Assembly: GCF_004010195.1 (NCBI RefSeq)
Contig: NC_057756.1
Span: 4,371,603 to 4,423,523 of the forward strand
Direction: 5' to 3'
Source of the DNA: Chiloscyllium plagiosum
Lineage: Eukaryota
Length of the DNA stretch: 51,921 nt
In this document: positions 1-51,921 of the stretch, one piece after another
Layout of the letters: the number at the start of each line of letters is the position of its first letter
How positions within the stretch are numbered: position 1 is the first letter of the stretch
Translations under genes and position numbers: made by a program
Notes under the pieces: model-generated
Seen by the model: only the letters and a program-made list of their open reading frames with translations
Told to the model about the DNA's origin: nothing
Database searches by the model: none

Positions 1-780
1 AGAACAGAAATTGAATGCAAACAATGGTTATCAACATCATGCTCACATGTATCACATTGAAGAGAGAGGAGAACACCAATAATCAACTCTTGTTCCTAGA
101 TGTGATGGCAGAAAGAACACAGAACGGTGCATAAACCACAAACGTGTACAAAAAGCCAGACATATGGACTGGGTGTTGAGCTACAACATCAAGCACTGAA
201 ACACACACAAGAGAAGCCATATTAGTACCCTTTTCAAAAGAGCTACATTTCAGCTCGCCCGACATGTAAAGAGAAAAATAACATCTCTACTGAACTTCAT
301 GAAAACGGATATCCCTGCAATCGCAACCATAGATGCCTAACAGAAAAGCATGGCATGATATGATTTAATGTATTTGTAGCATCTCCAGAACTGGCACAAA
401 ACAGTAAGTCTGGTGAAAATCAAGGCAAAAATGATTAGGTGACACATGCGAGCTCTACACTGTCTTGACAACTGTTGATTGGACTCGGAATTGAGCATGT
501 TGATGATGGTGCAGGGGTTGATTGTATAATTATATAATGTAGTAATATAGAAATAAAAATATACACGCACAAACAGGCAAGTAATCAGATCTTTACCAAG
601 ATAAGTTCAAACTCAGCGTAGAACCAAAGGTGAATGCTAACTTTGTAAACAGCAGGAACCCTGTTGTGTGCAATATACAAAATTCCAAAGCTCAGTAAGA
701 TGCAGGAGAAGCGTTTTTAAAAACGCAAGCAGCACCATGTGCACATAATATATCCTTAACTGCAGTAGGAGATGTAATAT
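1..780 (+). mobile_element. Highly decayed Penelope-like retroelement (RT C-terminus and GIY-YIG remnant)
   Basis: Translates EENTNNQLLFLDVMAERTQNGA*TTNVYKKP from about 66, then TLFKRA, ENGYP, and AIYKIP near 670; contains stops and frameshifts. Confidence 0.7.
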
Positions 781-1112
781 GGCATTTAAAATAAAAGCAT
801 GTGATAAAAAGAAATACTATCAATTTACACACTTCTTTCATTGAGAGATAACATGCTGTGATTGCATCTTTGTCTCCTTTAAAGTTTGGTATCGATTAGC
901 TGAGGTTGTTGCGAAGCTCTTCTTGAATTTATGAACATCCCAATCGTAAAAAACAAACCTCACAAAATTGTGACGACAACACAAAACGTTGTTACGTTTG
1001 TAAGATATATTTCTCCTTGTTTTCCATTCATTGTTTTGTGAACGACATAACATAGGTCTTATTTGATACGCTCCAGCATGTTTTCTTATATAACTCGACA
1101 AAAAAATGCAAC

Positions 1113-1377
1113 CTGAGCTGAAAATGTGTTGCTGGAAAAGCGCAGCAGGTCAGGCAGCATCCAAGGAGCAGGAGAATCGACGTTTCGGGCTTGAGCCCTT
1201 ATTCAGGAATCTTCTTCTCCTGCTCCTTGGATGCTGCCTCACCTGCCTTCCTGAATAAGGGCTCATGCCCGAAACGTCGATTCTCCTGCTCCTTGGATGC
1301 TGCCGAACCTGTTGCGCTTTTCCAGCAACACATGTTTAGCGCTGATCTCCAGCATCTGCAGTCCTCACTTTCTCCTA
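1113..1377. mobile_element. Short fold-back Penelope derivative made of two inverted termini
   Basis: About 1116-1209 is the reverse complement of about 1248-1340; same terminus as 5947-6039; flanked by aaaaaaatgcaac (1100-1112) and aaaaaaatccaac (1378-1390). Confidence 0.85.
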
Positions 1378-1539
1378 AAAAAAATCCAACATTTGGCCAA
1401 CTGGAAATAACACCATACTATGTTAATGTAAGGGAAATTATTTATGTAGTTACATCCTGATGAATTGCAGAACACTGATTGTCCAGATGCATGTAATTTT
1501 CGATGTTCTTTGACATCTTGCAATTTGTCTGATTTGCAG

Positions 1540-1554
1540 ACGAGAATTTGAAGG
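1540..1554 (+). CDS. micro-exon, 15 nt, (D)ENLK
   Basis: gatttgcag|ACGAGAATTTGAAGG|gtaagt; consensus donor. Confidence 0.65.
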
Positions 1555-4500
1555 GTAAGTTTATCCCACTTATGGCAGCCTGGTTTGTGAATGCAGAAAA
1601 ACATTGAGTTCAAAATTGTTTATCAGTAGAGACAAAGATTATATCTTTACTTCTTCTGAATAATGATTAGAGTTTCCACATACTTTTTTGCCTACAGAAT
1701 GCTATGTCATGTAAGAAACCCTGAGACCAATGCATTTTTCAGACATTGTAATTCATTGAATCCCAATTTCATTAATTCTACCATAGTTCATTTTGAATCA
1801 TCACTCCTGACGACGTGCATGTTGTTATTTCCACTGTTTCCCCTATAAATCTCTGCCTCTGAGTCGCACACATTCCTTTTCAAAATTGTAATAAAATGCA
1901 TTTCCGAATCTATCTTTAAGTTAGTTGGCAGTTAACATTTTAAGTTTTTTCTTCGAAGTGCTTTAGTTAGTATAACACAGATTAAACTAATTATTTCCTT
2001 TCAATACTTTAATACATTAAGCAACCACTGGACAACAGTTTCTACGCAAGGTTATGAAGGAAATAAAAAGAATGTAGACAACGTTTTCAAGCCATTATCA
2101 GCTTTCAGCAAACTATGTGATGTAATGCAACAAATGCATCTAAAGCGAAAATTTGAATACGTGAATAGAACAGAATAGAATTAATAACTGATCATTTTAA
2201 CTAGATTTAAATTTATCATGCCACGTCTCCAGAAAATTCAAGTCTTGACTGATGATTTGAAATTATTTTTATGAATTCCAGTGCGGAATTTGAAGTTGCC
2301 TCCTTTGTTGCAGATACTATGGAGTACTGGCAGAGATGGAACTGGATGATGAACACACAATGATATTTAAGGAGCAGTAATAGTAGAAATATAGGAACAG
2401 GAATGGCCGACTCTGCTGATGCATTCCATTTAAGACCATCATTGATCATCAAACTCAATTTAATTTTCGCAACCTTTCCTAATACCCAACATAATGTTCA
2501 TTGTTGAAAGAAAAGAATCAGTCCTTTATTTGAACACGATTAATAATTGAGCTTCCAAAGATCTGCGTTGCAAGGAATTATAAGTATTCACTGCCATTTG
2601 AATGAAGGAATTTCACTTTTGTCAGTTGCAAATGATGATTATAGCAGCAATGTTAGATTGATAGAGTACAGATGACGCTATCCTACTCATTGAGTCGCAC
2701 TGCTAACAATCTGTGCTGATCACAACCTTGAAAGTTATAACTCTTCAAGTGTTTGGAGAATCATTGACATAACGGAGCAACTTGTGCCAGGATTTGAACT
2801 TGAGACCCCTGGATTCCTATCATCCTCCAAAGTGAGAATCATGCTCCGACATCAGCAAAACCGGGGTCGAAACCTCGGTGCGAGTCTCAGATTTGCGAGC
2901 GACATTTCCACTACACCATCACACTCCCTCGCAAACAGCCGATGATAATGCACTCAGGGTTGTTTATTTTTTCATGGGAGATCAATCAGCATTTTCTTTA
3001 AAAATAAATTAATGAGTACATGACATCAGTGTGGTTGATTTCCCTCTTGTGATCATGTGGACAAGTAAATTTGTTGAACGACAAATTCATGACATTCCTG
3101 ATTAACTAATTAATCGCCTTGAATCCAGCACTGCCATATACTTTAATAGTTTGGCACACTTTATTTGCTTGGATCTCCTGCTATATAGTCGTCGGACTGT
3201 GGCAAGTTTGATTTGCAAAGTTGATTGTGAAGAGTTACGAAATTCGCATAATATAGTCTGTCCAACCTTTGGCTCGCGTGCTGAAGGTGCTTCAGTCTTA
3301 TTAAAACGAACGGTTGTCATGGCATTTGTTGCACCACAGCCTTGTCACTACATGAACTGCTGATTTTTCAACATTAGTTTGGCTGCGCTATTCCAGGTAG
3401 TGCTGAATATTTCTCGATGCCCTGGCAGCTTTCCTTTAGAATTTTTGTCAGAAGGGAGCTTGCAGTGTTTTTGTATCTTTTGGATGGTTTCGATGTCTTA
3501 CTCGCCACTGTTCTCCCAACTGTGACAAATCTTGTAGCTTGAATATTTGTATAACTATTCTAGTAATCCTTTTGCATGATGACAATACCGGCCTACTGTT
3601 GATAGAATTTCATAACATTAATGATCAAAATTGTATCCTGACATGACATCCTGAGAGTGATACTCTGTGTCTGTGACATGTTTGCCCCAAATCTTGCCGC
3701 ATATCAAGCTTATGTTCAAATTAGACTTGTTGTTAAACAGCGCAACTATAATAATAAAGTTGTTCTGCACTTGTGAATGATGCTTCATCACATGCTAAGA
3801 TAAATGTCAAGTGCAATCTTGATATGGAGTAATGATCATTAATGAAGCAGTCAATACGAGATGAATGAAATAAACTGCTACATTGCACAGTGATAAATGG
3901 TTATGCATGTCCCTAACCTCATTCGCATGATTGTAATTTGAAAACTTTAATCGTCATCATTTGCAATACGTTGACTACAAGCACCAGTCTGTTTCCTTTC
4001 CATATTCGCAACTAATGCATAATCATTCTGACATGATCGTAAAGAGAATCCTTTTTTTATATGTCGGTCATGTAATGACTTCAACTCAATGCAAGTCACG
4101 TTCGCTGCATGAATTCAGTCCTAAATTCTATCTTGCAGACCGTGTTCTTCTGGAACTATGTGTTTTAGTTACAATGCTGAGTGATTTGTGCTGCAAGTAT
4201 AATTCGGACTTGTTGCCGCAAAGCATTGTCAAGGGTGAATTTGCATGTGATGCAAGAAAGAATTTTGGAGACCGAGGATTTGACGGAAAAACACATACTT
4301 TCTCCAGAGACTAAACAGGTTTGGACGGATTTGTGTAGAAAAAGCATAGTTATCATTTGAAGTCCAGTGGTACTTCTTCAGCACCATTTTTTCGCATTAT
4401 GCTGACTGATTACATACTCAGAGTGTGGTAAGTCACTGCATTATCTTACTGCTGAGTTTTCTGGGTATGCCATATCAGTTTTTTTCACATTGTTTGTAAA

Positions 4501-7500
4501 AATAAATGATATAGTCCGACGTGGGCAATCTGCAGTGAATGTAGCTTGTACTGGAAAACAAATGCATAGCACTGTATACAGGATGTTGTGAGGTTCATAC
4601 AGTATGCGACATGCAGCACGAGCAAGAATTTCTTAATTTAATGTGCAATCAACTAAATTTGTCTGTGATCTTGACACTGGGAGAAAGTGAGGACTGTAGA
4701 TGCTGGAGATCAGAGCTGAAAATGTGTTGCTTGGGCTCATGGGACCAGTTCAGTCAGCCGTACCCTTCCACTGTCACCCTCCTTCGATTGACTGAACTGG
4801 TCCTCACTCTGAACAACTTCTCTTTTCAATACTTCCACTTCCTCCAAACCAAAGGAATCGCCATGGGCACCCGCATGGGCCCCAGCTATGCCTGCCTCTT
4901 CGTAGGATATGTGGAACAGTCCATCTTCCACAGCTACACTGGCACCACTCCCCACCTTTTCCTCTGCTACATCGATGATTGTCTCGGCGCTGCCACGTGC
5001 TCCCACGAGGAGGTTGAACAGTTCATCCACTTTACTAACACCTTCCACTCCGACCTCAAATTTACCTGGACCGTCTCAGACTCCACCCTCCCCTTCTTAG
5101 ACCTCTCCATTTTTATCTCAGGCGACCAAATCAACACGGAGATTTCCTATAAACCGACTAACGCCCACAGCTCCTCCTCCCACCCTGCCCCCTGTAAAAA
5201 CGCCATCCCATATTCCCAATTCCTTCGTCTCCGCCGCATCTGCTCCCAGGAGGACCAGTTTCAATACTGAACAATCCAGATGGCCTCCTTCTTCAAAGAC
5301 TGCAATTTCCCCCCAGACGTGATCGATGATGTTCTCCACCGCATCTCCTCCACTTCCCGCACCTCCGCCCTTGAGCCACGCCCCTCCAATCGCCACCAGG
5401 ACAGAACCCCACTTGTCCTCACCTATCACCCCACCAACCTCCATATACATTGTATCATTCGTCGTCATTTCCGCCACCTCCAAACAGACCTCATCACCAG
5501 GGATATATTTCCCTCCCCTCCACTATCAGCGTTCCGAAAAGACCACTCCCTCCGTGACTCCCTCGTCAGGNNNNNNNNNNNNNNNNNNNNNNNNNNNNNN
5601 NNNNNNNNNNNNNNNNNNNNNNNNNNNNNNNNNNNNNNNNNNNNNNNNNNNNNNNNNNNNNNNNNNNNNNNNNNNNNNNNNNNNNNNNNNNNNNNNNNNN
5701 NNNNNNNNNNNNNNNNNNNNNNNNNNNNNNNNNNNNNNNNNNNNNNNNNNNNNNNNNNNNNNNNNNNNNNNNNNNNNNNNNNNNNNNNNNNNNNNNNNNN
5801 NNNNNNNNNNNNNNNNNNNNNNNNNNNNNNNCTCCGGCCTATCACCCTCACCTTAACCTCCTTCCACCTATCGCATTTCCAACGCCCCTCCCCCAAGTCC
5901 CTCCTCCCTACCTTTTATCTTAGCCTGCTGGAAACACTTTCCTCATTCCTGAAGAAGGGCTCATGCCCGAAACGTCGATTCTCCTGCTCCTTGGATGCTG
6001 CCTGACCTGCTGCGCTTTTCCAGCAACACATTTTCAGCTGTGATCTTGACACACTCAGTGAGCAATAGAGGTAAATTATTCAATCGAAATGGCTGCCTGA
6101 AGCACAAATACTTCAGATTTGTCAACATCGTCATTGCAATGGAAATCATCAAATACTTGATTGAATCACTCTTTGGATTCTCGCAATTTTCATATCGTCA
6201 ATATAATTTATTGTTTCAGATACAATACATCAAATTTAAATTTATACAATACACAAGTGGTGATGTTATATTTTTTATGAGCATCCTTTCAAAAGTCAAG
6301 AAAAACTATGAAATCATAAACGATATTGTATGAACAATATCTGAACAAACTCAACAATTTTAATTAAATACATCAAATTTAATTGTCATGCTTCCTTCTC
6401 ACAGATGAACAGCTGAAAGCAAAGCAAAAAGGTTCACATTCCTATGATTCGAATAGCAAATTTGCTAACGTCGGAGAATTAATTTGAGAATTTTGTTTTG
6501 TCCTCACGTGACAGTTTGCATACTTCATGTGTGTTGATTAGTTAACATTAGTGCTGAGGCCAGAAACTTTTACACTTTTCTTGATCATCGCAAGGCTGTT
6601 GCATAAAAAAATTTATAGATCATGCACATTCTTGTGGGACTGGAGTCTTATGCACAGGTATTAAATTGTCTTCATTACAGAACATGAATAATACACACAA
6701 ATATTTCGCAGAAATGAGTTTAGCTTCGTGACGTTATTATTGGCGTTTGAATCTAAACGTTATAAATTCATTCAATATTTCTCTCGTGTTTATAGTGGAA
6801 TTCGTACTCAGATCATTATTCTGCATAAGACTTTCAATTTCAGTGGGATTACCATGATGATACCGTGCCGTTTTATTTTTGTGGACATTAATGTAAGACG
6901 CCAAAGTTGTGGGGGCGTTCAAACGACTAAAATGTTGGAAGACATTTCTCTTGTAGTGAAGCCAAATCAGGAACACTAAATATCAGATTATATTGGCACT
7001 GATAATATCTGTTCATACGTAAATGATGGGTATTTCTGCATGAGTGCTCGACACAAACATGCACAATTCCTAATCCTCTTCATCAACACTTCATGATCAA
7101 AGTTCACTTGCACCTGCCATACACAATAAAGGCGATATGGAAATGGCATTCATCAAATGTAAGTTAGATAGATGGAACAGGAGGAAGGAGAGATACCTGG
7201 GAATGCGAAGGGCAAGTTTATAGTAGGCAGAACATACATGTCCCAGCAGTAGACAATGATAATGGACGTGCGAGGGGAAAAATGTTTCTTGTGGGGTAGA
7301 TTGTGATTTGCAATTGTTCCTCCCAATGACCTTTCCTCTCCCTTCTAGCTTTTAAAACTCTGCTCTAATTTTCCCTACTCTTTGCTACATCAAGGTGCTC
7401 CTGGACCTTTCTCTTCCAACCTCGTTTTATTTGAAACTCCGTTCAAAGCCTGTCTTGGATCTTTCCTCTATTCCTTCCTCGCATCTTGCCTGGACTCATC

Positions 7501-10500
7501 AATCTTGCATTCAATCAGTTTGTTGGCGTAGGTGTTTTCACATTTTTTTCAAGGAAACAGTTTGCAATATTGTAATTTCCAATAAGGTGACGTGTTACTG
7601 AAGATGTGCGTCACAAATGCAATGTTTATTCTAATACGTAGATGTTAAGCATCCAAGTAGGGTGAACGTACGGTTCACCTTGTGACGAAAACTTTTATTT
7701 ATTCATTCCTTAAAAGCTCTTCCATAAATTATTTTTAAGAACGTACACTGTGTTTTAAAGTATGACATTGAACATGATTCACTTTAGTTTGTGGGCTGTT
7801 ATTTATAAGATTTTCACTCGACCTTTTACACGTGCAGATACTTTGCTGAACTCGGTGACAGCAGATGCTAGCAGAGCAACTGCGTGCAACTCATCTACAG
7901 AGGCGTAATCTATTTTCAACTACATACTGCATAATTTCCTTTGAATGAAGAGCTTTACAACTGTTTTTGCATAGATAAATATCGAAAACATTTATTCATT
8001 TTGTTCTTTCACAAAATTTCGAATGTAACGTTGCATTTGACAGTTTGCATTTCAAAAATAAGGTCTGCCACAAAGTATTTCCTGCGGCTGTTAGACATGT
8101 ACATTATTTGCAAAAGCATTTCAAAGCAATTTGGTATATCATCAAGAAATGCGAAATAAAAATGAACAAAAAATGTGAGCAAGCTATAAATTCAGTTGGT
8201 GAGGCAGATGATCAATATCTTCCCAAACTTGGGGGGAAAAAAGAAGTCGGGAACCAGATAAGTCAGTAACGTGGAACCTAACGTCTTGGAATATTATAGT
8301 ACTGTTACAAGTTGCAATTTAACAATAACTGACAGCTTTACATGGCGATCTCTCAGCTTCTCAGCATGGTGGTCTTTGGGTGACACATGGTGGTCTCTCA
8401 GCCTGTCATTGCGCCTGCATGGACCTCCAATCTCGAGGTGATAAAAGAACGATCTCCCACTTATGTGAACTCTGGGGTGAAGCCCAGTGCGGCATGGAAT
8501 CAAAGACTAGTATGGATGGAAGACTAGGGGCCGCCATGGACTGGGTTGGAAAAGAATTGTCCTGAACCTTTTCTTTCCTTCCCGTTATAATTTATTTCTA
8601 AAATCTGCAATGGTGGAGTTTTTTTCTTTCAATTTTCTTTTTCCAAGATCTGTAACTGGAAAATCTGCATCTAGGGACATTTCTACCCAAGGTTGTTCTT
8701 CATGTACACTTTCCATTGTGGTCATTTGAGTGTAGGTGACATTAAGTTAATTATGATTTGAAAGTCATAGTGCAACCAAAAGGAGAAGACAACTGGCAGC
8801 TTCGAAGTTTTCTGCAACTTCGAGATAGTATAGATTTGCAGATAGAAAATCATTTGTAAATTTCGTAATATGAAAATGAAGACGATTTTTTTTTTCAAAA
8901 AAGAACCAACACATGTCGGCAAGCACAAGGTTGGTAGTGAAGCATCACAGAAATGGACATTCAGTGTTATATTTAAATCTTCAAATTTATGGAGCGTACA
9001 TGTTTGTTGCCCACTCATCTGTTTTTGGAATGCATACTCCGAATTCACACCGCACCAGATTATATTCCAATAGGGTTATTTGAAGTGAGTTAACTTCATC
9101 TGATGAAGGAGCAGCAACTCGAAAACTTGTGATTTTAACTGATCTCTTGGAATACAAACTTTTGTCTACCTCAGTCCACTAGCGGTGCCTCCATATGGAA
9201 CTCATCAATAAACATAAATTGGAATGTAGTAGGATTCCAGTATCCAATGACATGGCCATTGTGTTAAGCAATTTCTTGCAGCAGTCGTGCTTTGAAAGAT
9301 TTATTTTTTTTCTAACATGTATCAGAGGTGGCAATCCAATTTTCCAGAATCCAGCATGCTGTCTTTAAAAGAGAACGACTGAAACACATTTTGAAACAGA
9401 AAACTACACTAAAGAAATTTCTGTTGTGGTGAACAAAAGCTTTCGAACGAGATGGAAAGGTGGTTTTGAGACAAAATGGTGGTTTCTCATTACGTGAAAA
9501 TTTTGATTTATTTTAAGAAGTACCAATTATCAGCACATTTAAAAGAGAGATAGACGGCAACTGAACAGCAAAATCTGAAGTGTATATTGAGTAACAGAAT
9601 TGGTAGAAGATGAAGCAATAATCGCAGATACATGCATTCACATAAGAAGGGTAGATTGATGTGTACAAAATATCATTATTGCGATAAAACAGATATCTTA
9701 TAAGAAGATAATTTCAGAGCAAAAGTTAAGTCAGCGTTTTTAAAAATTATCTGCCTATTTGTACATCCACAAAATGGACGCATGATAGACACTGTTGATC
9801 TGATGTTTTCATTTTCCTGTCCAAAGCGTGAGTGATCTCCCTGCAGTTGCTTTGAACTAAACAGAGTTGAAGGATTCTGGAACAGATTGTGGTGGGTTCA
9901 GATGAACCTAATACTTGATGCTATATTTCAGGGTTATGCTATATCGAATAATTCGAGTCAGATATTCATCTATGAACGTTAAGATATACAGTAATTTTCT
10001 ACCAACTTCCCTCGTCTAACAGGAAGAATGGAGAAAATGATAAAAGCAGATTCTGGAGATCAGCATCTAAAAGTGTGGTGATTTAAAAGGCAGCAATTAA
10101 GGCAGTATCCGAAGAGTAGCAGAATCGCCATTTCAGGCATAAGCTCATCATCGTGCGATAGACAGGTGCAAGTGAAGTGTGATGATGATAGCTTGGAGGA
10201 GAGAGTGGAGCAGCAAAGTCGGAAGGAAGGTGGGCAGGCAGAACAGTTCCAAGTCTGCATTTGATGGTAGGAACTGAGATGAGGTTGAGGGAGGGGCGTA
10301 AAGGAAACTGGTGGAGTCGACTTTAATGCCACGTGGATGGGAGCTCCATAGGTGTTCTTCCTCACGCATTTCAGGAAGCACCTCTGAGACACACGCACCA
10401 AACAAGCCCACTAACCTGTGCCCAATGACTTCAACTCTTCCTCCAACTTTGCCAAGTGCTGGACCTCCTTCACTGCCAAATTCAAGCCACCCAACACCTG

Positions 10501-13500
10501 GCGCAAGGACGCCTCATCTTCCAACTTGGGACTGGCAACCATACAGCATCAACATCGACTTCGCCAGTTTGTCCATTTCTACTCTCCTCACCTCACTCCA
10601 GATCCAACATTCCAACTCAGCAACACGCTCTTGAACTTGCCTATCTGTCCATCTTCCTTCCTACATATTTGCTCCACTCTTCCCTCCGACCTATCGCCAT
10701 CATCCCCAACTGGATTTGTGAATCGCCTACCCAGCTACCTTCCCGTCAACCCCAACCTCCTTTTTACCTTTTAGCCCCCTTCTCCACTCCACTCCACATT
10801 CCTTATGAAGGGTTTATGCCCAAAACGTCGCCTTTTTTTTTTGCTCGTATGCTGCCTGGTCTGCTGTGCTTGTCCAGCGTCATAGTTTTCGACCTTAACA
10901 GGAAGAATGCAACATTTAAAAAGAGGAGAAGTCATTTTGAATGTGTTAGTGTCTGCAGGGTGGCATAAGGAATAACAAATATCAATACTTTTCTGTTGAT
11001 ATTTCAGAGTTAAACGATTGTCAAGAACAACTAAAACAGCTAGGTAAATGAAAATAATTATTCTGTTGATTACATAGAGAATATTCAGACGTTCAAGGCT
11101 TTAGCAAATCTCTGCGAGAAGAGAAAACTGCGTACTTTCATTAGCATGTAGGTGGGAAATCGTATCGTGAGCATCATGCATCAAGGCCCATCTGTCAAAT
11201 GGGAACAGCATTCATCATTCTTTGTCTCAAGCAAATATCTGCACTGTGATTTAATGGGCTGATCTTAGACCCAATACTATTTTTTCCAGTATCTCTGCTA
11301 GGCATTTCAACATCTTATATCATGGAAGTTAATATTGGAAAGGAAACTAAACGAATGTAGAGAAATAACAAATCGCTAGCATCTGTTGATAACAAGAAAT
11401 GTGCATAATCATTAAAAAGAAATTAGGAGCAGCAGAATTAGAATCTGTTATTTGCTAGTAATGAACTTCTATGTAAACTCACCCTCCCACAAAGGATAGT
11501 ACCATATAACGACTTACAAATAAACCTGGAAATGTATTTCATGCACATGTGCGTATATTCTATAGTGGGCAGTTTGAATAACAAATAATAGTATAGAAAA
11601 AGAAGACTCAGCATTTATTTGGTTCTACTAACAAGAATCATTGCTGTCAGCCAAAGATAAATGTTGGTTGAATACGCGGTTCTCAATGAAATAGGTTCCA
11701 TTGTTTATGATGTATTCTGCATCTGTACCTCAACTAGAGTATTCATATCTGTCCGCATTTGATCATACACAAATTCTTCTCCTCTCAGCTGTAAGACTTC
11801 TCCTTTGAACATGCAACTTTTCGATACTCATTAATCTTTTTGTTGTGGTGCACAGATAAAATTAAAAAAGGTAAGGAACAGCAGCCACGATCTCAAACAC
11901 TAAATTGTAAAGTCAAAAGTTGAGATCATACAGTATTTCATTTGTAATCATCCTCATGACACAGTGCATTGAAGTTTAAACGAATTATATGAATATCAAT
12001 TTTCTCTGTAGATACTTCTGTTTTTGTCTTCTGTAAACTCTCTTATACTTCCTCACTTTCAGTCAATCCTCCAAGTTCGTTGCCTGCATGGTGTCATGGG
12101 TCACGGCTATGAAACCATTAATATAAACATGTTCATAAACTTTCTAACTTGCATCATTGTTCTTACAGTGCCCAGTGTTGCTAACGTGGAAACAGGGACA
12201 AAAAAAATGATATCACATCCATGCTCATCCCTTCAAAATGTGTCCTTGTAAAATCAATGAAAGTTTATTATTTGCTCCATGTTTGCCAATCTGCTTTGTT
12301 AATGTAATCAATTTTTGAAAATGTACCTGAACGACACTCAGAACATTAAAAATCCCTAAATGCTTTCCAGTTCTGTAATGTTGACTCTTGGATATTCTTG
12401 CAAAATGGAATATCTTACAACATTCTTAACTAACTTGCAGCATTATATAAACCTGAGGTCTACATAATGGTCTTTACTGCCCTTAGTGGACTTCATTTTG
12501 TATTTTAAAAATGTTAAAAATATACCCTGCATAATCACTTCTTCATGATAAATATTGGGAAAATACTATAAACGTGCTTTCAAAAGCTCAACACATGATG
12601 GGGTAAACGAAGCATATCCAAAAAATCTTGACAATTCTGTATCTACTGTCCGCCTTTCAGAACTGACGGGATGTCAAACATTTGTAAAGGAATTAGGTGA
12701 GCATCAGTCAGTTGTATTCTTTTTCAGCACATTGAAAGAAAGCTGAAAAAGCTCTCAATAATACATAAAATGATGTCATCTTCACCTATTAAAAATAGAC
12801 GGTGTGCCAACTGCACATTTTATTCTATCCATCAAAGTTAATTCAGTAATAATTTTTGATTCGTATTTCAGCACAAAACAAGAAATGATTTTTTTAAAAA
12901 CAACAATGAAACTACACACTGTACAGGAGTCATGAATCAATCCATGCACTTTTCGCTATTTGACCCGAAACAGAAGAAAAACTCAACTCGAAAGAAAAAG
13001 GTATTTCTTTTAGTTATTTAAGTTACAAAATAGTTACAAAAGAACAGCTTATGATTAACGAGTGTTTACTTCAGAGTTTCTTGTTTGGTTTAAAACGTGT
13101 TTACCAAAAGATAAATAAACTATACGTTACAGATAAAAACATCCAATTTACTGAATTTATGGTTGGAGTGGAAGGTGATTGCGCCTTCAGTTGTGTAACG
13201 GTGCTGCTCCTTTGACATTCTGTACTTCTTTTTAACGCGACCGTGAAGACAGATGTTCTAATATGTCTGGAATTATCCGCTTGAAAAGGAATTTATGTCT
13301 TTCTTTTAAAATGTTCGTACAATGGAAGCAAATGTCCGGTTCTCCCATTTAGGGTTTGGTTTGGTTTGGTTTTAGCAAACAGTTTGTTTGAAGCTGGTGG
13401 TCAAGTTTTAACTGAAGAAATTTTTTCTCTCTCTCTCTCTCTCTGTCTCTCTGCTCTCTCTCTCTGTCTGTCTCTCTCTGACATCTCTCCTGTAAAAACG

Positions 13501-16500
13501 TGTCTTTGGGTTTACTTTTTTTTTTGCCAAGGGAATGTTTATAGGGATGGTGCAAGTAATTGGAATGCCATCCTTAAGTTGTGAAAGAGGCAATTGCTTT
13601 TCAGAAAGGTCAATTTCTTCTAAATTCAGTTCTCTTTTGTTCGTGTTTCATTCAGTAATCTTTAATTAACTTCTGGTTTATTTAATATTAAGTGGTTGAC
13701 CAGCTGTATCACTGCTGGAATGTCCGCTGTACACCAGTTTACAACAAAGAAAAACGTTACGTCCTGGATTACCATCTTCAGATATTTTGAGGGGATGTGA
13801 CCTGGTCCTTAACAGTTGGAAATCAACAACAAAGGTTCGAGGAAGCACTTTTAATATAAGTTTTTTTTTAAATTGTTTCAGGAATTTCGTGTGCATTTTG
13901 CCTCAGCGGTTTACACTGGTGCCTCACAATGCCAGGGACCTGGTTTCGACTCCAGCCTCGGGCGAATGTCTGTGTAAAGTTTGTACATTCTCCCAGTATC
14001 TATGTTGCTTTCTTACGGGTGCTACGGTTTCCTCCTACAGTCTGAACATGTGCAGTTTAGGTGAATTGGCCATGCTAAGTTACCTATCGTGTTCTAGGAT
14101 GTGATGGTTAGTTGCATTAAATCAGGTGTAAAAGGATAGGGAAATTGGGCTGCCTGGGATACACTTTGGGGTATCGGTATGGATGTGTTGGGCCAAATGG
14201 CCTACTTTCACACTGCAGGGATTCTATGATTCCATGGTTCTGTGAATACATGAATTGTAATGTTTTACTCTTACTTTTTCGAAGGTATTTGCAAATAAAT
14301 TTTAAGGTTTTAACTTTGACAGCTTTGCAGATATGCTGGTACATGAATTTTAATTTATTCATACCACTTTAAGGAAGTTAACTTCAATTATTTGCATGAG
14401 TTTGCAATAATAAAAGATGTGTATATGTCCATGCACTTAAGTAAAGTTTGTGAAGCCCATTTTGTTTCTTATTATTGCTGGAAACCCTACAGTCTGCAAT
14501 TTGTCTTCTTAGTGCTATGGTAGAAATATGGCAAATAATGATTAATCGCATTTTTTTTCTTCTTGAACGAATGGGAAGCAATATGCATTTGAGCTAGGCC
14601 AACGATAATCAGAAACTTTAAGAAATAACTTTTGTACTCCTTGTCTTGTAGTGTTATGTTCTCACTGAAGTGATGAAATGTCTCCTTCAGCCAGCCAGTT
14701 GGAGAAAAAGTTTGAGTTATCCCTAGCTGCATCATTTTGAATCTACGCCAGCATAATCATGAGTGAGCTTTGTCAGTCTCACAGAGACCGACCCAAAAGG
14801 ATGTTGATTTTGCTTTCAGTTGGTACTTGCTTTAGGAGGTTGGAGATGAAGGGTTGGGGTCTCTGCTGCTAGAGTGAAGTTTTAGACAAAGAGACTTCCT
14901 CTGAAAATACGTCTCTTTTTTTTTTCCTTTTCTTTCAACTGGAATGGAGAGAAACAGTACAGGAGAATAATGAATGTGTTTGACTACCTTTGCCAAATGT
15001 TTGTGTTTGTGATGTTGTTTATTTTGGAATACTTGATAAATGGTTATTAATTAACACCTAACTTTGTTTAGTATCACAATGGAGTAAAGTTACGACAAAT
15101 CTCTTTTTTTGGTGTATTTTAACTGTGTTGTAAGAATAATGTTTGGTTGGTAAAATTTTCGTGATAGACTAATAGAATCATATCTGAAATATTTGAGCTA
15201 ATACACTTAGGCGGGCCTAGTCTATTCTGGTCCATAACAACTCTCTGATATGATCTAATAACGAGTTAATTAATCATTTGAGAAGAAATAAAGCAGAAAA
15301 TGGCAGGATAGTATGAAAATGGTAAGTTCGAAAGTGGAATATACAATCACATTTGAAGTGATCTGATCTAGGTGTCGGTTTCTATAAAATAAGAGAGATA
15401 CTGGGCGTGTTTGAAGCGGATGGAGTTGTTTGGGACAGGAATTCGCGTTGTGCTGAATGGGAAATAATAACTGACATTTCAAATTCTGCTATTACAGATC
15501 TTGTAACTTGCAAAGAAACTGTCAAGAATTTAGGTGGGGAATGATTCCATTCGCTTTATATCACTGCTGCTTAATATCACTGTTAAACTTGAATCTTTCT
15601 AAAAATAAGACAGGTGAAAAATATTCACATCACAACTGTAGTTTTGTCCAGATCACAGAATCGTTCACAACAAGGTGCATTTTTATAACTGGTGTTCATT
15701 GTTTCCTTCTTCTATGAAATTACCATATCTCCTGAATGTTTCCCTCACAAGCGTGTATACCAACGTTCCCAGTTATGTGGTTTGTTGCTCCAAACCAATT
15801 TTGTTTTCATAATTAGCTTAAATAAGCAAACCTCTGAAGATTAACTTTTTAAACCGTGGCATCAGTTGAATATGCCAGACTTTCTTTCAGCATCACCGAC
15901 GGTAATAATTTCGAGGTCTTGTCTATTTTAACTAGAGGGTGTTCAAATTTGAGTATATAATAATTGCATTCGGAATCCGTACAGTATATATCCTTTGAAA
16001 CCTAAACGTGTTTCAAAGATTTTGCCAAGGCGCCTTCTTGTATATGGATACTTACATCGCTGAATACATATTAAAATTATTTTGATCAAATGTCCATTGA
16101 TATCTGTATGTTGAGAAAGAAAGATTCAGCAATAGTCACCATCAATAGTAAATCAAGAATAATATGGAGTTGACTCTCAAACGATTCACTATGGCTGTGA
16201 AAATTGGTGAAAATTATCCACGGTGCCTTGCCCTCAGCCTTTGAAGTAGAAGAGGTTTCACTCAAGTCCTACTTCTGAAACTGGTTTTTGATGCTCTTGT
16301 TCAGATAAAATTGTCAAAAATTGCAATTTGCAATTCCAAACAAACAATCACATGTAACAGTAGGATTCATTGGCATTCAACTATATGGTATAAAAAAACG
16401 GATTACCTGAGTGCAGCTCGTTTCAGTGCCATGTTGTCACTGTCGCGAGTTAGCTAAACTGGGGCCTAATTCCTTTAAACATGAATCGTTATGTCCTGAC

Positions 16501-19500
16501 ACATTTGTTTCTGTCTTCCATGTCGAAAATAGGGAAGATCATTATTTATAATGTACATGATCACGTTAAGAATTTGCAGAGAAACGTCCTTGAAAATATA
16601 AGTTTAATACTACCAAGTTACAATGCTAAACTAACGCGATATCAGTTTGGGTTCTGTAAAGATAATGCTGACAAAATTACAATTGCATTCAAAAGTAAAT
16701 TATCTACAATTTATCGTGCCTTGTCAACAGAGCAAAGGCTTGCAGACAAAGATAAAGGTAGGCATTTTTTTTTTTAAAAAAAGAGGCCTTTAAATTTACA
16801 CTTGTTTTAAAATGTATTTCGAAGTAGGTGCAACGAAATTGAACAGAAAATGAAGTGGGAAACTTTTTTCAATTATATCAAAATTGTAAAAAATATAGAA
16901 GACATGCAAAGATAATGCAAGATAAGTCGTAACACTCTTCATGATGAGATATATCATTAATGGTCAAGTAATGGCCCAGTGGTGTCATCACTGGTCTGTT
17001 AATCCAGAGTCCCAGAAAATGCTTTGGGGAGCTAGGTTCGCAGATGGTGAAATTCAGTTTCAAAAATGGAATTTTACGTCTAAATATGAGAAGGAAACGC
17101 TTGTAAGTAACAAAAAAATAAATAAATCTGCCATCCTTACCTGGTCTGGCCTCCATGTGACTCCAGAGCCTCAACAAAGTGATTAAATCGTCACTGCCCC
17201 CGGGAAAACATGGATGGATTTTTAAAAATCCTGGCCTAGTCGGCAATGCCCACATTCCCTGAATGAATTAAATGTAATGAATCCAACTTCGAAATGAATG
17301 TTTCAATCGAACGAAAAATGAATGATGAGAATGTGGAACTTGTCGCTGAATGATCTGAAGGGGAATTATAGGGAAACAAACTCGGAACTAAATGAGGGGG
17401 AAATTGTTCACCCATACTTTCAGATTAATTAGGATATGTAGGAATCATTTATGTTCTATAAAGACGCAGGGAGCAGATGTGATGTAACTTCGGCATTGCA
17501 CAGTATGTGTTATTTGTTTTTCCTATGAACAGCAGAGCTACAATTTATAAGGGTTGGTTCAGAGTCATTCACGAAAGGAATGTCATTTTATTCACATCTA
17601 AAAGAAAAGCAGTTTTCACTGCCACAAACAGGATGCATACTTTCCTGCATTTTGCCTTATATTCCTCTACATTAAACGATGCAGCAAATATTATCAACTG
17701 TATTAGTAACATCGGTTCTTTTTTTCTGATGGAGAAGGATGTGTTTTCTAGGTCAGATACGTAGGCAGGATTGTGCTGATAATCCGCCACCATTACCATG
17801 ACATTTCTGGATTGGAATTGCATTTGCCAAGTTAAGACTTTATATATTTGAGCAGCATTGCATGATAGAATCAACAAAATCTGAAGATATGACCAATCGA
17901 ATGATAATGTTCCACTCCAAAAAGTATTTAGTGTGCACCTGAGAGGAGATGAAATGAAAAAGATGGGGAAACGGCGTCTCATTCATCCTGCGTTGTGAAT
18001 TCACAATTATAAATTACCTATCCACACGTGTCCAAAAAAATTATTTCGTACGTAAATCGACTGTCGAAATGATAGTTGCATAATGTAAACCATATTTCGG
18101 GAATCAAATCAAGTCTATAAAAATATATGCTTTCCAAGTGCGATTTTTAACCTGATTGCCAAATCAATATCAATTCTGCAAGAAGATATAAAGCGATTCT
18201 GAACACCTCCTCGGCAAGATCACTGCCAAAATGTAATTGTCATTTGAACTAAAAGTCAAAACACTTGAAATGAACAATCTTCTTTTTTTTTTAGAAGTTG
18301 TTGAATTTCAGAAGACATGCAGTAAGTAATTGATAGTCTAACAAGAAAACAAGTGTGTAAAACATCTTGTAAAAGCATGTAGAATGCACATTGGCTTTGA
18401 CAAAGCCGTTTATTTCACGTATAAAAATAAGCAGAATAAAACCCTAGAAAATACTTGCTGTTTTATGTTGTCAATTATAATCTCTGAGACACAATATTAT
18501 CTGAAATTTGAAAGTTTCGGCAAAATTGTCATCTGCATCCCATTCAACACATCAGCTGCGTGACTTCAAATTTACAGAAATATGGAAGCAAATTATGGCA
18601 TTAAACTGAAATGAATGCTGCAGTTCTGTAAATTTGCGGAATGGTTTTGAAAGATATAATAGTTTCTGGAGCAGAACAAAAGAGTTTAAGAAAGGAATAA
18701 GACAAAGAGAAATATCGACTCTAGCAGAACGCTCATCCCATAATATAAAATAAATGTTTCTACAAGTTTGCTCAGAGAAACACAGTAACAATAACTAATT
18801 TCTGGAAATGGATCAAACAATAAGACGATGGCTAACGACTTTTATTTTGCTTTCATCGTGACTTTGTGGTGATGGGAGAGATGTGAGAGGGAAACTACGT
18901 TAGAAAAAGTAGGAGAGCAAGCATGATATTCCATAAGTCAATTGCTGCGATTGATGATGAACGTGCCAAATAGAATTGCTCAGAGTACTTGTGATTTTAT
19001 GTGATGCTATCATCACTAAGACAAAGATAATATTACAAACAAAAGATCTGAAAGACGTGTGAAGAAATCCATTTTTTAATTTGAAATTTTTGGAAATAAT
19101 ATGTAACTTGCTACGTATGAGTTTTGAGAAGTAGGGAATATCGAATAACTTAAAAATGTATGTTGAATAGGCATACAACTGGAACAAGCCTGCAAGTTTG
19201 CTGTCGTTGCAATTAGGTTCGATTTGATTATTCTATGGAATGCCAGCTTTGACATTATCGACAAAAATGTATTCTTCCGAGTCAAAGTGATATTTAGGCA
19301 TGATGGGACCATGACAAAAATAAGGTTCCCCAAATTGCTTTATGTGGTAGTTTAATGCAAGTAAATTATTAATTGTTTTCGCTGGAGAGCAACAATTACT
19401 CCCCCTTTGAACAAAACTTCCACTGTCACGAACGACCTTAGAATTTGTTTTTGCTGTAAAGGAAGCACTTTTTTTTTCATTTTGGGTGTTGTTATCACTT

Positions 19501-22500
19501 TTATTTCAATGACGTTTTATTCCAGGTGCAGGACTGTAGGCAGTGATGGGATTCATATAAAGAACGCCACAATAAATAGAAATGACTTTTCTTTTCCCTT
19601 AATGAAATTTAGAAATATCTGCTAAGCTGCCTAAGGAGTTTTTGTAATTTCTCAAATTCCATTTGCACTTTTCCCTTCAAAGTTTGGGAGAAGATTTATA
19701 GCTCGGGTGCTTGTTGTTGTGGTTCTGTTCGACGAGCTGAGAATTTGTATTGCAAACGTTTCGTCCCCTGTCTAGGTGACATCCTCAGTGCTTGGGAGCC
19801 TCCTGCGAAGCGTTTCTGTGATGTTTCCTCTGGCATTTATAGTGATTTGTACCTGCCGCTTCCGGTTGTCAGTTCCAAGATACCGGCCACTGCAGTGGAC
19901 AGGGGACGAAACGTCTGCAACACAAATTCCCAGCTCGGCGAACAAAACAACAACGCCTTTTTCCCACGATATATTAACAAGCCAGCTAAGAAATAATTTC
20001 ACTTATGCCAAATTAACCAGTATTTCCCAACCTTAAATTGTCTCATTTCCAGACAGTTTAGAGGAATAATTTCTAGCTACAAGACAACATACGACTGAGA
20101 GATCTGCATTTGATAGTAAATGTATAGGAAAAATCATATTTTGTCAGTTATTGACAAAAGAGAAGGATCTAAAATTATTTTGAAGTAGTGAAGTAGATAA
20201 TACCATAAGACCTCGGAGCACAAATTAGGCCATTCAGCCTATCGATTCTACTACAAAATTATTCATGGTGAATAGGTTTTTCAAACGCATTTTCCCGCTT
20301 TCTCGCAGTCACTTTTGATCCCCTTGGCAATCAAGAACTTATCTTTCTCTGTTTCAAATATATTGAGTGATCTTGCTTCAAAACCTTTCTGTTCTAATGA
20401 AATCCACAGATTCACCACTGTCTGGCTAAAGAGGTTTCTTTTTACCTCAGTTCTGAAACATCTTTACTTTACTCGATGATTGTGCTCCCAGGTCCTCATC
20501 TGCCTTGCTAATGGAAACATCTTCCCAACGCCCAGACTGCTCCGGTCATTCAGTATTCTGTAAGTTTCAATCAGGTTCCCCCTTATCCATCTAAAGTCTA
20601 TCTCCTCAGAGTCCTCAAACGTTTCTTGTACGTTAAGTCTTTCATTCCTGGGATCACTCTCGTGAATACTGAAAGTGTCCTGCACATGGGTGACTCTACT
20701 GTCCTTAAAATAGTAATTTGTCATGTGATTGTTATTGACTTTTCGATAATATCGGGCACAAGTTGGTTCATTCCAAGTATCTTGAATTATATTAATGGCT
20801 ACATTCAAAAGTACATATAGGCCGTGAAGTCCTTTGGTCCCTAATGTCATCTGTTCATCATCTAATTAGCATTATCTTTTTGCAGAAGTTGAGCTCGAGA
20901 AGAAAGAATCAGGTGAACTGCGTAATTTACATATATTGCTTTCGTAAAACATAGTTAACATCATACAGCACTCGAGTTCTGAGACTGAATCTTGTGATTT
21001 TTCAGACAGTCAGAAAACGTGACGACTCCCAAATCTCGGATGTTATGGACTGTTGCCAAACGTCAGACTAAAAGTTACTTTTTTTTACATTTCAGAAATA
21101 GATTTCGATAGCTAAACTGTGTCTCTCCAATCAGCCAAATACGTTTCAATGTTGTTTGTTGGACTTAGTCTCGTTAAATAACAACACTTAATAGAAACAT
21201 TTTTTCGATGTACTTATTGCTTCAGCTGATACATTAGTAGATGCAATTCATGGAATATTTATTAGATGATGATACGAGGTATTAAGAGAAAGGTATAAAG
21301 GAGACATCAGAGGTAGTTTTTTCACACAGAGAGTTGTGAATGCATGTAATGGAAGCAGAGTCATTAGGGACATTTAAGCGACTGCTGGACATGCAGATCG
21401 ATAGCAGTGAGTTGAGGGGAGCGTAGGTTGTTATTATATTTTACATTAAGAGTAAATCTTGGCATGACATCGTGGGCCAAAGGGTCTGTTCTGGGCTGTA
21501 CCTTTCTATGTTCTATGTTCTATATCATCAGTTTCCCTGCATTCTGATTTCGTGCAAAATGTGAAAACTTATCTATCTTCATCTGTCAAAGTTTGAAGGC
21601 TATTAACAGCGAGGCATGTGCTGCTCGTGTGCCAGCATCAGTCATATTGTGTTAAATATATTTAAAACGTAGACGATGAAAAACAAGCTAAACAGACATG
21701 GCCATTTGATTTCACTTTGTAGAAATCGGAGACTTCAAGACTAAACTTCAAGAGTGCGGTGAGAAAATCACATATATTTTCCTCAATCATTTATGATTAT
21801 GACAATACGTAAAAGTAAATATGGGGTTTCAGTACTGAACTCAATGCATGGATAATTAGCCTGTAACAACTACTAAAAAAATTCTAAAACCGTCATATTA
21901 TCATAGTAGCTAATAATTTTCGGAAAATAACATCAGCCTAAATTTTTGAGATAGCTTTACATAAGTTCTGCTCACTTTCATAAAGTCAGTGTTTATGATA
22001 GGCTCCTGGGATTAAACTCTTTTCACAAATTCAGACATGCGTGACATCGGCCTTGAATGTGATATCGCTTGGTAAGTTTAGCTCCTGGAGATCTTTATTC
22101 CTGGTTCATTTTCCTAGTATTTGATTACATTTAGTGAACTGAACGTTCACGAGACAACTCAGATAAACTACAGGGCTATTTCGTCGTTAGACAAAGACGA
22201 CTGGTGTTTCTTTAATCTTAAGGTCACCACTTCTCAGACGAAAACAAATGTTGGCAGGGATGGTGCGTAATAGAAATCTCAGCGAGTACTGGCATCGAAC
22301 CCAATGCTGTTGGAATGTTTATTATTAAGAAATCAGTCGAACAGTCAAATGAAAACAAAAGCAGCACAGATTTTAAATGAAATGATTTCCAGTAAAATAA
22401 TCTTTTGGTTATATCTGTTCTACATGATGAAATCTCTCGTGTCGACTTGCTTTTGGTCTGTTCAAAACAGACAAAACTGAGAATTGGTTGAGATTGATGC

Positions 22501-25500
22501 TGTTTATAATGAGGCCCATTTTATATTAAACATGAATTGTAATATAATCTGTTTCTCATTTGTGGTGTTGACTAAGATGGTGCACAAAGATAGTGACAAA
22601 TGTGGAAACATTCGTTTCTGAGATCATCTATTAAAATTACAGACTATTTTTAGTCAGGCATGGACGAGTTCAACTGAATGTGAATTGGATGTGTTTTGCA
22701 TGTTGATGTGGGAAGGGACAGGTGAAATAATCTTCAAAGCTAGATAATTCACTGAAATTCTAACCGATGAAATGCAGATACATGTCAGATTGTTAAAGTC
22801 CCATTATGCAATGGTCATTGGATAATAAATGATTGGAATCAATATTAATTTAAGCTGTAAATTGAGATAATAGCAAGTGAAGTACTGAGAGGAAAAAGGA
22901 ATTGCCGTGATGTATAACATAACTACTCTTTGAAAGGACTTCCATCCAGAATGTCTGAGTGCCAGACAAATTGAAATCCATAATGCTTCCGTTCAGAAAA
23001 GTAAATGTGTTATTTAATGCATCTTTCGGTCAAGCTCAACTTTTAGATGTCAAGTATTTTGTTGCGTCCTCCAGAAATTGTTATATTTGGGTGGGTATTA
23101 TGTCGATATTTCTTGATGACAGATACAGGTCCCATCAATTGTATTTGTATATGAGTGGTCATTTGAGTGTGAGTCCGGCTGAGGTTAGGAACTATATGCA
23201 AATGTCTGAACAACCTCAGCAGTGTGGCAGACGTTGGAGAACGAAACAGAGTGAAGAGTTCAGGTTTGAATAAAAATGGTTTGGACATAATGCTATCATT
23301 TGAAGGAAAAGGGGAGAGAGTAAAGAGCATTCATAATCTATTATTATAACTTGGCTCTTCATAATCTCTTCAAATGCGTTTCCTTTTGTTTCTGGACCCC
23401 CTGATGTTGTATATGAGTACAATTTTCATTCCTGCATTCAGGTAGTGCACATGGAGAAACAAAAACCCTCTCCATGTCCATCCTTCTCCAAACAACTTTA
23501 AATCATGGTTTATCTTTTACTTCTTGGCAGATGAGAAATTAAAGGAGAAAACAAAAGGTGATGTTTCTACCTGTTTGTCAGACTTAATACATGTTATGAT
23601 GATAATGCAAAACATTATGTACTGTTTTTTTTAAAATAAATTCGTTTCTCCTTTCACTACAATATTCCTAAAGGGAGGTTCTGAGAAATTACTGCAACAA
23701 CCAACATTTCTGTTAGTTTTTTGGGGGGAGTTGACAGTATAGATACTCAGTAGAAGTTTGAATTTCCAACAGAAGCTGCAAACCTATGCTATTGCAAATG
23801 TGCACTGTAAAATCAGATGCAAGTGCTTTCTTGACTGCAAGCATTAAGTTTTCATACAGCAAGTGTCAAACTTAATATTTCCCTTGTGTACTTATTTATA
23901 TTATAAGAATGTGCAGGTTAAAAAAGAAGTACATAAGTGTAGGATGAATCAGATGACAGTCCTTGTGTGAAGTAAAATAAGATGGAGCAGATGGAGGAGA
24001 AAGTGAGGACTGCAGATGCTGGAGATCAGTCTTGAGTGTGTGGTGATGGAAAAGCACAGCAGGTCAGGCAGTATCCAAGAAGCAGGAGAATCATTGTTGT
24101 TCTAAATGTCGCATTGGACAATATTCAAAACAATGGCGCAAAACAGAAGTTTGAAATTGTACCGTCATTTATTTTCAGGCCTTGTTAAATTTGTAGCTTC
24201 GTTAAATTTGAAAATGTCCTTGCAAATACTGCGCAAGTTTGTGGTTTTATCTGTTTCTGAATGATCAGTCACTGCATTTCAATAACTACTCTACGTCACC
24301 TCGTGCCAATGTACAAGAAGTTTACGCTGTAAGCAGTGTAATTTGCTGCAGTGACTGTCATTTTGTTTAATTTTGAAACTTAAATTTGAATGCTGAAGAA
24401 ATGACAATCTGGGTTGGCAACAGTTCAAGATATCAATGGCAGAGCATCTAGTTCGACCTTTTTCCAACTTTAGTATGAAGGTTTATTAACGCACATTTAA
24501 ATTTGAGTCTGCTTGTGTGAATTTCGGCATTTATCCAATTGCTAGCGTGCATTGATCTAATTATATTTACTTGTTGTCTCTGTAGAAAAAGATATATCTG
24601 TCATTGCAAATTACCTACGACAATGAATAAATGGACATAATAACTATGAGAAAGGTCTGAATATTTTCTGACAAGGAGGAAGTAACATATTTCATAAAGG
24701 TGGATACATGATACAACAGTGTTCTTTATTTTAAGCTTTGGACGAAGAGTGCTGTGGTTGATTTAAACGTCCAACTCTGGGCCTGCCATTAACTGAAAAA
24801 TGGCAAATCCAATACAGACAGTCGACAGACGTATGTTGTAGACATGCTACTGATGAATAACATATAGTCATGAAAAATATGATGCAATCTTTGCTTTCTT
24901 TTTTCAACTTCTGTTGTTCCAGATGAAATCTGCGAATGGAAAGTTTTGATATTCTTTATTAATGTTTCGACGTAGATATGGGAAATGTCATATTGCTGAC
25001 ACAGGGAGATATGCCAAGACTCTACGATCTCTAATAAACATTTACAGAAAGACGTTGTGCAACCTGCAGCTGAAGTGTCAGTGTTCCAGGAGCAACAGGT
25101 CAATGAAGCCTTTGGGGAAAATGAGCTAAGGTGTCCTAATCCATCCTAATTTTGGAACAACCGGAGTAAGTCAGTGAATTAGACACGGCATTGGTCCAAC
25201 TTGGCAAGACGGAGCAGTGAGCAATCAAAAACATAGAAATGCTCATTGTGAGCAAGCACTCTGCACTAACAAATACTTTCAACAAATACTTGGCTAGAAA
25301 GTTGGTCAAAATCTACAGCCTCTCTCTCGACTATATCACTAACAATCAGTTTAAATGCTGTTGTTAAAATATCTGACTGTTCTGTAGTGTTCTTAAAATT
25401 GAAGAGGTTTCACTAAACGTATCTGCTTAAGTGACATCTTGTATTATTTGCAGAACTAAGCACCAACTGGTGGATGGCTGTGCAGTTGTGAAATGAATCA

Positions 25501-28500
25501 TCACAGCCTCGTCAAGGAAGGGAACTGCTGTAAACATTTATAGTGCGGGAGCAAGGTTGAACAGGGTAGAGTTTTCTGCTTCACTTTGAGGAGCAGGATG
25601 TAACTATTTGCACAACCTAACCTCAGGAGATGAAATGGCTGAGTCAGATCCATGATTTGCACACAGACCTGGAAGGGATTCAGCTTGGTAACTTGCCTAC
25701 CAGCTTTGTCATGGTGACGCCTTAAATATATATGACATTCCTGCCATATACAAACTGCCATTTGTATCTTTAATGTGCAGAGGTTTTTTATGAGCTTAAA
25801 AAATAATAAAGAACTGGGTGGGTTGTGCTTCGGCGGGTCAGTGTGGACTTGTTGGGCGGAAGGGTTTGTTTCCACACTGTAAGTAATCTAAGTCTAATTC
25901 TAAAAAATGAATTGCGATTCTACATAATTATTAGTAACGAATCTGACAGAACGTTTGACTTTTTTTTACCTGTTCAGCGCTTAGAATATTAAGTATCTTG
26001 CAATTGGAAGCTTCGGAGCTTTGGAAAATTAAAATGGTATCTGATAGAAAAAGATACAGTTTATGGTGGTAGCGATCATGTGTGAATTCATCAACAATAT
26101 AGCTACTTCTTTTTAATCAAATTTCATACTTCTTAGAAAATTGTGGAACTCGAACAATTTGCTGAATAAGATGGGAAGTGTGTACCTGTTTTATTGCAAT
26201 TCGAAAATGTTTGTCTGCAATAAATATAGCTTTTTGTTTTATCCCGAATGAACAAGAAGATAATTTAGTTTATTATGCAACGTTTGCAAAAATGCATTGA
26301 TGATGAGATAATGGCAGACTAATAAAATCCAGTTTTGCGTATAATATCAGCAAATGAACATGCACAAGGCTGTGCTAAGTAAATATCCGTATTTGAATCA
26401 CGTCTAACCTCTGCACGGCTACTCAATCACTTAATAAATTGTCGCAGACAATTAACTACACAACTATAGTGGATTTCTACATGGATATTAATCCTCAATG
26501 ATGGAAGAAATTGTGTGTTTACTGGAAGACGTACCAAATAGAGATGCCACCTGTTAGTCCCAGGCCAGGATTGGAAAGTAGAACTGTTTTGCCCAGGTAA
26601 TGAGGCTGCTGTCCTAAATTATTCAGAGAATGAAATTGCCACAACGTGACAAACTGCCACTGTAGTGGCTGTGGTTGCAGGATACTACAATTTGCAGCTA
26701 TACGTCATTGAAAAAGGAATGGTTCTCGCTGGAGCGTTTGACACAAATATTTTAAAATGTTTTATCAATTTGCTTCTATGTATTGAAAGAGCAGACGGGA
26801 ATTTACTCAATGCTAATGCTTCTGTTCCTGGTCCAATGCAAACATTCTCTGATAAGGAACAGGTTTTGCTCACAACTTGAAAGATGTGACGGTTCTGAAC
26901 CATTAAAAGATGTATTTTATGCGGATTCTCTTGCAGAGGGATGTTATCACAAAAGTGCAAAAATATTTCCTTCAGATAGGCAATTGGTGAATGTTTTGGA
27001 GATTTCCCCGGGAGTTTTTTTTTCAAAGGGAAGACAAAAAAGTCTTGAATGGGCAGGGTCATGCTTTAGTAGGCGCATAAGACTTTTTTTTTCTTTTAAT
27101 TAGTTGAACAGGTTTATTTTTCTGGCTGCTGGAACTGAAATTTTGAGTTCTCTGCTATCCTAGTGAAGTGTTAAAAGAGAGGCTTCCTCTTAAAAATCAA
27201 AAGGGACTGCTTGTTTCTTTTTGATGTTTAAAGTCACAGGACCATAGAAAAACATTAGATACAGAAAATATTGTGCTGCTGAATTGTCTTTTGCCAAGTG
27301 TATGCTTATGAATGCTGCAAAAATTTGAACAATTGATAAATTATTGTTTGAATTGATTGTTCAGTAATTCAATAATGTAATTTTGTTCCATTTCTTGGTT
27401 TTTTGTCATTTTGACTTCGTTATAAGAATTAAGTTAGTTTTGATTAAAGCTTACTACTGGGCAAATACACTCATATCTGAAACACAAGTCTCACACTTGC
27501 TTTTTAAAAAAAATGCATTTTGTGCCTTGGCTATCTATATTATACACTCTGGCGCGTCCGGTAGGTACCATAACAAAGTCTGGGATGTTTGACTCTTGCT
27601 CCAATTTATCACAACTTTTTCATTTACAGTTTCCACTGAACCATTCCAATACTCATAATTCAGAAGACATCACTGTGATTCGAATAGCTCTAATTGGATG
27701 GATGAATATCGAATGCCCTTTTCTTGTCAGCGGTTCTCATTGTTGGAGTATAGTGAAAACGTTTTTGCAATGTCCGTGTTCTTATGTCGGCATTTTCAGT
27801 ACAAATAACTCGGTAATATTCATGGTCACATCCAAGGAATAGCAGTAGTTGCATTACTTACAGGGTTGTAAAGTAAGTTAAAATGGGACATCATCAAAGA
27901 GTTGACATTGCAATAAATTAGGAAATTTCAAGTAGACATTATAAATCGGCTGCTCAGTGAAGTCTCTCACACATGGTCTGACCATCCATGAAGACCCCCA
28001 GTATAACTGCTGTCCTCTCTTTCCGTAACAGCAGTCAACTGCTGCAAGGAAAGTGCCAGGAATGTCTCCTCTTCGTGAGTCTCTGCTCTGGATTTACTGC
28101 CTGTGCTCTCCTGCAGGCTGCTTCCTTTGGCTGTTTTCCCATGCTGCTCTGTACACTCAGCCCATGCGCTGTGCCAGGACTTGCTGCTCAATCTGTTCTG
28201 AGGCTCGTAGGCAACATGATGTATCGAGGTCACTACTCATGCTGTTCTGGGGCTTGCAAGACACGTGCTATACCAGAACTCGCTGTTCAGGGGTTTGCAG
28301 CTCACAAACTGTATCAGGGCTCACTGTTGGACATGCTGCAGCTCAAGTATTCATCTCTGTTGCTAAGTGGAGAGAAGAAGGAAAAAAGTGAGAAAAAAGT
28401 TATTAAAAGAAAAAGGACTGGTGGCGTCATTTTGGAACGTGGTACTTTCTTTGCGAGTCTACGTAGCTGACATTCTAAGCAAAAATTAAGTAAGCCAGAT

Positions 28501-31500
28501 CTTCATTGAAACTCCCATTTCAGATTTCATAACACTCAAGCATGCCTTCAAACCAACTGTGCTACACCATTGGCCAAACATGTTTTAATGTAGTTTTCCA
28601 AATCGAAACCTTCGTTATGTCAGAGTGACATGATAAGCATAGTGAGTTAAACAATGTGCAAGTTCGTCACTGAATTATATCCCTCGACTTCGCTGTAGCT
28701 GGTATCTGAAAATACACAAATGGCAATAAGGGGCTTTTATCTCTTTTGTTTGCAGCTTCATTCAACATTCTATGTAAGACTTCTTGTGTATGGAACTATG
28801 CTGTCCTTTTCACATAAAAGTGTTGTAGGTTACAGAAATAAATTAAAAATTATTTTTTCATTAATTTTTTTAAAAAGTTCATTTTGGCCCAGCAGGCAAA
28901 TTTCTGCCCATCTGGACTTGAAACCATCTGCAATTTATTCAACAGAAATAAACACACTGAAAAGTGAACTTGAAGACTGTGGTAAGTAATAAAAAAGAAA
29001 TGGCCTTCTCCGACCAGGATGTCAACGCATTTATTTTTATTAACCTTATTATTAAAGTTGTAAAATTAAAAAAAAACTATAAAACCTAAATGCTTAGCTG
29101 AAGTAAGTGACGCCAGAATTTCAGTTCTCTAACTGAACTCACCTAACTGTTTCAATTCTGGTGTGAATGGGAATCTGTACTAAACCCTCGGATTATTGGA
29201 AAAATGCGTTGTAATGAGGTGTCTGGCATTGATTGGAGAGTTTCTCAGTTCCAGGCCAGGCCTGCTTAATCCATCTAAGTAAGAGAATGGGCCAAATCAT
29301 TTGAAAATGATTGTTCGATCGTTAGAAGAACGAGAGACTCTGCAGAAGTGAAATCAGTCCCTATGCAAATGCACCACATTGACTAAAATATGCATTTTTT
29401 TGACTAAAATTAATCCAGTGACAAGAGTCAGGCAATAACCATGTCCACCAAGGAAGAAACTTAATATTGTCTTCGGGCATTGATAGAATCTCCATGTTGG
29501 AAGTCCCACGGATAAAAAAAATCGGATTTTGCCATTGATCAGACATTTGACTAGATGGACGACAGAATGAATATGATTACTATACCAGATAAATGAATAA
29601 GTGTCCTGCAGCAAGTAACACACCCCACAATGCACAAAATGTCGGACAACGAAATTGAAAGTACAATTCAGATCCATTTATCTGCATGAAACCTAACACT
29701 GTCAAGGGTAACACTGCTCAGTTCAGAGAAATCACATTTAAAAAAATGTTTAATCTCTCCAAAACCCACGTTCTGTAACAACAATGTTAACCTTATAATA
29801 GACATACTGTCAAAATTCATCTAGCCTCGTTCGGCAGCAATTTCAATCTAAAACTACCAGAATCAGATGAACAGTGGAAACAAATATACAGGAACAGAGA
29901 TACTTATTATGCCTCCTTCGAGATTTTCAGCATCCCTATTCAGAAATATCTCACAGACCAAAATTCTGTAAATCCTACTCCAACAGATTATTGAGACTAC
30001 ATAAGACAAATTGGCCATAGCAGTTCAAAACAATTCCCATCCATCCTTTCCAAATGCAATTAGAAAATGTACAATAAGTGTTACCTTAACAACCAACACC
30101 CTCTTCGAATAAATGTTCATAATAAAGTACCATCAATCAAGCCTGACACGATCATTCTCCTCTGATTTCTCATTGTTAATTTTCTTAAATGCATGCATCT
30201 CATTGTATTAAACTACTCCTTACCAGTAATATGAATCACATTTGCAGCACATATGACGTAGTTATGCACGTCTTTATATCCGTTGTGTATGTAAATGAAC
30301 TATGCAAGTACAAAATTAGTTTTCAGTCCCTAAAATCAGTGGATTGTTAGTCCGAAAAATACTCTTGCTTTAATGACTTCCAGTGAATCATATTCCCTTC
30401 GCTGTAAAAAAAATAAACAAAATAAAATTTCTAACTATCTGCTCTGTAAATCGTACATCACATAATTGTTTACATTGAACCACACAGGGCCAGAAATAGT
30501 GGAGGAAATTCTAGTTACACCTTATGCGTACACACCATGTATATTTATCTTCCAGTGAGTGATTTTTCGCATGAATGTGACATTTATCAAGTTCTTTTGG
30601 CTCTGAAATCCCTTCATGAACAAATATACGTTTTGGAAGAGCTCAACTGAATTCGAAGAACTTTCTACGTTCATCCCGCCATACATTTCTTGTTGTTATA
30701 TTTGTTTTCTTCTCTCCATGATGACTGAAACGCTCAAATGTCCTCCATTTTTAAAAATAATTCCATACTTTTCTTTCAGAGCTTAAGTTTGCAAACAAAG
30801 AAAAGGGTAAAGTATCTCTTGTTATTTTGTCTTCACATCATTACCTTTCTGCAAAGTAAGTCAAAAGTGTCCGTCACATTATTAGAGGTTTATTTATGTC
30901 TGCTTATGAATCATATAACGTATCAGTTGTGATGTCACTTTATGTGTTGTTTTCCTCAATTTTCATTCAATTCACAATGGTAGAATGCACTTTTCAATCG
31001 CAAAAATGAAGCAAAATCGTAGATTATGAATTGAAATTTATTCATGTGGTGCACATTTTCTCTATCTGATGGAAGTATGCAGCCTAATACAAACTAAAAA
31101 GTAGAATACAATGGTAATGTTGATTTACTATGTTCTATCTTACCAGTATGTTATTTGCAGTCTTGAGAACACATATTAGTGAATCCAATAAGATCCTGAA
31201 CAGACTATTCGCAGTCGATGTGAAACTGATCTCTACGTGGGGATTTTAAAAGCAGGAGACTTTTCATAAAGTGGAACTATTGCATCGCTACAGTGATGTG
31301 GAGAAGATGCTCGCACTCTCTTGTGTTTAGAGTTGCGAATTACCCTTCACAAAATGTAACGGAGATGGATGTTTCAATTGATTTTGCACTGAATTTGAGA
31401 CACGTCTAATCAACAGGGCATTCAAGAGTTACAGATGCACATTACAGAAACAGACTCATTCTTGCCTACGAGATATCCTAAATTAATCTTACCCCATTTG

Positions 31501-34500
31501 CCAGCATTTGACCCATATCATTCTGAACCCATCCTATTTGTATGCCTTTTAAATGCAATCATTCTACCAGCGTTCACTACTTCGTTTGGCAGTTCGTTGC
31601 ATCCAGGCACCACCATTTTTTGTACAAAATTCCCCTTCAGTCCCTTATAAATCTTTGCCCTCTCACTTTAAGCCTATGGCCTCTAATTCTTGAATCACCA
31701 ACCTGTTCATTTTATCTATGTCTGCCATGAACATATCAACTTCTATAAGGCCACCCTCAACCTCTGACGCTCTTGGGAAAATAACTCTAACCTATGCAGC
31801 CTCTCCGAACAACTCGCGCACGGCAACACCAGAAACATCCTTGCAAAGCTTTTTCTGAAACTCTTCAAGTCTCACAACGCCTTTCCTGCAGCAGGGAGAC
31901 TAAAGTCCAACGCAGTATTCTAAAAATAGCCAAACCAATTGCCCGTATCATAACCTCCCAAATCCTAGATACAGTGCACTGACAATTAAAGGCAAGCATA
32001 CAAAACGCCTTCTTCACTATCCTGTCTACCTATGAATCAATTTTAAAGAATAATTAATCTCCACTTCAAAGTCTTATTTCTGTAACACTCCGCAGGACAC
32101 TTACCATCAAGCATATAAGTCCAACTCTGATTTGCCTGAAGTAAATCGAGTCCTTCACATTTATCTAAATTAAACTTCCTCTGCCATTCAACAGCCCATT
32201 GGAACATCTTGTCAAGGCCGCTTTTAGAATCTCAGGTAACCTTCTTCACTGTCTACGACACCATCAGTTTTGGTGTCATCCTCAAATTTAGGAAGCATAC
32301 CACCGATATTCATATCCAAATCCTGGATAATACTGAAAAAGATCGTGGATGCAACACAGATCCTTTTGCACACTGGTGGTGACAGGGTTCCTGTCCAAAA
32401 TGGAACCCTTCTTCGTTGACTTCCTTATCGTACTTTAGATACAGTTATGAACTCAAATGGCTAGTCCTCCCTGTACTCCATGTGATCTAACCTTGTAAAC
32501 TGTGGAACCTTTCTGAAGACCTGACTGAAATACAAACAGTCCACATCCAAAGCTCTGCCTTCATCAAAATTCTTCATCGCTTAGTCTTATGGAGTCCGAG
32601 ATGCACAGCACTGAAACAGACCCTTCGGTCCAACCCATCAATGCCGACCAGGTATCCCAACCCAATCTCGTCCTACCTGCCAGCAACCGCCCATATCCCT
32701 CCAAACCTTTCCTATTCATATACCCATCCAAATATCTTTTAAATGTTGCAATTGTACGAGACTCCAATTGTACACATTCCATACATGTACCACCCATTGC
32801 ATGAAAAATATTGCCCCTTAGGTCTCGTTTATATCTTTCCCTTCTGACCCTAAACCTATGCCCTCTAGTTCGAGAATCCCCCACCCCAGGAAAAGACTGT
32901 GTCTACTTATTCTATCCATGCCCGATGATTATGTATACCTATATAAGGTCACCCCTCAGCCTCCGACGATCCACGGAAAACAGCTCCAGCCTGTTCAGCC
33001 TCTACGTATCGCTCAAATCCTCCACTCTGAAACATCCTTGTAAATGGTTTCTGAACACTTTCCAGTTTCACAACATCTTTCTTGTAGGAAGGAGACCAGA
33101 ACCGTATGCAATATTCCAACAGTGTACAGCTGCAACATGTCCCACCAACTCCTGTTCTCAATACTCTGACCAATAAAGGAAAGCGTGCCAAAGGCCTTCT
33201 TCACTATCCTATCTAACTGCGACTCCACTTTCAAGGCGTTATGAACCTTCACTCCAAGGTCTCTTTGTACAAAAACACTCCCTAGGAGCTTACCATTAAG
33301 TGTATAAGTTATGCTAAGATTTGCTTTCCCAAAATGCAGCACCACGCATTTATCTGAATTACACTCCATCTGCCACTTGTTCTCAATCAAGTTTGTAAAA
33401 CACGATTTCCTACGCACAAAGTCCTATGGACTGCAAACAGGAAGCTGAAGTTGAGACCACAAAAAGATGAGCCATTTCCGGATGAAATGTTGCAACAAAC
33501 CTGAAAGGCTAATTTCTTTACTTATTTTTCAACGTTTCTGCTCCTGCTGAGGATCATATTTCATGACAGTGAAGAAAGGCAACGTTGGAAACAATAATCA
33601 GTAAATGATCTGCTTTGAAGAAAATGAAAAATGTTTTTGTGCATTTTGGGGAAAGATAGGGGGGCACAGTTGAGTAACTCATTTGTCAGTATGTGATCTG
33701 AATATATTTAAGTTATGACAGTGGCTTTCATGACGTAAATTCAGAATCTATTCCAACAACAATAAATCTGTCCACTGGGGAAAACGCAATGCAACATTTT
33801 CAATGCAATCGATTACCAAAGTATTAGGTTTAAGAACAAAGGTAAACGAAAATATTAAGTAGTCTTAAAACACAGAGAATCACATATATTAAAGTGATGC
33901 TTTCCAAGTTGTTGGATCGTTGTGAAGTATCTCTGCCTAGTATCCCTTCTGGACTAATAGATACAATGGCTATCGGATGGTAAATGCATGTTCAAATACA
34001 TTTCCATCAAAACAAAACTTAAATTTCCGTGGTAACAGTTACCTGACCGGCCTTAAATATCACTTACAGCCTATTTCTGCAAACTGACATATATTTGAAA
34101 AGGTGCATTCGTCGATTTTATTTCTGTTGGGCTGTCATTGACCACATCCTTTCAATAATCTGCATAACGCTGTGTTATTTTCAGCTGTTGATTTACCAAG
34201 CACTCATACAGACACGATGTCACACTCCCAATGCCACTATTTGGAACTGAGCAGACATTATCAGAAATTCCTGCAAAAATGCAAAATGCCTGTTAAAATT
34301 TGTGGAGAAAAAGAAGAAATAAAGGGTCTGCTCCAGTGACTCTTCTTCAGAATTTAATGTGGCTATATGAGTTGAAGTTGGTGTGGGAAGGAGGTGGAAT
34401 AAAGGACTTGGAGATATCTGAGATTTGGTCACATTTGAAGTCGTCGTATTTTTTCTGCACCTTTCAATTTACAATGTCTTGGATGCTCTGCTATATTCAG

Positions 34501-37500
34501 GAAATATTCCATGTGTAAATGTATGTTTCTTTTACAGGTATCAATAAGCTGAAGGAAAGTCTTAACAGTATTGGTAAGTGCAACATTTATTTTATGGTCT
34601 GCCTAGCAGGCTAATGCAAGAAAACGCTATGCAAAACGGATAAAATGACCTCAATGCAAGATGAAGCACATAAGTTATGAATAACGTTTTAAAATATACT
34701 ATTCTTACTCGCTGCTTAATCCACAAGAATAATGTGTTGCAAATGAGAAATACAAGTTTCATACATCTATAACGAACTTTTTTTTTTATTTTCATGTGGA
34801 CGTCATTGCCCTGTATTATATTTAGTGCAATGAGGCATTCCTGGTCTGATGGGTTCAAAACTACAATCTCGCCACTCAAATTGAAGCTCATGGATTACAC
34901 ACATTTGCCAACTTGATTATGCCATCGAGACCATCAAGTGTTCCTCCAGTATGTCAATAATGCTGCACAATTTTTCTCCCTACATCTACTCTGACCTCAG
35001 TGGTAGAAATATGTCAGTATACAGCGCTAACTCAGATTGGAGAAGGCCGTCATTCTCCGTGACTGGATGCAAATCACATTCCTGTTCATTACAATGTGAC
35101 AAAATTATAGCGTTCATAATCCAAAGACAGGTTTATTCCTTATTAGATTAGAGGTATGTGATTGCATCGCCTTCAATGGAGATTTTCGCTGCCCATCGAG
35201 AAGTGTTCAATAGAATACATTCTTTCTCAACACATCACCATTTGTTAACGTTCAATACTTTTGAAATATCACCCATATGTGGAGTAATGCGTGGACCTTA
35301 TGTTATGAAGTCTACCACTAAGAGAGACTGAATGCTGTTCTGAACTGAGAGACTACAATCACCAGTGATGACAAGATAGCAGACCCAGCATGTAATGGAA
35401 AAAACATATATGTAACGTTTGCCTGTGAAATGGATGGCTGAATTGTTTGCTGTTTTCACAACACTTCGAATTTAAACAGTCAGTTTAAATTATGCCCAGA
35501 GATTCTAAATCCCAATCAAATTTGAATTAATTGTTTGCCAACATCGAATCAATGGGACGATCCGATTCTGGGGATATGAAATGTAGGCATTTTGAAAATC
35601 GGACAGAGCAATTGCTATTAACACAATCCAAGAAAGGAGGAATTCTGTCTATCAAAGGAAAGTGTTCATTTGAAACATATTCGCAGTTAAAAGGAAGAAG
35701 ACAACTTCGGGAGACTTTCAGCTGGAAGGAGACAAACACCAAAGACGACGGACACTGTGTCGTTTTGAAATTAAGTTGATGCCATCTTAATTGATGTTTT
35801 ATTGGAACAATATATGTTGTGGAGTTGAAGATAGAAAATAAAATTTAAGAGAAAGGGGGCGGTGAATAGTTAATGTTTAATGTTCACGTTCACAGTTTAA
35901 AAAGAAACTAATGTTATTTTCATTAAATAGTGAAATTTGGGGAGTTCACGGCCACTCAGGTTTTATGGATTACGAGGCGAGTTGAGCTTTTCTGAATGTT
36001 TGGTTTAATTAACAGAAGGGTCCACTGCCGTGGAACAACAGTAGCCAAATGGATGGGGTAGTGGGAGGAATGAGAACTGGACTTTAAGCACAGTGTCTTA
36101 TTTGACAATTGCTTCAAAATGCGATTTGCGAGCAGTGAAATTGTGTCCTTGATGAAGTCGCAGTCAAATTTATTTTCAGGATGTGTGCTAGTCCTGCATG
36201 CATAGAAATCTCATTATGATGAAGAACAAATGATCATTTCTGCTCGATTTTTTGTGAGTCGAAATAACGTAAAAGCAAAGACTTTCTTTTCCTCACATTG
36301 GACAGATGGATATTATATTGTACTGCTACACGAGTATGTGGGTGGGACTGTTGCTTTTCTGGAGGTGACTCACAGGATAAGAAAGGTTGATTCAGCATTT
36401 TCTCCAAAGATGCTACCCGACGTGCTGAGTTTTTTTTTCAGCAATTGCTGATTATTGTTTGTTTAGAACTGATGCTACTGTTTTCAATTCAGCGAATTAC
36501 ACTTTTGAATTCTGGCTCTGTTGAAACGCATGCCTTCAGATATCTTTATCTTCTTGTCGTGTTCTTTTCTCGTAAAAGAATATCCCACTTCAAGTACATT
36601 GGGCCACTGTGCATTCACAAAGTGTCAGAGAGTCATACAGCACAGAGACAGACTCTTCAGTCCAACTCGTCCATGCAGACCAGGTACACTAAACTAACTA
36701 ATCCTATTTCCCTGCGTTCAACCCATAAAACTTTGAACTTTTCCTATTCGTGTACATATCTGCATGTCTACATGTCTTTTTACAGTTGTAATTCTACCCA
36801 ACAGTGGAATTACAGTTGGGTAGAATTACAGTCGTTGGGCAGTGCATTCCATACAGGAACCACATACTATGTGAAAATATATGCCTCAGGTCTCATTAAA
36901 ATGTTTCCCCACTCGCTTTAAAATAATGCTCACAAGTTTTGGACCCTTGGAAAACTATCTTGTTTGTTCACGTTATCAGTGGAACTCTTGATTTTATCAA
37001 TCTCCTAAATCTCAGGTAAAAGCTTCCCAGGCTATCAAACCTCACCTTGTACCTCAGAATTACTAGTTATGACCACAACATGTTTTACTCTATTCTTTGT
37101 TTTTTAACATTCTTCCTATAGCAGAGCGAACAGAATCAGATGTCGTTTTCCAAAGGTGGCCTTACCAATGTCTTGTATAGCCAAAATATGATGTCCCAAC
37201 ATCTAGAGTTAATGTTCTCATCAATGGTAACAAGCTAGCCAAGTGTTTTATTCAAAATACTGTCATCCTACAATAACACTTTCAGGGAACCACGTGGCAT
37301 GCTCCCCTCAGTCCCTCTCTTTAATAATACACCCCAACGCCTGGCCATTAACTATGCAATTTCTGTCCGATTTGCCTAATGTTTGAAGATTGCAAGGAAA
37401 GTTAGAATAACCGAATCCCTACAGTGCATAAGAGGCTATTTGGAGCAAGGATCTGCTCCAAACGCCGAAAAGCATCCACCTAGGCATAGACCACACCTTA

Positions 37501-40500
37501 TCCATGTAACCCCGCATTTATCTTGGCTGTCTCAACGAGTCAACACATTGATACAAGATAGGGAAATGTACGCATTTCTGTTGCTTTGTGGTTGTCTATT
37601 GCCATTTAAAATGAGGAGTAATGTTGTGTGAACACGTTGGTGTATCCAATTAATCTTTCAAAAAAAACTCTGCTGCATTGTATCTTTCAATCCTTAGTTA
37701 TGCAGTCAGGCATGTGGACATTATAGATTGGCTTCGGAAGGAACCAGATCAGTAGTCATAATAAATTATCACGGCTCCAGTTGTATTGATCTCGCCTGAT
37801 CAAGTTCTTGAAGGAAGGTAAAGCGTGTAAATGCCATTGTCGTTCATCTTATTGCTGTTAACATCTGATTGCCCCGCTGTTGGATGACAATACTTTTCAT
37901 AGCAAGATCATTTCTTTAGGAGTGAACCTTTACCATTGGTACAAGTGTATAATATTCATGAAAGGGTTCACTTTCTTCATGACTCTGAATTAAAAGCAGT
38001 ATGGACGTTCAGTATGTCCACTGCAGTGAAGCAAAACACTGTTCGAGGCTTGTGCTAAATCGTGGTTTTCTTGTCTTTCGTCGTTTGTTGCATCAAGTTA
38101 AGGAGCATAATCACTGCTGATGTACAATCTCGACGTTTTAGTATGTAACTTCAAATCATCAACTTAGTAGGACCAGAAATAATTCGGGAATGTGAATTTT
38201 CTCTTGTAAAAACTATTCTGTTCATAAATTGAAAGTCTTCTGAAATCCAACGTTGAAAATCCAGTGAAGGCATTATTCGCTATGGATCGTGACAACTTTT
38301 CAAGAATAAAATGTGATTAGTACTAGTGACAGTAAAAATACGAGGCTATGGCAGACGAACGCTTGGCTCAGGAACTGATGTAAGAGTTCCCTTGCAGCTT
38401 TTTTGATCATTGAAATGTCTTCTGGACAGTGGTGACCTGTTCAAGAGGAATGGGCAACACTTGAAATGAAAGGGGACGTATGCCCTCTCAGCGCACTCAG
38501 GAGGGTTTGAACTAGTGTGGCAGGGAGATTAAACCGAAGGGAGGCGGAAAATAAAACAAGTTTGAGAGCTCGTTCAGAAGTTAAACAAAGCAAGATAAGT
38601 AGACAGGGTAGGGAAGAACACGGCGGGGAACAAGGGAAAACGGATGAATTAAGCTGCATTTAGTTTAATGCAAGAAGCATGGTATGCCAGATCGATCAAC
38701 TCAAGGCATGAATTGACAATTAAGAATGGGATATCATAGCTATTACAGAAATGCGGCTTGGGGACGAAAGGAATGGAAGGTCAATGTTGTAGGCGATAGA
38801 TGCTGCAAGAATAATACAAGTTGAGATGAGGTGGAGTTGCGTTTTGATTAGGAGAAATAGCATGGCAGAACTTAGAGAAGATATTGCTGAGAGATTGTCT
38901 GTTGACGCTACATGGGTGAAGCTGACAAAAAAAGGAAGAATGGTTATTTTGATGGGATTGTACTTCAGGCCTCCAAATAGTCTGCTCGAAATTGAATGGC
39001 AAATACACGGAGAAATTGCAAATAGGGAAAATACAGTTATAGCAGGAAGGGGTTTTCACTTTCCAAACATCGACTTGGAACTGCCATAACTTTAGTGGCT
39101 CAGATGCGAGGAATTTGTAAAGAGATTTGAGGAAAGAAGTCTTGATCAATATGTAATTGGATCTATGAGAAACGGGGCAAAACTCGGATTCCTCTTGCAA
39201 AAGAAGGCATGGAACCTGACTGAGGTATTAGTTGGGGAGCACGTGGAGACTAGTGAAACTCATTCTATTATGTATCATATAGTTAAGGAAAAACTTACTC
39301 TGGGACATAGGTTAAAGTTCTAAAATTGTGGCAAGGTAAATTTTGTTATTGCTCGACAGGAACTTTCAAACGTTGGTTGGGGAAGCTATTCACATGCAAA
39401 GGGACGTTAAGATATTGGGAAGCTATAAAAGTGAGATGAAGAGACTTCCGTCCTGCATGTTAATATTAGTCTGAAAGCCAACGCTGGTAGGATTTTGGAA
39501 CACTCAATGACCAAAGAAATTTAGACACTCGTCACGAGCACAAAGGTATCATGTATCAGATATTGGCATCTGGGGTAAACTAATTTGATGAATATAGTGC
39601 TCCAGAAGTACACTTAATATCTACATCAGACGTTCGAAAAGTGTGTATGAGACAGTTCTATCGGCCAAGGTAAAGAAGAATTCAAACACGTTCTATATTA
39701 ACTGAAAAGAAAACCTAGGTAGAGAGTAGGCCACATGAAAGAGCAACAAAGTCGCACATATGTGGACGGAGAGATGGAAAGCAAATATTTCTCGCCAAAA
39801 TTAACCATGAGGAAAGATATGGAAGTGAGATAATCACGACAATAAGTGGTGGTTATGAAAAGAGTCCACATTATATTAGATGACGCTCTACATTTCTTAA
39901 AGTATACAAAGATGGCCAAATCCACAAGACATGATCAAGTGAATATCAGGATATTAGGTGAAGCAAGCAAATAAATTACAGCATCATTGACAGTCTGGGT
40001 GAGGTGCTTGACGACTGAAGAGTGGCTAAATTCGCATAATTTAAGAACGGCTTCAAGGATAAAAAGAAGGGAACTACAGACATGTGAGCCGAACGTCACT
40101 GGTGTGTAAGTTGTTGGAGGGGCTTCTTCGAGACAGGATTTGCATGTGTTTCGAACAGGAACGACTGATGACGGATAATCAGCATAGCTTTGAGCATGTG
40201 AAATTGGTTCCCACAAATTTGATGCAGATTTTGGAAGAGGCGATCAAAAGGATGGATGGGGGATTGCAGTAGACGTGTCTGCAGGGACCTTAGCAAGGCC
40301 TTTGACATGATGCCGAAACATAAACTGGCTATTAGTTTTTGAAGTACATGTTATCCATGAGATCTAGCCAAATGGATGCAGACTTTGCATGACTGCACGA
40401 GACAGAATGGTAGTAGATGATTGTTTTTTTTTTCAGACTGAAGACAATTTTAATAATGGTTTGCAGCATGATGGATGCTGAGTCAAGTTCTGTTTGTGTT

Positions 40501-43500
40501 TTATTAGAAACCATTGTCTGTAAGTAAAATTGGCACGGTCAGTAAATTTGATGATTACTGCATTATTGCTGATATATTGGGAAGTGAAGAATGTTCCTTA
40601 AGTGTACAGTTAGATCTTGATCTGCAGGATGAGTGGGCTGAGGAATCACGGAAAGACTGTAATTCTGATAAATCATGGCTATTGCATTTTGGTAAGATAA
40701 AACAGGACAAGACTTAGACAGTTAGTGTTAGAGACATGAGGAGAAGTGTTGAACAGAGAAACATAGGAGCACAAGTATATTGTTCTTGAAAGCGGCGTCA
40801 TCTGTAGATATGGTGGCAAAGCGATTGTTTGTCATGCTTGTCATCATCGGTTATAACACTGAGTACAGGAATCGGGACATTATGATACAACTGCACAAGT
40901 AATTGACAACGCCATATTTGAAGTACTGTGTGCAACTGCTGTAGAAAATATGTCATTGAAAGAGAAAGGACGCAAAAAAAATTGCAACCATGTTCCCAAG
41001 GTTGGTGGATTTGAGTTATAAACAAAAGTTGCATAGTCTGGGGTTTTCTTTATCACCTGGAGTTTAAGACGTTGATTGGTGATTATGTAAAGATTACAAA
41101 CATCACAAGGGGCATTGATAAAGTGATGGATGATGCATTTTCTTTTGAAACACGATATCAAAACTAGTTTACAGATGTAAGGTGACAAGAAAAATATTCA
41201 AATAACAGCTGAGGTCACTTTTAATGCGCGAAGTGTGGTGTTTGGATGGAATGAGCTGCCAGAGGAAGTTGTAGAGCCAAGCACAATTACAATGTTTAAA
41301 AGGTATTTGCACAGGAATATAGTTAGGAAGTGCCTCAAGGGATATGCAAGAAAATGGAACTAGTTCAGTTAACGACACTCAGAGAATGCAAATGACTTGT
41401 GCCAAATGTGCTGCTTCCATTTTATATACTTCTACAATTCTGTGACTGTATTGTGTGCCATCGACAACTGTCCATGTTAATTTGTCCCATGCTGTCTGAT
41501 CATGGAAGTAAAAGCAAACAGAAATATTTTTCTCATATTTTTTGTTGACTGAATCTTTTAAAAAAACGCACTTATATTTAACAAAATCCAACAAATCAAT
41601 CTTTCCAGGGCAACACAATGTTACATATCCCATGTGTGTCTATATGTGACTATGCCACATTTATGCATCACGACTTTTGTATTTTTGCAAGTTTTCTCGT
41701 TTTTCACAGAAATTGGTGATTTTGCTGCTTATTGAAAAGTCTGGTTGATTGAATCTATTGTCCAGCAACAAAGCAAATCAAAATTGTAAAAATAACAAGC
41801 AGGCATTTGACTCAGTCAGATGATATGACCCATGCTGTCAGAGGGGGAAAAAAAACAAATTTTGTGTAATGCTCTAAATTCAGCTGTATATCGTGTTAAA
41901 TTTGTGGTCAGACAAGCGGTTTAAATGGAAATCGCATATATAAAATTGGAATGGGTGCTATCACAATCGAAGCAACGAAAATAAATCTCATCTTTTTTTG
42001 GACAATGTTCTAAAACCTTAAAATTCGAAATAACTTTCAAAGTTAACTAAGACCTTTCATATGTCATATATCTTTTCTCCCCAGTAATTTGCAACAATGA
42101 ACTAAGAGTCAGTTAAGAGCAAAGTTATACGTAAAACTCTGTCTACAGAAAGTGGGCACAATTGAAGATGTAGCATGTCATTTTGCAATGAAGCAGGAAC
42201 GGAACAAGTAAAATAACTCAATTGAATACTGTGGAATTCCACACAATATAACAAGTTTTAACAAGGATTTGAAAAGAAGTGCTTCATTTTGAACTTGAAA
42301 ATTGTACTTCAACTGATAATTTAAGGTAGCGCATCATGTAGATAGCATATTTCAGAAGGCATGTGGAATGCGTGCCATTATTAAACGAGACAACGTTTGA
42401 GTGCATGAGAGTAATGCTGGAGATATATAAAATGTTAGTGTGCTTACAGCTCGGGTGTCACATGCAAATCTAGAATCTACATTACAAGAGTGATGTGATT
42501 GTACAGGAGACAGTGCAGAGATTTATTAGGGTGCTACCTGCGCTAATTTCTAAAACTTCAAAATGCGAAATAACTTTCAAGTTTGCTAAGACTTTTCATA
42601 TGTCAAAGATCTTTTCTCCCCAGTAATTTGCAACAATGAACCAAGAGTCGGTTAAGAGCAAAGTTATACGTTAAAATAAAAGTCTGTTTTCAGAAAGTAG
42701 GCAAAATTGAAGACGTGGCTTGTCATTTTGCATTGATGCTGGAGCGGAGTAAGTAATATAATTCAATTGAATAACGTGGAATTACCTACAATACGACAAG
42801 TTTTAACAAGGAATGGAAAAAAAGGTTATTCGTTTTGATCTTGAAAATCTGTACTTCAAATGATAAGATAAGGTAACGGGGCAGGTAGGTAGCATATTTA
42901 AGAGGGCATGTGGAATGTGTACCATTATTAAAGGAGGCATAAAGCTTGAGGGTGCGAGAGTAATACTGGAAATATATAAAATGTTAGTTAGCTTAACGCT
43001 CGAATTTTGCATGTTAATCTGGAATCTACATTGTAGGACTGATGTCATTGCACAGGAGACGGTGCAAAGGTTTACTCGGGTGCTGCCTGTGCTAATTTCT
43101 TTAACTATAAAGAGAGATTCGATAGACTTGTGTCGTCTTCTTTGGATTGGAGGAGAATGAAGGTGTAAATGATTGAAATGCATAAAACTATGAAGTGCAT
43201 AGTTTGCAGGGATCAATAACGGGGCATAACTGCAAGATAAGTGACAGGGACCGGGCCGGACATGTGAAGGGAAAGACAAACAATGCAAACGACGTTGGGA
43301 ATGCGTTAAAGGTGGCGGAGGCAGGAAAGCTCGGACTGTTTAATAAGTAATTATATATGCATTTACAGTTTCAAGACACACGTGACTTCAGACAAAACGC
43401 TCGAAAATGGTATGAGAATCAATAGGTATCTTTTTTGAACCAGTTCAGACTCAATGGGCTGAAGCCCATTTTTCCCTTCCGTGACTCACTTACTGGATGA

Positions 43501-46500
43501 CAATAAAATTATTAATCATTCACACCAAAAAATCAGAAAACAATGTCATATAAGATGGACACATGAGGACCAGTAACTTGAAATTGGCAGCAATGTTCTG
43601 CGATTTGCTCCACAGACCACAAACAAATGTTGATGGAGAGTTCCTTGTCTGAAAGTCTATGCATTCCCAGTTCAAATGTGGGGCACTCTCATCCAGGATG
43701 TTGGAAACTCTATGGCAATAATCAGAGAACATATTATTCCCGCTGGAGAAGAATGTTGTCTACACATAATGAAGATGTTATGGCTAAATATTAAGGACAA
43801 ACACATTTATCACATTGAGGTCTACACTGACTGCTGCAAAAACTGAAATAATAACTCATCCTTTGAACAATGCAGATTACGTGACTTGACACAATACGCA
43901 GGAGCACGAAAATAAACAATCTAGTCTGTTTGACTGAGGAACATATGACAGGAGAGAAGGCATCTCAATCACTGATTTTAATAAATTGTATCTACCAAAA
44001 TTCTGTATCTACATGCATCTGTCGTGGACTTATTTTGTCGAGCAGCAATTATGAGTGTTAATCAAAGGTTGTCTGTCAATGTAGGTGATCAACGTTTGTA
44101 GAACATACTTTGTTTTGGACTGAAGGTAGGTAAAGCGTAGCATAAAGTGAAATAAAAGTCAAGAATTGTCCAATACTATACGGGATGGCAATTATGTCAG
44201 TGATTCAAACTTCAAACCCCATTGTGTCAAAAGCACAGTACCCGTGAATAGTCTATTGAAGACAAATACATTGGTAGTAATATGCCATGAATTTTTGATT
44301 GAATTTTAATTACACAAGCATATGTTGCACAAGCTGGAGAGTCTGACGTTAAAGTGATTACATTGTTCAATCGTTTCTTACATGAAGGTACCTTTGGAAT
44401 TTGAATAATGAAAAAAGAATATTTAGCAACATTTTATTGATCCAGTAAAGCATCAGAATGTAATCCATCTGAAGTTAAATCAGAACAAGTTTCTAAATGC
44501 TATTGCATTAAAGGAGGCCTTCCTCATAGATTTGGGAAGAAGATTGCAGAGCATTTCATGAGGTAATATTCCGCCCTCAATAATGGCTTCAGTTGGTTGA
44601 TTTGTGAAGGAAACAACAATGTTATAGTAAAAAACTGCTGGTCTTATTTCTTTCATGGGTAGGCCTCCGCATAGCACAGTGTTGCAAAACAAAAAATGTG
44701 ACAGAGTGTGAGAAAGCTTTATGGTCAAATGAATTCATTAACTCTCATGTTTTGTGGAATCATTGGATAGAACATCAGAAAAATAGTCTAAGAACATTAT
44801 CATTACAAAAAAATAACAGAAGCAGATCTGAAAATTACCTTAATATTTCCAGCATGGTTACTCAGTTTTCCGAGGGCATTCTCTGAAAAATGCATTATGT
44901 TCTTGGGCCAGAAGATAGCACGATTCTTCATTTCAGATATGTTACAGAGAGATATTGGTCACATTCAAGTTGCAATTTTTTTACCTGATATCCTCCAGGA
45001 CACCGTGAATCGTTTAAAAATTATGCCCTTTAGGTCATCAGCTTGCCAGACAAAATAGAGGTTGCTTTAATATGGTACCTTTAAAACCACAATAAATGAT
45101 CAGCCTTGCATGCATGTAATTATATCGCTCTGGTTGGGATAATGAGAATGTTATTCTTTTACTTATTGCCAATTGTTTAACTGAATGAGGGGACTAGTTT
45201 CCAACCATTTTGTCTAATTTTATACATAACGGATAAGATATAACATCTTCTAAACAAGAGGAAAGACCAGTTTCATGTTAGATTACAAATTTTATTCCGC
45301 TAGTAGCTCATGCAGGGCTGCTATATCATTCAGTCAACAACGACCATGAATAAATTGAATATAAACATGCAAACATCTGAAGTTTGCATTTCCAGATGTA
45401 TGAAGTATGAACAGAGTTTTATGTGCATTGTCAGTTGCGAATGAACATTTTTCTCCAGGCAATGACAGAGAATGGCTAAGGATAATTTATTTTGTGTAGG
45501 TCTCAGTGACATATAGACATGTTAAGACAACGAACAAACATTTGTTTTTGTTATTACTACAGTCAACTGCATCTGCATAGTCTCAATTAGACTAATTTTT
45601 AATTCTATACCTTAGCTAATTTTGAATTCACGTCAGATTTGGCACGATGTCACCAAGTCTTTTGCTTGGGCCTATGTCCCCCAAGTGACTACCAAGCCAT
45701 ATCCCGCACCATGAGGTCAACAAGTGCAAAATAATGTGTTTTTTTAGGATTGAAAAGCAAAAATCCATTAATATGCGATGGGAAAATACACTTCGAATTT
45801 AACTGATCACACAAACTAACCGAATTGAATCAGCAAATGAATCAACTGTTTTATATTTAGATTTTGAGGAAACATGATTACGAGAGAGCCCTCTTGCTGC
45901 ATCGTGGTAGTGTTGTAACCCCTGAAGTGGGATGCCTGCATTCAAGTTCCACCTTCTTAAAATGTGCACAATAAAATCTCTCAAGTTGTCCATTCGCAAA
46001 ATAGGTCAAATAAGAAAAAAGAATGAGAAGTAATCATGAGGACGAGAATTCACAAACATTGTTGGCTCTGCTTGTAAGGAAGGTGTGGAATAGAATTAAT
46101 GAAGATGAGGCAGAGGTAGACTTGGTATACAAGAATTGATTTTGTTTTTACCATTCAATTAGGAAAGTTGAGCTATTAACTGTTTAAGACATGTTTTTTT
46201 GTGTAAAGAGACTGTACAAACAAAATGCATCTGTTGCATTAAAGAAGGATCATTACAGTTGAGCGAATTGATGTTAAAAAAGTGCATAATCCTTAATAGA
46301 AAATTATTTTGAGACATCACCTGCTGTAGAAGAGTTTTGTTACAGGGAAGCATAGTTCTGTTACATTTTGCAGAACTACTGACTAAACTGATTCAAACTA
46401 ACTGATGTCCCCAGTTGCATTAGTTCTAAGCTTGAAATTTAAACTATATTCTGCAAAGACGTTACAAAATTCAGAGCAGAACGAATATTAGTCTCCAATT

Positions 46501-48428
46501 CTTCGTTTAGATGATTACATTGTCAAACGTATTTGGACCACATTTCGTTCGGAACCAGATCTGTTAAAGGAACTCTCGCAGGATCTTGACGTACACTAAC
46601 TTAAAGTTGTAAAAGTCACTGCCTCAAATAAGAGGATCGATGTAAATTTCCAAAGACCAGTAATTGAAATAATAATCAGCTGTCCCCAAAGTTTATTTTC
46701 TGTTGATGATATGTTGAAATAGAGTGCAATATAGAAGGACAGTGTTTGGAAAGTAAAAGTTCTGTCAGAAAATGGCAGTAACTTGATGTCATGATAAGCT
46801 TTGCCAAATTTAACCTTGCAAAGACAGTTGTGACTACCTTGTCCGTTCGACTAGGCCATACCATACGCTGTCAAGAGGGAAAAATGCATTCATTTGTGCA
46901 TTTTCACATTATGAACACTAAGTGGGCAACAATAGGTTTATTTATCGATGAGTTATTTCGAGAAAAAAGGTGTAAGATCACTAATACAAATGACCAATGA
47001 ACAGGTGCATTCTAAACAACATCTAGGTAATATGTTATGTGTGCATAAAGAACTTTTCAGGAGTAAAATGCCAGTTTGTTGATAAACCAATGTTGACTGC
47101 TTGGAATTTGTTAATGCGTTCAAGGTGGAGACCTATGAAAGTGACCTGGAATAAATGCTTGCTATAAAGGGATAATTTGAACAAAGAGAGAAACACCTTC
47201 ACACCAATTGAGAAAACTTATGTCAACTCTCGTGCACATACAATCAAGTGAAATAAAGAAACCCAAAGCCTTTGTTTTTCATTCTTGCAGGTAACATTGA
47301 GTGTGATATATTCAGGAGTCTCAAAAACGAATATTCCAAGATATGTTAGGCAGATGACGTTTATGAAGTGCAATCTCAACTGGAGAGAATAAATTTCAAA
47401 AACTGGTACATTTTGTTAGATAGTCTTGAAGCAGGTTCAGCAGGAAGTATAAAACAAACGAGTTGAGATAGTAAAATACTTCCCTAACATTTGGGAAGCT
47501 TTACAGTCAAGTAATAATATCATCCGAACTCTGTAATCTCTATCTTTGAAGAATGAATAACGCAACAACAAATTGATTGGATTTAACATCCTGAAGTTAT
47601 GGATTTTACCAGAATCTTGAAACAACTGCAGGGCTTCGAAATCGACTATTGTAGGATATCAAAAGAAAGACAAATCAAATAATTGAACACTTACGGATGT
47701 TTTCCAACAGAGGGAAACATACTGCAGTAAGCGTTTTGACCCAATGAATCTTGGGTGACTGACAAAACAAGGAGGTGAATACATGCTGCTGAAGATTTTG
47801 AACATGTTGGAAATCTTCAATGGAAAGTTTCAGAGATATTATGAAAGAATGACTTGAAAAACAAAAGCTTCAAAATAAAACAAAACAAAGTATTACCTCT
47901 TCAAAACAAAAGTTCACAGCTTGGCAAAGTAAAAGATCCTGCAGAGGACTTCTAGTCTCCTCAGCCTCCATTGATTTGGAGTAAACAACTCGTGTTAAAT
48001 CGCAAAAAAAAAGCAAAGTGAAAGGAAATATGCACTTGGACTTTGCAACTTCAACGTCATGTGCAATATTACTAAAGTTAAATGAGAGCAAAAAAAACAA
48101 TTTTCTTGGAACATTTTGAAATAGTCCATGTCACTTCGGAAATTGTTAACTTTTTGATCTTGGTTTCATTCTCTTCTTTTCGCAGAAATAAAACTTTTAT
48201 TGTTTTGCTTGGTTTCCTTTTTTAATTTGATATTTCATTGATTTCATTTATGTTCTTCTATACACTCTAACTTAAATGTCAGCTTTCATCAAAACATTGG
48301 TGAAACCATATTTGAAGTTAAAGGCTTTTGATTCTTTGCTTGAGTATTTTATTAGTTGTGATGAAGATAATATCACTTAGTTTTACATATTCTCCAAACA
48401 GAGCTAAAACTACGTGAAAAAAACAAGG
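1540..48428 (+). CDS. Internal part of an unidentified multi-micro-exon gene encoding a long coiled coil with a 21-aa repeat (span; exons listed separately)
   Basis: 16-17 AG..GT-bounded segments with lengths divisible by 3, all phase 1 and on the same strand. They mostly alternate between 27 and 36 nt and join without a stop into an E/K/L-rich heptad sequence. Confidence 0.8.
2781..2856 (-). pseudogene. Degenerate tRNA-Pro(TGG)-like sequence
   Basis: Reverse strand reads ggagcATGATTCTCACTTTGG-aggatgataggaatcc-AGGGGTCTCAAGTTCAAATCCTGGcacaag, resembling vertebrate tRNA-Pro (ATGATTCTCGCTTTGG..GGTCCCGGGTTCAAATCCCGG); stems are disrupted. Confidence 0.6.
2861..2927 (-). pseudogene. Second tRNA-like or SINE-head remnant with Pol III A/B boxes
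   Basis: Reverse strand has TGGTGTAGTGG (A box) followed by GGTTTCGACCCC (B-box-like). Confidence 0.4.
4422..4427 (+). CDS. candidate 6-nt micro-exon, EC
   Basis: tactcag|AGTGTG|gtaagt; with the 15-nt exon it completes one heptad (DENLKEC), matching the LQEC/LEDC endings of other exons; weak pyrimidine tract. Confidence 0.35.
5571..5831. other. Assembly gap (261 N) inside the Penelope element
   Basis: Run of N. Confidence 0.99.
5944..5982 (+). ncRNA. Minimal type I hammerhead ribozyme motif in the Penelope terminal repeat
   Basis: CTGAAGA-a-GGGC-tcat-GCCC-GAAAC-GTC: both core boxes, helix II, palindromic ACGT helix III and a GUC site. Confidence 0.7.
6405..6431 (+). CDS. micro-exon, 27 nt, DEQLKAKQK
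   Basis: cttccttctcacag|ATGAACAGCTGAAAGCAAAGCAAAAAG|gttcac; donor weak, peptide fits the xxxLxxKxK class. Confidence 0.7.
9090..9200 (+). mobile_element. Decayed Penelope terminus of another family with an eroded hammerhead motif
   Basis: CTGATGA-ag-GAG-cagcaa-CTC-GAAA at 9100-9124. Confidence 0.5.
10031..10895 (+). mobile_element. Older Penelope deletion derivative (inverted 5' part, end of endonuclease, 3' terminus)
   Basis: RLIFQLGT and QPYSINIDF remnants; inverted terminus at 10031-10150; 14-bp flanking duplication taacaggaagaatg at 10017-10030 and 10896-10909. Confidence 0.85.
11008..11043 (+). CDS. micro-exon, 36 nt, ELNDCQEQLKQL
   Basis: atttcag|AGTTAAACGATTGTCAAGAACAACTAAAACAGCTAG|gtaaat. 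Confidence 0.8.
11856..11870 (+). CDS. micro-exon, 15 nt, DKIKK
   Basis: ctttttgttgtggtgcacag|ATAAAATTAAAAAAG|gtaagg; sits between two 36-nt exons where a 27-nt-class exon is expected. Confidence 0.6.
12661..12696 (+). CDS. micro-exon, 36 nt, ELTGCQTFVKEL
   Basis: cgcctttcag|AACTGACGGGATGTCAAACATTTGTAAAGGAATTAG|gtgagc. Confidence 0.8.
12974..13000 (+). CDS. micro-exon, 27 nt, EEKLNSKEK
   Basis: aaacag|AAGAAAAACTCAACTCGAAAGAAAAAG|gtattt. Confidence 0.75.
13330..13814 (+). mobile_element. Possible solo-LTR remnant
   Basis: Ends ctggtccttAACA, similar to ctggtccataACA at 15239 and taccataACA at 27575; 5' boundary unclear. Confidence 0.3.
13426..13488. repeat. Imperfect (CT)n microsatellite
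   Basis: ctctctctct...ctgtctctctctg. Confidence 0.9.
13893..14236 (+). mobile_element. tRNA-derived SINE, HE1-like
   Basis: tRNA head (cctcacaatgccagggacctggtttcgactcc), central tttgtacattctccc..ggtttcctcc domain, LINE-derived tail ending gggattctatgattc. Confidence 0.8.
14650..15239 (+). mobile_element. Possible solo-LTR remnant
   Basis: Starts near TGTTATG and ends ctggtccatAACA (TG..CA with a short tgttatg/cataaca inverted terminus). Confidence 0.35.
15498..15533 (+). CDS. micro-exon, 36 nt, DLVTCKETVKNL
   Basis: ttctgctattacag|ATCTTGTAACTTGCAAAGAAACTGTCAAGAATTTAG|gtgggg. Confidence 0.8.
16731..16757 (+). CDS. micro-exon, 27 nt, EQRLADKDK
   Basis: ccttgtcaacag|AGCAAAGGCTTGCAGACAAAGATAAAG|gtaggc. 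Confidence 0.8.
16970..17272 (+). mobile_element. Old tRNA-derived SINE
   Basis: TGGCCCAGTGG A box, GGTTCG B box, body ctgccatccttacctggtctggcctccatgtgactccaga, tail gcccacattccctgaatgaattaaa. Confidence 0.65.
18295..18321 (+). CDS. micro-exon, 27 nt, EVVEFQKTC (shortened member of the 36-nt class)
   Basis: long poly-T tract then ag|AAGTTGTTGAATTTCAGAAGACATGCA|gtaagt. Confidence 0.7.
19690..19956. mobile_element. Fold-back Penelope-type short element of a second family with a hammerhead motif
   Basis: 19713-19772 is inverted relative to 19898-19954; the minus strand of 19751-19791 reads GCA-CTGAGGA-t-GTCACCT-agac-AGGGGAC-GAAAC-GTT-TGC. Confidence 0.8.
20200..20690 (-). mobile_element. CR1-type LINE 3' fragment
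   Basis: Minus-strand peptide IRGNLIETYRILN..GKMFPL..RTWEHNHRVK, typical of the CR1 ORF2 C-terminus, plus a 3' tail. Confidence 0.75.
20886..20912 (+). CDS. micro-exon, 27 nt, (K/E)VELEKKES
   Basis: atctttttgcag|AAGTTGAGCTCGAGAAGAAAGAATCAG|gtgaac. Confidence 0.75.
21270..21523 (+). mobile_element. CR1/HER1-type LINE 3' end
   Basis: Encodes YKGDIRGSFFTQRVVNA; ends in a (TTCTATG)n tail. Confidence 0.8.
21723..21758 (+). CDS. micro-exon, 36 nt, EIGDFKTKLQEC
   Basis: ttcactttgtag|AAATCGGAGACTTCAAGACTAAACTTCAAGAGTGCG|gtgaga. Confidence 0.85.
23531..23557 (+). CDS. micro-exon, 27 nt, DEKLKEKTK
   Basis: ttttacttcttggcag|ATGAGAAATTAAAGGAGAAAACAAAAG|gtgatg. Confidence 0.8.
23996..24095 (-). mobile_element. 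Penelope terminal fragment
   Basis: ggagaaagtgaggactgcagatgctggagatcag..aaaagcacagcaggtcaggcagtatccaagaagcaggagaatc matches 4680-4730 and the reverse complement of about 1278-1375. Confidence 0.85.
25815..25902 (+). mobile_element. LINE/SINE 3' tail fragment
   Basis: gggtcagtgtggacttgttgggcggaagggtttgtttccacactgtaag followed by a degenerate (taatc)n tail. Confidence 0.65.
26710..27575 (+). mobile_element. Possible solo-LTR remnant
   Basis: Ends taccatAACA; composition resembles the 13.3 kb and 14.7 kb segments; boundaries approximate. Confidence 0.25.
28946..28981 (+). CDS. micro-exon, 36 nt, EINTLKSELEDC
   Basis: tttattcaacag|AAATAAACACACTGAAAAGTGAACTTGAAGACTGTG|gtaagt. Confidence 0.85.
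30780..30806 (+). CDS. micro-exon, 27 nt, ELKFANKEK
   Basis: cttttctttcag|AGCTTAAGTTTGCAAACAAAGAAAAGG|gtaaag. Confidence 0.8.
31420..33430 (-). mobile_element. Older CR1-type LINE fragment interrupted by a younger copy
   Basis: 3' tail at about 31420; RT homology runs to about 32580 and resumes at 33381 (RRKSCFTNLIE). Confidence 0.75.
32582..33380 (-). mobile_element. Younger 5'-truncated CR1/HER1-type LINE
   Basis: KWQMECNSDKCVVLHFGK, RDLGVKVH, LEYCIRFWSPSYKKDVVKLESVQ and SRTRGHRFRVRRERYKRDLRGNIF in the minus-strand ORFs. Confidence 0.9.
34538..34573 (+). CDS. micro-exon, 36 nt, GINKLKESLNSI
   Basis: tttcttttacag|GTATCAATAAGCTGAAGGAAAGTCTTAACAGTATTG|gtaagt. Confidence 0.85.
36625..37380 (-). 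mobile_element. Decayed CR1-type LINE 3' portion
   Basis: agagtcatacagcacagagacagactcttcagtccaactcgtccatgcagacc tail, colinear with 31420-32140 and 32582-33330. Confidence 0.75.
37403..37530 (-). mobile_element. HE1-like SINE 3' fragment
   Basis: gaatccctacagtg..ccacacc..ccatgtaaccccgcattt is a diverged reverse complement of 14100-14230. Confidence 0.55.
38300..41450 (+). mobile_element. Long, heavily decayed CR1-type LINE (APE endonuclease, RT and 3' tail)
   Basis: FNARS, WDIIAITE, GGVAF, YFRPPNS, FHFPNID, SLVCKLLEGLLRDRI, DLSKAFD and SKFDD remnants in colinear order, with many stops. Confidence 0.85.
42011..43099 (+). repeat. Tandem duplication of about 540 bp (42011-42550 and 42551-43099) including part of an old CR1 3' region that continues to about 43480
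   Basis: Shared anchors such as atcttttctccccagtaatttgcaacaatgaac, gttaagagcaaagttatacg, atatataaaatgttagt and gctaatttct. Confidence 0.9.
48402..48428 (+). CDS. micro-exon, 27 nt, ELKLREKNK
   Basis: ttctccaaacag|AGCTAAAACTACGTGAAAAAAACAAGG|gtaagt. Confidence 0.85.
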
Positions 48429-49514
48429 GTAAGTAACCGAATGGATTTGATAAATAAATTAAAATTTGGGGAATTAATATCAAATCAAATCAAAGTACTT
48501 ACTCTTCACCTGGAACTTTGATTATATTATTTGTGTCACTTACTTAAAAGCATTATGACGCAGAAAAGAAAGGATTTTAAAAAAATATTTTAATTTGAAC
48601 AGTCACTACAGAAAATCATAATCAGGAATACAGCAGTTTATGTATTTGACCTTCAGTCGAATCTTAAACAGATTCTCTTTCAGGTCGGCAATGTCCAAAC
48701 GCCAGGTGTTCATTGATAGTCATTGATTTTTTTTGTTCAATGATCACTTCAATTTTTATTCGTGAAAATGGACACTAAGTTTTCCATTTTCAGAAAATTG
48801 GGAACATCACTAACAATGCCAAATTGCTTAATTGACTGAATTCAAATTCCTTCACTTATCTTCCAGCTTATGAAAATTTAATGACAGGGACTAAATTTGT
48901 TCAAATTTTCATTCGGTTGAAGACATATTCAGCTGTATTTTACTTCAAAGAATATCATTAGGTGACATGTTATGGGGAATTTACTTGGACGTGAGAGATT
49001 ATTATCTTTCATACTCTTTGTGCACAATCATTTGTTGGGAAATATTTCAGAAATTTTCACGCTCCTAAAAGCATCTAAGGGGATAATCATTTGTGATCTT
49101 CAAAGCAAACTCTCTTCTCCATGATTTTCAAAATATGCGCAAACATTTTCCAATAAGTCAATATAGGACCAAAAGAGAAGCGTTAAGCCATTCAGAATCC
49201 TTTCATCTCCATGGCTTTCTCACCATAATTGTTCAGTTTCATCCGTCACATTGTGAATAGCTATTTCCACAGCACTTGCCGTCATTTGTAGCCCGAATTG
49301 AATTATTGTCAAACAAATATATACTTGCATATCCTTTAGTTAGGTGTTCCATCCAGTAGGACAAAATTCCCTTCCTAATTACTTTCTGATCTCCTAAGCT
49401 TCCTCACTGCTGAATTCATTCACAAAAATCGTTATCTTCATTTAGAAATCTGTTCTCTCTTTGTGGTTACACAGGCAGGAGAATATAATTTCTGGATATG
49501 TTCTATATTTTACT

Positions 49515-50215
49515 GTTATAGAGTCATAGAGTGTTACATTATGGAAACGGACCATTTGAAGTAATAAGCCATGCCAAACATGGGACATTTGATTAAGTAC
49601 CTACCTGCCCCTTGCCCATGTCCGTCCAACCCTTTCTCATGCACCTATTTATCCAAATGTTTATTTTACAACATTGGAAATGCGCCCACACAAAACACTT
49701 CCTTAGTAAGTTTATTTCACATGTCAACCACCCTCTTTGTAAAAGAAATGTCTCGCTCACCTTTTTTTTTCCAAACTCTACTCTCAACATAAAAAAGCAC
49801 CCATGAGTCTTGAAATCCCCTATCCTACTATTAAGCCTATCTGAACCCCGCTTCTATAAAATTGTATGAGGTTACCTCTCAACCTCCTACACTTCAATAT
49901 AAAAATAATCTCCCATTTTATCCAGCATTTCTTTGTAACTCGATCTTCCATATCCGGCGACATGCTGGTAAATATGTTCTGAACGCTCTCCTGCTTGATA
50001 ATAGCTTTCTTAGAAATGGGGGCCAGAACTAGACACTGCACACCAGGAGAGGCCTCACTAATGTACTGCCCGATCTCAACATGACTTCCCAACTCCTGTA
50101 CTCAAAAGAATGAGCAATGATGACATGTGTGCTAAAAAGTCTTTCTAACAACTCTGTCTATATGTGATGCAAATGTAAATAATTAGATACCTGAAACTAT
50201 AGGATCTTCTCTCTC
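49515..50215 (-). mobile_element. Decayed CR1-type LINE 3' portion
   Basis: atagagtcatagag tail; RRLRGNLIQFY in the minus-strand ORF. Confidence 0.75.
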
Positions 50216-51659
50216 CAACTTTGAAACTGCAAGAATCCACATTCATTATTTTCAATCTCTCATCATAGAACAATCATTTCATCACAGCAATCAGTCAATC
50301 TAGTCTATGCTGCACTACTTCTAAAAAAAAATGCCTTCTGGCGACAAGGTAATCATAGCCTGAATAAATGCACTAGAGCCGTCTCAGTCGTCCTCAGCAC
50401 AATTAAAATGTAAATTATTTGTGCATTCAGTTCAGTCCTGACATGCTAGCAATCAGGCCTTCCAGATTGAATATTGCAATCGATTGTTATGCTTTCATTG
50501 AACTATGGACAAAAATACTGTGATCATCGTTGAGATTCATACTTTCCAATACAACAACATTTGTCTGTCTACACGTGTCTGTCTTACACATTTAAAATCC
50601 ACTAAATCCGTTTTGGTCGTTCACTTCTACTTCCATTCAGGGTATCTTTCATGCCTTCGCATGACACATGTTCCCGCATTTTTATTTAAACAATTACATT
50701 GTGATGAACGCAATTGTTAAACAGTTATATATCATGAATATAATTTATCAAAACCTGGAGGTGAAGCACTATACTTTAAAATAATTAATTGTTCAACTTT
50801 CCTACTTCTTTCAAGAATTTCTATCCATATCAAAGAAATATTCCTAGTCTCATAGTTTTAAACTTCTTTGCAATATATACATGTGAAAGATTGTTAACGT
50901 CTTCTGAAAATCAAAGCACAAAACATACACTGATTCTCTCTTAACAATTCTGCCGGTAACTCTAACAACTCTATATTTGATGCAAACAAGAATTCCCAAT
51001 TATAGATCAATGTTCACGCTGAGTAATCAGTTATTTTGTCCTTCTTTACAAAAAAAGTAATTAATTTCTTTAAAATAGAGTCACGAATTACTTAACTTTA
51101 ATCTCAGATTAATTTGCTTAAAGCTCTAATTTCTTCTATCCTTCCTTTCCAAACCTGCGTAGTTCTGTTTGCAATATGCTGATGTACAGGAATCATCGCA
51201 GAATTAATACCATATTTCCTAAATAGAACGAAAAATTATCACAAAAATCATTGATTATGTTCACAGCCATTTTATTCCTTTTCCAAAACTATCCGATAAA
51301 TTTCATCATACCAAGGGTCATTGACAAATCTACCTCGCATTTATTTCGTTGCAAGTTTTTATTTCGTCTTAGCCATTCGTTTTTTTTTCACAGTTAAGGA
51401 ATCAATTTAACCTCATCAATCTCAATCTTTTTTATGGTGTAATCTTGAAAATTTCTATGTCAACACATACATTTAATAGTTACTCGGCTTCGTCAATTTA
51501 TTGGTTTGCATGAAAAATAATTGCTCCTAAATATTCATTTTGCATGTCCAAATTTAACAATCCATTTTATATTTCTTTCCAACTTGAATTTGATCATTTA
51601 TCCCTGCTCTTTTCTGAATTTCTTTTCTTCTTTCTTCCTGAATTCTACGATTACCTCAA

Positions 51660-51921
51660 AAGACAATAGACAATCGGTGCAGGTGTAGTCCATTCTGCCC
51701 TTCGATCCAACATCACCATTCATTATGATCATGGCTGATCATCCTCAATTAGTATCCTGTTCCTGCCTTATCCCCATAACCCTTGATTCCACTATCCTGA
51801 AGAGCTCTATCCAACTCTTTCTTGAAAGTATCCAGAGACTTGGCCTCGACAGCTTTCTGGGTCAGAGCATTCCATACACCCACCACTCTCTGGGTGAAGA
51901 GGTTTCTCCTCAACTTAGTGA
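51660..51921 (-). mobile_element. LINE 3' end (CR1-type), running off the window
   Basis: Similar to 20200-20450; cattccatacacccaccactctctgggtgaaga is the reverse complement of an FTQRVVGVWNAL-coding segment. Confidence 0.75.

Follow-up and report, generated by a model that had tools for sequence, protein, structure and literature searches.

Symmetric 27- and 36-nucleotide micro-exons of a hidden coiled-coil gene in Chiloscyllium plagiosum and its probable terminal B30.2 exon

The B30.2 domain constitutes the binding head of the TRIM restriction factors, of pyrin and of the butyrophilins. Class IV TRIM proteins act in the cytosol, and enterophilin combines a leucine zipper with a B30.2 domain. 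In butyrophilin genes, the exons encoding heptad repeats measure 21 nt, some of them 27 nt. All exons of tropoelastin are phase 1-1. Both in this gene and in the Schistosoma micro-exon genes, exons are symmetric with lengths divisible by three, so that cassettes can vary with the reading frame kept; elastin is rich in Gly, Pro and Val, and the schistosome micro-exon genes encode secreted peptides.

The phase-1 micro-exons of butyrophilins encode heptads between the membrane anchor and the terminal B30.2 exon (PMC4046983). For the chicken BG genes, the same source describes a long coiled-coil tail made from many tiny symmetric exons, the length of which varies by gene and by allele (PMC4046983 and its reference 64), and a gene plan with an IgV exon in which the small exons lead directly to the 3'UTR exon, no B30.2 exon figuring in the plan as excerpted (PMC4046983).

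Here we analyse a stretch of 51,921 nucleotides of the Chiloscyllium plagiosum genome (assembly GCF_004010195.1, contig NC_057756.1, positions 4,371,603 to 4,423,523 of the forward strand), hereafter the window. Coordinates are window positions, a minus sign denoting sequence upstream of the window and plus values beyond 51,921 sequence downstream. An initial annotation had proposed about 17 micro-exons in this window, amounting to about 468 nt and 156 amino acids. Thirteen of them were upheld on the plus strand (Table 1), namely the seven of 27 nt and the six of 36 nt, all with a YAG acceptor behind a pyrimidine tract, a GT donor and phase 1-1. When concatenated in phase 1, they yield 405 nt and 134 whole codons with no stop (135 residues), as open as had been claimed, and the resulting peptide contains 29 K, 26 E and 20 L residues, with P, W, Y, H and M absent. 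The other four or so, including the 15-nt segment at 1540, were indistinguishable from chance: this segment ranks second of 848 plus-strand 15-nt candidates, and two of 899 minus-strand candidates score equal or better.

Table 1. Micro-exons and candidate micro-exons of the window. Peptides are those of the inner codons; scores are leave-one-out PWM scores, except for 11636-11662 (plain PWM score), the best minus-strand score being 14.7 for 27 nt and 2.5 for 36 nt.
Feature	Position	Strand	Phase	PWM score	Remarks
ENLK, possible 15-nt exon of the initial annotation	1540..1554	+			AG/GTAAGT sites good; chance-level rank
27-nt exon EQLKAKQK	6405..6431	+	1-1	29.3	cag acceptor with pyrimidine tract, GT donor
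36-nt exon LNDCQEQLKQL	11008..11043	+	1-1	30.2	Cys-type module
SLLSAKDK, probable decayed 27-nt exon	11636..11662	+		0.2	AAG acceptor, GTTGGT donor, last base T
36-nt exon LTGCQTFVKEL	12661..12696	+	1-1	38.6	
27-nt exon EKLNSKEK	12974..13000	+	1-1	26.6	
36-nt exon LVTCKETVKNL	15498..15533	+	1-1	25.0	
27-nt exon QRLADKDK	16731..16757	+	1-1	28.4	
27-nt exon VELEKKES	20886..20912	+	1-1	22.7	
36-nt exon IGDFKTKLQEC	21723..21758	+	1-1	23.4	
27-nt exon EKLKEKTK	23531..23557	+	1-1	38.8	
36-nt exon INTLKSELEDC	28946..28981	+	1-1	25.4	
27-nt exon LKFANKEK	30780..30806	+	1-1	29.2	
36-nt exon INKLKESLNSI	34538..34573	+	1-1	18.2	
27-nt exon LKLREKNK	48402..48428	+	1-1	35.2	In repeated 4.9-kb block

The low-scoring segment at 11636-11662 is probably a decayed exon, and its position fits the alternation of 27- and 36-nt exons; because its last base is T, joining it to the next exon would create a TAA stop (T/AA). 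Another match to the 27-nt motif, at 35637-35663, was rejected as an exon, having no pyrimidine tract. The last exon of the window lies in a block (47020-51921) that recurs at 99.96% identity near +71.8 kb, past an N gap and a satellite, with an exact copy of the exon at 73189; gap, satellite and duplicated block occupy +52 to +77 kb, and the local assembly around the repeat is uncertain. Of the 40 differences listed for one DNA read run, a C>T at 12987 (exon 12974-13000) was the only one inside an exon; in the frame as read here it is synonymous, changing AAC to AAT.

Exons as short as these, in a sequence whose A-richness easily yields K and E codons, could be chance AG...GT segments in AT-rich DNA rich in lysine codons. 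The two motifs of the initial annotation were found nine times (27 nt) and six times (36 nt) on the window plus strand, two of the nine being poor exons (11636-11662 and 35637-35663), whereas the minus strand held no match of either length. Simulation of 400 strands that shared the window's dinucleotide composition gave a mean number of matches of 0.135 (27 nt) and 0.125 (36 nt), with a maximum of 2 in each case. Similarly, when PWMs comprising the exon and its splice flanks were run over 311 kb, with training exons scored leave-one-out, 22 of 684 plus-strand 27-nt candidates, comprising 4 new segments and all but one of the 19 training exons, outscored the best of the 689 candidates on the minus strand, and 24 of 559 plus-strand 36-nt candidates outscored the best of 564 (all 17 training exons plus 7 others). 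A length-free scan from 6 to 63 nt placed 31 plus-strand candidates of 27 nt and 24 of 36 nt above the best minus-strand score, every other length giving 0 to 4. Over 341 kb, the signal is specific to one strand, the plus strand, and to the two lengths, and the regular heptad register and a module in common with a relative's protein, both described below, also speak against chance. A chance origin of the array is refuted by the motif counts, the PWM strand comparison and the length scan, and we accord it practically no weight.

The array extends well beyond the interval originally proposed (1540-48428). It reaches from at least -121595 to +190004, with 42 exons found, so that the size of the gene had been underestimated about eightfold and the 13 upheld exons (6405 to 48428) represent a 42-kb slice of a gene that would span at least 328 kb. 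The 27- and 36-nt exons alternate at 31 of 41 junctions, the alternation being broken at the remaining 10, and the introns between neighbouring exons range from 0.16 to about 29 kb. Exon density drops between +96 and +190 kb, where array-type plus-strand exons include those at 125098, 133125, 134515, 144362, 173742, 189786 and 189969. The consensus of the 27-nt exons is E-x-K-L-x-x-K-x-K (9 residues) and that of the 36-nt exons E-L-x-x-C/L-x-x-x-L-x-x-L (12 residues), one pair corresponding to 21 residues, or three heptads. Among the window exons, the heptad register is constant along the alternation, shifts at the single 36-36 junction and is restored at the single 27-27 junction. Furthermore, the final base is G in 41 of the 42 exons, and in these 41 the junction codon therefore cannot be a stop. 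The micro-exons are real: with its symmetric phase 1-1 exons and constant register, the array is the hidden, modular coiled-coil gene that the initial annotation had recognised.

Such an array might nevertheless be a dead or dying relic, consisting of exons of a former gene that are no longer spliced into functional mRNA. RNA-labelled reads and contigs between 11000 and 30900 covered high-copy repeats, with trace word depth (<1) in a few other bins, and so showed no exon junction; one exon has decayed (11636-11662), and the breaks in the alternation would fit erosion of this kind. No protein from the array locus is present in protein collections, where the best identity to the B30.2 exon described below is 48%; the lack of a recorded protein is expected because the gene models of this assembly are absent from the collection. 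The sequence itself points the other way, as 13 of 13 window exons keep their YAG and GT sites, open frame and final G, the B30.2 reading frame is intact, and the introns have diverged to background identity when the exons have not. Mean pairwise identity is 0.55 (27 nt) and 0.48 (36 nt) for exons versus about 0.29 for flanking intron, no intron similarity having been found between exon units, and information content at codon positions 1/2/3 is 1.06/1.06/0.50 in the 27-nt class and 0.69/0.94/0.39 in the 36-nt class, figures in which the choice of training exons by amino-acid motif inflates both exon identity and the excess at positions 1 and 2. We regard a relic as very unlikely.

A B30.2 exon, which the initial annotation had suggested seeking downstream, is indeed present. 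This B30.2 (PRY-SPRY) exon lies at 205897 on the same strand as the array, 157 kb past the last window exon and 16 kb past the last array exon found. A genome search placed a SPRY match at contig positions 4577660-4577983 (plus strand, E 1.1e-14), and the Pfam SPRY model PF00622 matched the exon with E 4.9e-18 and 65.8 bits (cut-off 26.3), the PRY Pfam model giving no report for it. The ORF comprises 177 codons without a stop, and its acceptor (ttttgcag/TC) is phase 1, allowing an in-frame splice from any micro-exon. Solved B30.2 chains of TRIM proteins, pyrin and BTN proteins align over query residues 3-161, the best matches being TRIM58 (3.5e-19), TRIM21 and pyrin; the B30.2 domains of BTN3A1 (about 1e-16), BTN2A2 and BTNL follow with E of about 1e-16 to 3e-15, and BTN2A1 is weaker (1e-12).

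The affinities of this exon lie with a group of cartilaginous-fish proteins. In an IQ-TREE tree of 71 B30.2 domains (this exon and the 70 best per-domain scores of 150), it forms one branch, with support of 100/100, together with 16 rows from Callorhinchus, Leucoraja, Scyliorhinus, Narcine and Cetorhinus, and 100/100 branches separate this clade from the other 54 B30.2 domains, some of which are named as butyrophilins or ERMAP. Identity to the exon is 45% for the Leucoraja cluster, 42% for a catshark model and 41% for the elephant-shark giant of 1697 aa (Callorhinchus milii XP_042192744.1, 'nuclear-pore anchor-like'; older version XP_007898089.1, 'myosin-2 heavy chain-like'). Other relatives with a coiled coil and a B30.2 domain are Leucoraja erinacea XP_055510696.1 ('TRIM69-like'), Scyliorhinus canicula XP_038668997.1 and XP_038672306.1 ('TRIM39-like'), Narcine bancroftii XP_069775384.1 ('zinc-binding protein A33-like') and Callorhinchus XP_042191566.1 ('TRIM58'), the NCBI names of most relatives being 'TRIM-like'. 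In six of them (P0050, which is the elephant-shark giant, P0163, P0159, P0157, P0012 and P0161) Pfam reported SPRY/PRY only, with no RING, B-box, TRIM_CC or Ig domain. As proposed for this locus, a coil is followed by a single terminal B30.2 domain. The N-termini of the relatives are soluble or carry a short hydrophobic segment at residue 1, which in two of them (elephant-shark and skate) is followed by basic residues.

Several lines of evidence suggest that a coil built from 27/36-nt cassettes may be common to these relatives. A 12-residue matrix from the 36-nt exons gave 9 matches of at least 6 bits in the 1697-aa elephant-shark coil, compared with 0.94 in shuffles; none of 500 shuffles reached 9, and the top matches all read EL..C...L. 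The 9-residue matrix showed no enrichment in the same coil (3 matches versus 1.76 expected, with 131 of 500 shuffles reaching 3). The two versions of the elephant-shark model differ internally at 12 places, 8 of them 9- or 12-residue indels, and the model sets of catshark, numbfish and elephant-shark 'TRIM58' each contain one 9-residue cassette. The first residue of the relatives' cassettes is E, D or G, which is what 27/36-nt exons in phase 1 would give. It is on the model indels and the common 12-residue module that the proposed common design is based. A 12-column hmmsearch profile ranked cartilaginous-fish proteins first, the 9- and 12-column profiles being too weak for use. A protein search with the B30.2 exon for longer proteins returned distant TRIMs only, and one with the elephant-shark coil returned only its own two versions; tblastn of the relatives against the locus hit the B30.2 exon only, missing the array because its micro-exons are too short. 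The elephant-shark giant also carries a 'KDPTGSTD' repeat block and a longer repeat, and is the only relative comparable in size to the product expected here, the relatives being mostly short (202-460 aa) with few coil modules.

From the strand, the phase, the continuous array and the relatives, we infer that the array and the B30.2 exon belong to one transcript. Two or more tandem genes might instead occupy the region, the array gene ending before the B30.2 exon and the latter belonging to a shorter downstream gene of the same family. The short relatives, with few coil modules before B30.2, provide a precedent for such a gene; the fall in exon density from +96 to +190 kb leaves room for a boundary, as do the gap, satellite and duplicated block at +52 to +77 kb; and the link between array and B30.2 exon is drawn from genomic sequence. 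We consider this division improbable in view of the array-type exons that persist on the same strand from 125098 through 189969. Features of a terminal or first exon did not turn up, and neither did another B30.2 exon; on this contig, the B30.2 type recurs closest at 0.99 and 1.30 Mb, over 3 Mb away. The 1697-aa relative, moreover, has one terminal B30.2 domain.

Pfam scans covered plus-strand ORFs of at least 42 aa from -100 to -79 kb (n=120), at least 55 aa from -130 to -100 kb (n=84), at least 85 aa from -80 to +112 kb (n=95), 38-84 aa from +95.5 to +112 kb (n=92) and at least 75 aa from +112 to +211 kb (n=110), as well as minus-strand ORFs of at least 80 aa in the window (n=49); exons below these length limits would escape them. 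They returned retroelement fragments, a few weak, sub-cut-off and unrelated matches (E 5e-4 to 1e-2) and one SPRY exon, the B30.2 exon described above, which is the sole non-retroelement Pfam domain in plus-strand ORFs from -130 to +211 kb. Over the same span, these ORFs contain no Ig, RING, B-box or lectin exon and no recognisable TM exon. From -100 to -75 kb, a search for a first exon with an ATG followed by a hydrophobic stretch yielded nothing convincing, and residues 1-315 of the elephant-shark protein found no match in the whole genome. A C-type lectin with a CD23-like 21-residue neck was also considered and rejected, with no Lectin_C on the contig among 133 genome-wide candidates scored and none among the downstream ORFs.

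These results bear on the possibility of a true butyrophilin- or BG-type gene, whose IgV (and IgC) and TM exons would be located upstream of the sequence read, with the array forming a hugely expanded cytoplasmic heptad tail before the B30.2 domain. The phase 1-1 micro-exons leading to a terminal phase-1 B30.2 exon recall such genes, and BTN3A1, BTN2A2 and BTNL are among the solved matches. The upstream reading stops 8 kb beyond the most upstream exon found (-121595), and a nearby V exon could have escaped the genome-wide V-set search, in which 150 of 1319 candidates were scored. All the same, we judge this reading unlikely: no ectodomain exon, whether V-set, C-type lectin or other, was found in plus-strand ORFs from -130 to +211 kb, the clade relatives scanned lack Ig in Pfam and have N-termini that are soluble or hydrophobic at residue 1, the 100/100 branches separate the clade from the 54 other domains, and the exons measure 27 and 36 nt, not 21 nt. 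The initial annotation, which hesitated between a BTN/BG-like tail and an unrelated new coiled-coil gene, was right about heptad micro-exons and a B30.2 domain, but the IgV, IgC and TM exons that it proposed to look for did not appear as far upstream as -130 kb. Its second option fails, given clear relatives in NCBI models of chimaera, sharks, skate and ray. The alternating 27/36-nt design, which it did not recognise from any gene, is not unique to this locus, inasmuch as the relatives' models show 9/12-residue cassettes; literature searches found no paper on the coiled coil plus B30.2 group or on this exon design.

We estimate a probability of roughly 60% that the window is the middle of one plus-strand gene of at least 328 kb (-121595 to +206417), with a micro-exon coiled coil and a terminal B30.2 domain. 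The gene body would comprise at least 42 symmetric phase 1-1 exons of 27 or 36 nt, mostly alternating, and encode an unbroken alpha-helical coiled coil in which K, E and L abound; with a B30.2 (PRY-SPRY) last exon, the product would be a long coiled-coil stalk bearing a B30.2 binding head. The gene would belong to a cartilaginous-fish group of coiled coil plus B30.2 proteins without RING, B-box or Ig domains. As regards topology, dimerisation, ligand and function, we infer a cytosolic stalk, possibly with an N-terminal membrane anchor and probably dimeric, which would fix how far the B30.2 head stands from the anchor. Alternative splicing might alter stalk length cassette by cassette, since the symmetry of every exon makes that length adjustable without breaking the frame.

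A more far-reaching and rather doubtful extension is that these genes represent an undescribed class of intracellular B30.2 proteins of cartilaginous fishes, whose stalks of interchangeable 27/36-nt cassettes serve as 'molecular rulers' set by splicing and whose design is ancestral to the tails of butyrophilins and BG. As the heptad register is preserved only by a 27 + 36 pair, stalk length could be set by splicing in three-heptad steps, or splicing could introduce deliberate register shifts, and one gene might thus provide varied reach, for example from a membrane anchor to a captured viral capsid or vesicle. Under this extension, the cassette design may have given rise both to the short heptad tails seen in butyrophilins and to the 21-nt-exon tails of bird BG.

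ORF finders cannot see a gene made of 27- and 36-nt exons, standard aligners have difficulty with it, and the public names of its relatives ('nuclear-pore anchor-like', 'myosin-2 heavy chain-like', 'TRIM39-like') are misleading. The 27/36-nt signature offers a simple means of detecting these genes in the genomes of sharks, rays and chimaeras and of putting their annotation right. If the proposed structure holds, a cassette-adjustable, very long stalk without RING or Ig would, in the oldest jawed vertebrates alive, constitute a new arrangement of a central module of innate immunity, and would bear on the origin of butyrophilin and BG tails. This significance hinges on transcript evidence.

Compared with known systems, the locus resembles butyrophilins in its phase 1-1 micro-exons with continuous heptad register and in its terminal phase-1 B30.2 exon. 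It differs from them in extent, with at least 42 exons against only 'a few' heptad repeats, and in the IgV/IgC ectodomains of butyrophilins, none of which was found at this locus (-130 to +211 kb) or in the clade relatives scanned; its B30.2 exon falls outside the branch holding butyrophilin-named sequences. Class IV TRIM proteins (TRIM21, TRIM58, TRIM39 and pyrin) combine, as here, a coiled coil with B30.2. In contrast to the TRIM (RBCC) plan, neither the relatives nor the ORFs of the locus, beyond which the 5' end lies, contain RING, B-box or TRIM_CC, and the coils of TRIM proteins are short compared with the long array found here; we know of no TRIM coil encoded by a 27/36-nt exon array. 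Tropoelastin and the Schistosoma micro-exon genes encode unrelated proteins, and their likeness is one of gene design only. For the encoding of the stalk, chicken BG is the closest analogue. Its exons are of one kind, 21 nt long (7, sometimes 8 residues) and separated by short introns, whereas the present locus alternates two sizes, 9 + 12 = 21 residues, across introns of 0.16 to about 29 kb.

The micro-exons of the window were assessed by listing, on both strands, all AG-(N)-GT segments of 27 or 36 nt that are stop-free in phase 1-1, of which the plus and minus strands hold 113 and 100 (27 nt) and 82 and 90 (36 nt), respectively. The motifs of the initial annotation, which had proposed some 17 micro-exons of varied length, were matched nine times at 27 nt and six times at 36 nt on the plus strand but never on the minus strand, an excess that also withstood comparison with 400 simulated strands of the same dinucleotide frequencies as the window (mean matches 0.135 for 27 nt and 0.125 for 36 nt, maximum 2 of either kind). 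A looser second pattern added only one plus-strand and two minus-strand matches, all of poor quality. A YAG acceptor behind a pyrimidine tract and a plausible donor accompany 13 of the 15 plus-strand matches, and these 13 exons join into 405 nt with no stop, encoding 29 K, 26 E and 20 L, with P, W, Y, H and M absent. The segment 11636-11662 (acceptor AAG, donor GTTGGT) ends in a T that would create a stop, and lies where the alternation of sizes predicts a 27-nt exon; it looks like a decayed exon. The segment 35637-35663 looks spurious. In a length-free scan combining splice-site matrices with an amino-acid composition score (lengths 6 to 63 nt), the plus-strand candidates above the best minus-strand score numbered 31 at 27 nt, 24 at 36 nt and 0-4 at each other length. 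Thirteen of the exons first proposed are upheld; the remaining four or so were not recovered, the excess being restricted to 27 and 36 nt. The 15-nt segment 1540-1554, taken as the first exon, has good splice sites but is equalled or outscored by two minus-strand segments.

The array, first delimited as 1540..48428, is real in the window but much wider: in 341 kb examined, window included, both exon types recur along the plus strand from at least -121595 to +190004, counted from the window start. When 311 kb were scanned with matrices of exon plus flanks, training exons being scored leave-one-out, 22 (27 nt) and 24 (36 nt) plus-strand sites exceeded the best minus-strand site. The working set comprises 42 exons (23 of 27 nt and 19 of 36 nt; 1305 nt), the two sizes alternating at 31 of 41 junctions. 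All but one (41 of 42) end in G, so that no stop can arise in their junction codons and the modules mostly start with E, D or G. A 27 + 36 pair encodes 21 residues, i.e. three heptads, and the best heptad register is constant across the alternation, being moved at the single 36-36 junction of the window and restored at its single 27-27 junction. We interpret the hydrophobic marks as placing L and the invariant K at the core of the 9-residue module, and L, C/L/F, L/V and L/C/I at that of the 12-residue module. Codon position 3 carries about half the information content of positions 1 and 2, and exons share mean pairwise identities of 0.55 and 0.48, versus about 0.29 in adjoining introns, contrasts that are partly built in by the selection of exons on their amino-acid pattern. 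No intron similarity was found between similarly spaced exon units.

Plus-strand ORFs between -130 and +211 kb were scanned against Pfam. Besides retroelement fragments and a few weak matches to unrelated families that fell below the cut-off, a single real domain was detected, SPRY (B30.2), in a downstream exon whose possible presence had been raised at the outset (Table). Its acceptor, ttttgcag|TC, makes it begin at codon base 2, the phase in which all micro-exons end, and we infer that it belongs to the same gene as the array. No Ig, RING or B-box domain has been found so far among these ORFs, nor any C-type lectin on the same contig (133 candidates scored genome-wide). Against solved structures, TRIM58, TRIM21, pyrin, TRIM11 and BTN3A1 matched the exon about equally (3.5e-19 to 1e-16). 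Other copies of this B30.2 type occur in the genome (Table); a second contig, C37, which carries three of them, also has SPRY exons clustered in very large number.

Features of the locus and related exons in the Chiloscyllium plagiosum genome (C47, contig of the window; X1, DNA run)
Feature	Position	Strand	Remark
Window	C47:4371603-4423523	+	from 3.56-Gb assembly
SPRY (B30.2) exon	C47:4577498-4578016, from window coordinate 205897	+	177-codon ORF; first flagged by whole-genome SPRY search
B30.2-type copy	C47:994521-995036	+	59% identity
B30.2-type copy	C47:1296638-1297141	-	41% identity
B30.2-type copy	C37:22229878		40% identity
B30.2-type copy	C37:20720070		33% identity
B30.2-type copy	C37:29369966		36% identity
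Reverse-transcriptase-like ORFs	window 4545-6005		weak RVT_1 match, E 0.0039; broken by N gap
N gap	window 5571-5831
Microsatellite	window 13426-13489		TC-rich, period 25 nt
Very high-copy repeats	window 13656-14319, 16976-17639, 19632-20295, 23616-24279, 25608-26271		word depth in X1
4.9-kb block	47020-51921 and 71807-76708		99.96% identity; second copy outside window
27-nt exon	48402-48428	+	doubled by 4.9-kb block
N stretch	51922-57119		5.2 kb
Satellites	57120-59930, 62334-63739, 64022-71811

When 1.84 billion representative sequences were searched exhaustively with HMMER, 2682 B30.2 proteins were retrieved, none of them from this locus (top identity 48%). The nearest by per-domain score were cartilaginous-fish models throughout, from the skate Leucoraja ('TRIM69-like'), the catshark Scyliorhinus ('TRIM39-like'), the elephant shark Callorhinchus ('TRIM58' and a 1697-aa 'nuclear-pore anchor-like' giant), the numbfish Narcine ('zinc-binding protein A33-like') and the basking shark Cetorhinus. 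A maximum-likelihood tree built from 71 domains (this exon and the best 70 of 150 by per-domain score) placed the exon and these models in a single group (support 100/100), separate from 54 further domains of TRIM, butyrophilin and ERMAP type. Six clade members scanned against Pfam contained SPRY alone, plus a weak PRY in one. The giant starts with a hydrophobic stretch of 15-17 residues and then RAKRRKK; a similar stretch opens the skate protein, and other relatives have none at their start. The giant's coil repeats 12-mers of the form ELxxCxxxL, and the matrix derived from the 36-nt exons gave nine matches of at least 6 bits in it, versus 0.94 in composition-matched shuffles (nine reached in 0 of 500); the 9-residue matrix was not significant against this coil. 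Two NCBI versions of the giant differ internally at 12 places, eight of which are 9- or 12-residue indels mostly starting with E, D or G, and isoforms of the catshark, numbfish and elephant-shark 'TRIM58' proteins each differ by a 9-residue cassette, besides 6- and 7-residue ones. This indirect but consistent sequence evidence suggests that phase-1 cassettes of 27 and 36 nt are a family trait in chimaeras and elasmobranchs alike. Residues 63-118 of the catshark model XP_038668997.1 match retroelement-like sequence scattered over both strands of the locus, and this model possibly fuses a transposon with the B30.2 gene.

The window is AT-rich (GC 0.34-0.41) and contains retroelement fragments and one N gap. 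Summed word depth in X1 reaches 3e4 to 4.6e5 in its five very high-copy repeats versus about 10-25 in unique bins, and these repeats were the sole placements of RNA-run reads on the region. A 2043-nt X1 contig differs from the assembly at 24 sites over 11282-13323 (about 1.2%), which points to high heterozygosity or to DNA from another individual. The recurrence of a 4.9-kb block, its copies separated by N runs and satellites, may reflect a recent duplication or an assembly artefact.

The predicted product is an alpha-helical stalk, several hundred residues long and rich in K, E and L, with a B30.2 head at its end; this domain is the ligand-binding part of TRIMs, pyrin and butyrophilins. By analogy with butyrophilin and BG tails, and given the N-terminal hydrophobic segment and basic residues of relatives, we favour a stalk that is cytosolic, possibly membrane-anchored and probably dimeric, and that presents the head at a distance; the symmetric exons would allow its length to vary through cassette splicing. 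A literature search found no paper on this B30.2 family. The initial observation is real but incomplete, and its interpretation, a butyrophilin/BG-like tail or an unrelated new coiled-coil gene, half right: a B30.2 exon in matching phase follows the micro-exons on the same strand, but no Ig domain was found among the plus-strand ORFs scanned, and relatives exist. In comparison with genes of the butyrophilin, BG and TRIM kinds, this gene is distinguished by its two alternating exon sizes, the scale of its array, its long introns and the fact that Ig, RING and B-box domains have so far not been found.

Follow-up and report, generated by a model that had tools for sequence, protein, structure and literature searches.

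Results and discussion

The short exons of the DNA analysed here are probably mini-exons of one very large cartilaginous-fish gene, whose predicted product is a long parallel coiled-coil rod, likely of two chains, with a B30.2/SPRY domain at its tip and a lysine at heptad position d that is likely to partner Asp or Glu; this reading was drawn from sequence. The window, that is, the whole stretch analysed, comprises 51,921 nucleotides of contig NC_057756.1 (C47, positions 4,371,603-4,423,523) of the 3.56-Gb genome of Chiloscyllium plagiosum; positions outside the window are counted from its position 1 and are given with a sign.

Mini-exons in the window

The initial annotation had described seven 27-nt and six 36-nt exon candidates with particular residues, and all of them were present, in phase 1 and with AG/GT ends. 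In window order, the 27-nt candidates (starting at 6405, 12974, 16731, 20886, 23531, 30780 and 48402) have L, L, L, L, L, F and L at position 4 and K at position 7 (7/7). The 36-nt candidates (starting at 11008, 12661, 15498, 21723, 28946 and 34538), when numbered within the 21-residue unit, have L, L, L, I, I and I at position 11, C, C, C, F, L and L at position 14, L, V, V, L, L and L at position 18, and L, L, L, C, C and I at position 21. The modules found beyond that list were 15-nt exons at 1540 and 11856 and 27-nt exons of the 36-nt type at 18295 and, weakly, at 9865. The features of the window are as follows.

1540..1554, + strand: 15-nt phase-1 exon candidate, shortened 27-nt type (score 12.3), outside the range covered by the initial annotation
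6405..6431, + strand: 27-nt exon, heptad e-f-g-a-b-c-d-e-f, Lys at d, weak donor
9865..9891, + strand: 27-nt candidate of the 36-nt type, weak (score 5.3) and left out of the counts
11008..11043, + strand: 36-nt exon, heptad g-a-b-c-d-e-f-g-a-b-c-d, Cys at the first d
11856..11870, + strand: 15-nt exon, forming with exon 12661 a 17-residue unit, predicted stammer
12661..12696, + strand: 36-nt exon, Cys at the first d
12974..13000, + strand: 27-nt exon, Lys at d; DNA run X1 differs by a synonymous change
15498..15533, + strand: 36-nt exon, Cys at the first d
16731..16757, + strand: 27-nt exon, Lys at d
18295..18321, + strand: 27-nt exon of the 36-nt type (score 6.7), forming with exon 16731 an 18-residue (7+11) unit, predicted stutter
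20886..20912, + strand: 27-nt exon, Lys at d
21723..21758, + strand: 36-nt exon, Cys at the last d
23531..23557, + strand: 27-nt exon, Lys at d
28946..28981, + strand: 36-nt exon, Cys at the last d
30780..30806, + strand: 27-nt exon, Phe at a, Lys at d
34538..34573, + strand: 36-nt exon without Cys
48402..48428, + strand: 27-nt exon, Lys at d; a copy lies at +73189

An untrained exon scan of the window gave 13 rows on the + strand versus 1 on the - strand. Between the window copies, pairwise identity was 0.38 and 0.26 at third codon positions (near background), 0.68 and 0.59 at second codon positions, and 0.27-0.33 in the intron flanks. Since third positions are near background while second positions are kept, the exon copies appear to be old and conserved as protein. 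When 15 window exons were spliced in silico, hydropathy peaked at a period of 3.5, which was matched by 0 of 2000 shuffles; in a strict 72-residue sub-run the top peak was at 2.35, and the 3.3-3.75 band had p=0.0065. Exon 18295 showed a V/I difference at heptad a in DNA run X1, and the donor of exon 6405 scores poorly (-6.3).

It had been proposed that a 27-nt and a 36-nt exon together make exactly three heptads. This holds for 5 of the 7 27-nt exons, which are followed by a 36-nt exon within the window (4 of 7 if candidate 9865 is real), and the 36-nt partner of a sixth lies outside the window. The strict pair covers only 5/7 units because of the additional 15-nt exons and exon 18295. The resulting 18- and 17-residue units correspond to the stutter and the stammer, which are established coiled-coil geometry.

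Several other elements were seen in and around the window. Window 4545-5570 holds a reverse-transcriptase-like ORF fragment beside an N gap, which by its look we take to be from a Penelope-type element. The 13.8-kb intron between exons 34538 and 48402 contains decayed LINE-like sequence (~38,600-41,400), presumably CR1-like, and two tandem copies of ~545 bp, 78-84% identical, lie in this long intron (42013-43111). At an upstream locus (-676,689..-675,343), a transposase-like ORF of 357 aa, which we assume to be hAT-like, and its continuation are intronic.

Host array and terminal SPRY exon

The window exons belong to a much larger + strand array of ~2.3 Mb (about 2.34 Mb), which was traced back to about C47 2.24 Mb. 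In the 1.3 Mb read contiguously, 165 non-overlapping candidates were kept: 44 27-nt exons of type A, 47 36-nt exons, 43 21-nt exons, 11 27-nt exons of type B and 20 others. This set consists of 164 candidates scoring >10.5 and of exon 18295, which was added by hand; the duplicate at +73189 was dropped. Candidates scoring at least 10 numbered 160 on the + strand versus 6 on the - strand over 1.3-1.45 Mb, with length peaks at 21, 27 and 36. The exon model was trained on 106 hand-picked seeds and is partly circular; the held-out loci repeat the same pattern. The array is built of four alternating blocks (21-nt, 27/36, 21-nt, 27/36), its upstream reach being taken from sparse sampling. At two upstream loci (-1,032,384 and -906,804), micro-exons have GC instead of GT donors. 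In exon-pattern searches, one pattern matched just three C47 sites and another none.

The terminal B30.2/SPRY exon was located at C47:4,577,499-4,578,019 (window +205,897), 154 kb downstream of the window, and its structure model (mean pLDDT 62) matched the fold of PRY-SPRY domains. A SPRY profile run on 39,854 ORFs gave only the three known exons as significant, and no second family SPRY exon for the + array was found between C47 1.30 and 4.58 Mb. Ig-like exons of a neighbouring gene lie downstream of the SPRY exon on the - strand (L037:7645-7944 and L029:6333-6656); the former matches I-set/Ig_3, and many C2-set matches occur further along C47.

Scaled up to 2.34 Mb, the density of 165 exons in 1.3 Mb would give one gene with ~300 exons encoding 2,700-2,800 residues, predicted to be spliced into one transcript. 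The full in-silico splice of the 165 candidates contained one stop; this and 29 out-of-register junctions among 99 indicate that some exons are missed, false or alternative. Gene boundaries in C47 2.34-3.27 Mb could be missed, since 68% of the 2.35-Mb span was read. It is unlikely, in our estimation, that the array represents several genes or partly decayed exons, with the run of Lys at position 7 (Lys7) being a relic of block duplication plus purine-rich enhancer composition without a structural role. The four alternating blocks, the weak donor at 6405 and the RNA data would fit such a state: neither exon coverage nor a splice joint was found in 2-6% of two runs and one contig set, a sample that says little about expression; the reads of runs X5 and X7 on window 10500-30400 all came from repeats, run X6 aligned nothing, and the SPRY exon drew no reads. 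Against it, third codon positions are saturated while second positions are kept, and the + array yielded a single SPRY exon.

Heptad register and core cysteines

The register was set so that g is the first position of the 36-nt and 21-nt exons and e that of the type A 27-nt exons. The initial annotation had placed unit positions 4/11/18 and 7/14/21 in the a/d core, and the 134 classed exons support this assignment: a is LIVFM in 81%, and d is LIVFM in 37%, Cys in 19%, K/R in 20% and D/E in 2%. D/E make up 1-2% at a and d versus 20-60% at the other heptad positions. Hydrophobicity at position 4 of the 27-nt exons (100%) is circular, as that position was used for classing them; in 45 held-out exons, a is hydrophobic in 93% and Cys is at d in 6 of 7 cases. 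Within the 27/36 block, 70/99 junctions are in register, compared with a mean of 44 and a maximum of 61 after shuffling. Residues 1-7 of the 36-nt exons agree with the consensus of the 21-nt exons, whose Leu at a is also present in the final seven residues of the 27-nt exons; the 27+36 pair thus resembles three heptads, the middle one being interrupted by an intron.

A splice junction joining G to A makes the first residue Asp or Glu, and this residue lands on heptad g or e; the splice consensus would thus supply acidic e/g residues for salt bridges. The first-heptad g/e pairs were acid-base in 41/90 and acid-acid in 9/90, the acid at g coming largely from this junction and the first-residue call assuming a G. 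These patterns point to a likely two-chain parallel rod. A single-sequence model of the catshark homolog P0179 was nearly all long helix before the SPRY domain (mean pLDDT 55), and a homodimer prediction for residues 396-540 of P0054, a homolog standing in for the window protein, scored 0.13 against a mark of 0.32.

The recurrent core Cys noted earlier is the strongest single result: 35 of the 36 Cys in the 134 classed exons fall at predicted d, and 5 of the 6 window 36-nt exons have exactly one Cys at d. Any functional role is putative, and a disulfide or metal role would depend on the compartment. This placement would suit a secreted form of the rod, locked by interchain disulfides between the Cys at d as a fibre or extracellular scaffold, or else a trimer with three-Cys metal sites; chicken BG chains are disulfide-linked dimers, as the available portion of PMC4046983 describes. 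We regard this alternative as rather doubtful. Metal binding, which the initial annotation had also raised, appears unsupported by anything seen in sequence: the Cys of each chain are at least 7 residues apart, so a dimer layer would offer only two thiols. The bearing of the N-terminal exons on secretion is given below.

Core lysine

Lys at position 7, described as invariant, is so in the window (7/7) but not gene-wide, where the 44 type A exons have K in 23, C in 7, Q in 4 and A in 4, with L also occurring. The 27-nt exons of the window are part of a cluster of 12 Lys7 exons in a row (p=0.0015). In the sister gene (see below), position 7 of 12 type A exons is K in 5, C in 2 and R in 2. Lys7 is an old family consensus, common across cartilaginous fishes (chimaera, catshark, ray and skate) rather than invariant.

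D/E occur at position 7 in 1/44 exons; the remaining internal positions outside the core have them in 5-18. The residue after Lys7 is D/E in 13/23 exons, versus 3/21 of those without Lys7 (Fisher p=0.005; five control positions, p at least 0.3), and the same Lys-acid coupling was seen in seven homolog proteins, six of them with motif matches (22/35 vs 4/20, p=0.004); these tests overstate independence, as the exons are related by descent. The side chain at d packs next to e' of the partner chain in a parallel dimer, which is established geometry, and the coupling of Lys at d with an acid at e may therefore be read as a d-e' salt bridge. In the Nek2 parallel zipper, K/R at d have snorkelling side chains that reach out of the core, according to the available text of PMC3149346, and an interface Lys affects the choice of dimer in BTN3A in the accessible part of PMC10665462. 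A register-fixing role of Lys7, as had been suggested, is plausible from such patterns.

The clustering of Lys7 along the gene and the equal frequency of Lys at position 9 (25/44 vs 23/44) fit the relic-and-composition account given above, and the latter argues for some compositional effect. Glu codons, however, are as purine-rich as Lys codons and yet nearly absent at position 7, and the Lys-acid motif recurs in the chimaera and catshark homologs and in the sister gene, which speaks against a relic.

Duplication of modules

The initial annotation held that the exon pair, and not the single exon, was the unit of duplication. The 27+36 pair is a common module but not the only one. One recent 27/36 duplication spans a pair, and the excess of in-register junctions points the same way; on the other side stand the 43 single-heptad 21-nt exons, the 11 truncated exons of the 36-nt type and isoform differences of a single 9-residue block. 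Flank homology is still shared by 11 exon pairs, one in the 27/36 blocks and ten in the 21-nt blocks. The 27/36 duplicate (79-86% identical) begins immediately after the 27-nt exon at -78,980 and extends beyond the 36-nt exon at -69,879, and its second copy resumes past an N gap (-68,397..-67,898) with the same post-exon intron; the pair was therefore probably duplicated, with its 27-nt exon hidden in the gap. RefSeq isoform models of the homologs, which are models only, differ by single blocks of 9 residues (three comparisons), 6 or 18, and two chimaera models differ by blocks including 9 and 12 residues.

Window 47020-51921 and +71,807..+76,708 (4,902 bp, 99.96% identical) flank N gaps and are likely a false duplication in the assembly. 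The copy at +73189, which lies inside this 4.9-kb repeat across an N gap, was rejected as a real extra exon and is likely an assembly artefact.

The 5' end and N-terminal domains

A short ATG exon near C47:2,229,660 is a candidate start only; a signal-like ORF near -681,750 was rejected as the start, as it lies mid-block. A signal-peptide scan over 2.0 Mb gave 7 matches on the + strand and 1 on the - strand, by eye mostly polypyrimidine read-throughs or repeat ends, and no convincing signal-peptide exon was found at this gene's 5' end. Two of seven homolog models (P0054 and P0161) start with a hydrophobic stretch, which favours a secreted rod, and five start hydrophilic, which like the scan disfavours it; residues 1-332 of P0054 had no match in the Chiloscyllium plagiosum genome.

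Among 441 ORFs of at least 72 aa in the head-to-head 5' interval, Pfam gave only transposon-type or sub-threshold matches, and neither Ig, RING nor B-box was found (of two Ig control ORFs, one was picked up). No match to a profile of 15 butyrophilin ectodomains occurred on the + strand in the 39,854 ORFs covered (68% of the span, with N gaps near the 5' end), and no RING or B-box was found by tblastn, Pfam or a profile of 40 TRIM N-termini in the same + strand ORFs. Matches to PF22705 were on contig C37 and elsewhere, none on C47. At the 5' end, crude scans for a transmembrane (TM) exon ahead of the heptad exons gave no large hydrophobic exon that was convincing.

These searches bear on an alternative that we consider highly improbable, in which the array encodes the cytoplasmic tail for a true butyrophilin or BG-type receptor and the Ig and membrane exons of that receptor have escaped detection. 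Heptad mini-exons followed by a B30.2 exon are the plan of the butyrophilin tail in the available portions of PMC6790196 and PMC4046983. BTN3A1 is also the best solved-structure match of the family profile (E 9e-30; TRIM21, 3e-25). The absence of Ig, RING and B-box from the ORFs searched, the empty ectodomain search and the separation of the SPRY clade from Ig-bearing proteins stand against it. Two known types were rejected as candidates on the 68% of the span read: the classical butyrophilin (IgV (+IgC) exons not found, SPRY not nested among butyrophilin B30.2 domains) and TRIM (RBCC-B30.2; N-terminal RING and B-box not found). The chicken BG type does not fit either: 21-nt exons are present, but IgV was not found here and a SPRY exon ends the array.

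A chondrichthyan family

The nearest single-domain homologs are models from Callorhinchus, Scyliorhinus, Leucoraja, Narcine and Cetorhinus, all chondrichthyan, and have SPRY (with weak PRY) only, in a coil + SPRY build with no Ig or RING match. The homolog models and four Chiloscyllium plagiosum SPRY exons formed one clade (FastTree support 1.00) apart from RING- or Ig-bearing proteins, in a midpoint-rooted tree of 94 of 174 domains in which Ig was labelled by motif only and neither P0179 nor the SPRY at C47:1,297k, which failed the motif filter, was included. The SPRY domains thus appear to be a chondrichthyan clade separate from the sampled butyrophilins and TRIMs. Both a SPRY domain in this clade and upstream phase-1 heptad exons of 21, 27 or 36 nt were found, as expected of a chondrichthyan microexon coil-B30.2 family. 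A profile search for longer members was crowded by TRIM and BTN proteins, and P0179 was the only addition among three inspected.

On the - strand, head to head with this array, is a sister array (C47 about 1,296,600-2,130,000, ~0.83 Mb) whose SPRY exon is at 1.297 Mb. Upstream mini-exon candidates also accompany three more SPRY exons of the family, one at C47:985,201-995,200 (0.995 Mb) and two on C37, which carries most of the SPRY and butyrophilin IgC matches. No description of a coil-B30.2 microexon family was found in the literature consulted; the supplements of PMC12841164, which possibly list chondrichthyan sequences, were outside that scope.

Proposed function

Under the preferred reading, hundreds of mini-exons would be spliced to encode a long parallel two-chain rod with B30.2/SPRY domains at the tip. 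One core Lys per 21 residues would reach out of the core to Asp or Glu on the partner chain, which would fix parallel in-register alignment and leave the rod only moderately stable. In an oxidising compartment, and only there, paired Cys at d would cross-link the chains; elsewhere they would serve as small residues in the core. In a parallel zipper, such a pair can form a disulfide when oxidised and is destabilising when reduced (available text of PMC3149346). Skipping of a 27+36 pair would keep the register and skipping of a single exon would create a discontinuity. The rod may serve as a length-adjustable spacer for the binding domain.

A bolder version, which we offer only tentatively, is one 2.3-Mb gene with ~300 mini-exons for a ~400 nm rod tuned exon by exon, in which a code of three heptads (Leu core, cross-linking Cys layer, Lys-acid register lock) would have been kept since the chimaera-shark split; the product would be a structural or immune scaffold of an undescribed kind, possibly secreted and disulfide-stapled. 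For comparison, dystrophin spans ~2.3 Mb and titin has ~360 exons; if expressed as predicted, the present gene would be among the longest and most exon-rich of vertebrates, and ORF-based annotation would be blind to it. The ~130 classed repeat modules would be a natural library for core Cys, core Lys and their charge partners. The heptad arithmetic by itself is ordinary coiled-coil biology.

Comparison with known systems

Among cartilaginous fishes, the Callorhinchus model XP_042192744.1 ('nuclear-pore anchor-like', 1,697 aa) shares the coil + SPRY build and the 9/12-residue modules, as do, with coil + SPRY only, Scyliorhinus XP_038672308.1 and P0179, Narcine XP_069775385.1 and Leucoraja XP_055510696.1. 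These RefSeq models share an L-x-x-K-D/E-x-E-I/L motif and the SPRY clade (P0179 was not in the tree), carry automatic names (TRIM-like, A33-like) and are far shorter than the predicted product of the array. The enterophilins combine an extended leucine zipper with B30.2, and are mammalian and much shorter than the predicted shark rod. A link of enterophilin to SNX1 was found in the literature.

The Nek2 leucine zipper has Leu at a and Lys/Arg at d, is parallel and may form an interchain disulfide through Cys at d, in the available text of PMC3149346; Nek2 is an unrelated kinase with six heptads, and is a biophysical precedent only. Chicken BG genes and the zipper protein have a long coiled-coil tail of many 21-nt exons (13-36 per gene) with alternative splicing in the tail, and form dimers; BG also has an IgV and a TM (available portion of PMC4046983). 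Unlike chicken BG as described there, the array has a B30.2 end, 27/36-nt modules besides 21-nt ones and about ten times more exons, and IgV and TM were not found. Butyrophilins (BTN/BTNL) have short heptad exons before a terminal B30.2 exon in the accessible parts of PMC6790196 and PMC12841164, and a coiled coil with the interface Lys mentioned above (PMC10665462). The array differs from them in that IgV, IgC and TM exons were not found, in having hundreds of heptad exons over megabases rather than a few, and in its own SPRY clade. By analogy with what the available text of PMC6790196, PMC4046983 and PMC12841164 describes, the array would resemble a butyrophilin or BG tail in its working plan, and the 'heptad per exon' design would then include a receptor-less family, which in this analysis was seen in cartilaginous fishes only.
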